Position numbers and translations under genes: made by a program
Part shown: positions 1-64,000 of the stretch, piece after piece
Numbering within the stretch: the first letter of the stretch is position 1
Layout of the letters: each line of letters starts with the position of its first letter
The notes under the pieces: generated by a model
Databases searched by the model: none
What the model saw: the letters and a program-made list of their open reading frames with translations, nothing else
Told to the model about the DNA's origin: nothing
DNA from: Cetorhinus maximus
Taxonomy: Eukaryota
Direction of reading: 5' to 3'
Assembly: GCF_964194155.1 (NCBI RefSeq)
Contig: NC_135892.1
Span: forward strand, 11,284,001 to 11,348,000
Length of the DNA stretch: 64,000 nucleotides

Positions 1-1812
1 TAAAAGCTCATGGTGTAGGTGGTATCATATTGGCATGGATAGAAGATTGGCTAGCTAATAGGAAACAGAGAGCAGGCATAAATGGGTCATTTTCTGGTTG
101 GCAAGATGTAACAAGTGTTGTGCCACAGGGGCCAGTGCTGGAGCCTCAACTTTGTACAATTTATACAAATGACTTGGATGAAGGGATCAAAGGTATGGTT
201 GCTAAATTTGCTGATGACACAAAGATAGGTAGGAAAATAAGTTGTGAAGAGGACATAACAAGACTACAAAGGGATATAGATAGGTTAAGTGAGTGGGCAA
301 AGATCTGGCAAATGGGACAGAGTTTTCCCCCCATTAGTGGGGAAGTTCAGGAGCAGGCGCACCTCTGATTGCACCGCCATTTTACGTGGGCGGGCCAATT
401 AAGACTCGCTCAGCGTGACGTCCGCCAGGAAGTGCCATGCGCTCCCTGTGCGGATGGGGGGGGATTCCCTTAGCCGAGAGTGCGCTCTTTCGCGCATGCG
501 CGCGAAAGAGTGCACTCATCTCCCTGACGCTAAGTGCTGCCTCAGGGAGATCGGCGCCAAATTCAAAAATGTTCAAAATATAAAAATAAAATTTCCCTGA
601 TATGTCCCCTCATGTGACACTGTCACATGAGTTGGGACATGTCCATCACTTTTAGTTAAACTTTTATTAAATTTTTAAAAACCTACATGAAACCTCGTCC
701 CGCCTGTGGATGAGGTTTCATGCTTCCTCTCAAGCCCGTCAGGGCTCCCGGCCTGCCCGCCAATCTTAAGGTTGGACGGGCAGGTCCTTTAACTACTGCA
801 ATTACTTTTTAAATTGCCTCAATTGGCCGTTGACAGGTCGGCGGGCACACAGCTGATTCGGCTGCGCCCCCGCCGACCTGAAAATTGAAATGACGTGGGG
901 TGACGTCGGGAGTTCCACCTGACGTTATCCCGTGTCATTTTATGCATCGGTGTGCGGGTCCCGCCCCCCACACGCCAACCGGGAAATCCTGCCCATGGAG
1001 TATAATGGGGGAAAATGTGAAATTGTCCATTTTGGCAGGAAGAATAAAAAAAATTATTTAAACAGTGAGAGATTGCAGAGCTCTGAGATGCAGAGGGATC
1101 TGGGTGTCCTCGTGCATGAATCACAAATAATTAGTATACAGGTTCAGAAAGTAATCAGCAAAGCTAGCAGAATGTTATCTTTTATTGCGAGGGGAAATGA
1201 ATACAAAAGTAGGGAGGTTATGCTTCAGTTATATAGGGCATTGGTGAGACCACATCTGAAGTGCTATGTATAGTATTGGGCTCCTTATTTAAGGAAGGGT
1301 GTAAATGTGTTGAAAACAGTTCAGAGGTTTACTAAACTAATACCTGGAAAGGGCGGGTTGTCTTATGAGGAAAGGTTGGACAGGCTAGGCTTGTATCCTC
1401 TGGAGTTTAGAAGAGTAAGAGGCAACTTGATTGAAACGTATAAGATCCTGAGGGGTCTTGACAGGGTGGATGTGGAAAGAATGTTTCCTCTTGTGGGAGA
1501 ATCTAGGACTAGGGTCACTGTTTAAAAATAAGGGGTCGCCCATTTAAGACAGAGATGAGAAGAAGTTTTTTTCTCTCAGAGGGTCGTGAGTCTTTGGAAT
1601 TCTCTTTCTCAAAAGGTGGCGGAAACAGGGTCTGAATATTTCGAAGGCAGAGGTAGGTAGATTCTTCATAAGCAAGTGGTGAAAGGTTACTGGGGGTAGG
1701 CGGGAATGTGGAGTTGAGGTTAACAATCAGATCAGCCATGATCTTATTGAATGGAGGAGCAGGCTCGAGGGGCAGAGTGGTCTACTCCTGATCCTAATTC
1801 CTACGCTCGTAT
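1..1812 (+). mobile_element. CR1-clade LINE 3' part (RT remnant and tail), interrupted by a MITE at 315-994
   Basis: ORF fragments WIEDWLANRKQR...GVPQG-like...KFADDTKIG...LQRDIDRLSEWAKIWQM, LYRALVRPHL, LSYEERLDRLGL; frameshifts and stops present. Confidence 0.93.
315..994. mobile_element. Non-autonomous DNA transposon (MITE, PIF/Harbinger-like), copy 1
   Basis: Imperfect TIRs GGACAGAGTTTTCC...GGAAATCCTGCCC; ATG duplicated at 312-314 and 995-997; removing it restores the CR1 sequence TGGCAA-ATG-GAGTATAAT. Confidence 0.85.
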
Positions 1813-2833
1813 GCAAGCTTAACTGTAAAGGGGGCCCATTTTCAACTCTATTGACTGGGTGATGTGTAGCAGAGTTGAGTTCCCACAAATTTCTATGTCA
1901 TTGATTTCACTGGGATTAAAATTTTGTGTGTTCTACAATGGGTAGGTGAACTGCTCCAACACACCAGTGCCCGGGCAGTGAAGTTGATAATAACCCATGC
2001 ACCCCAACCCCATCCCACGTTATTAATTCCCTTTCTTTGTTAAGTAACATTTCAAGGGCTCCTTTATAAAATTCATAAGACAAGGAGGTTGATTTTAACT
2101 GTAAGATGGCTGACTAGTGGAGCAAGGTGACAGGTCACCTGGCAGTACTGATGGGTGGCCTGGTACATTTTGAGGGTTGGGACTCATTATCATATGGTTA
2201 GCGGGCACCACTGTTTTAGGGTTGCCCTGTTTCTGCCCTGTAACACTGGTTAAAATCTCCCCCATGTATTTTATCTCAAAAAAGTTGACACAATCCACTG
2301 ATATCAAGTCAGGAAGGATGGGCAAGCCTCACAGAACGAAGGCATTCTGCAGCACTGATTGGCAATTCTATGAATTATTGGCTCCTTTAACTCAGGATTA
2401 TTCAACAAAGGTAGAAAGGATCTCAACACAATGATGTGGGAAACACAATTATTTCACCAGTCCTTTTATTTAGGTGATTTGCAGTTTGTTGTGGCCATTA
2501 GAATAAGAAATAACTTCAAGGGGGACATGGGGATTGAAGTTCATAATGCAATAAATAGATGAATTTGATCCACTCGTGTACCAAAGTACCTTATTGGCCA
2601 ATGATGCTAAACAGGAGGAGAAAGCTGGGAAGGGCACTAAGGCAAAAAAAAGGACAACGGTTTTGAGAAGACTTTCAATAGCAGGGAGATGCCACAGCAC
2701 AGGGAGCTCCAGAGAGTGACATCATGCTGCTACAATCAACTTCCTCTTTAGACTAATTTTTTATTCGTGCTCGACTATAAATATGTCCTTACAATGCCAT
2801 CAGGAAGATTAAAAACAAGTGTTATCATAAAAT

Positions 2834-3165
2834 GGGCAGCACGGTGGCGCAGTGGTTAGCGCTGCTGCTTCACAGCCCCAGGGACCTGGGTTCGATTTTG
2901 ACCTCGGGTGTCTGTCTGTGTGGAGTTTGCATGTTATCCCCATGTCTATGTGGGTTTTCGATGGGTGCTCTGGTTTCCTCCCACTGTCCAAGTACGTGCT
3001 GGTTAGGCGGATTGGCTATGGTAAATTGTCCCCCAGTGTGTGTGCATGTGACTGTGTGCCCTGTGATGGACTGGTGTCCTGTCCTTGGTGTACCCTGCCT
3101 AGCGGGATAGGCTCCAACTCCCCGCGACACTGAATTGGATGAAGCGGTTCTGGAAAAGTGAATGA
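2834..3165 (+). mobile_element. tRNA-derived V-SINE
   Basis: A/B boxes GGTGGCGCAGTGG / GGTTCGATT; V-domain TGTGTGGAGTTTGCATGTT...GGTTTCCTCCCAC; 13-bp TSD GTTATCATAAAAT (2821-2833) / GTTGTCATAAAAT (3166-3178). Confidence 0.9.
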
Positions 3166-3923
3166 GTTGTCATAAAATAAAAGCACACAACATATACTTG
3201 CAAATACAGTGCCAACTGAAAGTTAAAAAATATTCCCATGAGTGAAACCAGTGCTAAAACTGAAAGTGATCTGTGATGAGCTCATGACCAAAGATTGCTT
3301 TTTCTGGATGGTACATATTCTATCTGTAATTGGCTGGGAAAGTCGCTATGGGTGGTGCATGCAGCACTGCGGACCATACATGGCTCGTGCGGCATTCTTC
3401 AAAGATATTAATGGAGAATGCCACACGGACCATGTAGGTAGCAGCCTGTGGTGCTAGCTGCATCCAGGGAAACTAATGTAAGTCTGAGTGTATGTGAATG
3501 AATTTACCTCCCATAGAATTCTTAGAGGCTTGACAGGTTAGATGCTGGGAAGATGTTTCTGCTGGTTGGGGAGTCCAGAACTAAGGCTCACAGCCTCAGA
3601 ATTAGGGATTGCCATTTGGGTCAGAGATAACAAGAAATTCTTTCAAAGGGTTGTGAATTTTTGGAATTCTTTATGCCCGAGTCCAATGGATGCTTAGTCA
3701 TTGAGTATAACAAAGGGCCATAGTTTTTTGGATACTAAGGGAATCAAAGGATATGGAGATAGGGTGGGAAAGTAGAGTTGAGATAGGGTGGGAAAGGGGA
3801 GTTGAGATAGAAGATCAGCCATGATTTTACTGAATGGCAGAACAGACTCGAAGGGTTGAATGGCCTCTCCTGCTCCAATTTTGTATGTACAGATTTTGGC
3901 CTGAGTCCAACAGCGTCTTTACA

Positions 3924-4168
3924 GAAATAAAAACAGAAAATGCTGAACAAACTCAACAGGTCTGACAGCATCTGTGGAGAGAGAAACAGAGTTAACGTTT
4001 CGAGTCTGTATGCCTCTTCTTCAATTCATATACTCTGAAGAAGAGGCATACAGACTCGAAATGTTAACTCTGTTTCTCTCTCCACAGATGCTGTCAGACC
4101 TGCTGAGTTTTTACAGCACTTTTTGTTTTTATTTCAGATTTCCAGCATCCGCAGTATTTTGCTTTTAT
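3924..4168. mobile_element. Penelope-derived inverted (fold-back) terminal repeat, family 2
   Basis: About 100-bp arms are near-perfect reverse complements around ~4024-4034; each arm has a CTGAAGA...GAAA(C/T)GTT hammerhead-like core. Confidence 0.75.
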
Positions 4169-4383
4169 GCTAGCATCTTTATAGAGATTGTTTGAAATTT
4201 TCAAAGTTTTTGCTTTGCAGATAAATGAACCAATATCAGAAGCTAGAAAATTAGAGGTACATTCTTTGTATTACACTGAAATTACTGTGAGGATAAAGTT
4301 TCTTCCAAGGTATTCAACACAATAAATGTTTTTATTTAAACCTTCAAAAAATTATGGAACATATTCCAGAAGGGTGGTTGTAC

Positions 4384-4550
4384 CTCTATATTTGAAGCTA
4401 CAGAAAACGGTAACAGCTGACATTCTTTTGTCCACCTCATATTCTGGGACACACCACTGTTCATCAAAGGGAGTATCATCAAAAGGATCACATTTTGTCT
4501 TTCGAGTGAGGAGCTTAATGCACGATGATGAGAATATGTGCTTGGGATCA
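4384..4550 (-). CDS. Same gene, coding exon 5 (U-box-like C-terminal half, start of Zn finger); no stop reached
   Basis: ttgcaaag| acceptor; AG+T gives Ser, then DPKHIFSSSCIKLLTRKTKCDPFDDTPFDEQWCVPEYEVDKRMSAVTVFCSFKYR + G, |GTACAA donor; 167 nt. Confidence 0.83.
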
Positions 4551-7500
4551 CTTTGCAATAAGAAACATTGACATTAATTAGAAGGCTTGTACAATCATAA
4601 TCTATTGTGGACACAGTAGATTGGTATTGTGAGAGCGCCACTATGTATGATAAAGACACATTGATCTGGTTCAAAACTCAGGTTTTGTAGTTCCAGGAGG
4701 CACTTTAACCACAGAGGTGCTGTTCCAATAAGTTGAAACCTTCCTCAGAGTGCAACAATAACAAACAGTGCTACAGAAGAATCAGTAGCACGGTCAGAAA
4801 GTAGGCTAGCCAATCATTGCAAAGTCATGTCCTAGACTCAATTCTTAATGTGTTTTGTTTTTGTCTGTAATATCCGTGGGCCATGATCCCAGCGGTTATG
4901 GTGGGAAAGCACCTTCTGGTGCTCTCCAGCATTGATCCTGGAGTTGGCGTTGTCAGAGGAAAGGAATCTCATTTGTGTAGGGAATGGGAGTGCCCTTCAT
5001 CACTACTGATACACCTCCATAAGTCCACAGTCCACCTAGCTGGAAACTCCAGTGCTTGCCCATCACTGGAAATAGGTTTCACAGAACAAAGCACCTCTCC
5101 TGCCACCCACACTCCACCGTAAAATAATCCATTCATGTTCCTGTAGCTCCCTGAGTAAAGGAACACAATTAAGAATTCTTTAAAAAAATCTCCTTTGCTT
5201 CACGTGTCCCAGGCTGTTTGAATTGAGACCCACATCTGTCCATCTGGAACTAGGCAGGTCTGATCTCACTGAGCCCATCCAGCCTCCAAGATAATGCTAT
5301 GTCCAGAGTGGCCCCGGAAAGTGAGTGTCTCTACTCCAGCTCCACTCCTGATGACATTTGTCTTGTGAAGGGTGAGCAGAGATTCCACCCCTGAAAAATA
5401 TCCTTGAATTGACAAGAGACCTGATGCCACTGGTTCCCAGCCATACCCCAGTGGGTTCTGTTGGTCTCTCATTGGAGTTATGATTGAAGCTTAGAGGAAA
5501 CCCTCAGGAAAGTTGGCGTCATCATTACTTTCTCTTAACTTTCCCAAACTTCCTCCCTACATTTCCAAAGGTACCAATTCTTTGATTCAGTATGGCTCCG
5601 TAGATATTGGGTACACTTAAGTATCTCACTTTAAGTATGGTATGTATGCAAATCTAAAGAATAATAACAAACTGCATTTATACAGCACCATCAACATTGT
5701 TAACAACATGAATGTTACCTTTAAAATATTGACACCGACCCGCAGACTAAGATATCAAGACAGATGATCAAAAGCTTGGTCAAAGAGACAGATGTTAAGG
5801 AGAGAGCAGGAGAAATTTATGGATGAAAATCCAGAGTTTAGAGCTAAGGCAGTTGATTCAAAATTCAATCAAATTTTAACTACTTGGCTAGTACCAGATT
5901 GACTGCTTGTTTCAAACACTACCCATTCGCCTGATTTTCATTTGAAGATTTATGGCAGCAATGTGAGGGAGGGCATTCCAGACCTCACTATTAACTTAAA
6001 TAATGTTGGCCTGCTTGATTTCGATTTCCCAACTAAAAGGCAGTGCGGTGCAAGACATCCCACAGAAGAGTTCCCAGGAGAGATTTATTGGTCAACGTAT
6101 TTCAGACAACCCTAAGCAGCAACATTTTAACAAAAGTGTCCAGTGATATTCCAGTTGTTTTTTTTCTCCCCTTCTTTTCCCACCTTTTTTTAAAACAAGT
6201 CCAATCCTGGATGTAAATGGTTTAAAAGAAAACAACCGCTAAACAATGGAGTTAAAAATAGCTTACAAGTTGGTTGTTTGGATTCCACTGAAAGGGTCTA
6301 TTGCCATAATAACACATTGGCTTTGTTAGACATTTATGGTTGTGCTTCACCTGTTAAAGAGATTACTTGCCAATAAGGTACGCAAAGTCACAGATAAATC
6401 CAGTATAGGAAGACAGCAATTGACCCTTTGTTAGCACTATGTCTCCCACTAGAGCTAGCCCCTCCATTTTCCTCTTTTTTCCCTGTACCCTTTAATATGT
6501 TTCTCTTTTAGATGTTTATCCATCTCCCTCTTAAATGCTGTGATAAATTTATTTCAATATCAAATTTTCGTGAATGATTCCATAGCCTAAAGACCTTTCA
6601 TGGAAAATAATTCCTTAATGTCATCCTTATACTCATAATACTAATACTTAGTATAATATCATCCACCAATTAATGGACATAATCATCCACGCTATTTACT
6701 CTTTCAACTCTTCCATATTTTGAGAAATTTCTATTAGGTCCTCCTTAACCTTCTCTTATTGCAGTAGTTTCTCAGTTTTATTTTACTTTAAAAAGACTGC
6801 AGGGATAAATTCCATAGGCCCGGTTTAGTTTTTACTTTTTGGTGAGAGTATTTGGAAGCTCAATATATCCCGTAACATTGCATTCTGAAAATATACCTCA
6901 AGATTGGAAAACGTTTACCAAGAAAAAAGAGAACTCATCTGTCTTGCCCAAGAAAAAATGATTCAAATCCAAAACTGTAAGAAAAGCTAGAAGCATCTTT
7001 CTTGAAACGGTAGATTTACCTCTTGTGGACTAATTCTAGTTATTTTATACAAGCATTCCACTATTCAGCATTTTGTTGCTTATTTTTAATTCTGTGAATC
7101 ATTTTCAATTGTGAATAAATTTGACCAGCTGCTTCTCCTGCACAAAATGTCAATTATTCTAAGCTGACAGGGGGCGTTGGGAGAATCCTACATACTGTCC
7201 AGAAAGCAATTTACTGTGATTGTAACTAATTTAGACCTGATTGTACTAATTCAGCATGATGGTGAATCAAAAATCAGAGGCATTAGTTTGTAGGAAATGG
7301 GTCTACTTGCAGAAATTGTCACCAATTACATAAGAAAGCTAAAATAGTCAATTCTATCAAAATAGAATACATTTTTTTGTAATTTGTTGACTCTTTGCTA
7401 AAATTATTGAACACTGGAATGTCTGGCTCTAAGTAGATTGATGGTGTCCATCCTGTTCTTCCTTAATGTAGAACAGGGGACCTAACGGGGGGGGAAAAAG

Positions 7501-7563
7501 ATAAATCAATAATTTACGTTGTAGAATAAATTTAAGTCAATAAGCTCTAGAAAACTTTCTTAC

Positions 7564-7694
7564 CTTCCTTTGACAGAGACAGGCTGGTAGAAAGCCTTAA
7601 GGGATATCGGGCACTCGTATTCTAGGGCATTATTGAGCTCTGAGAAATTGATAGACCACGGAAACTGTACCCGAAAGATAACAAGCTCATACAC
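7564..7694 (-). CDS. Same gene, coding exon 4 (end of repeat 2, start of U-box-like domain)
   Basis: tttcctgaacag| acceptor, VYELVIFRVQFPWSINFSELNNALEYECPISLKAFYQPVSVKG + AG, |GTAAGA donor; 131 nt; not in the supplied ORF track. Confidence 0.85.
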
Positions 7695-8453
7695 CTGTTC
7701 AGGAAAGTTTGAGAATGATTATTTTAACGGGCTTCTGTGCTGGGCTTTAGAAGCTGACTCTATCAAGCAGTACATAAGAACATAATAGCAGCAAGAATAG
7801 ACTATATGACTCCTTGAACTTGCCCTACCATTAAATACAATGATGGGTGATGTTCTGCCTCAACTCCATTTTCCTACCTGCGTCCCATATCCTTAGATTT
7901 CCTGAAAGACTGAAAGTCTGTCCATCTCAGTCTTGAACAAAAGAGCATCCACAACCCTCTGGGGTAGATAATTCCAAAATTCCCTTAGAGTGAAGAAAGG
8001 CCTGTGGATGCATTGTGGTTGTGTACCCTTTGCCAATCTGATCTCAGACTTTTGCTAATTGTTGGTGGAGGCGACTGATGTCAAGCTCCTCACTGCTGAT
8101 CTGTACAGTGCGCTACTGGCTAAGCCCCTAAAATGCCAGATTTGATCCAACACCAGAACAACCTGTTTACACTTGTCATCATTGGTACTTTTCAAATTCC
8201 ATCCCAGGTGGTTGTCACTGCTTCCAATGGCAAACACTTTGGGTCATTTCCACTGCAGTCACCATTGCAGGAAACTTGTACAATAACTTTCATGTATATA
8301 GTGCCCTTAGCATAGAGGTGCTTCTCAGAGGCATTAATGAAACGCTATGTAAAATTAATGATTGTTTTTATAAGGTTCTGTCAAATGCCTTTAAATTGCT
8401 AGAAAATATCTAATTATAGGAAACTTTAGGTAAGCAAATTGATTGCATTGTAC

Positions 8454-8620
8454 CTGTGAGTTAGTGCCATCTGCTGATGTAACATTCACATCCACTTTGG
8501 TATGTCCTATGTTTAGGTATGTTTGATTACCGTTATTCGACCCATTAATGGTCACTTTCATACCATAGCCTGGGACAATTGGCTGAACATGTACACTGAT
8601 CATATCTAGTGGTGCTGTAC
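8454..8620 (-). CDS. Same gene, coding exon 3
   Basis: attag| acceptor; T+GT gives Cys, then TAPLDMISVHVQPIVPGYGMKVTINGSNNGNQTYLNIGHTKVDVNVTSADGTNSQ, |GTACAA donor; 167 nt; second repeat (LNIG.T...V.VTSADGT). Confidence 0.88.
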
Positions 8621-10414
8621 CTAATATATTAAGAGAATAATTTTTAATATGTGAAAATAACTTTGGCACCGCATTTAAAAACAAATTGAAAGCTCCAAAT
8701 TGCTTTAACCATGTAGCGTGCACATATATTGCAATATGCATACACATATATAAATAGAATATAACTAGATGGATTGCAAAACCTCTCCAATCCGACAGCC
8801 TAAACATATTCCATCGGACAAATGAGACACCCTACCTGCCCATGCACACGTATATAGCTCTTAGCTATAGTCTAATAGGGAACAACTTCATATTTCAGCA
8901 TCCCCCATGCAGATTAATAAACTGTAATGTAAAATGGAATTTATTAGAAAATACAGGATAGATAGCACTTTAAAAGAATATCTTCGTATCTGTTCCAAAG
9001 GAACCAAGGTTAAAAAAGGAGTTGCAACTGCATATGAATTTATTCCATGAATAATCCCCACTTACACCCCCTCCCCCACCTCAACGAGGACCTTTTGCTT
9101 ATAGTCATATTGACTTTTCAAAGCTTAGTTACAAATCATTACCAAGACTTTTCATCAGGTAGAGCGACAATAATGTGGCATTTTACTACCTTTGCATTAC
9201 ATGGTGTTTTATCAAGTTTCTATTTACATTTTCATGGCTGTCAGAAATATTGACTGTCTGCAGTTATTTACGGTTTTCTGACAGAAATTGTTTCCATCTC
9301 TCCCCTACAGCATTACCATGTTGTTCCACTAGTTGGCTGATGCTATTTTCAATGAATGTTTTAAAATCCCAGAATTTCCAGGTTGACACACGTTGATTTA
9401 CATAACTTCACAGCCAGTTTAATCCCTCACCTCTTACTGTGTGTGTAAATTTGATATTGTACTATTGTGAAATTCATAGAAGTTTTGGAGATTGTAATTT
9501 CAGTATAGGATCCATAAATTGAATTTATAAATTTAAGGTAAGTTTAGTGACATTCCTCATTAGAGTTCTAAGTTCTGTTTTTGCAATGTATTAATTTAGA
9601 TAATTTTAGAAGAAGTTTTGTTACTGCTAAATGCCAAAATAGTATTATTCCTTTGATCTGTAATCATTCCGTGCTTAAAAGCTGACTGACTTTTAAGGTT
9701 GTTGAGAAGAACTTGGAGCCATTGCTGAGTCTGGTTAAGAGACAAGTTTCTAAGAAACCAGAAAATCAGCATAGGTGAATGTTTTGCAAAAATAACTTTC
9801 CCAACGAGAAAAGACTGTTCGCTGCAAAAAAGCCATTGAAGGAGGTTCACATTTTAAGGCTATTTCTATGCTGTCTGTATACAAATATTATCATTAGCTT
9901 GATATCTGTAGTTGCTTCGTTGAATTGTTTAAACTGTACATAAATAATTCAGTCAAATTTAGCATGCACAACTCTGGGCTTGCATCTGATATTTCTATCA
10001 TCCAAAGAAGACTGCATGTATCAGAGACGTTACGCAAAATTCAGTTTAACATAATTAAAAGTCATTGTTAATCTTGGGCTATGTGACCTTTGAAGGCAGT
10101 GCCCATAAAAAGTGTCCTTCCCAAAATTCACTCACCGACAGCACTGTACAATCACTGTAAAATGGTACTTAAAGGGCCAAATTGAAAGAACACAGAAAAT
10201 GCTAAGACTCTAGCAGGGCAGACAACAGGAAAATGAAGGCACTTGAGGTAGATATCTTAATTTTACTTTTAATGAGCTTGTCGTGTATTTGTACACTGTT
10301 GTGCTAAACCTTTCCTTCTTTGTCTTCAATCCTGCTATGTAAAGAGATTGACGTGCCTACACTGGAGGAAACTTAATATACTTTTAGCATTCATCGAAGA
10401 AACTTGCCACGTAC

Positions 10415-10619
10415 ATGTATATTTAAATTCATCGATAGAAAATGCAGGATCAAGCAGCAACTTTTCAGCTACTTTCAGTCCACTTAGTAATGGAGTGTTT
10501 GAACTGAGCCTGGTTGCATCTATTTTATACCGCTTCATTGTTCCATCTTCTGCTGCAACCTCAATCTCAATTCTATTTAGACCATCTTGGAGGGTGATCG
10601 TTTTAGTACCACTTGAAGC
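10415..10619 (-). CDS. Same gene, coding exon 2
   Basis: ttcttttcctcaag| acceptor, ASSGTKTITLQDGLNRIEIEVAAEDGTMKRYKIDATRLSSNTPLLSGLKVAEKLLLDPAFSIDEFKYT + T, |GTACGT donor; 205 nt; typical 'L..G.N.I.IEV.AEDGT.K.Y.I...R' end of repeat 1. Confidence 0.88.
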
Positions 10620-10881
10620 CTTGAGGAAAAGAATAGCAATAATTTCACCAAATTACAAAATATTATGTGGGTAATTATTATTGTTACAGTCACTTGGATA
10701 TACAGTTGTTACCTGATAGACATTGGCCAGTAAGCCAAGCCCTATAGACCAGCTCCATAAATCATCGCCACAAGCAGTGAGGGTGAAAATTATTCCCAAT
10801 GATACTCAAGGAAGGAAATGTTTATGTAGGTATACAAGGGACAGTTGTATGAACAATTTCTGGTCAAGGAACCTCTCAAAA

Positions 10882-11230
10882 GTGCCAGTTTGGCTCAGTT
10901 GTGGCATTCTTCACCTCTAAGCAGATTGTGGGCTCAAGACCCACTTCTGGATTTGAACAGGAAATCTAGACTGATACTCAGGAGCAGCATTGAGGGAGTG
11001 CTACGCTGTTGGAGGTGCCCCTTTCCAGTGCACCTTTAAACTGATACCATCTATATGGATGGAAGATAAAGTTTTATGGCATCACTTGAAGATGATTCTT
11101 CCTTGTGCCTTGCACCATTCATCCTTCAGCCAATATTGCCACCTCATTTAGCTTCTTTTATTGTTTGTGGTTCCCTGCTGTGTGCAAACTGGAGATTTTG
11201 TTTCCTTACAAAGCAACATTTTAAAAGTAA
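10882..11230 (+). mobile_element. DeuSINE (SacSINE1-like), diverged
   Basis: TGGCTCAGTTG head and GAGGGAGTGCT...GGAGGTGCC body shared with other copies in the window. Confidence 0.65.
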
Positions 11231-11409
11231 TTAAATCTGTGCTATCAATATGGTTTGCATATTGAAAAACATTCTGTAAAGTAGCCTAATTGTTCCTCAG
11301 ACGCAAGTAGATGTTGCATTTTATACCTAGCTATGCGCTATCGTCAACACTGAATGCCCCCTTCCTGCCTGTAATCTGAGAGTATGTTTACATGCCAAAT
11401 TTAATGTCA

Positions 11410-11725
11410 CTCAAAGCAGCTTCTTGCCTCTGAGATCTCTGCACTCCTCTAATTCTGGCCTCTAGAGCATTTAGGATTCTAATGACTCAACCACTGGCGG
11501 CCGCGCCTTTAGCTGCTTGGCCCCTAACCTCTGGAATTCCCTCCCCAAATCTCTCTGCCTCTCTTTCCTCCTTTAAGGTGCTCCTTAAAACCTATCTCTC
11601 TGACCAAGTTTTTGGTCATCTGCCCTAATATCTGCTTATATGGCTCAGCATCAAATTTTGTTTGATAACGCTCCTGTGAAGTGACTTGGGATGTTATACT
11701 AGATTACTTTATAAATGCAAGCTGT
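11410..11725 (+). mobile_element. L2 LINE 3' tail
   Basis: CTCTGGAATTCCCTCCC...CCTTAAAACCTA...ATAAATGCAAG; same tail in reverse at ~25175-25500, 51678-52000, 54625-54990 and 61735-61945. Confidence 0.7.
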
Positions 11726-11828
11726 TTTTGTTAAATAGAACAAACAACACTGAAGCATGCCATTTGGCCCTTCTTACGTGATTTTGAAACCCATGGCAAT
11801 AATGGTTGACTATTAACTCCCCTTAGCT

Positions 11829-12128
11829 GTTTGGTGGTACAGAACTTGAGTACTGCTGAAAAAAAGAGACATGTCCAAGCTTTTTGTCTTCCACTCATCA
11901 GGACACATGCAGGAATACCAATATAAGGGGGAAAACAACAATTTATACTGTATGTGAAGGGAATGCTGATTGGTTGGCGAATGGCAAGTTCTGGAATGCC
12001 ACTTTCCAAACAATCGGCAGTCTCTTCACATACAGTATAAATTCTTGTTTTCCCCCTTATATTGGTATTCCTGCAAGTGTCCTGATGAGTGCAAGACGAA
12101 AAGCTTACACACGTCTCTTTTTTCAGCA
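11829..12128. mobile_element. Palindromic Penelope-type element, family 1
   Basis: Arms ~11854-11980 and ~12008-12128 are reverse complements; same family at 19149-21084 and 57190-57515; hammerhead cores in both arms. Confidence 0.75.
12077..12112 (+). ncRNA. Minimal type-I hammerhead ribozyme motif
   Basis: gtgtc-CTGATGA-gtgcaagac-GAAA-agct-TA-cacac; core intact, first stem-I pair mismatched. Confidence 0.6.
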
Positions 12129-12341
12129 ATTAACTCCTCTCTGAAATGGCCTAGCAAGCTACTTAGTTGTATTCAAGAAAGTGGCTCACCACCACTTTTT
12201 CAAGGGGCAATTAGCGAATTGCCAGCAATGCTCACATCCCGTGAATGAATAAATAATAAAAAAAATTGTCATCTGTGCAGGTGCCTAAGCTTGAATCGTA
12301 TGTCCCTGATGTTGGATAAAGGACTGCTGTCACCCCAGTGC

Positions 12342-12702
12342 ATCAGCTGTGGTTCCACGGATAGCACTCTCTCCTCTGAGTCAGAAGGCTGTGGTTTGAA
12401 GTCCCATTGTAGACTTAAGCACAAAAATCTATGTTGACACTCCAGTGCAATACTGAGGGAGTGCTGCATTGTTGGAAGTGCTGTTGTTTGGATGAGACAT
12501 TAAACTGACGCTCTCTCAGATAGATGCAACAGATCCTGTGGCACATTTTTGAAGAAGAGCTGGGGAGTTCTTCCCAGTGTTCAGGGTCAATATTTATCCC
12601 TCAATCAGCATTATTAAAAAACAGCTTAACTAGACATGACCACATTGCCATTTGTGGGAATTTGCATGCGCAACTTGGCGGCCCTGTTTCATACACTACA
12701 AC
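12342..12702 (+). mobile_element. DeuSINE (SacSINE1-like)
   Basis: TAGCACTCT..CCTCTGAGTCAGAAGG head; GAAGAAGAGC.GGGGAGTTC; AATATTTATCCCTCAATCA. Confidence 0.75.
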
Positions 12703-13387
12703 ATGCAGGAGCACAGAAACAGAGGAGGCCATTTAGCCCCTCAATCCTGTTCCACCATTCAATTAGATCATGGTGGATCGATGACCTAACTCCATATACC
12801 ATATATCTCTCTTCACATACTGTCTCACTCTTTAAATCCACTGTCATCACTCCACTCGTCAAAAAAAAGCCTTGACACAACCATCCTTATAGACCACCAC
12901 CCCATCTCCAATCTGTCCAAGTCCTTGAACATGTCATTAATACAAAAGCAGAATACTGCAGATGCTGGAAATCTGCAATAAAAACAGAAAATCAGGTGGA
13001 TGACCCTTCATCAGAACACAAATCAGATCTTTGTGACTGTGACAAAGTTAAACTTTCTTTTGCCCCTCCCTATTTCTGTAATCTCCTTCAACTCCACAGA
13101 CCTTCGAGATATCCGCACTTGTCTAATTCTAGCCTCTTGAGCATCCCCACTTTTAATTGCTCCACCGTTGGTCATTGTGCATTCAGCTGTATTGGCGCCA
13201 AGCCTATAGAGTTCCTTCTCTAAACTTCACAGTCTCTCCGCCTCTCTCATTGAGCAAGCTTTTGGCCAACTGCCCTAATATCACCTCATGCAGCTCAGTC
13301 AAATTTTATTTTATAATGTTGTGAAGCATCTTAGGACATTTATTACATTAAAGGTGCAATATAAATACAAGTTGTTTCTGTTGTTTT

Positions 13388-13891
13388 ACCCACCTTTGCC
13401 CATTTTCCTTAATGTCTTTGGTTAACAAAAAAATTATCGATCACAGATTTAAAATCAATTTGTATTTGCAGAAGACAGTTCAAAACTTCTACCACCCTTT
13501 GCATATAGAAGTGTTTCCTAACTTCACTCCTGAAAGGCCTGGCTTGAATTTTTAGACTATTCCCCCTAGTCATGGACATCCCAACCAGCAGAAATAGTTT
13601 CCCTCTATTTACCCTGGATAGAGCCTCAGTTTAATGTCTCTATTTACCCTATCAGTTCCCCTTAAAAACTTTGTTTAAATCACACCTTAGCCTTCTAAAT
13701 TTCAGGGAATACAACATTAGTCTGTGTAATCTCTCCTCATTATTTAACTCTTAGGAGTTTTAAGTTTCATTCGATAAATCTACACTGCACTCCCTCCAAG
13801 GTCAATATATCCTTTCTGAAGTGCGGTGCCCAGGAGTGTTCACAGTACACCAGGTGTGGTCTAACAAGGGTTTTGTATAGCTGAAGCATGG
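13388..13891 (-). mobile_element. CR1 LINE fragment
   Basis: Reverse complement of the CR1 RT 3' region (TACACTGCACTCCCTCCAAGGTCAATATATCC...GGTGCCCAG). Confidence 0.75.
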
Positions 13892-14591
13892 CTTCTTCTG
13901 TAGTCCAAGAACCTAGGCAATGGTGGATAGGTTCCTGGTAAGCAAGGGGGTGATAGGTTATCGGGGGTAGATGGGATGCAGATTTCAGGTTACTATCAGA
14001 TCAGCCATGATCTTGCTAAATGGCAGAGCAGACTTGAGGGGCTGAATGGACTACTTCTGCCCCTTGTTCGTATATCTAGAGGACTACAGTATAAACCATG
14101 CTTCAGCTACACAAAACGCTTGTTAGACCATACCTGGTGCACTGTATAGATAAAGACCAGCACTCCATTAGCCTTTTTGATTATTTTCTCTACCTGTTCA
14201 TGACATTTTGATGATCTGTGTACTTGAACCCTTAAGTCTCTCTGGGCCGCCACTATAGTAAAAACTGGGAATTGACTTGTATACATTAACATGAAACTCT
14301 AGTTTGGACCAGTACCAGTCATTTCCAAAGATTTACAGTTTTTTCCTTCTCATGTAGAAAGTATCCTGTCCTATCCTTTTCAGGTTCAAAGTGGATGTTT
14401 TGGAAATCCATTTGCCACAGTTTTGTCAATCCATTCAATCTATCAATATATCTTTATAATGTTGCTTTTCCATCTACTCTGCTTATAACACGACTTATCT
14501 TTGTGTTAGTGACACAAAGTCACTAGGATATACATCTTTCTATCACAATCCACAATCTATTTATTAATGGTTAATAAATAGGTCAAGTCCT

Positions 14592-16210
14592 GTCAGCTGT
14601 GGCTCAGTTGGTAGCATTCTTTCTCTGCACACCCCACCAGCTGTGGGTTCAGAGACCAGAGGACAAAAATATACACTGACATTCCTGTGCAGTAGCCGGG
14701 GGTGCTGTCAGGGGGTGCCATCTTCAGATGATTACAAAAATAGGTGGGAAGGCAAGTGGTGAGGATGACACAAGGAGTCTACAGAGGGATAAAGACAGAT
14801 TAAGTGAGTGGGCAAAAACTTGGCAGATGGAATATAATATGGGAAAATGTGAGGTTTTGCACTTTGGCAGGAGGAATAGATGAGTTGAATATTATTTAAA
14901 TGGAGAAAGACTGCAGAAGGCTCCAGCATAGAGGGATTTAGGAGTCCTTGTGCATGAATCCCAAAAAGCTAGCATACAAGTTCAACAGGTAATAGGGAAG
15001 GCAAATGAAATATTGGCCTTTATTTCAAAGGGGATGGAGTACAAAAATTGGGAAGCCTTGCTAAAACTACACAAGGCCTAATTAGACCACACATAGAATA
15101 CTGTGAACAATTTTGGTCCCCTTATCTAAGGAAAGATATACTGGCATTGGAGGCAGTTCAGAGAAGGTTCACTAGGTTGATCCGGGTATGGAGGGATTTT
15201 CTTATGAGGAGAGGTTGAGTGGGTTGGGCCTGTACTCGTTGGGGTTTAGAAGAATGAGAGACAACCTTATTGAAACATATAAGGTTTTTAGGGGGCTTGA
15301 CAGGGTAAATGCTGAGAGGTTGTTTCCCCTTGTAGGAGAGTCTAGGACCAGAGTGCATAATCCTCAGAGTAAGGAGGCGCCCATTTAAAACAGAGATGAG
15401 GAGGAATTTCTTCTCTCAGAGGGTAGTCAATCTGTGGAATTATTTACCGCAGAGGGCTGTAGAGGCTGGGTTGTTAAGTATTTTCAAGGCTGAGATAGAC
15501 AGATTTTTAATCAGTAAGGGAATCAAGGGTTATGGGGGCAAGGCAGGAAAGTGGAGTTGAGGATTATCAGCCATGATCTCATTGAATGGCAGAGCAGACT
15601 CGATGGGCCAAAAGGCCTACTTCTGCTCCTACGTCTTGAGAGGTTAAACTGAAAAAAAAACTAAAAGAACCCATGGCACTACTTTGAGGGAGAGCAGGGG
15701 AGTTATCCCTGGTGTCCAAATCAATACTTATCCCTTAATCAACGTCACTAGAAACAGTTTTCTCCTCCTTCAGGTATCATGCCCTAAAAGGCCATTGGCA
15801 ACCACTGGATTGATCTATGATTATGCTTGGCAAAGTGCTGCAGTGGTTTGCTGTTGCATTCTGCAGTATGGCTGATCAGGAAACTCTTCCACTCTTACTA
15901 CTTGTCATCAGGTGTATTGGAAGGACTTACAGCTGATAACCAACTTGCTTGGCCACACTGTGGACACACTTTCCACGGCCATCAAGTCCTGGAATGGGAC
16001 TTGAACGCAGTGCTTGGGACGCTACCCACTGCGCCACCAGACCTCCTAAAAACAGATTAGGTGGGACAATATCACATTGCTGTTTGCGGGAGCTGGCTGT
16101 GCGCGATTGGGCTGCAGAGTTTCCTACATTGTGCACTTCAAAAAGTGAACTTGATTGGCTTTGGGACGCCCTGGGGTGGTGATGAAGGCGCTGTACAAGC
16201 GCAGGTTTTC
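14592..16210 (+). mobile_element. DeuSINE split by a CR1 insertion and a second insert
   Basis: Head ~14592-14731, resumes GAGAGGTTAAACTG at ~15639, tail ~16055-16210. Confidence 0.6.
14732..15638 (+). mobile_element. CR1 LINE 3' part
   Basis: LQRD.DRLSEWAKTWQM and [19 protein letters not shown] fragments; tail GATCTCATTGAATGGCAGAGCAGACTCGATGGGCC. Confidence 0.92.
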
Positions 16211-16318
16211 TCCCTCTTTCTGTGTATATATATATATATATATATATGTGTGAGCACAGTTGCAGAGGTTCTTTTCTCTCTCTGTGTCTGTGTGTGGCTG
16301 CACAGGGCTGACACTCAC

Positions 16319-16480
16319 AATGATTTGGTAAGAGGCGCGGTTGTCGCTGGTCACCGGGTGGACGGTCAGACTGAGCACGTCGCTGCCCAGTATCATTTTG
16401 TAATTGAGGATGGTGGAGTTGAAGGGAGGCTCCAGTGTCCCGGGAGAGACCATCAGCTTCTTTAGGTTGCAGTCGTCCAT
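16319..16480 (-). CDS. Uncharacterised cadherin-like beta-sandwich/U-box-like protein, coding exon 1
   Basis: gcgATGG start, 54 codons MDDCNLKKLMVSPGTLEPPFNSTILNYKMILGSDVLSLTVHPVTSDNRASYQII, |GTGAGT donor, phase 0; L.V..G.L.P.F....NY pattern of cadherin-like beta-sandwich. Confidence 0.85.
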
Positions 16481-17260
16481 CGCCTTCCCTTTACCAGTCT
16501 CTCTCTCTGAGCGGTGACCCTCTTTTTGTTGTCCTGCCTCCTCTCACTCAGCCGCCCAACCTCAACATGTCGCCGCTCCCATGGCAACCGATGCCTTCCA
16601 CAAACACCGGGGCGAGGGCCCGGGATGATTCCCTCCTCCCCCAAACGCCTTTTATTCACAACCCACAGAATCAAGCGATCACCCCCCCCCCCCTCAATTT
16701 CAAAAGCATTGGAGGGCGGTGGGTTTATTGATTTTTTTTCCCCACTCTAACGGACGGCAGCCGCCTCCTCCTCCCGCCGGACTGGACTACAACTCCCGGC
16801 AACCCCTGCGCGCTATGCACATGCGCACTGCCGAGCCGCTATGCTAAAACCGCTCATATTCGATTTGTCCACCACTCGATGCAAACATGTCGGATTATCC
16901 TTCGTATGGAACCGTTATATTTATTTTGTAAGGCTCTGGTCCTAATTTGAAACCTTGCCATTTTCCTCACGTGCCAACATGACGGCAACGACCGAGCGCA
17001 TGCGCATTTAGTGGAGTTGCATCCACATTTCTAATATTCGATTATTTTATGACGCTGAACACATATATTTAATCCTACGAAGTGTTAGCATGCTAGGTTT
17101 AATCTTTTTTCCGTCTCTTCTAATTTGAGTATTTACCAACCGTGACCTGAAATGACTACAGGTCCCAGCATGCGCTGGGAGTGCTGCACATGCGCAGTCA
17201 GGGGGCTGACTCGGTAGTGACCCTGATTCCCTTCTCCTTCCGCCGGTTGCTGGGTGCAAA
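16481..17260. promoter_or_regulatory. CpG-rich bidirectional promoter and 5' UTRs
   Basis: Lies between divergent ATGs. ZNF143/THAP11-type ACTACAnnTCCC at 16786-16805 and 17155-17173; NRF1-type (T/G)GC(A/G)CATGCGCA at 16816-16827, 16996-17006, 17185-17196; YY1-type AAAATGGCG at 17258-17266; RFX X-box-like GCTCCCATGGCAAC at 16575-16588. Confidence 0.85.
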
Positions 17261-17401
17261 ATGGCGAGCCCCGAGCCTTTAAATGAAGAATATCCGACAG
17301 AAATCCACGAGTTCTTGGTGGGGTTCGAGGAGTCACTGAAGTCTGCCGATGGAACATTGAGGACCCTGATGTCGGTGCCCAGGAGTGAGTTGCTCCAGAA
17401 G
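17261..17401 (+). CDS. C1D: C1D (nuclear exosome cofactor, Rrp47 homolog), coding exon 1
   Basis: ATG to AAG|GTAACC donor, 47 codons [47 protein letters not shown]; resembles human C1D N-terminus (NEDYPVEIHEYL...MMSVSRNELLQK) from memory; phase 0. Confidence 0.96.
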
Positions 17402-17467
17402 GTAACCAACCCTTTGGTCCTCCACAATGGCCCAGCATTTACCGCCCTGACTAGCTTCTTGGACCTA

Positions 17468-17810
17468 GGGTTGCCAACTCTCCAGGATTGGCCTGGAGTC
17501 TCTAGGAATTGAAGATCAGTCTCCATGGACACTGCTAGCATCGGGACCTTAAAAAATATTGTTTTGATTTTGTAACATTCTTTGAACGTTTCCCTTTACC
17601 AGATGTAAAAACACTGAAAATGTGAGGAAAAGGCTTTTTGGCTGACAGTCAAGCATTATCCCATTGGATAATGAGTCTTTTTGCTTTCTAATTTGTGCAG
17701 GAAGGTAGTGTGTTACAAGGATGGATGTGTTGGCTGACTAGTGGCTGGAGTGTGGGGGCAAGTCATGTGGTGAAACCTCCAGGAATGCATTTAATCACAG
17801 TTGGCAACCC
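17468..17810. mobile_element. MITE with GGGTTGCCAACT TIRs in C1D intron 1
   Basis: TA|GGGTTGCCAACT...AGTTGGCAACCC|TA; about 340 bp; superfamily not assigned. Confidence 0.8.
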
Positions 17811-17814
17811 TAGT

Positions 17815-18340
17815 GAGACCTCAACTGGAGTATTGTGTATTTGGGAAATATGTGAAAGCATTTGGAGAGGGTACAGAAAAGATCCATGAGAATGGTTCCA
17901 GGAATGAGGCACTTCAGTTATGTGGATAGATTGGAGAGATTGGGGCTGCTCTCCTTGGAGAAAAGGTTGAGAGGAGGTTTGATGGAGGTGTTCAAAATCA
18001 TGTGGGGCCTGGACAGAGTAGATAGGGAGAAACTGTTCCCTCCCACTTGTGAAAGGATTGAGAATGAGAGGGCTCAGATTTAAAGTAACTGGCAAAAAAG
18101 AGCAATGGCGATGTGAGGAAAATCTTTTTTACGCAACAAGTGATTAGGATCTGGAATGTGCTGCCTGTGTGCATGATGGAGGCAGGTTCAATCATGACTT
18201 TCAAAAGGGCATTGACAGTCACCTGAAGAAGAAAAATTTGGAGAGCTACAGGGAAAAAGCACTAGGTGAATTACAGAGAGCTGGCACAGAGATGATGGGT
18301 TGAATGGCTGCATTCTGTGCTATGACCATTCTATGATTCT
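17815..18340 (+). mobile_element. CR1 LINE 3' part
   Basis: ERVQKRSMRMVPGMRHFSYVDRLERLGLLSLEKRLRGGL; ATTCTATGATTCT tail. Confidence 0.88.
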
Positions 18341-19167
18341 ACCTTATTTCAGAGGGCAGATGAGCCGTCCACATTGATGTGGGTCTGGAGTCACGTATTG
18401 GCCAGGTAAGGATGGCAGATTTCCTTCCCTAAAGCATACCAAAAATGTGATCTCCCTAGAGTGGGTACAGAGGAAATTTCTCAAGATGTTGTCAGGAATA
18501 GACAATTTTAGCTATGAGGGAAAAATTGTATAGGCTGAGGTTGTTTTCTTTGGAACAGAGCAGGCTGAGGGGGGATTTAACTGAGGTGTTAAAAAATGGA
18601 GGTGCCTAGAAGGAGTGGATTGGAAGGATCATCTTCCTTTGGCAGAGAGGTCAATAACCAGGTTTTAGCAGCATCAGTGAAATTATGTTAACATTAACTG
18701 TTTTTCTGTCTCCACAAATACTGCTGATCTGAGTGTTTCCAGCATTTAGTTTTTATTTCAGGTTTCCAGCGTCTGCAGAATTTTGCTTTTGCAATAACCA
18801 TGGGGCACAGATTTAAAGTCGTTGGTAGAAGGATTAGAGGGGAATTGAATAATTGTTTCACCCAGAGGGTGGTGAGGGTCTGGAACTCACTGACTGAAAG
18901 GGTGGTAGAGGTAAAAGCCCTCAGTGCATTTAAAAAAAAACCCACTGGATTTGCCCTTGAGGTGCTATAACCAACTGGGCCATGGGTCAAGATCTGGAAG
19001 GTGGGTTTAGACTGGATAGCTGAATGACCTTATATGCTGTAAATCTTTCTTTGTTTCTAGTAAACTGGATGGGTTTTTTTTTTTATAACAATCCAGTACT
19101 GCTTGGTTGCCATTACTGATGCTAGCTTTTCATTCCAGATTTTGTGTATTGCTGAAAAAAAGAGACT

Positions 19168-19201
19168 TGTCGAAGCTTTTCGACTTACACTCATCAGGCC
19201 A
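19168..19201 (-). ncRNA. Minimal type-I hammerhead ribozyme motif
   Basis: Reverse strand reads tggc-CTGATGA-gtgtaagtc-GAAA-agct-TC-gaca; core intact, one stem-I mismatch. Confidence 0.6.
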
Positions 19202-19250
19202 CTTGCAAGAATACCAATATAAGGGGAAGACAACAATTTATACTGTATGT

Positions 19251-20560
19251 TGTTATGATCCCAGCTGATGTTACTACAGGACAACCCAGATCCCAGGGTG
19301 GAACCCATCTTGATACATCCTAACTTTTATTTTTTGTTTAGATATGTGGAGCGTGGCTACTGAACAGAGTCACAGGAGTCAGCTGATGAACTTTTAACAA
19401 AGGAATAAAACATTCATTAAACCAGAGAAGATGAACTATGTTGCAATACTCCTTCACCCATAACTGTACCTTTACAGATATATACAGATTTGTAAGGATA
19501 ACACAAGTTACAAAAGCTATCTTATACTCTAATGTTCACAGTAAGAACACAGTCCCATGTAAACCAATAGGTGACCTGTGGCTAGGTACACCACACTTTG
19601 AAACCAAGTGACAGATGTTACCCCAAACAGATGCTCTCCATAGATGCTTGTGTCACTGAGCCAACCAGCCTCACTGAATTTCATCTTTCACGTGAGGGTT
19701 TCCAATCTCCACTCTTGAAGAACTTGCTCTGGAACCTTCTCCCAAACAACTCTTTCTCTCAGATGCTTTCCACAAGGATCACCTCCAAGGTTTTGAACTC
19801 TCCTTCGGATATTCCTTTCCCCGGATCACCATGTGCACTCAAGCTTCCTTCCGTGCACTTTCTTACACTGACTCAGCCATGCCAACAGAACACTGTTCAC
19901 ATGCCCCTAGTAAACAGTTACAGACCTTCTGCTGTCCCCTTGGATCTTCCGGCTTCTTTATTTAAATCTGCTTCCTGCTTTCTTCTCTTTAAGCTTGGAG
20001 CCTTCCTCTCTGCTCCTTACTTTCACTTCCACAGAACTGTACCTTTTCCAGATTCCTGTCCTTGTGCTTTGATTAGACTGTCCTCTTGGGACCTTTCCTG
20101 TTCCACTGCCCTGGATTTGGGGACTTTCTACTTCAGTTTCTGGAACTTGCTTCTGCAGTCCCTTCTGCTTGTCCAGCCTCTCTGGCAGCTGGCTTCAACT
20201 GGACTCAGACTGCTTTTCTTTTTGTGTGCGGGTGTGTTCGTTCCCTCTCTGGACCCCTGTTGCTCGACAACAGCACAGTTTTTTTTTAACCTTGTTTTAA
20301 CTTACCGAAACCACTACCCCTCTTGATAACACAGCTCTCCACTTCAAGGGTCATCAAGCCCATTAGAATTGCAGGTATAAAAACAGAGAGCGTTAGACCT
20401 GCTGTCTCCACTCAAAAAGGAAACTAGATCCCAGGTTTCACTGTTTAACCCACAAATAGAAAAAAACTATAAATTGAACTTAAACTTAAGGATATAACTT
20501 ATTCCTAACACGCCCTAACTAATACACATAACTAACTTAAACTGTCTCTATTTCCTAACA
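19251..20560. mobile_element. Solo LTR (1310 bp)
   Basis: Termini TGTTA...TAACA; 4-bp TSD ATGT at 19247-19250 and 20561-20564. Confidence 0.85.
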
Positions 20561-21006
20561 ATGTGAAGAGTGTGCTGATTGGTTGGCAAGTGGCGTTGCC
20601 ATGAAGAATGCACCACTGATGGTGACTGACAGTTAACTGCCAAGCATTGTTTGAAATTTATACCAGGCATCTTGATTCTGATTGGTCAAGGCATTGCCCT
20701 GAGGAATGAATCAGTGAATGGCTGCCACTTATTTTATTCAGCTGAAACAGGCGCAATGCGTGTACCTGTTCTTTGCTTGCTAAGAACAGATCCCTGTGTA
20801 TTATATATATGCGTGTATGTATATATGATACACATACATATATTAATGCAGCTGCCTGGGTTAAATTTCAAACAATGCTTGGCAGTTAACTGTCAGCCAC
20901 CATCAGTGGTGCGGTCTCCACAGCAACACCACTTGCCAACCAATCAGCACTCTCTTCACATACAGTATAAATTGTTGTTTTCCCGCTTATATTGGTACTC
21001 TTGCGA

Positions 21007-21042
21007 GTGTCCTGATGATTGCAAGATGAAATGCTTAGACAT
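21007..21042 (+). ncRNA. Minimal hammerhead motif (degenerate stems II and III)
   Basis: gtgtc-CTGATGA-ttgcaagat-GAAA-tgct-TA-gacat; stem I intact. Confidence 0.5.
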
Positions 21043-22604
21043 GTCTTTTTTTTTCAGCAATACTCAAGTTCTGTACTACCAAACGACTATCCCAGACGTC
21101 CTTAAATTCAATTCACTGAATTTAAGTCCCACAGCTGCCAGTGGAGGGATTTGATGTCACACCTTTGGAGCGTTAGTCCAGAAACACAACCCTATGTTCC
21201 CTTGGGTCTGCTGTCAGCAAGACCCCAATAACTGATGCAAAAGTGAAAAGTTTTACACTGATGCTGGGAAATCTGAAATAAAAAGACAGAATGCTAGAAA
21301 TCCTCAGCAGTTAAGGCAGCATTTCTGGAGAGAGAAACAGAGCTAACATTTTGGGTAAATGACCTTTTATCAGGACCTGTTCCTCTCCACACTTGCTGCC
21401 CAACCTGAGTGTGTTCTGGTCTTTTCCCTTTTTAATCACAGCATTTAGCATTCATTTCAATATCAAGAAGGTGGCTACCAGTGAGGAAGATGTATCGCTG
21501 CTAGCTCCTCCAATCAAAACCAATTCGTAGTTTATCTCTCCCCCACCACCACCACCACACCCCCCAAAACCCTGTTACATTGTGATTATTTTTTTAAAAA
21601 CAGAAGCAGAATACTGTGGATCCTAGAAATCTGAAATGTAAACATTAAGTACTGGAATTTCACAGATACTACCCGACCAGCAGTGTATTTCCTGCACTTC
21701 ATCACCTTTTCAAACCTATTGTCTGTTCCTCAAAGCTCACCCTTCTCATTCCAGCTCTACAGTCTAATCTTTTCCTTTCTTGAGCCCTTCAATGTGTTTC
21801 TGCCAATTAGTCCCACACTCACTTCTCCCACGGTTTCCTTTCCCTGTTTGATTCTGTCAGTCTGCCTTCATCTCATCCACACCATGGTCAATGTCACCAA
21901 TTCTGCTTATGATCATTGCCATGGTGAGTTATGCCTCCTTGAATCCTCTACGTTGCCTGTGATTTGATTGGCTATCTATGCCTTTCACAATCTTGGGACA
22001 TCTCCTAAGTGCTCCCCAGCCAATGAACTTTTTATTTTGAAGTGCAAACGATTACTTGGTGGGTGAATATGGCAGGGAATTTAGACACGGTAATATCCCG
22101 TAAACATTAATGAGATTACTGACTGTTCTGTGCTGGGTGTTAAATGAATGTAGGCAAGGGCACCCAGAAATATCTTTGGGTTCCTTTGACAGCACGCCAT
22201 AAAGCTGGCAGGAGTTTTAGTTAATGTCTCACCTGAAAAACAAATGGCACACGTACAATGCAGCACTCCCCCAGTGTTACACTTGACATTTTGGCTTGGG
22301 TTATTTACTCAAATGCTGGAATGGAGCTTGAACCCACAACCTGGATGTGGAGGTGAGCGTGTTGCCAAACTGATATTTAAGATTTGTCTTCAATTTTTCA
22401 TTAGCCTCCTAAGATCCATTTGATGCAAACTCCCAACTCACCTGTAACTTTGCCACACTACACAAGGATGATATTTTAAATTTGAGGCGTTGCTGGAGTG
22501 GGAGCCATTGCTGGCCGTGCCTTCAGCTGCTTGGGCCCTAAACTCTGGAATTCCCTCCCTATAGCTCTCTGCCTCTCTTTCCTCCTTTAAGATGCTCCTT
22601 AAAA

Positions 22605-23670
22605 CCTTGGGGCCTAGACAACTGACCACATGGCCACCAATGGTGGAGCAATTATATTAAGGAATGCACAAGAGGCCAGAGTTAGGAGTGCAGATATCTT
22701 GGAGGTTTGTGGGGTTGGGGGAGATTACAGGGATAAGGAGGGGGCGAAGCCATTAAGAGATTTGAAATCACAGGTGAGAATTTTAAAGTCAAGATGTTGC
22801 TTGACCGGGAGCCAATGTAGGTCAGCGACCAGAGGGGTGACTTGCTGCTAGCTAAGACACGGACAGCAGAATTTACATGATCTCAAGTTTACGGAGGGTA
22901 GAACATGGGAGACCAGCTAGGAGTGCACTGGAATAATTGAGTTCAGTGGTAATGGCGGGGGGGGGGGCGGTGGGGGGCATGGATGAGGGTTTCAGCGGCA
23001 GATGAGCTGAGACAGGGGCTGTCAGGCGATGTTAGAGGTGAAAATAGGCGGTCTTAGTGATGATGTGAATGAGGTTGGGAGCTCATCCCTGGATCAAACC
23101 TGGCACCATGGCAGCGAATGGACTGGCAACAGTCTAGATTAAGCCAGGGAGAGGAATGGAGTCGGTAACTAGGGAATGGAGTTTGGAATGGGGAACAAAG
23201 ACAATGGCTTCAGCCTTCCAGTATTTAATGAGAGGCAATTTTTGCTCATCTAGTTCTGAATGTCGGATATGTAGTCTGTTAATTTGGGAGTTGAGAGGGG
23301 TGGTGGTGAGGTAGAGCTGGGTGTTGTCAGCATACATGTGCACACTAATGCTGTATCTTCAGATGATTGTCATTGAGGGCAGCATGTAGTTGAGAAAATA
23401 GGAGGGGGCCAAGGATAGATCCTTGGGTAAACACCAGAGATATGTGCGGGAGCAGGAAGTGAAACCATCTCAAGTGATTCTCTGTGATTAATTAGATAAT
23501 GGAACAGCATGAGAGTAGTCCCACGCAGCTGGATGATGGTGGAGAGGCATTGGAGGAGGATGATGTGGTCAAACGTGTCAAAGGCTGCAGACAAGTCAAG
23601 AAGGATGAGGAGGGAAAGTTTGCCTTTGTCAGAGTCACATACAATGTCATTTGTGACTTTGATAAGAACA
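22605..23670 (-). mobile_element. L2-clade LINE RT remnant
   Basis: Minus frames give SAAFDTFDHIILLQCL and HMYADNTQLYL (L2 RT motifs). Confidence 0.85.
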
Positions 23671-25539
23671 GTGTAGGCATTTTCCCAGAATGGGTGTGCT
23701 TAAAATATAACTAACATGATGATAAAATCATTTTTGTGGTCATGGAAATCAGGCAGAGTGTTTTATGCAACCTTTGAGAGATGATACAGCTGAAACATCA
23801 GTTAAAAGCCCTGCTCATAAAAATGGCACTCAATAACACTTAATGAAAAAAATAAAATTATTGCTGGCTTTGTAATTCAAGTTCAGCTCTTATCCTAAAT
23901 TGGCTGAGTTTCTCTGCCTTTTAATAAGTGTGGATATTTTTTTTCTCGGGCATCACCTCTCAATTTTTCACAATGATCTAGAATTTACTACGTTGCTTTC
24001 GTAAGTGCAGTCCGTGCAATCATTGGAAAATTCCAATTTTTTAAGACTTTGGGTCAAGCTTGCAGATGCGAAAGTAGAATTGCAGCCAAGTTCTCGGTTG
24101 ATCCAAAACTATTAACTTGCTTAAGCTGAGAAAATAGTTCAGATTTCATAAATGTCTGTCATCGTGTTCGTAACGTTCCAGGGTGAGTTTGCTGCTTGAT
24201 TGTGAACAATTTATCGTTTGATACAGCTTCCATAAACATCTCCATTGTGCAAGTTAAGCTCTAGTGTCTAACTCTAAACTGTTGCTGGAGGCCCAGGCAT
24301 TATTCCTTTTTTCATCGAGCACACTACAGTTTTGTTTTCTGAAGAGATTATGTTTCCCTGGCCAAGTTCCTGTGAAGTTGGCAGCTGTCATTTACAGCAG
24401 TGTTCTGTCACATGTACCCACAGTGCAGAGTTAAAACTATTCTGACTTTGTTTGCCTTTAACAAAACCTATTTCCTCCTTTGTTTCCATCTAAGGATCAT
24501 GCTTCTGATTTAAGGTGGACAAAAGAGGTCCACAGAATACATTCAGTACATACAGGAATCCTGAGCAGTGCCACAGCTTATACCTTTTTGTTTGCTGGCT
24601 TCGTGAGCATTCATGCCTGAAATGTTAAAGTAGCCAATGCAAACTATAATATTCCACACACCAGCACAGCGTGTGGTTCGATATTCAGGAGGCCAAGTCT
24701 TAATGTAGAAATAATAAGTCCTAGTGCTTTAAAAGCTATTTCAAGCCTATTGACAATCCTTTCCCAAAGCTACAAGGTGCCACAGCAAAAGTCTCATGAC
24801 GGAGCTCCGGTCAGGGCATGTGGAGTCAGGGGCCAGTTAGTAGGATACATTGGACGATGGCTTGAAATCTTAACATGAGAGAGAGGAGTAAGCCATTCCA
24901 CCACTCTTGCCTACTCTAGATGTTCAATAAGATCTTGGCTGGTCTGATTGACTCCGCTTTCCTGCTTGCCTGTCCCCATAACCCTTGACTCTCTTGTCGA
25001 TCAGAAAACTGCCTAACGCAGCCTTGAATATATTCAATGACTCAGCCTTTGCTGCTGTCTGTGAAGAGAATTCCAAAGACTAAAGACCCTCTGAGAGACC
25101 CTAAAATCAGAGGGTAGGATTTATGAGAAGATTCTCAGATTGGCAGAAGGTGCAAAGTGATAGTCTACAGGGATAATAACTCACATAGCACCTTTAACGT
25201 AATGAAACACCCCAAGGCACTTCCCAGAAGCTTCATAAAATAAAATATAACACTGATCCATATGAGACATTGGGACAGGTGGGCAAAAGCTCGTTCAAAG
25301 AGGTAGGTTTTAAGGATTGTTTTAAAGGAGGAAAGCGAGGTAGAGAACTGGAGAGGTTTAGGGAAGGAATTCCAGAGCTTTGGGCCTAGGCAACTGAAGG
25401 CACGGTGGAGTGATTTAAAATTAGGGGTGTCCAGGAGGCCAGAATTAGAGGAGCGCAGATATCTTGGAGGATTGTGGAGCTGGAGGAAATTACAGAGATC
25501 TGTGCTGGGACTGCAGGTTTTTTCTAACCGTACAACTAA

Positions 25540-26350
25540 CTGCTTGGACTCCAGTTGGAGTTATGGTACCATTTGAAGATGATGCTAAATTGGTGATTGT
25601 AGTGTATGATGTCAGCACCGTAATACAGGAAGGCATAACTAGGCCTGCAGAGTGGGTGGATAAATGACAAATGAAGTTCAATATAGCAAAGTGTGAGGTA
25701 TTTCATTTTGATGGAAGGCATAATGAGGACATTCATTTCTTGTAAGGTAAGTAACTAAATGGGACAAAGGTCTGGGGTTGCAGATACATAAATCACTAAA
25801 GTCATGCAAGCTGCTAAGGCCTTAAAGTGTGTGAACAAAGTAATTTGGTCCCTTTTAGAGGAATATGGAACTTAGGTTAGACCACGCCCATTAGAACACT
25901 TCTAGCACAGTTCTAGTTTCTATACTATTAAAAGGATATTGGAGAAAGCGCAGAAAAAAAATTGACAAGGATGTTACCAGAATTGAGACGATGCAACCTG
26001 CAAGGAAGCGTAAGCAGCCTGGAGTGGCTTTTCTGGAAGATTTAGGATTAAGAGGAGATTTGATGGAGTCTTTAACATTATGAAGAGGTTCACTAGATTG
26101 CATGTGGGGAAGCTGTTCTCACTTCTGGGTGAGTCCAGAATTAGGGGGCTAAATATTGTAGGTCACACTGCAATATGGTGTGTTTGTAGCAAATAACATT
26201 GAAGCATTTAAGGGAAGGATTGATGCGTACTTGAGAAAGGAATATGCAGGCAGAATGGGAGGCGCTACTTAGATTCAGACTAACTGGCCTATGTCAGGGT
26301 TTGCACTCCACAATAGCTTCCTCTGAATCTGTGCTGTAGATTCACAATGT
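25540..26350 (+). mobile_element. Old CR1 LINE fragment
   Basis: FEDDAKL...WVDK.QMKFN remnants; GTTAGACCAC and AGAGGAGATTTGAT blocks. Confidence 0.65.
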
Positions 26351-26371
26351 GAGTTGTTTGAACTGTTAATT

Positions 26372-26710
26372 CACAGAATCTCACAGTGCAGAAGAGGCCC
26401 TTCAGCCCATCGAGTCTGCACCGACACGTGAGAAACGCCTGACCTACCTAACTAATCCCATTTACCAGCACTTGGCCCATAGCCTTGAATGTTATGACGT
26501 GCCAAGTGCTCATCCAGGTACTTTTTAAAGGATGTGAGGCAACCCACCTCCACCACCCTCCCAGGCAGCGCATTCCAGACCATCACCACCCTCTGGGTAA
26601 AAAAGTTTTTCCCCTCATCCCCCTAAACCTCCTCACCTTGAACTTGTGTCCCCTCATTACTGACCCTTCAACTAGGGGGGACAGCTGCTCCCTATCCACC
26701 CTGTCCATGC
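26372..26710 (-). mobile_element. CR1 (HER1-like) 3' end
   Basis: ACAGTGCAGAAGAGGCCCTTCAGCCCATCGAGTCTGCAC is the reverse of the CR1 tail. Confidence 0.8.
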
Positions 26711-27629
26711 AAATCGTCCATGATTTGGCTGCATGATGACATTACCCTCCAAATTTCCACACACAGCATCAGAATCTTGCTTGAAGATGTTGATGTGCCT
26801 GCCCCTATTAATAACACTTCATTGTTTCCATTAATGTTTTTTTTCTGAAAACTGAATTATTGGGCTAAATGTAACAGGCGCAGTGGTGATGGTTGTAATG
26901 GGAGAGCCAAAGCCAATCTTGCTGCAGCCACTTCCAGGAGCCCTAAGCAGACACTTAGCTGCCTCACTAAATTATCAGACTGCTTACCCTAAATCCAGCA
27001 CTGGATGAGCAGAAATTTCCACCGATTCACTATTTTTGGTCTCCGCTCCAAACAACTACTGACTCCATCCCTCTCCCTGGCAGCAGCCTGTTTGTTTGTA
27101 ACTTTGGTGTGACACTTGATCCAAAGATGAGCTTCCAACCTCCTGTTTGTGCCATCACTAAGGCCATCTATTTCCACTACCGTAACATCGCCCCATTTCA
27201 GCTCATCAGGCTGTTGAACCCTTCATTCCTGCCTTGGTTACCTTTAGACACGACTATCCTAACATACTCCTGGCTTGTCTCCCAAATTCTACCGGCTTGG
27301 AACAAGATAGCTTGTGACAGGAGGGTATAAATTAGGGTAATTAATTAAACATTTGCAATTGTCGGACATGCTTGAGAGAAATATTTTATTAACATGGAGT
27401 AACTCAGAAGTAACTTGAATGTTTCATGAATCCTGACATTCACAGATCATAAGTAGAGATGTTTGTAATTGTTACCTGCATTTTAAAATTAAGTTTTTCA
27501 CATACTACTGATTGTTGAATAATTTCACGCTCTATTCATTGGATGCCTCATCATTAGTTCAATGTATTTCGCTGTATTTTGAACAAATTTGGGAGTCTAT
27601 AGAGTTGTTAATTTTCTTGATATTTTTCT

Positions 27630-27910
27630 TTTATTCGTTCATGGGATGTGGGCATCACTGGCAAGGCCAGGATTTGTTTCCCATCCCTAGTTGCCCTTGA
27701 GAAGGTGGTGGTGAGCTGCCTTCTTGAACTGCTGCAGTCCAGGTGGTGTAGGGCCAGCCACAGTGCTGTTCGGGAGGGAGTTTCAGGATTTTGACCCAGT
27801 GACAACTCAGGATGGCGTGTAACTTAGAGGCAAACTTGCAGGTGTTGGTGTTCCCATGTGTCAACTGCCCTAGTCCTTTTAGGTGGTAGAGGTTTGGTTT
27901 TGGAAGATTC
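27630..27910 (-). mobile_element. LINE 3' end (family unassigned); further copies ~30793-31080 and ~50525-50712
   Basis: Shared GGTGGTGGTGAGCTGCCTTCTTGAAC..CTGCAGTCC block. Confidence 0.6.
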
Positions 27911-28177
27911 TTGTTTTGCTAATCTGGACGTTTTGTTAGTCTAACCAGAATTTTTGCAGGAGAATGGTTTGTCAAAGGGAATGTAGAATATATTATGTTT
28001 TAAATAAAATATATTTTTGAAAGTAAGTACTCTATTAAATCTAGCAAAGAAAAACTCTTTCACTGCAGATCAATTTTGATGTTAAGTGAATCCTGTTCCA
28101 AAAACTGATTGCTTTATTAGCCTAAACCTTATTTTCAGAGTAAAACTGCACCTCAATGATTCTTTTTCCTTTTTCAG

Positions 28178-28244
28178 TTGGACCCTCTTGAGCAAGCCAA
28201 GCTGGATTTAGCCTCTGCTTATGCATTGAATTCAATGTTTTGGA
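28178..28244 (+). CDS. C1D: C1D coding exon 2
   Basis: ttttcag| acceptor, [22 protein letters not shown] + 1 nt, |gtaagt donor; 67 nt. Confidence 0.97.
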
Positions 28245-28353
28245 GTAAGTATTGCTGATCTTTTGTGTGTCTGGTGGATGCTATAACATTTATTTTCCAT
28301 TTTTTTCCCCCCGGAGGCATATTGTAATAACCTGTTTCTTCTTTGCTTCTTAG

Positions 28354-28409
28354 TATACCTCATCACACAAGGAATTAACCCCAAAGAACATGCTGTCAAA
28401 CAGGAATTG
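28354..28409 (+). CDS. C1D: C1D coding exon 3
   Basis: cttcttag| acceptor, completes the split Ile codon then YLITQGINPKEHAVKQEL, |gtaaga donor; 56 nt; preceded by a 109-bp intron. Confidence 0.97.
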
Positions 28410-28654
28410 GTAAGATAGTGCTTGTGGTCTGTGCATGGTCTTGGTTTTAATCGCTTGGGTGGTCATGAGTTGTCAAAAATATCATTACAAAAGAACTTTT
28501 ATAGCCAGCAACTGACCTTAAGGCTACCTCCCACTATTTCAAGTTTCAAAACTATAAAGTATTACAGACTCTTCAAAATCACGTGGTACCCAGGTGGAAT
28601 TGAGAGAGAGAATCTGTTCTGATGGCGGTTGTAGGAGGTGGGGGGGAAGGTCAA

Positions 28655-28945
28655 GAATCAGAGAGAACAGATATAAGGTGATTGGCAAAAAACAGCATGA
28701 GGTCGACCGGTTTAATGCAGAGAGTGCTTAGGATCTGGAATTTGCTGCCTGGGATTGTGGTGGAGGTAGATTCAATCGTGACTTTCAAAAGGGACTTGGA
28801 TAAATACTTGAAGAGGAAAAAAACTTGCAGGACTAGGGGAAAGGGTGGGGGAATGAAACCAGTGAAATTGCTCTCGCAGACAGGCAGCACTGACATGATG
28901 GGCCGAATAGCCTCATTCTGTGCTGTAACCATTCTACATTTATGA
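28655..28945 (+). mobile_element. CR1 3' end
   Basis: QRVLRIWNLLP...TFKRDLDKYL and the ATGGGCCGAATAGCCTC tail. Confidence 0.8.
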
Positions 28946-29002
28946 TTTGTGGTCTGCCCCTTGAACAGTGACACCATTATGATTGAACATGGATGAGCTG
29001 TA

Positions 29003-29410
29003 ACAAAAATGTTGGAAAAACTCAGCAGGCTTGGTAGTACCTGTGGAAGGAAAAACAGTTAAAGTTTCAGGTCATTATGAACAGCTTTCCCCACTTTTAC
29101 CTCCTCTGGGCCTATCTTGTGACATTATCATCCCCTTTTGTTTTGCCCCGTCATCTCTTTTGTTATTTCATCTCTCCTGCCTTCCACCTATCACAGACCT
29201 TCCCTTTTATTCTTTCCTCCCTCTTTCCCTGCTTCTGTACTTGTTTAAAACCCATTACATTTCTAACTTTTTCCAGTTCTAATGAAAGGTCATTGATCTG
29301 AAATGTTAACTATTCCTTTCTCCACAGATACTGCCAGATCTGCTGAGTATTTCCAGCATTTTCTGTTTTTACTTTAATCTTCCAGCATCCTCAGTATTTA
29401 GCTTTTGTAC
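29003..29410 (+). mobile_element. Penelope family-2 3' remnant with a short inverted end
   Basis: agtt-CTAATGA-aaggtcattgatct-GAAA-tg-TT-aact at 29275-29311, followed by the TCCACAGA...CTGCTGAGTATTTCCAGCA tail; inverted tail fragment at ~29003-29075. Confidence 0.65.
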
Positions 29411-32400
29411 AGAATGAGTTGTCGAGAACTCTAGTTGCTGGTATCATGTAACTTTCTGGGATGTTGCATCATTTAAAAAGCATTATTTTTGAATGTTTCT
29501 ACAGTATGTGTAATAACTGACTGCGGCAATACTCAAAGCACAATTTTGGTTGTAATTTTAATTGTTGTGGTTCCTTCAGTGATCTACATAGGTATGTCCC
29601 TCAGTCAAACTTCCATCATTTGCATCCACATCAAACAAAAACACAGTTTATAACCTGTTTATTCCAGTTGTGAAACCTACAGTAATTTGTCTGATATCGA
29701 CTTGAGTCGGTGGAACATATTTCTGAACATTTGATAGATTTCTATTGAACATTTTCTGCCGAAGTGCATGTGTACAGTAAAATCTATCATCTAACAAGAA
29801 GGGTGGGAAAGAAATGTGATATTTGAACAGTTTAGAATGACCCAGTGTCTCATATTGAATTTGATGTAAATCCTATCACAACATTAGAAACTGCTGCAGT
29901 TTGGGGGCCATGAATACCATCTGGATTGATTTTTTTTAAAATATATATATATATATTGCTCAGAGAATCCTGACATTTGGCTGCTAATGTTTCTTGCAAC
30001 AGCAAGAAAAATTCAAAGCAAATCATTGTGCACTGTGAAGAGAAAAAAAAGTTAATCAAATAAATCGAACATGGGAAGTTGCAGTCTTGCATAAATCACT
30101 CAGATGGTGTCTTGCCAAGAGGCTAGAGTGATGGGACTGGGTTGTAGCCAGATCTGAGTAGAAAGTAAAGTTAACTCCCCAAAGTGAGAAGTTATGGGAG
30201 CAAATACAACAGATCTGAAAATATGACCCTTAAGAAAATGCTTGTGACAGGCTTTGAATATTAAATACTAGAAGGGATTTTAATAGTTTATTGGTGGTTG
30301 TTATTCTTTTGTAGCTAAGAGACTGTTGGTGTGTATTTCTGTTAATCCCTTTAACTTCAGTTAACTTCAAACTTCTTTGTCATAAATGCCATGCTGATTG
30401 GTGTAGGCAACCATGGTCTTCCAAACTTGCTGATTGTAGCAACAGTAGGTGACCTTGTTGGAGTTCTGGTTAAGCCAGCCTTTAATGTTGTCTAGCTGCT
30501 TCCTTTCACTGTTGGCCTCTTGCTTTTCGTCCATTAACCCTTCTAGTGGTGATTAGGCTGCAACCCTTCTGCCCAGATAACATGTGGAATATCCAAGGAG
30601 ATGCTCCCTCCGTCAACAATGTATACAGTAAGTAGTTTGAAGGATAGGTAAGAAGGATGACACCAAGAGAACAAGAGAACTCTTAAATAATATCAAAACG
30701 GAGTTCTGCAAATATGTTATCTGCAAGCTTCCACCAAGAACAACAAGAATATCAAAAAAACACATTATCTAATCATTTAAGGGAAATTTTTTTTATTCAT
30801 TCATGGGAGGTGGGCATTGCTGGCTAGATTAGCATTTATTGCTCGTTCCTAATTACCAATGACGAGGTGGTGGTGAGCTGCCTTCTTGAACCACTGCAGT
30901 CCCATGTGGTGTAGGTACACCCGCAGTGCTGTTAGGGAGGAAGTTCTAGGATTTTGATCCAGCGACAGTAAAGGAACAGTGATATATTTCTAAGTCGGGA
31001 TGGCGTGTGACTTGGAAGGGAACTTGGTGCTCCCATGCACCTGCTGCCCTTATCCTTCTGAGTGTTAGAGGTTGTGACCAAGAACTGAAGATCTTAACCG
31101 CTGCTTTTCAAATAGTGCATGGAATCTTGTGCGTTCCACCTAAGGAGCTTTGTTTGGTTTAATCTGAAAGGCAGCACATCTGACAGTGCAGCACTCCATC
31201 GATTCTGCACCAAAGTGAGACAGGTGTCAGCCTGGCCTGTGCTCAAATTTCTAGAATAGTTTGAACATACAATCTTCTGACTCTCCTGATGGAAGAGCAC
31301 TACCGCTGAGCTGAGTCCAGCATCTAAAGCGATAGTTGAGAATGGGATCGCATTTTCCAAATGTAAAACCTGATAACTTGAAACAATCTTGTGTGGCCTC
31401 TTGTGTATTGAATGCCACTGTAAAACTGGAAGTCTCCACCTTTTATGTCATCTTCTAAAGTCTAAATGGTTTTGTCCTGTTTTGTTGCTGCCACTAAATG
31501 GAAGATTGTAGCCTGCGGACATTGTTGCAAATTGGCTACCATCATTTGCCAGCTTTTATTTAATTTTTATTTTCATTTCATTCAACCAAATGAGTCTGAT
31601 TTTTATCCAACCGGTGAAGTGAGCAGTTTTCGGTGAGCCTGTATGTGACAAAGTCAATGTCAGCACTTCATTTTTGGATGCTCTTTTAATTAGCAGTTCT
31701 GTATAACTTGATTAAATATCACTTCACAAATAAAACTGCTCAAAATCCATTAGATTAGAATTTCTTGAGTTTGATGTGATATCTTACAGCCAGCTGCATT
31801 GTGGGGGAAAATATAAACTCAGCAAGGGCTTCGTCACATTTTTCATTCTTTTTTAAAAAAAAAACACCACTGGGCAAAGGAGGAGGCCTTCACAAGTAAT
31901 CGTCTCAATTCACCAAACACTGGTACCTTTAAGATTTTTGATCTATACATGAGTTCTTAATGTACCTGAATTCTGAAGATATAGGTTATGCATAAGGAAA
32001 TGATGAACTACGCAGAAGTAAGTACAATAAAGCATGCTGCCTTTCAAGGGCAGGTAGCCACTATTTGTCTGCCCATTTCATGAGTCAGTGTTCAGGATGA
32101 CCTATTTGCTTGAAACATCAACTCCTTGCAGTCAGAAGGAACATTAAAGTGCCTGGTAAATGATGTTCTGGCTACAAGTGTCCAACTATTGCTTTTGGGG
32201 TTATAGAAATACTGGATTAATTGGATGTTACGACATTGGCATCTTAACGGTCTCAACTAGATTTATTTCCGAGTTGCATCCTGTTAACCTGCTGCAAATT
32301 GTGATTTAAGACGGCAGTGATTATGCCTCTGTTGCTAATTCCTCAAAGTGCAGCTTTTTGATTATTAGCCAGGAGCACAGTGACCACTGTGTGCCACGAT

Positions 32401-34339
32401 ACCTGCTGTTAGGGTTAATGGGATGATTTGAGCTCCAGCTATGGTTAGTGTCTATGCCCTTGTTCCTCCTCCAGGTTAATGCCTCTGTCCCTCTTTCCCC
32501 TTACTAAAACATATTCTTGAATTTGTAGTTAGAGACGATTCATCAGTATCAGCTTCCATGTTTTGAATAGCTTGAGCTTGATAGTTTTATGATGCCGTCT
32601 GAACCTGCCGTATGATGCTCCTAACTAGTACTCCAATTGAATAGAACCGATTTTGTACTGGGCAAAAAGGTTTGGGGGGGGATGGGGTGGGGGTTCTGTT
32701 GCGTATGCCTGTCAAAGTTATCTTGGCTGGAGTAACTTCAAATCAATTATAAAAATTTTTAAAGATCTCCTGTAGTGGAGTTGGGTGTTTAGCCGCTAAA
32801 CTGACCCACCTTCTTTAAGACTACTGCTCTTAAAAGACACATTAAAATAATTGTAGCTGCATATAATCAAAATCTGTAAGATTGCAGTTGTAACAGTCAT
32901 TTCAGACTTGAAGGTCACTAGCAGGGTTTCACCTCTCTTTATGATTGTTCTGCATTTGTGACATTCAAGTTTTAATTTTTAGCAAGTTTTAAAAATGTAA
33001 AATTTAAAAAAAAACATTTTTACATTTTCTGTCTCTCACTTTCTTTCTTTCTTTCCTTACTGCACCTGATTTGACATTAGATTCACCCACTCTGCGCTTC
33101 CTTCCCCAGCCCTTGTGCAGTTTATTTTACAATCCTTCAATGTGATTGATTAACGAAATACAGTTTCTTTCCCTGTTCACTCGGGTCTCATGCCCTGCTT
33201 CCCTCGGTGTGATGTTATTGGCTTGATGTTTCAGCAATTTGCCATGCAAAGAAATTTAGGAAACTCAATGTGCAAGGGTAAGCCTAACTAACGTCAGGCA
33301 CCGTCAGGCTACGGTGAATGATGGTCCTGTATTTTTCTTATCCAACAAGCCAACCATTTGAAAGGTACAGAGGAATGCTCCAGGAATAGTAAATACTAGA
33401 GCCAGAGTGCCTGTAGCCTATGTCCTTTCCAAAACAGTTTTAAATTATATTTAAATCACACTGGGTCCTGATCTGCAGAAACTAAATGCTGAATAAACAC
33501 GGCCAGAATTTAGTTAGTAGCTTTTAACTCTGTGGCTTTAAAGGGCCATAGCTTCACTGTAATATAATTATAGAATTATATGGCATATGCTCCTGTTCCT
33601 TTATAATGCAAGTTATGTGATGTAGCTTGCAACACCATGGGTCATCATCTAGCAAATGAATGCTTATATATAGCAAAAATATATTCCAGTAATTAAGTAA
33701 GATAAATGGAAGGTAGTGGGGTCGTTTAAGCCTTTGGCATGGTCACCTCAGGCCCAGGTAAAGATTTCCTGCTCAGGGTTGCAACCAAGGCCAACGGCAG
33801 AATCAGCAAATCTTGGTGGTGATGACAAAAGAGCTAGAACTTTGAGGGACAATGCCTACTTATGGGCAGAGGATCCTCCTGGAAGAGGACTTAAGCACAC
33901 CTAAGGAAGGTAATGGGAAACTGCCTTGTGTACTCTTTTCCCTGGTCATATTGCTAATTGAAGTTTAAAATGGAAGGCTCCTATGAGCAGCTGAAGAGGA
34001 AAGCACAAGATCATGAGGTGTGGAGAAATGAGCAGAGAACCTGCCCTTAGGCAGATCACTACCACATACTGTGTTTAGGAATATAGGAGCATGTTTCCAC
34101 TACCTTTTGTGCAAAAGATGTGCTTCCTGATATCACTACTGATGACCTACCTCTAATATTAAGATTGTGTCCCCTTGTTCTGGATTCCTCTCCCAATAGA
34201 ACTAACATTTCTATCCTAGTAACTAGTGACTATCCTATTGATTTATTGTTTTAAACACTTCAATTAGATCACTCCATAGCTCTCTAAACTCGAGGGAATA
34301 CAACCCAAGTTTATGGCTGTTAGGATCTGCTTCTGCCAT

Positions 34340-35100
34340 ATTGTGTATATTTTCTCATCCATGCCACACTTAGGATACTGGCAGATGGGTGATTTCTCTG
34401 TCCTCTGAATGAAGGAGTCACTGGACACTGGAGAACTACCGGTAGATTGGAAACAATCTACCATAGTACCCATTTTCAAGAAGCATGACAAAGCAGACAA
34501 AGGCATCCAATGACCATTAATCTTCTTTCCTTGTAAAATAAAATGTATTGGGTAAACTTGAGGATTATCTGTACAATAATTAGCTAAACAACAGTCAATC
34601 ATGAAGAGAGAGCTCTAGACTGACCACCTTGATCTTTTTTGGGAAAATAAAACACCTAAGTGATCTGTGGTAAGCCCAATCTTTACTTAGACTTCAGAAA
34701 GGCATTTGACAAAGTTCCCCATGAAAGGCTCTTGGTTAGCTCAAAGCCTGAGGTCTGAAGGTAACGCTTGGGAATGGATAAGAAAGCAATGGGTACCTGT
34801 TAGTGGTTCTTTCAGGGTGGGTACAAGTAATGAATGGTGATCAGCGTTAGACCAAAACTTTCTAATCTACATTATTGACTTGAATTCAGAAATTCAATGC
34901 AAATTAGTCAGACTCACGTGTGAAACAGAGCCTTAGACTTGGAAGAGGTAGCTCAGAAAATACAAAATGAATTGGCCAAAGTATGAGCAGTAGTAGATGT
35001 AGGTAAGTGTAAAGTGCTGTGCATGATGAAAACAGATGCTGTAACTTGTGCGTGACTGGTGTTGAAATAGCTATGGGTGAAATTGACCATGAAGGTGAAG
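34340..35100 (+). mobile_element. Old CR1 RT fragment
   Basis: P.DWK...I.PIFKK and YLDFRKAFDKVPHERL (TACTTAGACTTCAGAAAGGCATTTGACAAAGTTCCCCATGAAAGGCTC). Confidence 0.75.
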
Positions 35101-37665
35101 TGATCAGAGAAATTTCTGATTTTCAAGATAGAAAACAATTTTATGGAGTTACCATTTCTGTGTTAAATTAATTTGCGAGAATAGGACAATAGATACTGGT
35201 TCAATGTAGTATTTGGGAAATTTAGAACTGATAATCAGGAAATACTTCACACAACGAAAAATCAACACAGGGGCTGGACTGAGTATAGAATAGCAGAGGG
35301 AAAAATATCAATGTTTGATTCAAGAAACTTCATTGGAAGGGAAGAAAGTAAAATCAAACCTGTTTTATGGATCGTTTAACATCATAAATTAGAAAATTGG
35401 CTTGCATTCTTTTTAATTTTGGTAATGACTGTGCAATTTAAGCCTGCCAGGTGTTTCAAAATTCCAGCCAGGGTTGACATGCAGTGTGTTTTTCGTGTTT
35501 TGAGAGAGTGCTACTCCCTGAGGCTGAGGGAGATAAGATAATTAGAATGAGGAAGACTTATGAAATGCACAAACTGCCAAAGCTGTAACCATGCAGAGTT
35601 ATTTCTAATTTTCAAGTGAAGCTTTAGAACAGTTTGCTCATCTCAAGTTCTTAATTCCCCTCCTTCCTTGGTGCCCTTCATAAGATGAAAACCATGCTGT
35701 GAATGATTTACTAGTACAACATAAGCCATAATTACTACTTCTTATTCCAGATGCGACTTTCTCACTGCCTCGTATATTTATTTCTTCGCTGTAAAGTATC
35801 TAGTTCAGCACTTAGGCTGAAAGCTTTTTTGGCACCGTTATGACTGTCCTGACCTGTCCAAATGACATTTTCATCTGGTTTTCATCACTTTAAGACAACA
35901 TGTCTCTTGATGAATATTTCGAAACCTACTTTCTTTTCTGTTTTTTTTGTTGGGAAAATGAAGTCAAAACTCCATCCAGTCTGCCTGGCTTTCAACTGTT
36001 CCTTTGCTGTTTGTAAAACTCATTTTGCTGTGGTGAAACATCTAGGCGATGAGACCAAGTCGTTCCATTTGTACCTAATGTATTTGGAGAGGGTTGCGTA
36101 TAACTGATCTATGAATTAAATAATTGTTTTGTTGTGGATTATCTCAAGTGTGCCATAGTTTGGCTGTTAACAGTTCGGCTGTGGCTTAAGCTTTTTGTGA
36201 CGTCACTAGCCAACAATAAGTGACGATAGCCATTCTGGAGGAGACTGTCCCTCTCTCTCACTGGTTCTATGTATGTTTGAACTGATGATCGCCATTAGAG
36301 CTGATGATGATGTTTTGGCTGAAATAATATAATCTGTCATATTTGCGCATGTATCCAAGACACCGCTGAATTTGTTGCTCTTTTGATTTGTTCAGTGGTG
36401 TTTTTGTTTAATTTTGTCTACTATGGTGGCCCTTTTTCTGAACTAGAATTTTTCATTTTGCAGCACTTGAATTTTATCATCAGTGTGGCGGCTACACTGA
36501 ACGCGGTGGGTGGGGGGGGATAGAGTGGCTTCTGGGGTGACTGGATCAAACTAGATTTTGAAATGGCTTTGCTGATCTTTGCCTCCTGGTGGGTGTGAGA
36601 GATTTAGCAGGCCTGGTGGGGTGGGTGTGGGTGGCAGGGCGGTGGGGGGGGGAGGAATAAAAGCAATTTCATTTGGAATTTGTGCAAACGTTTTGAAATT
36701 GATCACATGGGAGATAATTCAAAGAGTTGTTTGTCCAAATCACTTTTTTTTTTGGTAGTGTGATGTCTTTTTCACAATTCTGGAACATAAAACTTTATGG
36801 AGATATGGGAGGGAATTCTGAGCCTTTTTGTTGTTTGACATGAAATTTGTCCACTTTTTTTAATCAAAGTGGCACTATATTCTTTAATTCTTGTGCCATT
36901 TTACCCTCGTGGTGGATTTTTAAAAAAAATAGGAAATGCGCATGGTTTTGTAGTGTGAATTAATTCTTAATTTCTGAGGTTTTACAAAAGCCTTACACTT
37001 GCTGAAAGTGGTTAAATGTTGAAGTGTTGAGCTTTTTTTTAGGCGCCTTTTCATGTAGATTACTTGGGTTAATTGTTGCACGGAGAGCATTGAACAGAGG
37101 GGAGTGATTACAATGAAATCTAAAAGAAGGGTTCAGATGACTATAAAGTGAGCAAGGCTCAAGTGGTTTTATTGTTCAAAGCTTAGCAATATTGCTTCAC
37201 GAATTCACTCTTGCCTAGATATATTTTTTTATATACTTTTCCTTTTAAAACTTAGATGCGCACAGTTGAGTCAAAACTGATTTAGGGAATGTGCTAGGTG
37301 TCTGCGCAAGTGTTTTCTGCTCTCCTCTTCCTCCCCCACCATTCAACTTTATGTTTAAGGCCCTTGTAAAATTGGAATGGGTTCAGTGCCATAGGGAGTT
37401 TGTTGAAATGGTGCAAAAGCATTTGAGTTCATTTAAAAAATGTATCTAATTGAAAGTATGACAATGTTCTACTCTCATGACACGGGTTGTGTTGTATGCA
37501 GTGTCAGTTTACTTGCGTAAATGCTAGTATGTGTTCTTATGCAGAAGGCAGGCAAGATCAAGTTGAGGTTAATCACTGTCTTCCTTGAACTATAGTGGAT
37601 TGGAGACGCTTCTCTAAAGTGCCTTTTTTTTTGGTGTGTGTGTGTGTGTGAATTTGATGTTGTAG

Positions 37666-37827
37666 GAGCGGATAAGGACCTACATGAACAAAGTGAAAGA
37701 GCTAACGGACCGCCAGAAGGCATCGCGACTGGACAAGGGAGCAGCATCGCGAATTGTTCGGAATGCATTGTGGGAGGCAAAGCCAGAAGGAAGGTCAAAA
37801 ATACCATCCCAATCGTCACATCATTGA
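37666..37827 (+). CDS. C1D: C1D coding exon 4 (terminal)
   Basis: tgtag| acceptor, [53 protein letters not shown] then TGA; spliced total 141 aa. Confidence 0.95.
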
Positions 37828-37988
37828 AAAAGCAAAGAAAATTCAGTATTGTAAGAACAAACGAGGAGTAACTTTGACAAGAGCTTTCCTTGTCACGCCA
37901 CCGGGTGTCAGTAATGTTTAACATTATAGTTTGTTTTTATTTTTTGTTTTAAAAAAAAGTTGCACATGAATTTTTATTTTTCTTCCCA

Positions 37989-37994
37989 AATAAA
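37989..37994 (+). promoter_or_regulatory. Candidate polyadenylation signal of C1D
   Basis: AATAAA about 160 nt after the stop, followed by T-rich sequence; more distal signals are possible. Confidence 0.4.
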
Positions 37995-40654
37995 TTTACA
38001 AGAAATCACTGCGGTAATAGGCAGCATTTGTCTTCAAGTATAATGTTTGAGAACTTATAACTTTTCAAAGGTCTTTTTTTTTTAAGCACCTAGGTCTTTT
38101 GTAAGTAGTTGTTCCCATTTCCGAGGTTGTGCGTTTTTATTTTAAAAGAAAGTGGTTTTTGATGTAATTTGAATACTACAGTACATTCTAGCCCTGCTTA
38201 ACAGACAGGCTGGGAAGCGTGTGCTTCCTCTGTTCTAACTTAAATCACTATATAACCAGCATGTGATGCCAGACCCAAAAACTCAGTACAAACAGGTTCC
38301 ACTACATTGACCTCAGTAACATAAACTGCGCTCTGTACAATAGTGTCATGAGGATATAGCTACACACCATTTTATGTAGACCTGAACAGAATGGTTTCAT
38401 TATTAAGTAGTTTAAAAAAAAATTGATACCCATTTATTCATTTTCAGTAGTTGGGAACCAGGCACAAAAGTTTTTTTTTTGGTAACTGTTTACATAGTTA
38501 CCAGTTGGGTGAATCAATGAAAGGGCCCTTCGACATAACTGGCGACCACCAGCACCATGGCAAAGCAGACATGCCGCAAGGAAGGCGGTGCCAACTGGCA
38601 TCCCAATCACCCAGAGAGTGGTCACTGGTTCTGCAGGAAGAAGGGGCTGAGGCCAAGAAGCTGTTCAGTAACTGAACAGGCCTTTACGATCAGGAGGAAA
38701 CTGAATACAGGCAACCTGGTCATTTTAAAGGGATGAAACAAATGAATGTGATTGAATATTGGGGAAATCGATCTTGCCAAAATATACAGACAATATCTTG
38801 GGGGTGTATTTTGTGGCCTTATTTTGGAGCGATCAGGAAAAAACAAACCTTTTCCCTTTGGTTCTTCGCCACATCACTGGGAATGTGGAAGCTTTATTTG
38901 CATTGTGTTTTCATGTTTGTAACGGTTTAGGGGCGAAAATCTTGCTTTGGGAGTGCCTCTCCTGATATTACATACATTTAAGTGGGAAACCTTGTTACGA
39001 TTTAATTACTAGGTTCCAGGAATGTATCTACTATTTAAAATGAGGTACTCCTGTAAGTGAATTGATTACAGTCTATTCCAAATGATTGCCGTAGCTCAGC
39101 TCATGCTGAAGAAGAGCCTGCTGCAAGCCTACTTTCCTTTGCTGTTTAAAATACCATGAAGTTGGCACTGGCCAATTGACCATCCTGATGCCCACTTTTG
39201 CTGCTTTGTGTTTTCACTGGTAACTTGTAAAGTTGACTTTATTGTGTTTGGTGAAGTGAAGTTCACAATGACTACCATTCATTGATGTGACTGTAAAAAG
39301 AATTAAGCCTGAAAGAAATTCAGTTCTCTCCTAGTCTCTTTTAAAATGCCAACTTGGGGAGAAGCAAAGCTGAGCATTTGAAAATGTTTGACTCTTCAAG
39401 CAGTGCAATCTTAATGATGCCAAATGTCATTTTGAGTAAATGATCGGTGTCAGTCAAATTGGTAGTGTCCTGCATACCTGCAATGGTATACCTTCGATGT
39501 AAGCAAATATTCTGAACTGTTACATTATACGTAAGTAAATTTTCATTTTAAATACACACTTATATACACACAACTTTTGTAGTCATCGGTGTTGTGACCT
39601 CAGAAGTTTTGCTTTAGTATTTGTTTTCATTCTACACTTAAATGTTTTTGTTGGCATTTTCCTAACTCTCTAGTTTATAGAGTAGATTTAATCTTTCCTA
39701 GAAAAGGGCTTACTTAAGGTTTGAAAATGGTGTAGAATAATAAGCTGAAAGTCAGCAAGTGTTTACATGAATTTATTGGTGTTTGTACATAATGCTTCCT
39801 GTATGTGACACTTTACTGTAAATTAAAACAAACTCAGCTTCATGTATTGATTTTTTAAGCTTCAGAAAGTTTAAAAAAGATTTGAACCAATGGACAGTGT
39901 GATGCTGTGCTCCCTATTTTCTTGCTGTGGCCAATCTCACGAGTTTCAATGCTGCACAGCCATTTTACAGGATAATCCAATCGCACCTTCATCCATTTTG
40001 TTTTCAGCACAGGGGCCTGCTCAGTCCAACATTGCACCTGTGTGTTTTTATAAACATTTTCCTGCAGTGAGTGGAATTTGTGATCTGATAACCAGAATGG
40101 AACATATGGTGGAAAGGAACACCAAGAATCAAAAGTACACTATGCTGCATCTCTTCCAAACAAAACCTGTAATCATTTTTCATCCAGAATAATCACTTAC
40201 AGCAGCATTAAAATTTGCCCATAGTTTGTTTTCCTGAGCGTTTTGTTGTTCCCTAGTTAAGGTTCAGCTTGCCTCCTAAAAGTATTAAAACGTATATAGA
40301 ACATGATGTACAGCACATTGAAATACTGTGAATGTCATTCAGGTGTATAGGGGTGAAATGTCGCAGAATCTTACATCATAAAGCAAAAGTATTTTGGCAG
40401 AGAAAAAAAACAAAGTTGAAAGATACATTCGCTGAACCCAATTTGTACTTTTGATGCTGGAAATTCTTTGCAAATTTTCCTCGCAATTGTGCAGAAAAAT
40501 GCATCAGCGCAGCAAAGATTTGACCCAGAGGGTAATTGAGAAATTGCAGTGTTACTAAAGGCGTTTGGATTACTTTCATTTTGTACACGTGGAAAGGAGC
40601 GTTTCTTGGAGTGCGCAAATGTTTAACTAAGTATATCTTTTATGAAAAGGAGGC

Positions 40655-41005
40655 CTTGTATTTACATAGCGCTGTTCACCAACCCCATGATGTCCCAAAG
40701 TGCTTCCCAGCCAATGAAGCATTTCAGAAATGTAGTCACTGTTGTAATGTAGGAAGTGTAGCAGCCAATTTGCTGACAAAGTTCTCAAAAACAGCAATGC
40801 AATCACCAGATGCACAAAAGCAATATTTGAGGGATAAAGGGCAAACTCCCCTGCTCTTCAAAGTTGTGCCATGGGAGAGTTCACATGTGCCTAAGAGCAC
40901 AGATGGAGTCTTGGTTTAATGTCTCATCTGAGAAATGGCACCTCCAACAGAGTGGCGTTCCCTCAGTGCCGTCTTGGATCGCCAGCCTAGAATTTTGTGT
41001 CATGG
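40655..41005 (-). mobile_element. DeuSINE, reverse; others at ~21985-22375, 31105-31320, 43480-43680
   Basis: CAGCCAATGAAG...TGTAGTCACTGTTGTAATGTAGGAA and GGTTTAATGTCTCATCTGA. Confidence 0.7.
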
Positions 41006-41164
41006 AGTGCTGAAATTATTGTCAAACACACCTGAAGCTGCACTCGTCACAATAAGCTGTCAGACAATGGGCCAGGTTTATTGTGACATGTGCAAAATGT
41101 CATTTTAGCTCACAAATCTAAATTTTTTTCCCCCTCTCATTCATAAGTGATATTTTGGGGTATT

Positions 41165-41575
41165 TTCAACCTAATGTACCACTCTCATTTTCTCAGACAT
41201 CAATTTGATTCAGCTGTTGCCATTCACACTCCTCCTCTAGACCCATCTTTTGTTTCTTTACCATCCCATTATCATCTCCTTTTGCCTAGCACCATCATCC
41301 CCTTTGTCATTTAATCTTGTCTCCCACCCTATCACTGACTTTCCCTTTTATTCTTTTTAATCTCTAACTTTCCCCCCACCCCTCTGCCCCCACTTTCCCT
41401 GCCTTGCTTAAAAGACCCATCACATCTGAAACTTTGTCCAGTCCCGATGAAAGGCCATTGATCTGAAAGGTTAACTCGGGTTTGTCTTTCAACAGAAGCT
41501 GAATGACCTGCTGAGTGTTTCCAGAATTTTCTCTTTTCAATTTCAGATTTCCAGCGCCTGCAGCATTTTGATTTG
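41165..41575 (+). mobile_element. Penelope family-2 3' remnant
   Basis: Same pyrimidine-rich body and tail as 29080-29410; degenerate core CCGATGA...GAAAGGTTAAC at ~41440-41477. Confidence 0.6.
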
Positions 41576-44500
41576 GATCCTCCAAGCATTGTTTTGGTTT
41601 AAACCGTAATCTCTTTGCTCCTACTTTCCACTGTCAGCTCTTGTCTACGTTAATTGACTTGCAATACACACCCACCACATGTCGTTTACAGTACGATAGT
41701 TGGGAGTTTTGTGCTGTTAGCCGCACAGCTTGATTTGTTTTAAGACTCTGTTGAGGTGCTGTAATACTCAATAATTTCGCTGACCACAAAACCAACCTCA
41801 CTTGGGGAGTGTTCAATGCCATCACTTATATGTAACACGGAAAGTCTGTGCCAAATATCACCCTCGTGAGTGTGAAGCACATTCAATTGAAATTGTATTG
41901 TCTATTCAGAAATTAATTGTGGGTAAATTGTTCATTAAAAATCACATAGAAATAAAAACGATCATATCTCACAAAAGAAACATTAAAAACTGATGTAAAT
42001 CTTGAAGAAAATAAACAATGTAAAATCTCATGTTGCTGCAGTGCAGCACCATCTTAAACCACCACGTTTTAATTTGTACTTGAGTAGAAGATATCCCTTC
42101 TTGTTTTCAATTCATCAGTTTTCTAGTTATCTCAATGGCTGTTCTCAGCAACGCACTGTGCATGTTGAATGGCTAATACAGGAAGGGAATCTGCTGCTAC
42201 AGATTAACTGCTGTGGCACTTAGAGAATCAGAGTTCAGGTGTGAACATGATGGGTTTGCACTAATGCATTTATGGAAAGAAAATGCAAACAGCCAGTTCA
42301 CTGCTCTCGGTGTATTGTTTCATGAGGAATGTGGGGGCAGAACCTGTGTCATACGCATGTTAAACTTGCACAGACAACTTGGGGGCAGGCAAGCAAAATG
42401 GCAGAAGGGGGAAGGATGGGCAGAGAGAAAAATCCACATAAATCAGCAAATGCGTTTGCTGGGAATGTTAATGATATCTTGTCACACACCATTTCCTTTT
42501 AGCGGGTAAGGTGAATGCTTTGGAAATATTTGTAGCAATCAGTGACCTTTTTAAAGCCCGCTTATGATCGATGGGGGCACATTCAGCGGCAGTGATGGAA
42601 TTGCTCTATGGCCTAAGGTAAACTGTGTGTGAAAACGTGAACGGAAACAATGTTTAAAAATGTGGGGGAAGAAAAATTAGAGTAGAAGTCTCAAAACTCT
42701 CCCATCCTCCACTGCCCCTACCACACAATCCCAAGGTGTAATCCTTTTATTCCAAAGGAGCCCCTGATTTTCATTGTTACCAGTAGACTGCTTCCAAGCC
42801 CAATCTTAAAATCTTTGGATTTTGTAATATTAAAGCATGAATAATTCAGCATTAATGGGCAACTGAATATTGATTAGCTAAGACATGGATAACTGGATGA
42901 CTCAAGGACATAAATTTCAACTTGAGTTTAGTGGCAAGATGATGCACTTGGACTCATTATTTAATTGTCCTTAAAGGTTCTACACTTTAGTTATTTGAAG
43001 TGTATTTTATTTAACTTGCTAGTTAACCCTCTCCACCCCAACAGTTTGCACAGACCTCTCCACCTGTTAATGACCTGGGAATGAAATGCTCCATGGATTT
43101 GGTGCGATCATTGATTCATAATTTGTAAGAGTAGAAAAGAAGTGGGACTCAACAGAGGCCTAAACAAGCAAACACTGAATGCTCAGGCCAGATGAACAAG
43201 GTCGATTTTTTATAATTAAATAGAAATGAAAGAATAATGGCAACTAAATGAATGACTTCAACATTTGTTGTTGATTTCTCTTTGGAACTGAAGGGAAGGT
43301 GCAGTCATCTCACAGAGCAGCGGGAGGGATGTAGCTGTTGGCTACTCCATTTGTGAAGTGGTAAAGGAAGCACTGGGCAGCACCCCCATTTCCTGTTCGC
43401 CCTCACCCCAGGATTCAAGCTGGAAATCCTACTTGTGAAGATCAGGGACCCCGGCCACAATAATGACACTACCTAAAAACCATATTTATATAGCGCCTTT
43501 CACAACCTCAAGCTGTTCCAAAGCGCTTTACAGCCAATGAAATACTTCTGGAGTGTCGTCACCTGATGTAGCGCAGGGGAATACGGGAGCCAGTTTGCAC
43601 ACAGCAAACTCCTATAAACAACAATGGGATAAATGACCAGATCATCTGTTTTAATGACAGTTGAAGAATGAATATTGGTTTATTACACTGCCTGGGTTCA
43701 CAGATTAACCAAGCTGACCCCAGAAGTGCGACTGGGTGAGCTGCACGATAACTCATGGTACACGATGACTCTTTCACAGTGAAGAAGAGCTGATTGTAAA
43801 TTGTAGATATGCTTAGCACAGTGAATTTCTGGAAGATGTAACTGGCTCCTCAGACCTGAGGAATGCTGTGAGTGAAGCCACTGAGTTGGCAATGGCCCAG
43901 GCATAAATAAAGAGCACTTTAGAGTGGGTATAGGAACCCAGCTTAAGCACGTGGAACAACAGCAATGGATCAGTCAATATCTTTGGGAAGGGAGGGTAAA
44001 ATGTGAGCACCATATAAGAAAGGAATGGGAGCAGTAGACTGTACAGCCTGTCAAGCCGACTCTGACATTCACTGAGGTCATGGCTGATCTGCCTCAACGC
44101 CACTTTCCCACCCACTCTCCATTGATCCCCTGAGAAACCTAACCCAAACCTTTCTCCCCTTTCCTGAAGAACTAGGATATTAAACAGAGCGTTATTGATT
44201 GAGGCAGCAGGAATAAAATTTAGTATGGATTTACATAGAATATACAGCAGAGACAGGCCATTTGGCCCAGCTAGTCCATGTTGGCATTTATACTCTACTT
44301 GAAAATCCCCTTCCAACTATATCAGCATATGAACATATGAAATAGGAGCAGGAGTAGGCCACTTGGCCCCTCGAGCCTGCTCCGCCATTCATTAAGATCA
44401 TGGCTGATCTGTTTGTATTTCAAATCCCACATTCTGATCTACCCTGATAACCTTTGATTCCCTTGCCTAACAAGGACCTATCTACATCCATCTTAAAATT

Positions 44501-45269
44501 ACTCAATGACCCCACCTCTACTGCCTTCTGCTATTCTCTTCTCCCTCATGTGCTTATCCAGTCTCCCCTTAAATACATCTTTACTGCTCAACTCCAATAC
44601 CCACTGTGGGTTCACTTTGTGTCTGTGCCTCTTCTGCATTGCTTGAATGCTTCATTACCTGCCCAATCTGTAGGTAAACAGCAGTGAGAGGATCAAATAG
44701 AGAAGCCCTAATGTTATACACAGGGATGTAATGCATGTCATTATGTGACTCCCTTCCATTTTGTTAAGCAGACTGAATTTACATTCAGGCTAAAAACCAA
44801 CAGAGAATTTATTGAGATAAAACAGGTAGTTCAATAGTAATCAATAGAAATCAATGTCATTCACAAGCATCCTTTGTGATAAATATGTCAAAATGCAACA
44901 CAGCTGCATCCAAAAACACATTTGAACCGTGAAAATTATTTCCATAAATGCAGTTAGCTATTTTAATGTTTTGATTTAAACTAGTTTTAACATGTCAACC
45001 ATGCCTCAGTTAGTAGCATTTTTACCTCTGGGTCAGAGGGTCTCTAGTTCAAGTCCCACTCCAGAGACTTGACCTCAAGAATCCAGGCTGACGCTCCCAG
45101 ACCAACCTGTCCGAGGTTCTGTTCAGATGCTAAGTTAAACCATGGCCCTGTCTGCTCTCTCAGGATGAAGAAACTCTGTGACATTATTTATCCCTCAATC
45201 AACATAGCAAAAACAGTTTATCTGGCTGTTATCACATTGTTGGTTGTGGGAGCTGTCTTTGTGCAAATT

Positions 45270-45800
45270 CACAGAATTATTACAGCACAGAAGGAAACCA
45301 TTTGGCCCATTGTGTCTGTGCTGGCTCTCTGAATGAGCAAAGCACTTATTGCCAATCCCCCACCTTCTCCATGTAATCCTGCACATTCTTCCTTTTCAGA
45401 TGACAATCTAGTCTCCTCTTGAACACCTCGACTAAACCTGCCTCCACCACACAGGCAGCACGTTCCAGACCCTAACCACTCACTGCGTGAAAAAGTTTCT
45501 CCTCATGTCTTCCTTTTCCAATTACCTTAAATGTGTTCCTGCTCAGTCTTGATCCTTCCACCCATGGGAACAGTTTTTCCCTATTTACTCGGTCCATGCC
45601 CGTCATGATCTTGGATACTTCCATCAAATCGCAGAATTATTACAGTGCCGAATCTCAATCTTCTCCAAGGAAAATAGTGCTAACTTCTCCAATCTATCTA
45701 CGTAACTGGAGAACCATTCCTGGAAGCATTCTCGTGAATCTTTTCTGCAATCTCTCTCCAATGCCTTCCCACCTCTCCTAAAGTGTGGTGCCCAGAATTA
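45270..45800 (-). mobile_element. CR1 3' part inserted in a DeuSINE (~44994-45895)
   Basis: ACAGCACAGAAGGAAACCATTTGGCCC tail; the SINE resumes at ~45815. Confidence 0.7.
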
Positions 45801-47014
45801 GATGCATTACTCCAGTTGCTGTATTCCCAATGTTACAACGGTGACTATACTTTAAAAAGTACTTCATTCGCTGTAAAGTATTTTGGAACGCTCTGACTGT
45901 TAGCACAAGACCAATGACTTTGCGAGGCCTCTCTTCCGTCCGTTGACTGTAGCTTGCTGATTTAAGTGCAGGTAGCCCAATATAAATGGGCAAATAGAGC
46001 CTTTGATCACAGAGTTGTCCATCGCTGGAGGACTGCAGTCAATCATTGGCTCTCACTCCTCTCACAAGTGGCACAGACACAACTGCAACGCAAAGCCATC
46101 TCCGTGCTGGTCTGATTCTATGAGGCGCTCGTTTTAAGATATTGTGAAGATATAATTCGGAAAACAAAAAGCTTTGGACAGTGTACTACCCTTTCAAACA
46201 AAGCTTTCAAAAGGTGCTCAGGAAAGAACCATCCGGTGGAATCTCTGGTAGAATAATTCAGGTGCCGGCAGCTGGGTACTGATGAGAATCTGCTTTCAAA
46301 CAAATCAGTTCATTAACCTCCTTTTTGTTCAAAGAAACCAAACTCAGGCGCACATTAATTCAACTGCTGTCCAGAACAAAATGTATAATTTTGTACCTTG
46401 CAGAACTAGTTGATAGAAACCATATTGGTAATGTTGATAATAGCAACAACGGATATATTGTTACGATTTCTCCTTTTTCTATATTTCCCAGGAAGATAGG
46501 AACATGCATCAGGCCATTCAGGAGAAAATTTAAGAAACACTTCTTCATGGGAAAGAGTGGTAGAAGTGTGGAACACGTTCCCACACTGTAGTGTTCAATG
46601 GTTTGATTGATCAGTGTTTGATTACTTGAGTCTGATAACTAATTTACATTCACTGTGCTTGATCGGTTAAGCCTGGCTGTGGACTCAGAGCAAAATAAAC
46701 AGACACCACAGAAGCTACTAGAAGCTGAGCTGCAAGCATGACTGCTGACATTTTGTGATTGCAGAGATATTTTAAAACTCTTGTAAATAATCCTGTTGCA
46801 CACTTAGAAACTAGTGTCATCTCTGCATTGCTCTGAGATGTATAAAATATACAACAGGTGCTAGCTTTAACATATGAGATCGGTAGATTTTTGCTAGCCA
46901 AGGACATTCAGGGGTATGAAGCCAAGGCGGGTGGATGGAGTTAGGATGCAGATCAGCCATGATCTCCTAGAATGGTGGGCGGAACAAGCTCAAGGGGCTG
47001 AATGGCCTACCACA

Positions 47015-47515
47015 AACAGAACATGCAGAAAATCCTCAGCAGGCCTGACAGGATCTGCAGGGGAGAGAAACAGGGTTAACGCCTCAGGTTGATGAACTTT
47101 GGTCAGAACTGGGGAAAGATTGAAAATTAACGGGTTTTAAGCAAGTCAAGAGGCAGGGGTATGGTACAGGCAGGGAAGGAAGAACAAAGCACAAGGTCTG
47201 TGATGGCAGGAGATAGCAAATGACAAAAAGGATAGCAAGGCAAAAGGACATGGCAATAGACAATTAAAGAAACAAAAGATGGGTCTTGGGGAGGTATAAA
47301 TGGCAACAGCAGAATCATTAACAGCACTAGCTGCGTGAGAAATCGGGAGCAGTGGCTGTGATCGGAAACTGTTGAACCCAGTGTTGAAGCTGGAAGGTTG
47401 TAGTGTGTCTAATCAATGGATGGGGGCGCTGTTCCCCGAGCTTCACTTGAGCTTCGTTGGAACAATGTTGGAGGCCGAGGACAGAGAGGTCAGAGTGGGC
47501 GTTGGATGGAGAATT
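47015..47515 (-). mobile_element. Penelope-like element: ORF C-terminus plus terminal repeat
   Basis: Minus strand 47514-47362 reads NSPSNAHSDLSVLGLQHCSNEAQVKLGEQ, then frameshift, LDTLQPSSFNTGFNSFR, resembling the Penelope GIY-YIG endonuclease C-terminus (recalled pattern E...I..L.TL.P.GLN); family-2 tail follows. Confidence 0.7.
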
Positions 47516-47571
47516 GCAACCCTATGAACTTGTAATAAATGTCGGTTAAATCATTTTGGATATTATACAGA

Positions 47572-47962
47572 GGGAGGTGGTGGCATAGTGGTATTGTCAG
47601 TGTACGAGTAACCCAGAGGCCCAGGCTAATGCTCTGGGGACATGGGTTCAAATCCCTCCACGGCAGTTGGTGGAATTTAAAGTCAATTAATAAATTTGGA
47701 ACATAAAGCTAGTCTCAGTGATGGAGACAGTGAAACTATCATCAATTGTTATAAAAAACTCACCTGGTTCACTAAGGGGAAGGAAATCTGCCATCCTTAC
47801 CTGGTCTGGCCTACATGTGACTCCAGACCCACAACCATGTCGTTGACTCTTAACTGCCCTCTGAAATGGCCTGGCAAGTCATTCAGTTCAAGAGCAATTA
47901 GGGATGGGCAACAAATGCTGGCCTTGCCAGCAAAGCCCACACTCCACCCAAGAAAAAATAAA
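47572..47962 (+). mobile_element. tRNA-derived SINE with a LINE-type tail
   Basis: GGTGGCATAGTGG / GGGTTCAAATCCC boxes; tail GCAATTAGGGATGGGCAACAAATGCTGGCC shared with the 27630/50525 family. Confidence 0.75.
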
Positions 47963-48306
47963 AATAACATAATACACATTCTGACATATCTGTGTATTAT
48001 AATATGCACATGACTCACCTGATGTTGTGGTCGAAGATAAAGAACTTCAGAAACGTTGAGCTTTTAAACATAAACAGTAACTGGATGTTGAGAAAGTTGT
48101 CTGTAAAACTGATGTCTAACTGAGGCAAGCTGACAGGTTGGTATCCGTCAGTTACTTTACAACTGGATTTTTGCTCAAGTTTGAGAAGTAAGTAGAATCG
48201 ATAGTTGATAGAATTGAACCGAGTGTCAGCTAGAACGGGCTTAAAGAACAGCAGAAATGTTAAATCCTTTATTTTATTTCTTATTATTTTTTATCCAAAG
48301 GTCAGG

Positions 48307-48745
48307 TGTCAACCAAGGTTCAGTTGGTAGCACTCTCACCTCTAAGTCAGAACATTGCAGGTTACTCGAGGACTTGAGCTGACACCCCAGTGCGGTACTG
48401 ATGGTGTGCTGCACTGTTGGAGGTGCCGTATTTTAGATGAGATGTTAAACGGAGACCTTGTCTTTCCTCTCAGGTGTACATAAAAGATCCCATGGTACTA
48501 TTTTGAAGAGGGGAAGGAGGGGGTTCTCCCCAGTGTCCTGGCCAATATTTATCCCTCAATCAACATCACAAAAACAGATTATCTGCTCATTATCATATTG
48601 CTGTGTGTGGGATCTTGCTGTGTGCAAATTGGCTGCTGCGTTTCCTACATTACAACAGTGACTACACTTCAAAGATGTACCTCATTGGCAGTAAAGTGCT
48701 TTGAGACTCCTGGTGGTTTTGAAAGGTGTTAAATTCAAGTTTTTC
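48307..48745 (+). mobile_element. Near full-length DeuSINE (SacSINE1-like)
   Basis: CAGTTGGTAGCACTCTCACCTC head, Deu-like core and CTCATTGGC..TAAAG tail. Confidence 0.8.
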
Positions 48746-49676
48746 TTTCCTTACATGCAGAATGATTAAATTCTGATCAGAAGGTAATAGCCTTCTCTTT
48801 AAAAAGGATATAGANNNNNNNNNNNNNNNNNNNNNNNNNNNNNNNNNNNNNNNNNNNNNNNNNNNNNNNNNNNNNNNNNNNNNNNNNNNNNNNNNNNNNN
48901 NNNNNNNNNNNNNNNNNNNNNNNNNNNNNNNNNNNNNNNNNNNNNNNNNNNNNNNNNNNNNNNNNNNNNNNNNNNNNNNNNNNNNNNNNNNNNNNNNNNN
49001 NNNNNNNNNNNNNNNNNNNNNNNNNNNNNNNNNNNNNNNNNNNNNNNNNNNNNNNNNNNNNNNNNNNNNNNNNNNNNNNNNNNNNNNNNNNNNNNNNNNN
49101 NNNNNNNNNNNNNNNNNNNNNNNNNNNNNNNNNNNNNNNNNNNNNNNNNNNNNNNNNNNNNNNNNNNNNNNNNNNNNNNNNNNNNNNNNNNNNNNNNNNN
49201 NNNNNNNNNNNNNNNNNNNNNNNNNNNNNNNNNNNNNNNNNNNNNNNNNNNNNNNNNNNNNNNNNNNNNNNNNNNNNNNNNNNNNNNNNNNNNNNNNNNN
49301 NNNNNNNNNNNNNNNNNNNNNNNNNNNNNNNNNNNNNNNNNNNNNNNNNNNNNNNNNNNNNNNNNNNNNNNNNNNNNNNNNNNNNNNNNNNNNNNNNNNN
49401 NNNNNNNNNNNNNNNNNNNNNNNNNNNNNNNNNNNNNNNNNNNNNNNNNNNNNNNNNNNNNNNNNNNNNNNNNNNNNNNNNNNNNNNNNNNNNNNNNNNN
49501 NNNNNNNNNNNNNNNNNNNNNNNNNNNNNNNNNNNNNNNNNNNNNNNNNNNNNNNNNNNNNNNNNNNNNNNNNNNNNNNNNNNNNNNNNNNNNNNNNNNN
49601 NNNNNNNNNNNNNNNNNNNNNNNNNNNNNNNNNNNNNNNNNNNNNNNNNNNNNNNNNNNNNNNNNNNNNNNNNNNN

Positions 49677-49766
49677 ACACACACGTATGCACACATACGC
49701 ACACATGCATACACACATATATGCACACATACACACACACACATACATGCGCACACATATACACAT
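49677..49766. repeat. (CA)n/(CATA)n-type microsatellite between N gaps (48815-49676 and 49767-49902)
   Basis: Directly visible. Confidence 0.9.
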
Positions 49767-51272
49767 NNNNNNNNNNNNNNNNNNNNNNNNNNNNNNNNNN
49801 NNNNNNNNNNNNNNNNNNNNNNNNNNNNNNNNNNNNNNNNNNNNNNNNNNNNNNNNNNNNNNNNNNNNNNNNNNNNNNNNNNNNNNNNNNNNNNNNNNNN
49901 NNAGCCGTGTTGCGATGGACACGGGTGGGCTGCTGCTCCTATAATGAAGGAAAAGAAAGATGGGGGAAGGAGCAGGTTTCAGTCCCGGCTGTTTTTATGC
50001 GCTTTTTTTGGGGCCCATTTCCAATGCTGCATTGGTGGAAACCTGGGAGAGAGTAACCTGATCTCGCAGCCACAGTCTGTACACAAACATGGGGAGGCCA
50101 TTATTAAAAAAAGGAGAAACAGGTTGAAATTCCTTCAACAATAAAGATTACCTACATAAGTACATGATCTAAACATGGCATTGCCTCTCCATCCAGCTGG
50201 CAGCAATTAAAGGCATTTATTCTTATCATCATCTGCACTTCTTTTTTAATATAAATGATCTTCAGGAGAAGCAACGGTATTGAACACTTACATTCCTATG
50301 GGTCTTGGCAGCCATGCACCTAATACTGAACACATGGAGCTGAATTCTGATTTATTACCTAAGGAAATCTTCTGCCTTGATTTGGAGTGATGACGTGAAG
50401 GATAATGCATGATGGAAGGTGTCTCATACAACTCTTTCCTGGGGCCATTTTTTACTGCACAGAAACAGGCCATTCAGCCCATCTGTCTCGTCCGCTCTTT
50501 TTGTGCTCCACACAGGAAATATATCGGCCGTTCCTTCACTTGTCACTGGTTCAAAGCCCTCGAGCTCCCTCCCTAACAGCACGGTGGGTGTGCCTACACC
50601 ACATGGACTGCGGCGGCTCAAGAAGGCAGCTCACCACCACCTTAAAAAGGGCAATTAGGGATGGGCGATGCATGCTGGCCCAGCCAGCGACGCCCACATC
50701 CTGCGAAATAATAAAACACAGGCCCCCTCCTCCCTCCTTAATACAAAAAGCAAAATACTGCAAATGACGGAAAGCCAAAGCGAAAGCAGAAGATGCCAAA
50801 AATACTCAGCAGGCCGGGCAGTTTCCCTGGAGAGAGGGTTAACGTTTCAGGTCAGTGACCTCTTACCTGACAATCGAGATCCTGGCTGAACTCTGTCCTG
50901 ATCCCAGTGACCTGCTTTGGCTCCCAATCCTTTAATGCCCTTCAATCCCCTGTGGTGCCCTTTGGATACAGAAAGCTTCCAATGAATGGTGCCCACCCCG
51001 TGGTCATGTTCCACGGTCATCAGAGTATCAAGCGGGCTCCGAATTCTCACACACCCTCTCTGCCAATGTTGCACCAGGATTGGCATCAACTCCCCATGTC
51101 ATTACAATTTGAAAGCTGTGATAACAATTGCCATTTGATTATTGGCTTGGCCAAAACAAATTTGCCTATGACTGTGATATGGACAGAAGGGTGACAATTT
51201 CTGGTGCAGTCAAGGTACATTCGCACAAAGAGAAAAGGTAGGGGAGGCAAAGCTAGAGTTCCCTGGATGACG

Positions 51273-51305
<33 letters not shown>

Positions 51306-52904
51306 TGAAGCAGAAAAAGGAGGCATATGACAAATATCAGGTTGATAATACAAGTGAGAACCAGGCAGAGTGTGGAAAGCCCAGAGGGGAGATTGAAAAG
51401 GGACCAAAATGGTCTGCTCCTTTTCAAATTCCTGATGTCTGCAAAGGTGAGGGAGTTAGTGAAACAGTTACTTACCAAACCACTAGATGGCAGCAAAGGA
51501 TAGTTAATGATCTCCCTCAGGCTCTGGGGAGCGATCCCCAGGCAGTTGGTAACAGAATCATAAAAAGCTATTTTTGTGCCGTGTTTATTGTTTTGCTACG
51601 AATAGGGAACAAAAAAAATCATCTCCCTTTTGCAGCCGAAACGAACACTCATCATCGCCTTTATGGACTATAATCTACAACAACAGCAGCTTGCATTTAT
51701 ATAGCGCCTTTAAAATAGCAGAAGGTCCCAAGGTGCCTCACGGGAAAGTTGTCAGACTAAATTTGACACCGAGCCACAGGAGGAGATATTAAGGCAGCTC
51801 GATCAAAGTGGTGCATTTTTAAGAAGCATCTTAAAGAGGAAAGCGAAATAGAGAAGTGGAGAGGTTAGGGCCCAGGCTGCCAACAGCAGGGGGGGGATTA
51901 GAATTGGGGGATGCACAAGAGGCTAGACTTGGAGAAGCGTGGAGATCTCGGCGGCCTGAGGGGCTGGAGGAGATTACAGGGGTAGGGAGGCGAAAGCGAA
52001 AGGAGTCTGTGTGAAAATGCAACTCTGATCATAGCAACACCAGCTATTGACTCCTTACATTGGGAGTATTCGCACATCCTGCCAAGTGGTTAAAGATTGA
52101 GTTTAATGCAGGTTATTTTATTTTATTTTTTTGGCAAAGCGATTGCATAGTTTGGTAGTTTCGAGCAGCTTGTCACAAAATGATAGGAGCACTGACCTCC
52201 AGGAACCTAGCAGTTTACCTTCCCATGGTTGCTGCAAAGTAGAACAAACCGGCTTTGTCGACAGGTGCTGGGACCTAAAGACCCCAGTGAAACGCTTCCC
52301 CACGAGATAGGCATCTGCCCCCAGAGCCAGACGGATCACCCAGTCCTTCCCCACCCCCCCCGTCCCCCCAGCTTCACCGGAACCCCAGAGCTCGACAATC
52401 AGCTACTGCTATCTGAAAATACAGCGGAGTCCAAACACACACATTTATTTTTATATCTAAAAACAACATCCAGCGCGTTGCTTCACATGTGTTCAAGTTC
52501 TTGTGACATTAATTAGTAACAGCAAAAAAATAAAGGCGGAGTCTCGCAAAATCAACTCAAGCTGTGGAAGCAAAATTGATCTTAAAAAGAAATCAGCTGA
52601 GGGATTAAATTACTGGGAAAAAAATTGGTTTTAAGATATTTTATGAGGTTGGGAAAGGGGCCTTATCAGCGCTTATTTATTCTGTGTTTGATTTGTAGAG
52701 GATGAATGGGTCTGAGGGCCAGTCAAATAAGTCTTGTTACATCCTCTTTTGTTGCCCTTAAACCAATGTATTTGTGATCAAAAATGGTTAATCCTGAAAG
52801 AAAGTTTGTTAAGCAAATATGCTGAGTGGGTGTGCTGCAATCCAATCAAAGCCAGTTTAATCCCTCACTGACTGAGTCTCTCCCTCTTGCTTCACAGTGT
52901 ATAT

Positions 52905-54375
52905 ACACACTGACACAGACACACACACTGACACAGACACAGGCACTNNNNNNNNNNNNNNNNNNNNNNNNNNNNNNNNNNNNNNNNNNNNNNNNNNNNN
53001 NNNNNNNNNNNNNNNNNNNNNNNNNNNNNNNNNNNNNNNNNNNNNNNNNNNNNNNNNNNNNNNNNNNNNNNNNNNNNNNNNNNNNNNNNNNNNNNNNNNN
53101 NNNNNNNNNNNNNNNNNNNNNNNCACAGACCCAGACACACAGACACACACTCTGACANNNNNNNNNNNNNNNNNNNNNNNNNNNNNNNNNNNNNNNNNNN
53201 NNNNNNNNNNNNNNNNNNNNNNNNNNNNNNNNNNNNNNNNNNNNNNNNNNNNNNNNNNNNNNNNNNNNNNNNNNNNNNNNNNNNNNNNNNNNNNNNNNNN
53301 NNNNNNNNNNNNNNNNNNNNNNNNNNNNNNNNNNNNNNNNNNNNNNNNNNNNNNNNNNNNNNNNNNNNNNNNNNNNNNNNNNNNNNNNNNNNNNNNNNNN
53401 NNNNNNNNNNNNNNNNNNNNNNNNNNNNNNNNNNNNNNNNNNNNNNNNNNNNNNNNNNNNNNNNNNNNNNNNNNNNNNNNNNNNNNNNNNNNNNNNNNNN
53501 NNNNNNNNNNNNNNNNNNNNNNNNNNNNNNNNNNNNNNNNNNNNNNNNNNNNNNNNNNNNNNNNNNNNNCACACACACTGACACAGGCACAGACACACAG
53601 ACACAGACACACACACACACACTGACACACACACTGACACAGACACAGGCACAGACACAGATACTGACACAGACACCGACACACACACTGACACAGACAC
53701 ACACACAGACACAGACACACACACTGACACAGACACACACACTGACACACACACAGACACAGGCACACACACTGACAGACACACACACTGACACAGGCAC
53801 AGACACACAGACACACACACACACACACTGACACACACACTGACACAGACACAGATACNNNNNNNNNNNNNNNNNNNNNNNNNNNNNNNNNNNNNNNNNN
53901 NNNNNNNNNNNNNNNNNNNNNNNNNNNNNNNNNNNNNNNNNNNNNNNNNNNNNNNNNNNNNNNNNNNNNNNNNNNNNNNNNNNNNNNNNNNNNNNNNNNN
54001 NNNNNNNNNNNNNNNNNNNNANNNNNNNNNNNNNNNNNNNNNNNNNNNNNNNNNNNNNNNNNNNNNNNNNNNNNNNNNNNNNNNNNNNNNNNNNNNNNNN
54101 NNNNNNNNNNNNNNNNNNNNNNNNNNNNNNNNNNNNNNNNNNNNNNNNNNNNNNNNNNNNNNNNNNNNNNNNNNNNNNNNNNNNNNNNNNNNNNNNNNNN
54201 NNNNNNNNNNNNNNNNNNNNNNNNNNNNNNNNNNNNNNNNNNNNNNNNACACATTTACACAGACAGACGGACACACAAACACTCACACACACACATCATG
54301 CACACAAACTCGCACACACCATAAGCACACACACACACAGTCACAGACACATACACTCTTACACACACACATACA
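52905..54375. repeat. Compound CA/CAGA/CTGA simple-repeat array with N gaps
   Basis: ACACACTGACACAGAC-type units; Ns at 52948-53123, 53158-53569 and 53859-54248. Confidence 0.92.
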
Positions 54376-56119
54376 GATAATGGAGGAATTTGATAAACAT
54401 TGAGTGTAATTTATTAGCTGTTACTTTGTCCTAAAAAGGGTCACGAGGCTTTTTGATTTCTTCCTGAGCCTGAGCTTCTTACCCACAGATCAAACAGCTT
54501 CCGCTGCTTAGCCTGCTTTTCGGGAGGGTAAGAGGGAGGGAAAGATTGAGGAAATAGTTCTCCAAATAGAATCGATCCTGTTGCCCGTTTTTTTTGAAAA
54601 CATTGTACCCAGCAACCCAGCAATCAGGGAGAAGCGGAGAGGTTTAGGGAGGGAATTCCAGAGCTTAGGGCCCAGGCAGCTGAAAACGCGACCCCCAATG
54701 GTGGAGCGATTAAAATCGGGGATGCGCAGGAGGCCAGAATTGGAGGAGCGCAGGGATCTCAGAGCGCTGTGGGGCTGGTAGAGATTACAGAGGCAGGGAG
54801 GGGAGAGACCACGGAGAGATTTGGAAATGAGGTTAAGAATTTTAACATTGGGGCATTGTCTGTTTAGGAGCCAGTGTTAGGTCAGAGAGTGCGATGGGGG
54901 GGAGGGGGGGAGTTGGGTGGAGGGGGTAGGGGGTGGGACTCCGTGTGAGCTAGGATAGAGTTTATGATGAGTTCAAATTTATGGAGGGTGAGTCTGGTCA
55001 GGAGACGGCAACAACTCACATTGCAACTCAACACTGACAAGGCAATTTCACTTAAAGAGGTTTCATGGAGAGCTGACTGATGTGAGAGGCAGAATCAGTC
55101 ATTCTAATGGCGGGGTGGGGGGTGCGGGAGGGCAGAGGTCAGAGAATGTTACAGCACAGAAGGTGGCCATTCAGCCCATCATGCCTGTGCTGCCCCTTTG
55201 GTAGAGTCATCCAACTCGCCCCATTCCCCCACAGCCTGGTGTGGTTGACGGAGTTTATCCTCGTTTATATATCCTCCCACGTCACCGGACTCCAATGCGC
55301 TTTTCAGGACTGCGTCAAACGCAAAAAGGTGTTCAAATGCCTCGTCGCTGCCTTCCCGCAGGGAGAGGAAACCATTTGAGAGGAAGCTGGAAATCAAACG
55401 CGCACCGGATCGGGGGGAGCGAGATGTCTGAAGTAGGAGGTCAAGGGTGCAAATCGTCCAGAGCACGAGGAAACTGATATTTGGAACGTTTCCTGCTTTA
55501 TGGGCTGTCACGGAGAGGAACAATCTAGAAAACAGCTCGGCAAAAGTTTTGTAGAAACCTGTTGCTAGGCGGCTGCATTGACGCCTGTTCACGGTAGAGC
55601 TGGTTACTCATGTGCATGAGCATCCTCGCTTTTGTGCACTATTCCCGTGTTAACAAAGCTAAAGATTCCACATGCCTTTCGGACCATCTTCTCGGACACC
55701 CCTTCAAGGATTTGTGTGTGTGTGTGTGTGTGTGTTGCCGGATAAGGTGATGCACGGGGGGTGCATTTTATCAGTTTGCACCCCCCTGCCCTATGGAATG
55801 CAAATCAGGGTCTCGGGGAATTCCATGGTGACCAGAGGTCACACAAGGATTTCCTTCCATTAACGTTAATCCACGAACATTCCTCTGGGGAGAATTTGGA
55901 AAATCTACACTTTGTAAGTTAAAACATTGCAAGGATAGAGTTGAAGGTGGTGGAGGGGGGTGGGGGGGGTTTGCATTCCTGATTTTTAGCTCCTGGACTG
56001 CCATACCCATGCCTATTTTCCGCTGAATAAGAAAGATATCATCCCATTGAGGAGCGCGGGATAACCTTGTGGAGAATTTTATTTATAATCATTGGTTTCT
56101 GCTGGTTATTCAGGGTTTA

Positions 56120-56780
56120 AAGAATCACAGAGTGAGACAACACAGAAAGAGGCCATTTGGCCCATCCTGCCCATGCTAGCTCTTTTGAAAGACCTATCCA
56201 ATTAGTCCTACTCATCTGCTCTTTCCTATTAGCCCGGAAATCGTTTCCCCTTCAAATATTTATCCAATTCCCTTTTGCAAGTTATGAGTGAATCAGCTTC
56301 CATCGCTCTTCCAGACAGCACGTTCCAGGTTATGTAATAGATTGTCTCTTTTCCCTCATTTGCCTCTGACTCATCTGCCATCGACCTTCAACCTGTGCCC
56401 TCCAGTTACCCACTCGTCTTATTTACCCTGTCAAAAATCTTCATGATTTTCAACACCTCCATTAAACCTCCTCTTAACCTTCTCGGCTGTGAGGAGACCA
56501 GCCCCAGCTCTTGCAGTCTCTCTACGTAACTGAAGTCCCTCGGCCCCGGCATCATTCTGACAAACGTCCTCGTCGCCTTCTGCCCTGTCTTAATATTCTT
56601 CTTAAAGTGTAGACCCCGGAACTGAACACAATATTCAAGCCGGGGCCACATCAGTGTTTTATTAAAGGTTTAGCATGAGTTTCCTTGCTTTTGTGCACTA
56701 TTCCTGCATTAACAAAGCGAAAGATTCTACCTGCCTTTTGAACAATCTTCTCGGACACCTTCAAGGATTTGTGTGTGTGT
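56120..56780 (-). mobile_element. CR1 3' part
   Basis: WPRLEYCVQF...FSYVERLQELGL...RRLRGGL. Confidence 0.85.
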
Positions 56781-57189
56781 GCAACAGCACATGTCTCCTA
56801 GTCCTTGATCTGTTTTCTTTACCCTGCAACCCTTGGGTTGAGTGTGCCTATACGGACATACAATGGGGAAGGGGCAGTTTGAGAATGAGGCCTTTTGCAG
56901 GTGAAATAGCAGACTCCTCACCTGTGTACATTCTAGTTGGGCTGGTTTCAATTAAAATGATTTGGAATTTAACGTTCAGGCTCCTGGGGGAGGCCGGGGA
57001 GGGCGTGCGGGGGCTGAGGTTGCCAACCCTCCAGGGTTGCTCTGGAGTCTCCAGAAATTGTGACTGAATTTCCAGGACAAACTGCTGGGAGTGGCCAGGG
57101 GGGGGGTGGGGAGGGGTGTTGGGTGGGGGGGTGAAGAAGAAATCAAAGGGACATTAAAAAAAGTAGTGGAATGTTTTGGAACTATTTTT

Positions 57190-57515
57190 GTTTGGTAGTA
57201 CAGAACTTGAATATTGCTGAAAACAGAGACATTCTGTCAAAGCTTTTCATCTTGCACTCATCAGGATAGCTGGCAAGAAATTACCAACAGCAACAGGGGA
57301 ACAACAATTTATACTGCATAAGAAGAATTTGAATTTGAAGGTTTGAATTTGAAGAAAGCTGGGCAGTTAACTGTTCAATGTTGCATTCTCCATGGCAATG
57401 CCTCCACCAATCAATCTGCGCTCTCTCCTCATGCAGTATAAATTGTTGTTTCCCCCGTTACAATTGGTAATTTCTTGCGAGCTAACCCGATGAGTCCAAG
57501 ATGAAAAGCTTTAAC
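57190..57515. mobile_element. Family-1 palindromic element nested in a MITE
   Basis: Begins GTTTGGTAGTACAGAACTTG like the copy at 11829; inverted arms with TCATCAG and CCGATGA cores. Confidence 0.75.
57235..57268 (-). ncRNA. Minimal hammerhead motif
   Basis: Reverse strand reads tatc-CTGATGA-gtgcaagat-GAAA-agct-TT-gaca. Confidence 0.55.
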
Positions 57516-57996
57516 TGGAAATGAAGACTGTTGTGTTGAAAATTAAGGATCACCCATTTGCCTAACAAGGAATCTGTTTGATTTCTGATTGGTACAGGAA
57601 GGGGGCGCCGCAAGGATGATGGCGGGAATGTAAGGGGTGAGTGATTGGAGGCAGGTGGTCATGTGATGAGACCTCCAGGACCACGCCCAGCCAGAGTTGG
57701 CCACGCTATGGAGGATCAGCAGTGAGTGCTGAACTTGGCAGGCGGGAGATGTGAACCCGGCAAACGGGGGCCCTGGAGCCGAACCCTGCGGGTGGGTGAG
57801 GACAGGCCCCGAAGGTCAATGTCTGCAGGATATTAGGAACAGGAGGAGGCCATTCAGCCCTTCAAAGCTGTTCTGCCATTCGGTTAGGTCATTGCTGATT
57901 TGCGTCTCAATTCAATAAACAATAAAGCTTGGGTTCAATAAGCTTACGCATCACATCGGGAGGGATCGGCTGTTTTTCCTTAATCGGGATTATGTA

Positions 57997-58668
57997 GGGG
58001 AAGGGGGGAGGGGTCACTGGAGTTGGGGGGAGGGGTCACTGGAGTTGGGGGGGGGAGGGGTCGTTGGAGTGGGGGGGAGGGGTCGATGGAGTTGGGGAGG
58101 AGGGGTCGCTGGAGTTGGGGGAGGGGTCACTGGAGTGGGGGGGGGGAGGGGTCGTTGGAGTGGGGGGGAGGGGTCGATGGAGTTGGGGAGGAGGGGTCGC
58201 TGGAGTTGGGGGGAGGGGTCACTGGAGTGGGGGGGGAGAGGTCGCTGGAGTTGGGGGGAGGGGTCACTGGAGTGGGGGGGGGGAGGGGTCGTTGGAGTGG
58301 GGGGGGAGGGGTCTCTGGAGTTGGGGGGAGGGGTCGCTGGAGTTGGGGGGAGGGGTCGCTGGAGTTGGGGGGGAGGGGTCGCTGGAGTTGGGGGGGAGGG
58401 GTCGCTGGAGTTGGGGGGGAGGGGTCGCTGGAGTTGGGGGGGAGGGGTCGCTGGAGTTGGGGGGGAGGGGTCGCTGGAGTTGGGGGGGAGGGGTCGCTGG
58501 AGTTGGGGGGGAGGGGTCGCTGGAATTGGAGGGGAGGGGTCACTGGAGTGGGGGGGGAGGGGTCACTGGAGTTGGAGGGGAGGGGTCACTGGAGTTGGAG
58601 GGGAGGGGTCACTGGAGTTGGAGGGGAGGGGTCACTGGAGTGGGGGGGGAAGGGTCGCTGGAATGGGG
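57997..58668 (+). repeat. G-rich minisatellite with a ~21-23 bp unit
   Basis: Roughly 30 copies of G(n)AGGGGTC(A/G)CTGGAGT(T). Confidence 0.95.
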
Positions 58669-60264
58669 GAGACCCAAGGACTGCTGAAGGGATTTGACAG
58701 GGGGGGGGCGCTGATGGTGGGAATCACTCCTGCTTTTCCTGCACTTCAAAGATGGGCAAAGTTTTAAACTTATTCTGGGCCTCTTCTGACTAGACAGGCC
58801 CTCCTGTTGTGTTACTGTTGCTGGGCAACCAACAGATGGGACCTTCCCTTGCGTAGGCCGCAACAGTTTGTCACGATGCACCGATGGCATCATTTGACCC
58901 TGAGTTCTGAATCTTAAGCAGGCCTGAATTGGCACTGTAAATATTAAATGACTTATTCACCTTTCGATGAACATGAACTGATCTTTGGCATTGACAGAAA
59001 GACTATTATCCCTGAGAGGCCGCCCCAAATTATTGCACTCACAGAAAACACTTGTAACAGCGATGAGGATGGAGGGGGATGGGCACAATGCTAACTTTAC
59101 CCTGGCTGGTGCCTGCAATGGTCGATTGTTCATCTGTTAAAATTAAATTAATAAAGAATGCAACGTTAGCAAGACGGTGGTTTCTTGGTCATTCTCTACT
59201 GGGCAGAATGCTGAAAGATTGCTATTATAACGCAAGTGGAATGTGAATAGTGAAAAGACCCGTGACTGAGGAATCTGCATTTCTCTTAGTGTGGCATCAC
59301 CACCTCTGACCTAATCCCCACGTGATGCCCAGTTAGACACCCAGTTAAAAATGCGCCACAAAAGCTGAGTGTAAACCATCGCCACTCAATATAAATTTAG
59401 CAAATGTCACCCGTCGCTGACGCCATTTTCAAAAAAATCACACTGATGCAGAGAGGAAGCAGTGACTGCACTGCGTAGAGTCAATAGGCGCCAAACGCCC
59501 TGTCACGATACAACCCATGGCTGGTTCAGTCCAAAGGGTTAAATATTCCGGATTGTTTGGGTGAGATGATGAAGGTGGAAAGCAGGCTCATGTGGAGCAT
59601 CATTGCCCGTAAGGGCCTCATTTCTCTTTGACTCTGCATTATCGACAAACGCTGTTCTTGGTACATTTTCTCTTCAGTCGCCTCGCAACGAACCTGGCTG
59701 CCCCCCTCATGTCAACTACACGTTGGTTGGAGTCTGAAGTAAATTCCGTCCCCTTGGCAGTGCCGGGGGGTAAAACATCGTAGACGGTCAATGTTAGAAA
59801 TCTATGGGAGGTGAGGCAGCTCAGATGGGTGTAATGACTGAGAGAGCTCTTCAAGCTTCTCCCCCGTTGGCTGCATGCCATTTGCCAAAATTAATCCCGA
59901 GTTCTGCATTGCGACACTCTCTGTGACAAGGACACATTTTTCTCAGGTTGCAGGTGCGTTGTGAGAATATGTTCAATGACCTGAAAAGTAGGTCAGGGTG
60001 GGTAGAGGGGGTGGTGCGGGTAGGGGGTAGCTATTTGCTCAGCATTTTAGGTTAAATATTTGAAGTGGTGACAAAGGAGAAAAACAGAGACAATTTAAAG
60101 TTTAAATTGACGGAAATATCGAGGCCCCTGTTCGGGGCTGTGCGAGTCTTATTTTAAACACTTGAATGATTCAGCATATACACCAACAATGAAACGAAAC
60201 AACATTTGTCTTTTCTATTAAATTTAACAAGCTCTCCTTACTTGGCTATATAATGTGCTAGGTG

Positions 60265-60360
60265 CAGTGTAACACTGGCCTCACCAGTGTAACTCTGGCC
60301 TCACCAGTGTAACACTGGCCTCACCAGTGTAACACTGGCCTCACCAGTGTAACACTGGCC
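60265..60360. repeat. 20-bp tandem repeat, about 4.8 copies
   Basis: Unit CAGTGTAACACTGGCCTCAC. Confidence 0.92.
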
Positions 60361-60739
60361 CCTATCCCCACCAGGTGCTACACTTCCACCCAAGCCTCAG
60401 AGAAACGATTCTGCTATTGCTCCCTCTCTTTTCCACACCTTCTATCTATTCAGCTTCTTTCAGTGAAGATGCTAATGCTCGAGTGTCAAGGACTCAAATT
60501 GCAGCAGACTTTGTTGTTTTGAGTTCCTGTCCACTGGATCCCAATCACACAGTTTTATAGGAACTTCTCTAACTGTGCTTCTACTTGTTTCTGTCCCAGC
60601 TGGACTCTAACTCGAATGTTAGATGGGGATGAGGACAACATTTAAACTGCTGGGTCACTTATTTAACCATCAGAAATTATAACTTTCATCCATTTAGTTA
60701 TGAAATGGTCTGAAGTCCGAATCGTGCACAGAATGATGT

Positions 60740-60896
60740 CTCTGTGTGCGTGTGTGTGTGTATGTGTGTATGCGAGTGTCTGTGTTTGAGCGTGCATGGA
60801 TGTGCATGAATGGTGTGTGTGCATGTGAATGTGTGAGTGTGTGTATATGTGAGTATGTGAACGTGTATGTTTGAGTGTGTAAGTGTGTGTGTGTGT
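60740..60896. repeat. Degenerate (TG)n microsatellite
   Basis: Directly visible. Confidence 0.85.
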
Positions 60897-62065
60897 TTTA
60901 TAGGTTGTGTTTCAGCTTAGGTTTGTTTTCCAATATTTATTAGGAGTTCTATAAATGTATAAAGACATCAAACACAGAAAATAACACAACTATTTCTGTA
61001 AGGCAAAGCTAAAGTTACAAATAATACAGCTGTGAAGTCAGCAGCATAGATGTACTTTAATGTTCACCGCTTCACTTAAAAAAAAGATTACCTAGACATG
61101 TCAAATAGCAAAGAGTAAATAAGGGAGGAAAAAGTGATATTTAGGTTTACACTGAACACATTTAAAAACCAGCTTAGGAAGGTGAGCAGGAAAAATTGTG
61201 GAGTACAACTTAGTTTTATAACACTGGAAAACACGCCTCTGATATCTATAGGATGCTGGTTTCTGGTTTTGTGAAGCAATAATCTCAAAACTCGATTAAA
61301 TTTAAGGTAAGGAGCCATTTCACACCAGTAGCTAAATAGCAAAGGAGAAGAAAGCTGTTAAAAATAAGTCAGATAAACATTAAATATTTATTCTAGGTGC
61401 TGTCCATTAATCATTCATTCGAAAATAGATTGGTGTCCCTGGTGTCTTGGCCAATATTTATCCCTCAATAAACACCACTAAAAACGCAGATTGTCTGGTG
61501 GTTATCACATTTCTGTTTGTGGGAGCTTGCTGTGCACAAATTGGCTGCTGTGTTTTCTGCATCACAACAGTGACTACACTTCAAAATGTGCTTGGCTGTA
61601 AATGCTTTGGCATGTCCTGTGGCTGTGAAAGCTTCTATGCAAGTCGTTCTTTTTTCCTCTTCCACAGTCTGTCAGTGCAGACACATTCAAAATTTGCAAT
61701 ATTGAAGAAGTCAAGATCAACCAGTAAAGTAGAACAGCAAACAACAACAGCAACTTGCATTTATATAGCACCTTTAGCACAGTATGTTCATCTCAAGGCA
61801 CTTCACAAAGCGATTATCAAACAAAATGTGACACTGAGCCACATAAGGAGATATTAGGACAGGTGACCAAAATCTTGCTCAAAGAGATAGGTTTAAAGGA
61901 GATAGAAAGGTTTAGGGAGGAACTTCCTGAGCTTGGGACCCAGGCAGAGAAATAAATAAGTAGGAAGGCCGAAAGGAAGGGGAGCATTTTGCTACAGGCC
62001 CTGCTTCCTCCTACACAGAGACTCACAGAGACAGTAAGAGGGAGCGATAGCCTTCAACACACTAT

Positions 62066-62764
62066 GGGCAGAATATTGCCATCGGCGAGCAGGGGGTGGG
62101 GCCCGCTCGCCGACGCGTAAAATGACGCGCGGTGATGTCAGGTGGAACCCCCAACGTCACCCCGCCCCATTTAAATTTTCAGGAAGGCGGGGGCGCAGCA
62201 AAATCAGCTGTGGGCCCGCCGACCTGTCAATGGCCAATTGAGGCCATTGACAAGATCATTTAAACAATTAAAGGACCTGCCCGTCCAACCTTAAGGTTGG
62301 CAGGCAGGCCAGGAGCCCCGGCGGGGAATAGAAAAAACATGAAGCCTCATCCACTGGCGGGGTGAGGTTTCATGTAGGGATTTAAAAAGTTTAATAAACT
62401 TATAGTGAAAATTATGAACATGTCCCATCTCATGTTAGGGGACATGTTAGGGAATTTTATTTTCTATTTTTAATCTTTTTCAAAGTGGAAGCGATCTCCC
62501 TGAGGCTGCACTTAGCCGCAGGGAGGTGTGCGCTCTTTCGTGCGCATGCGTGAAAGAGCGCACTCTCGCTTTTGGGGAATCTCCCCCCCGCCCTGCCTGC
62601 ACAGGGAGTGCATAGCACTTCCCACCAGACATCACGCTGGGCGGGCTTTAATTGGCCCGCCCACGTAAAATAGCAGCGGGGCCCACTTCGCTGGCGGGGA
62701 TCGGCTCCCCGCCCGCCGGAGATTGGGTCGGGCACACCCGCCCGACAAGCAGAAAATTCTGCCC
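62066..62764. mobile_element. Same MITE family, copy 2 (opposite orientation)
   Basis: TIRs GGGCAGAATATT...AAAATTCTGCCC; flanks TAT/TGT; internal blocks are reverse complements of 315-994. Confidence 0.85.
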
Positions 62765-63348
62765 TGTGAGTTCTATCAGGGCGATTACAGGCTGTTTCTG
62801 TGAGTCACAACCCATTGTACATCACTCCCTGAGTTTTATTTCCAGTGAGTTTAATACGTCCCTGCCTGAGTGAAGTTCAGACTCTAGTACTCTTTCCTCC
62901 CCTTGCAGATTAGTTATCCCATTGTTTACCAGCTGACGTTGTTGCAAAAAAAGGGCCCCTGCTTATCTTCAGACTGACTTTGTAGAGCTCAGATTTCCTG
63001 TGTTATGCCAGTTCGACATTTTCTCTCCTTTACTTTTTCTGTCTTGGATGAGTCACGTATAATGGCAATTGAACATTACATTATAATGTTAATAAATTCC
63101 TGAATTTGCTAGAAGACATTGCAGATACATCATTCATTTCCCTAAATGTCAATCTTTGGCCATCATGTATGTATTAACTTGTAATCCCATTGGCTGCTTT
63201 CTTGCTGATCAAGTACTTCATAAACCAATCGAGCACTAAAATTGTGCCCTCATACCTACATCTTGATGATGAAAGGAAAAAATTCAGCTCCAAAGCCTCA
63301 AGGGCTGTGGTAAATGAGTCTTATAGACCTACATTTATACTACATTTG

Positions 63349-64000
63349 TGTAGTGATTATAGTCCTGATAAATGTAGGACTGTAGCTTTAAGAATAACCC
63401 TGTGTTGTAAGATCACATGATCTGTGTAAACCAATGAGTTAGCAGTGTGGGGATAGGATTCTTCTTTAGTTATAGAGCTTGATGCACACATGTCGTTGCT
63501 GTTGTCTTGTTAATAAAGTTAGATGTGTCCACCAAGAAAAGTTGCCTGGAAAATCAACTCTATAACAAACTGGCGACAAGGATAAATCAGATCTGGTGCT
63601 GCACCTCACCCAGTGATCATGAGCATCTAAGATAATTAAAAAGAAAGGAAAATATTCTCATCCGAGATGCCACAGTTTGACAGAAATGATCCCTTTCAAC
63701 CAGCCACAGATGACTGGTCTCAATACATAGAACGTCTTGCATTCTACTTTCAAGCCAATGAAATCACGAGGGAGGAAAAGAGGAGAGCGATTCTCCTGAG
63801 TATTCATGGGAGCAAAGCCTACGGTTTAATTTGAACAGTGCCCCTCATTCGAAGACTTTCAGTGAATTAGTAGACCTCATTAGGGGACATTTCTAACCCA
63901 AGCCCCCAGGCACAATGCAGGGGTTCAGGTTCAATTCATGGAATAGAGCCCAGGGAGAGACCATTGATACCTATGTGGCGAAATTAAAATGACTAACGGG
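63349..64000 (+). mobile_element. Gypsy LTR retrotransposon 5' end: short LTR (~63349-63567), PBS, decayed gag
   Basis: TGTAG...TAACA with internal AATAAA; PBS TGGCGACAAGGAT at 63571-63583; gag from ATG 63667. Confidence 0.85.
63667..64000 (+). pseudogene. Gypsy (Mag/K02A2.6-like) gag, disrupted
   Basis: MPQFDRNDPFQPATDDWSQYIERLAFYFQANEITREEKRRAILLSIHGSKAYGLI*, then SKTFSELVDLIRGHF*PKP..MQGFRFNSWNRAQGETIDTYVAKLK*. Confidence 0.85.

Follow-up and report, generated by a model that had tools for sequence, protein, structure and literature searches.

The DNA analysed is a 64,000-nt stretch of the Cetorhinus maximus genome (hereafter the window). Its minus strand carries five exons of 162, 205, 167, 131 and 167 nt, with introns that are all GT-AG, and a neighbouring gene that we take to be C1D lies head-to-head with them. 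The features are as follows, with the exons beyond the window given last.

1..4383, minus strand: intron 5, which runs on beyond window base 1
4384..4550, minus strand: exon 5 (aa 222-277), which completes the RING/U-box-like domain (ending at 4418) and adds the linker helix and the first Cys of zinc finger 1 (ZF1)
4402-4400, minus strand: C272, the first Cys of ZF1, within exon 5
7564..7694, minus strand: exon 4 (aa 179-221), the final strand of sandwich 2 followed by the first loop of the RING/U-box-like domain; ligand C206 has its codon at 7613-7611, and ligand 2 is Ser209
8454..8620, minus strand: exon 3 (aa 123-178), sandwich 2; PF12733 at 27.4 bits, above the cut-off
10415..10619, minus strand: exon 2 (aa 55-122), end of sandwich 1 and start of sandwich 2; PF12733 at 26.6 bits, above the cut-off
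16319..16480, minus strand: exon 1 (aa 1-54), opening with the start codon at 16480 and encoding the first half of Cadherin-like sandwich 1
16481..17260, no strand: spacer between both start codons, a 780-bp CpG island and predicted bidirectional promoter shared with the presumed C1D
16786-16797 and 17155-17166: ACTACANNTCCC motif, in the spacer
16817-16826, 16996-17005 and 17186-17195: GCRCATGCGC motif, in the spacer
17261..17401, plus strand: first coding exon of the presumed C1D
near 28178-28243 and 37670-37830: further exons of the presumed C1D
G000:C14:11281118-11237811, beyond the window: exons 6-20 (aa 278-1096), remainder of ZF1, TPR solenoid, basic linker, TPR-like tail and stop

The cumulative phases over the five exons are 0/1/0/2/1 and the 277-aa frame is open, as a preliminary description of this DNA had proposed. 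The encoded peptide is colinear in shark orthologs, with 63-86% identity per exon, and the exon-5 peptide has a single match in the genome; the five exons are thus not due to chance. However, they do not make up the complete gene. Exon 5 ends in a donor and the frame does not stop at 4384, and the extension past base 1 that had been suggested as a check located 15 further exons, so that three quarters of the protein are encoded outside the window. The full model comprises 20 exons and 1,096 aa, of which the window holds only the first quarter. The reading frame stays open through all 20 exons to a single terminal stop, and the product is 82% identical over 1,096 aa to a catshark protein (P0014). 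An N-terminus of the form MD[DN][CA]xL is common to 34 of 37 aligned relatives. The locus is a genuine, conserved, uncharacterised gene.

The sole database protein identical to exon 5 of the window is a public 163-aa model, which omits exons 2-3 and runs through the exon-5 donor. Together with the GC donor of intron 8 (a GC-AG intron), it would fit a locus that is broken in Cetorhinus maximus or that makes only a short product of this kind. We regard this as highly improbable in view of the intact frame and the full-length identity to P0014. In addition, the GC donor is identical in the DNA of a second organism, in which all four indels at that stretch are intronic, and the junction length is the same in four other chondrichthyan proteins. 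The 20-exon model corrects the truncated public gene model.

One RNA run, whose choice was guessed, showed no splice joints over bases 3000-17600. The same run yielded one unspliced 156-nt contig across the exon 2/intron 2 border and nothing on exon 8; none of these results has a bearing on expression.

Relatives of the gene span sponges to amphibians, with 21 of 115 matches from amphibians and none from amniotes (reptiles, birds, mammals). The gene was apparently lost in amniotes, in line with the loss in some lineages that had been envisaged. No match to a characterised gene emerged either, every named relative being annotated as 'uncharacterized'. The freely accessible main texts searched returned nothing on 'cadherin-like beta sandwich' combined with 'U-box' or 'tetratricopeptide', nothing for six ortholog LOC identifiers, and no biochemistry or publication on any family member. 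Among 1.84 billion representatives searched by profile, multi-repeat sandwich proteins crowd the matches (at least 137 of the best 150), so this search does not delimit the family beyond animals. The family represents an unstudied, single-copy gene of ~1,100 residues, present from sponges to frogs, missed by human-centred E3 catalogues and tractable in Xenopus or fish.

From N- to C-terminus, the protein has two Cadherin-like sandwiches of bacterial type, then a RING-like domain with a zinc finger behind it, a TPR solenoid, a linker that is basic and disordered, and finally a TPR-like tail that is conserved. The two sandwiches of the preliminary description are borne out, since exons 2 and 3 each score above the Pfam cut-off on their own. 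PF12733 is over its cut-off in 37/37 members, reaching 82.7 bits over two stretches in P0014. CPED1 is presumably another protein with such repeats. Among the matches listed, identity between the sandwich pair and bacterial tandem PF12733 repeats is 33-39% across ~190 aa, and 6 of the 10 bacterial PF12733 proteins scanned have CHU_C or SLH anchors. Such tandem repeats are found in bacterial surface proteins (type IX-secreted, S-layer); in contrast with those proteins, only two copies are present here, at the N-terminus, fused to a RING module and with no signal peptide. Neither signal peptides, whose absence had been noted, nor membrane helices were detected by hydropathy in any of the 37 relatives. 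Classical cadherin-like adhesion was rejected as a function, as the relatives lack hydrophobic segments and the calcium motifs of classical cadherins (LDRE, DxNDN) occur in 0 of 37.

Residues 345-1085 are helical and TPR-like, or disordered. Searches with the whole fold model found generic TPR solenoids only, with no specific relative, and the ESM Atlas returned only the family's own cluster for P0014 (73 members, eukaryotic) and no usable match for the N-terminal part of a sponge protein. A three-TPR unit (347-579) superposes on HOP TPR1 with a Z of 10.6. The two-carboxylate clamp of such TPRs consists of K, N, N, K and R; in this family its positions are variable or occupied by His. Chaperone coupling of the CHIP/STUB1 type was therefore rejected despite the fold match, because the clamp residues are not kept. 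Acidic groove residues are conserved in the TPR solenoid and tail, E414, E415 and E972 being invariant and D968 present in 36/37 relatives. In terms of mean top-residue frequency, the tail (0.69) and sandwich 1 (0.63) are the most conserved parts, above the RING-like domain (0.59) and the TPRs (0.56-0.57). The sandwiches had been proposed to bind substrates; the part beyond the window, with TPR solenoid, linker and tail, is at least an equal candidate for that role.

The domain that follows the sandwiches had been described as U-box-like. This holds for the fold: in an ortholog model, a RING-like fold without zinc ligands, as in U-boxes, is predicted. The best match of aa 188-297 is the RING-ZF1 module of TRAF6 (Z 12.2, rmsd 1.9 Å over 101 residues, 24% identity), which was found with Foldseek too, followed by other RING-ZF and U-box E3s, including UBE4A and Ufd2 (Z 8.1) and CHIP (7.6). 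The domain model, from the catshark ortholog P0004, has a pLDDT of 93, and its U-box matches range from Z 7.3 to 8.1. Membership of the Pfam U-box family is not supported by sequence: the U-box profile (PF04564) gave 13.3 bits with P0002 vs a cut-off of 21.4 and is not among the 25 families listed for the 37 aligned members. Sequence search alone also reaches TRAF6 (E 9e-4), and a profile search finds it (E 7e-4) along with RNF125. The TRAF-type finger that had been predicted after the domain is supported by the same superposition, with C272, C279, H291 and C295 of ZF1 all present.

The RING-like domain, linker helix and C-C-H-C finger thus superpose on those of TRAF6, from which the first loop differs by a single Cys-to-Ser change; TRAF2/5, LNX2 and RNF125 have comparable RING-ZF modules. 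Unlike in TRAF6, the RING zinc ligands are wholly or half lost and just one of the two activating Arg positions is basic. Unlike TRAFs, the protein has N-terminal sandwiches and no C-terminal coiled coil/TRAF/MATH region, the remainder being TPR-like and helical; Pfam scans gave no match to a C-terminal MATH domain. With U-box E3s (CHIP/STUB1, UBE4A/UBE4B/Ufd2, plant PUBs) it shares the zinc-less RING fold and a D-P-hydrophobic motif at the last loop, and CHIP, too, combines a U-box with TPRs, in the reverse order. It differs from them in its sub-threshold Pfam score and the lack of an Hsp70/90 carboxylate clamp and of an Arg linchpin. Based on these comparisons and the ortholog model, a TRAF6-type RING whose zinc ligands were lost inside the family is a better reading of the domain than membership in one of the known U-box families.

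U-boxes are thought to be RINGs in which zinc has been replaced by hydrogen bonds, and C-to-S/T and C-to-D/N swaps are typical of them. In the shark protein the ligand positions are occupied by C206, S209, D223, H226, S229, C232, D243 and D246, which is not a complete C3HC4 set; D223, H226, D243 and D246 could bind metal. A full-length relative, P0262, has all eight C3HC4 ligands and scores 22.4 bits with PF00097, vs a cut-off of 21, which identifies the domain as a true RING derivative. Of the 37 aligned relatives, 10 (from sponges, corals and a hemichordate) keep zinc site I alone, and the other 27 have lost the cysteines of both sites and are U-box-like, as is the shark protein. ZF1 is intact in only 18/37. 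The losses of site I require at least two changes on trees built without the trait columns and one on the tree that included them, and grouping the deuterostomes as a clade was marginally rejected on a quick tree (p-AU 0.03). As the domain is closer to TRAF6 than to any U-box and has zinc-binding relatives within the family, its U-box-like state is probably of independent origin. This zinc-ligand series within one family of the RING/U-box E3 class is new. Full, half and ligand-less RINGs in a single orthologous family provide the living intermediates needed to test the origin of U-boxes, and the common protein context makes stability, zinc content and E2 activation comparable side by side.

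The E2-facing surface is conserved from sponge to frog: position 208 is V, I, M or F in 37/37 relatives, P244 is present in all of them, K241 in 36 and L210 in 33. The linchpin position 247, Asp in Cetorhinus maximus, is E in 20 relatives, G in 10, D in 5, N and K in 1 each, and R in none; it is thus acidic in 25/37. According to one paper (PMC7667886), roughly half of the RINGs in yeast and human have a residue other than Arg at the linchpin and some E2s are insensitive to it, and a linchpin Glu leaves Hrd1/Doa10 with near-background activity with Ubc7. In RNF38, it is described as severely disrupting the binding of E2 and E2~Ub (PMC12326332). In TRAF6, Arg126 of the linker helix acts in trans (PMC5702613). 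The position aligned with it, 263, is K/R in 49/71 (A1) and 25/37 (A2) relatives, and the second activating Arg, 147, aligns with Ser286 and is R in 1/71 (TRAF6 numbering is that of zebrafish). Modelling aa 188-302 of P0004 as a homodimer, with the alignment not used, gave no verdict (score 0.00).

Ligase activity is plausible rather than established: the hydrophobic residues facing the E2 are retained, yet no aligned relative has Arg at the linchpin. On the predicted fold, we see an even chance that the protein is an intracellular ubiquitin ligase with a TRAF6-type RING that lacks its zinc ligands and is held together as in U-boxes. The RING-like domain would dock E2~ubiquitin via its conserved hydrophobic face (V/I208, L210, L236, P244). 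With no Arg linchpin, ubiquitin transfer might be activated weakly, or by another route. Candidates are the Lys/Arg at 263 of the linker helix, if it works in trans like its counterpart in dimers of TRAF6, K241, which is nearly invariant, and an E2 that does not depend on the linchpin. The acidic grooves of the TPR solenoid and of the conserved tail would bind a substrate or partner of basic character, while the sandwiches might serve as a second binding platform or a spacer. Several observations weigh against a ligase, namely Ser286 at the Arg147 position, the frequent loss of ZF1 and the sub-threshold U-box score; for it, the RING-like domain is as well conserved as the TPRs.

Alternatively, an active RING E3 ancestor may have given rise to a pseudo-ligase, the zinc-less domain of most bilaterians being a structural or partner-binding module in a TPR scaffold, perhaps as the inactive partner within a RING heterodimer. 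The acidic linchpin, the stepwise loss of site II, site I, ZF1 and a second finger across lineages, the higher conservation of the tail and sandwich 1, and the fact that amniotes apparently do without the gene are all consistent with this. Nevertheless, the E2-facing hydrophobics and P244 are near-invariant over the whole animal range, and the ligands were lost through conservative C-to-S/T and C-to-D/N swaps rather than decay, which makes this a serious but less than probable alternative.

SP-RINGs retain the zinc site opposite to that of the sponge and coral members described here, in which site I is present and site II lost. Thus, although the SP-RING SUMO ligases (Siz/PIAS, Nse2) offer a precedent for a RING with a single zinc (PMC12751080) and weak Pfam zf-Nse matches were obtained (E 0.003-0.05; 17.7 bits vs a cut-off of 27), an E3 for SUMO or another ubiquitin-like protein, using a one- or no-zinc RING with UBC9 or another UBL E2, is most improbable, given that the best folds are TRAF6-type ubiquitin E3s and no SP-RING is among the best 50 fold matches.

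Returning to the ubiquitin ligase, one may combine these features into a single, rather unlikely scenario: a third, independent route from RING to U-box within one pan-animal family. A TRAF6-type two-zinc RING (as in P0262) would have led to a stable, previously undescribed half-RING with site I only (sponges, corals, hemichordate), and then to a zinc-free U-box in most bilaterians. The latter would still be an active E3 despite having no Arg at the linchpin, the sandwiches fused to it would derive from a bacterial surface protein, and the ancestor of amniotes would have deleted the gene from its place between DNAAF10 and C1D.

DNAAF10 is another neighbour of the gene. A ciliary role was also weighed, considering the TPRs, the basic Pro/Ala/Lys linker, this neighbour and the aquatic range; against it, amniotes have motile cilia. 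On the other side, the second exon of the presumed C1D matches Pfam Sas10/Utp3/C1D (E 0.009). The spacer between the two genes has a CpG o/e of 0.91, vs 0.30 for bases 1-16000, and its two motifs gave 2 strand-matches vs 0.06 in shuffles, and 6 vs 0.04.

The preliminary description had read five exons here, and these were borne out, on the minus strand, with the sizes claimed; their introns are GT-AG, the phases 0/1/0/2/1, and the 277-aa frame is open. By splice and frame reading, their window positions are as follows:
16480-16319, minus strand, exon 1
10619-10415, minus strand, exon 2
8620-8454, minus strand, exon 3
7694-7564, minus strand, exon 4
4550-4384, minus strand, exon 5

Exon 5 has one match across the whole genome, and the sole database protein identical to it is a 163-aa NCBI model of Cetorhinus maximus, LOC144690019, in which exons 2-3 are left out and exon 5 runs on past its donor. 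When the window and the neighbouring 120 kb of genome were searched by tBLASTn with the catshark ortholog P0014, colinear exons appeared as far as ~46 kb past window base 1. After splice-site choice, the gene model has 20 exons and 3,291 nt, coding for 1,096 aa with a single terminal stop, and its product is 82% identical to P0014 over the full length. Eighteen introns are GT-AG, and the remaining one is GC-AG (G000:C14 being contig NC_135892.1, on which the window spans 11284001-11348000, and L003 a coordinate frame on it):
G000:C14:11273527 (L003:9525-9527), minus strand, GC donor of intron 8

The same donor occurs in a second organism's DNA, in which all four indels of that stretch are intronic. 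At the exon 8/9 junction, two protein models from sharks are longer by 2-3 residues, which suggests annotation trouble there. Full-length relatives were found on assembled contigs of 3.5-5.2 kb and as one sponge transcript ORF, as would be expected from spliced mRNA, thus indirectly supporting the predicted splicing.

Structures were predicted for catshark orthologs, P0014 (mean pLDDT 83.7, pTM 0.76) and residues 1-306 of P0004 (pLDDT 93.2), standing in for the window's own spliced protein. The ortholog models comprise:
residues 3-93 and 96-187, beta-sandwiches
residues 188-297, RING-like domain and zinc finger 1 (also by fold search)
residues 345-812 and 926-1085, TPR-like helices (fold matches generic only)
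residues 843-922, disordered linker

Relatives were compared in alignments of 71 near-full-length proteins and of 37 hand-picked for spread, from a pool of ~140. Pfam matches to the TPRs, and to the two Cadherin-like sandwiches proposed earlier, occur in 37/37 aligned members, and cadherin calcium motifs in 0/37. The linker is basic in all 37, with a net charge between +7 and +33, and in many it is rich in RG. Hydropathy confirmed the absence of a signal peptide and detected no membrane helix.

The top fold match of residues 188-297 is TRAF6 RING-ZF1 (Z 12.2, rmsd 1.9 A, 101 residues), in agreement with the proposed TRAF-type finger. Weaker matches are LNX2, TRAF2/5, RAG1 and the U-boxes of UBE4A, Ufd2 and CHIP (Z 7-8). 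The U-box assignment thus holds for fold resemblance, but the domain scores below the Pfam U-box cut-off and TRAF6 is closer.

The cysteines of zinc site II (ligands 3, 7 and 8) are present in none of the 37 relatives, with mostly D, D/N and D/N/S/T as substitutes, while the ligand 4 His is retained in 24. Site I (C206, C209, C229, C232) is complete in ten (three sponges, two corals, Saccoglossus and four unnamed) and broken in the other 27, among them every vertebrate as well as amphioxus, tunicates and spiralians; Cetorhinus maximus has C206, S209, S229 and C232. Zinc finger 1 is intact in 18/37 and a second finger in 8/37. A representative search also yielded P0262, an unnamed relative of 1,063 aa with 29-34% identity along its whole length; it has every one of the eight C3HC4 ligands, scores above the Pfam cut-off and carries further fingers. 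In a quick, unrooted tree without the trait columns, P0262, a putative outgroup, is a long branch amid coral-like rows, and Saccoglossus pairs at 97 with an unnamed protein lacking site I. This implies at least two losses of site I, or else a single regain. An order from a full to a half to a ligand-free RING is therefore the simplest reading rather than an established path.

We put at about even the chances that the protein is an active or conditionally active E3. The TRAF6-like fold, the true RING relative and the conserved predicted E2 face (position 208 hydrophobic in 37/37, L210 in 33/37, P244 in 37/37, K241 in 36/37) argue for it. An inactive scaffold, somewhat less probable, would fit the linchpin (position 247), which is E/D in 25/37 and never Arg: with Glu at this position, stimulation by Hrd1/Doa10 together with Ubc7 was all but lost (PMC7667886), as was E2~Ub binding by RNF38 (PMC12326332). 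The conserved predicted E2 face speaks against it. The linchpin Arg is absent from half of RINGs and some E2s are indifferent to it (PMC7667886), and TRAF6 dimers provide Arg126 and Arg147 in trans (PMC5702613). An active E3 might thus use a linchpin-indifferent E2 or a TRAF6-like basic residue in trans; the position matching Arg126 is K/R in 49/71 and that matching Arg147 mostly Ser.

Such an E3 would act as a TRAF6/CHIP-type single chain, with a catalytic module and a binding solenoid. Nevertheless, it belongs to neither type, lacking the MATH domain of TRAF6 and the Hsp70/90 clamp of CHIP and scoring below the U-box cut-off. Its TPR grooves have invariant acidic residues instead of that basic clamp; the predicted partner is therefore a basic ligand rather than a chaperone tail. 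Every part is an already known domain type; new are their combination, the site-I-only half-RING and a RING-to-U-box series inside one family.

The whole-length search gave 115 matches, 114 of them family members, in cartilaginous and bony fish, coelacanth, amphibians (21 entries), a tunicate, molluscs and a nemertean, with no amniote, arthropod or nematode among the 111 named. With the C-terminal search (45 matches), the range extends to corals, sponges, amphioxus and a hemichordate, still without those three groups. Echinoderms and annelids, expected groups, are also absent from the named matches of both searches, which scored no more than 8,000 and 613 length-matched candidates. Thus, of the suggested lineage losses, the amniote gap alone is persuasive and the arthropod and nematode gaps are not. 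No well-characterized gene matched, as anticipated: apart from two evident mislabels, relatives are named 'uncharacterized' or 'hypothetical', and no paper on the family was found in open full text.

The gene order is calcineurin B (+), PNO1 (-), a WD40 gene (+) that we take to be WDR92/DNAAF10, the gene under study (-) and C1D (+); human has this order too, with no such gene known among them. For chicken and human, lists that may omit unnamed genes group these four neighbours together (PMC13499478 and PMC3436827). The Notothenia ortholog P0101 is labelled 'RNA-binding protein PNO1', probably copied from the adjoining gene, a hint that teleosts share this synteny. The gene lies head-to-head with C1D:
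window 16481-17260, no strand, CpG-island spacer (780 bp between start codons)

The spacer harbours two ACTACANNTCCC and three GCRCATGCGC motifs, far above shuffles, the latter palindromes being NRF1-like. The ACTACANNTCCC motif and NRF1 are reported to be over-represented in bidirectional promoters (PMC3082894). The two genes likely share one broadly active predicted promoter.

The sandwich pair (exons 1-3 in the shark) matches tandem repeats in giant surface proteins of bacterial type (P0197-P0338) with 33-39% identity over ~190 aa, more than the pair's own two copies share (23% over 69 aa). Of ten such proteins scanned, six have a type IX or S-layer anchor. An early capture from bacteria, possibly an ancient transfer, would be a lead from these comparisons.

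Exon 11 has a partial duplicate ~460 nt downstream (G000:C14 ~11264778-11264683, in L003, intron 11), of 32 codons, 91% identical and with an in-frame stop. A poly-Gln of ~15 residues opens the basic linker in exon 16 (G000:C14:11248274-11248025). The window introns are rich in LINE-like fragments, and an open stretch of 696 residues in the coordinate frame L013 (6387-8474, minus strand) is probably retroelement-derived.

Follow-up and report, generated by a model that had tools for sequence, protein, structure and literature searches.

The window analysed here, a stretch of 64,000 nucleotides from Cetorhinus maximus, contains three loci at which two arms of a repeated sequence lie head to head, with their 3′ ends outward and their 5′ ends truncated (3/3 loci). 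Each arm is a terminal repeat with a type-I hammerhead motif (6/6 arms), and all six arms lie where the first-pass annotation had placed them, each with a type-I hammerhead core. Reference (ref) coordinates are those of the window, with ref 21089 being the outer end of the long arm of locus 2. The features are:

11812..11823 (+): locus 1 left TSD, 12 bp, matching 12129-12140
11824..11986 (-): locus 1 long arm, pLTR-like; tail at 11824-11853; outer end corresponds to the family 3′ end (ref 21089)
11872..11905 (-): hammerhead L1L; G12 to A, N17 = G, predicted dead
11997..12128 (+): locus 1 short arm, stopping ~29-31 nt short of the family end
12077..12112 (+): hammerhead L1R; intact core, first stem-I pair broken
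12129..12140 (+): locus 1 right TSD, pairing with 11812-11823
19141..19250 (-): locus 2, outer part of the short arm; position of its outer end uncertain (19136-19148)
19168..19201 (-): hammerhead L2L; core and UUC intact, stems I and II mismatched
19251..20560 (no strand): secondary 1310-bp insertion; TG..CA ends, 7/8-nt terminal inverted match
20561..20806 (-): locus 2, inner part of the left arm, which reaches farther upstream in the element than any other part here; two CCAAT boxes, one TATA-like box
20807..20844 (no strand): TA-rich spacer at the locus 2 inversion junction
20845..21089 (+): locus 2 long arm; CCAAT (~20940), TATAAA (20966), hammerhead, tail 21060-21089 to the family 3′ end
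20999..21005 (+): 7-mer of the 5′ flank that complements the loop II / stem II 3′ strand (21020-21026), a possible pseudoknot or competing hairpin
21007..21042 (+): hammerhead L2R; G10.1 to U, palindrome broken
57189..57326 (-): locus 3 long arm with tail, older subfamily
57235..57268 (-): hammerhead L3L; intact core, N17 = U, stem I 4/5
57340..57512 (+): locus 3 short arm, aligned as far as 57511, which adjoins the predicted cleavage site (N17 = 57512)
57483..57516 (+): hammerhead L3R; U4 to C, stem I lost

Locus 2 is not a fold-back around a 1.8-kb loop but a ~640-bp fold-back whose left arm was split by a later 1310-bp insertion, flanked by a 4-bp TSD, ATGT (19247-19250 / 20561-20564). This insertion appears solo-LTR-like; it has no other copy in the window and no internal long repeat. 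A second family in the window, at 3924-4171, shares the layout of the three loci, a point in favor of the PLE reading given below.

Hammerhead sequences of the six arms

C3 of the CUGAUGA box falls at 11901(-), 12082(+), 19197(-), 21012(+), 57264(-), and 57487(+). The exact pattern CTGATGA-N6-14-GAAAAGCT matched 3/6 arms and gave no match in shuffles (n = 100), and the 28-nt motif of L1R, with at most 3 mismatches allowed, matched 5/6 arms. The hammerhead family was absent among 14 Rfam matches at E ≤ 5; the miRNA matches were rejected as generic hairpins with scores below gathering. The layout first proposed, a type-I hammerhead with a palindromic AAGCUU replacing helix III, is borne out: the CUGANGA, GAAA, and UH boxes and the palindromic 15.2-16.2 region of the PLE min-HHR consensus are present, with the palindrome intact in 5/6 arms.

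An estimate of one to three deviations per copy holds for five arms when counted against the column majority with N17 left out, and breaks down for L3R, which has 7. The proposed consensus C at N17 is likewise not borne out, C occurring in only 1/6 arms (G, A, C, A, T, T). A fully intact ribozyme is found in 0/6 arms, and the suspected inactivity of the copies is probable. The analysis also supports the proposal that a read-through transcript carries one ribozyme together with its own antisense. An ATG lies within CUGAUGA in 6/6 arms; over the 27 codons read, the frame stays open in L1L and L2L, and the other four arms have a broken frame. Possible intron signals, a GT at -17 to -20 from C3 and a pyrimidine-CAG acceptor 62-68 nt apart, occur in 5/6 arms, and none of the 15 of 168 read joints listed matched a 62-68-nt GT-AG skip.

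Helix II has 2 pairs only, with G10.1 directly after A9. Both the unpaired base between 9 and 10.1 and the helix II of at least 3 pairs of the Cervera and de la Pena consensus are absent in these arms. The 5′ flank complements loop II in every one of the six arms, at 5-7 of 7 pairs. Changes on both sides were seen in 0/12 stem pairs, a comparison of 6 decayed arms with little power to reveal covariation. Taken jointly, these features could describe a distinct PLE hammerhead variant, in which pairing of loop II with the 5′ flank, as a 5-bp pseudoknot, would hold the 2-bp stem II in place (or a 7-bp alternative hairpin would turn it off), in combination with the dimer palindrome. Reverse transcription of cleaved RNA would then have left some short arms, L3R among them, with an end at the cleavage site. 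We regard this as unlikely. If true, thousands of genomic ends would be a record of in vivo cleavage by a PLE ribozyme, a cleavage that the available text of PMC11167929 reports as not detected in RNA-seq.

Insertion structure and the family in public reads

The two arms of a locus are asymmetric, one of them being longer. The excess of the long over the short arm is 29-31 nt at locus 1 and ~24-29 nt at locus 2, both of which have a ~30-nt tail on one end only, and reaches up to 53 nt at locus 3, where one side is likewise longer. The blastn alignment of the locus 1 short arm ends at 12128-12130, with the TSD directly after; one gappy local alignment continued to 12163, carrying L1R on to the family end, which counts against the PLE reading given below. 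The inner junctions differ among the loci (ref 20929; 20953/20858; ~20806/20845), and the fold-back was therefore not copied as a unit. A direct (tandem) pLTR was not found within the window.

A TSD around the whole unit is clear at 1/3 loci. At locus 1 it measures 12 bp and is 11/12 identical, and a match of at least 11 was reached by 4/5000 random junction pairs; at locus 2 it is weak (6/8), and at locus 3 none is clear. Locus 1 folds as a single hairpin (-189.5 kcal/mol, z -24), and because its arms are 89% and not 100% complementary, an assembly palindrome is ruled out there. In the arm-to-arm comparison, each arm of locus 1 has its best match in its partner (94%), as does each arm of locus 3 (90%), and the partners have private letters in common, which would be expected if a single template gave rise to both. 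The arms of locus 2 are 87% identical and no closer mutually than to other loci.

Public read sets show a high-copy family, with 24,916 X1 contigs and 7,881 X20 reads matching, and an X20 depth of ~700-3100 on the arm versus 1-2 on the flank. The family has a sharp 3′ end at 21089/21090, beyond which the loose ends are mixed and AT-rich (agreement 0.38-0.39 in X1), and 498 loose ends behind 21089 in X20 share a single continuation (agreement 0.72). Read depth reaches zero beyond ~20780. At the places mutated in L2R, family reads have G in 716/829 and A in 844/887. Core conservation had been set beforehand as a test, and among the 40 of 96 variant rows listed the majority of the family keeps the core. 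At locus 2, 201+198 reads, with 182 starts in X20, join 20680(-) to 20850(+), and one X1 contig matches the right junction (21065-21250) with 0 differences.

The search for a coding partner yielded no PLE reverse transcriptase among the window ORFs scanned, and GIY-YIG was found in 0/168 long and 0/150 short ORFs scanned in the window. A single RVT_1 match (3-365) carries what we take to be a CR1-type motif. Frames at 20661-20810(-) may resemble an EN C-terminus, with nothing in Pfam at the cut-off, and the short reading frame ending at 20661 may be the C-terminus of the element ORF. By eye, these frames loosely resemble the final block in Fig. S2 of PMC8557442. The homologue search with the upstream frame found none at E ≤ 10 among longer proteins and only P0001 among near-length proteins. 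With the upstream peptide, phmmer returned P0001, which is another family copy and had no usable Atlas match, and P0002, a repeat protein rejected as a chance match with a score summed over 6 stretches. Peptide-based locus searches gave 267 and 94 pattern matches, of which 0 were confirmed, and scans of metagenome, viral, and prokaryote genome collections with the exact DNA pattern gave no match. Further host exons gave 0 matches in 150/238 short minus-strand ORFs, up to 34.2 kb, and a candidate endonuclease motif had no counterpart in the papers searched. With neither PLE enzyme turning up in these searches, PLE membership rests on architecture.

Origin of the fold-backs

We consider it probable, at about 85%, that the three loci are dead-on-arrival 3′-end (pseudo-LTR) insertions of one high-copy Penelope-like family. 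The link to Penelope-like elements suggested at first is upheld; a head-to-head pair with variable 5′ truncation, a one-sided tail, and a long TSD is the described PLE insertion form. We infer the PLE enzymes, the two-site priming, and the activity of the parent ribozyme. An autonomous partner protein, consisting of an RT and a GIY-YIG endonuclease, would nick AT-rich DNA with a ~12-bp stagger, and reverse transcription would be primed at two internal RNA sites ~30 nt apart, ~45 and 75 nt past the hammerhead ATG. Synthesis would stop early, and head-to-head joining of the two short copies, at points that vary, would leave an inverted pair with a TSD and a one-sided tail. The hammerhead would travel as a passenger with the pLTR. 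Within the parent RNA, a second copy would be required, as a dimer through AAGCUU, and probably the help of protein; at these loci the motif is mutated, lacks a partner in cis, and comes after its own antisense arm in a read-through transcript. As covered in the review PMC6765202, Lunse et al. reportedly carried out a dimer study on PLE minimal hammerheads. Points against the PLE reading are the lack of a coding match, of a direct pLTR in the window, and of a clear locus 3 TSD, the 6/8 match at locus 2, the zero depth beyond 20780, the gappy extension of L1R, and the divergence of the locus 2 arms.

Some of these same points could favor a self-propagating, non-autonomous PLE derivative of retrozyme-like type, in which a short RNA of at most ~400 nt, or the fold-back itself, would be transcribed and moved in trans by a PLE protein. 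The end of read depth at ~20780 would then be a possible fixed 5′ end, the coding partner was not found in the window or the protein searches, CCAAT and TATA boxes lie inside the arm, and retrozymes are reported as pLTR derivatives, one chondrichthyan genome included, in the available text of bioRxiv 2026.07.22.740005. However, in the reference the depth drop adjoins an indel as well as a masked TA repeat, and the continuation common to the 498 X20 ends may point to a longer parent; capture of a single locus would be another explanation. Head-to-tail tandem repeats with one HHR per unit, the retrozyme criterion, occur at 0/3 loci, and for this reason a retrozyme fits worse. We judge such a derivative quite unlikely, and the stand-alone, non-coding, retrozyme-like family of the first-pass annotation is unsupported by loci that are head-to-head, variably 5′-truncated, and bounded by a one-sided tail and a long TSD.

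A DNA-transposon MITE or fold-back element with an incidental hammerhead-like string would account for the long inverted repeats and TSD. It fits worse because the ends are unequal, by ~30 nt; the inner junction is variable, the TSD is 12 bp, and the family majority retains the exact hammerhead core and palindrome (among the 40 of 96 variant rows listed). The MITE outcome named at first as refuting thus fails, with neither matching TIRs at both termini nor uniform length found, and we give it hardly any credence. Equally implausible are two independent adjacent solo insertions or a later local inversion-duplication. In their favor, neighbors are likely at a high copy number, and neither locus 2 arm is closer to its partner than to other loci. 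Against them stand the single TSD spanning both arms of locus 1, the private letters common to the arms of locus 1 and of locus 3, and the identical orientation at 3/3 loci.

Read as dead PLE end-copies, the loci are of small significance, adding one more high-copy PLE family with a known insertion signature. A family with thousands of short TSD-bounded fold-backs would nevertheless be material for counting how often 3′ ends fall at the tail site, the family end, or the cleavage site, and for counting junction microhomologies. The role of the PLE hammerhead and the origin of the head-to-head inversion are open questions in the available text of PMC3846280, PMC8557442, and PMC11167929.

Comparison with known hammerheads and Penelope-like elements

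According to the available text of PMC3088659, a two-pair stem II is common among hammerheads, and ~40% of them may use a stem I-stem II pseudoknot of at least 4 pairs. The 2-bp stem II is thus common to those pseudoknot-stabilized hammerheads and the arms described here, whereas the combination with a PLE dimer palindrome is not described in that text, and the pairing here is putative, without covariation. The PLE min-HHRs, as covered in the available part of PMC4209133, occur as dual motifs on opposite strands 100-700 bp apart. They share this opposite-strand arrangement with the present arms, along with the CUGANGA and GAAA boxes, a short helix I, and a palindrome replacing helix III; an AGCU palindrome is listed there for D. 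willistoni. The arms differ from that consensus in the 2-bp helix II, the lack of an unpaired base at 9/10.1, and a loop II complementary to the 5′ flank.

In the available text of PMC7229834 and bioRxiv 2026.07.22.740005, animal retrozymes consist of units repeated head to tail in tandem, with a circular RNA product. Non-LTR retrozymes (PMC7229834; bioRxiv 10.64898/2026.07.22.740005) resemble the present loci in being short, bearing a type-I hammerhead, and being related to PLE pLTRs, but the loci here are inverted pairs with one ribozyme per strand.

The closest likeness is to the insertion units of EN+ PLEs, which in the available text of PMC3846280, PMC8557442, and PMC11167929 have the same head-to-head copy, 5′ truncation, ~30-nt tail, and TSD near 10 bp, and also AT-rich flanks, a TATA box and hammerhead in the repeat, and an ATG within the hammerhead. 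As far as those texts go, PMC3846280 gives an inverted pLTR, a 31-bp tail, and an 8-10-bp TSD in rotifer examples, compared with 12 bp at locus 1; PMC8557442 gives an inverted 5′-truncated copy and a 30-40-bp tail; and PMC11167929 takes the tail as the distance between two RT start sites, with an ORF that starts in the HHR and a protein-assisted ribozyme. A TSD around the PLE unit is optional in the literature. Unlike EN+ PLE units, the three loci have no ORF body or direct pLTR. They look like the ordinary truncated, dead PLE end-copies of animal genomes and not like a new kind of mobile RNA.

Fold-back arms and insertion architecture

All six arms of the three fold-back insertions (loci 1 to 3, arms L and R) were found where the first-pass annotation had placed them, and they can be aligned across a TATA box, the hammerhead motif and a pyrimidine tract. 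The exact core-plus-palindrome pattern matched 3 of the 6 arms, against no match in 100 shuffles, and the L1R motif with at most 3 mismatches recovered 5 of 6. Locus 1 folds as a single hairpin (−189.5 kcal/mol, z −24), its right arm by itself reaching −17.6 kcal/mol, and an assembly palindrome is ruled out because its arms diverge by 11%. The window is animal DNA in which repeats, probably of a shark-like kind, are abundant, and it is interrupted by N gaps.

Features in the window
11812-11823 / 12129-12140: locus 1 target-site duplication (TSD), 12 bp, 11/12 identical
19251-20560: 1310-bp insertion in the locus 2 left arm, TG..CA ends, 4-bp TSD ATGT
3924-4023 / 4036-4135: arms of a second fold-back family, 94%
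3912-3924 / 4172-4184: 13-bp duplication around that second family, 11/13
8394-8831, 10338-10652 (−): cadherin-like exons, PF12733 beta-sandwich matches above cut-off
3-365 (+): RVT_1 fragment, E 3e-7, with what we take to be a CR1-type motif

Orientation is head-to-head in all three loci, with element 3' ends outward. Retrozymes are defined by a head-to-tail tandem, a layout that none of the three loci shows, and the stand-alone retrozyme-like family proposed earlier is not supported. Reads place a sharp family 3' end at 21089/21090 (L2R coordinates), where 557 and 1099 contigs of one public run (X1) have loose ends at an agreement of 0.38-0.39, followed by mixed AT-rich flanks. L1L extends to this end, while L1R stops about 30 nt short at 12128-12130; an alternative, gappy local alignment runs to 12163, and the former is preferred because the TSD starts exactly there (likeness of at least 11/12 occurred in 4 of 5000 random junction pairs). 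At locus 2 it is the left arm that falls short of the family end, by about 24-29 nt, with no more than a hint of a TSD (6/8 match). At locus 3 the right arm stops at 57511, adjoining the site of predicted cleavage, and the junctions showed no TSD. The inner junction lies at a different position in each locus. Arms are mutual best matches in loci 1 (94%) and 3 (90%) and are not in locus 2 (87%). The tail, the extra stretch on the longer arm, is 79% A+C over its final 14 nt.

The best reading of the three loci is that they are truncated insertions of a Penelope-like element (PLE) pseudo-LTR (pLTR), at a probability of about 0.85, with membership in PLEs resting on architecture. A non-autonomous derivative mobilised in trans, for which it counts that no coding partner was retrieved, is an unlikely second. 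A MITE is highly improbable given the unequal termini and variable length, and two independent neighbouring insertions are just as improbable, since the TSD is common to both arms and the arms share private letters.

Several observations concern the surroundings. Locus 1 may be intronic because the second cadherin-like exon starts mid-domain; a scan of 150 of the 238 short minus-strand ORFs, reaching 34.2 kb, did not recover the next exon. The second fold-back family (3924-4171) repeats the form of loci 1-3: its core, at 4035, is of the CUGAAGA type, its right arm is the longer one, running to about 4166-4171 with a tail of at least about 31 nt, and solo copies of it are numerous in the window. 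Inverted related stretches (625-1001 and 62059-62435, 80%) lie at opposite window ends, a G-rich minisatellite (23-nt unit, at least 28 registers) occupies 57957-58735, and a 20-nt tandem repeat occupies 60265-60364.

State of the putative hammerhead ribozymes

The motif has a type I layout. Stem I, of at most 5 pairs, is followed by CUGAUGA, by stem II (2 bp, capped by a loop of 5 nt), by GAAA and by the palindromic AAGCUU (self-duplex computed at −4.3 kcal/mol); N17, where cleavage is predicted, comes last. None of the 14 Rfam matches was a hammerhead family, so the ribozyme assignment is based on motif and layout. The consensus core described in the first-pass annotation holds for the family majority: among 40 of the 96 variants, reads carry the expected letters where L2R deviates (G in 716/829, A in 844/887), and G12 is A in 204/889, as CpG decay would predict. 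The hammerhead is intact in none of the six arms.

Deviations by arm
L1L: G12 lost, G17
L1R, L2L: stem mismatches
L2R: G10.1 and palindrome lost
L3L: U17
L3R: U4, stem I lost

The hammerhead is the lowest-energy fold in 0/6 isolated arms, and 0/12 pairs covary across the six decayed arms, a comparison of little power. A read-through transcript from either strand would carry the antisense arm first and a single ribozyme, and cleavage at the three loci is therefore unlikely.

In all six arms, a 7-mer lying 6-7 nt 5' of C3 is complementary to loop II and the stem II 3' strand at 5-7 of 7 positions; among random window 15-mers, 5-nt complements occur in 1.2% and 6-nt complements in 0.4%, and the pairing was noticed post hoc, so that the six arms amount to a single observation. 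A pseudoknot, a competing hairpin and chance are all candidate explanations. Pseudoknots of this type support 2-bp stems II, according to part of PMC3088659. A literature search outside Repbase and Dfam found no published description of this pairing or of this particular family.

A GT donor-like site and a pyrimidine-CAG acceptor flank the whole hammerhead at 20994-21058 (+) and in four other arms (62-68 nt), and pyrimidine-CAG also lies 3' of the hammerhead in the second family. No joint matching such a skip was present among 15 of the 168 read joints. A section of PMC2377424 gives the D. virilis Penelope pLTR an intron of 75 bp.

Family abundance and the upstream piece of locus 2

Public runs from three organisms share words with locus 1. 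In a mapping of four public runs at an 80% likeness threshold, 24,916 X1 contigs and 7,881 reads of a second run (X20) were placed. X20 covers the arm to a depth of about 700-3100 and the flank to 1-2, which suggests a family of hundreds to thousands of copies, X20 being a capture library and contig depth not being copy number. Hammerhead depth is about one third of TATA-region depth, and loose ends before 21049 and at 20979-20984 point to a large, more divergent subfamily. This subfamily has the TATA region and tail in common with the main family and is clipped over the hammerhead; the AAGCUU palindrome is missing from the consensus of its loose ends (agreement 0.56-0.57).

The locus 2 fold-back measures about 640 bp and was later interrupted by the 1310-bp insertion, which is probably solo-LTR-like; the window contains no second copy of this insertion, and its scanned ORFs gave no Pfam match. 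The inner left arm extends about 130 nt further upstream than every other arm, and reads confirm it as an upstream part of the same family (the joint of 20680 to 20850, on opposite strands, occurs in 399 X20 reads and 21 X1 contigs). Depth falls to zero past 20780, adjoining an indel and a masked repeat. Within this piece lie another CCAAT/TATA pair and a short frame that ends at 20661 and looks like the C-terminal residues of a PLE GIY-YIG endonuclease. Visual comparison shows a loose likeness to the final block of the Nematis rows in Fig. S2 of PMC8557442. Searches did not confirm this identity: the frame had no Pfam match at cut-off, and its single true relative (P0001) is likewise a fragment, of 63 aa.

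Past 21089, 498 X20 loose ends share a single continuation (agreement 0.72) that, read by hand, has 10 codons and zero stops in the hammerhead-ATG frame. This is compatible with a parent element body whose ORF runs beyond the tail; one captured locus could also be the source, and an open run of 10 codons often arises by chance.

Comparison with known Penelope-like elements

PMC3846280 describes PLE insertions, most of them head-to-head, that carry an inverted pLTR, a tail of 31 bp and TSDs of 8-10 bp, and PMC8557442 extends the inverted pLTR and tail to all clades with a GIY-YIG endonuclease. PMC4209133 reports minimal hammerhead pairs on opposite strands 100-700 bp apart, with copy numbers in the thousands for coelacanth and Xenopus. 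An ATG lies within CUGAUGA in all six arms, and PMC11167929 places the PLE ORF start inside the hammerhead, shows that the tail spans the distance from one internal RT start site to another within an AC-rich region, and describes the ribozyme as requiring protein and as dispensable for insertion in vitro. On its architecture, the family is probably a further member of this known PLE insertion type.
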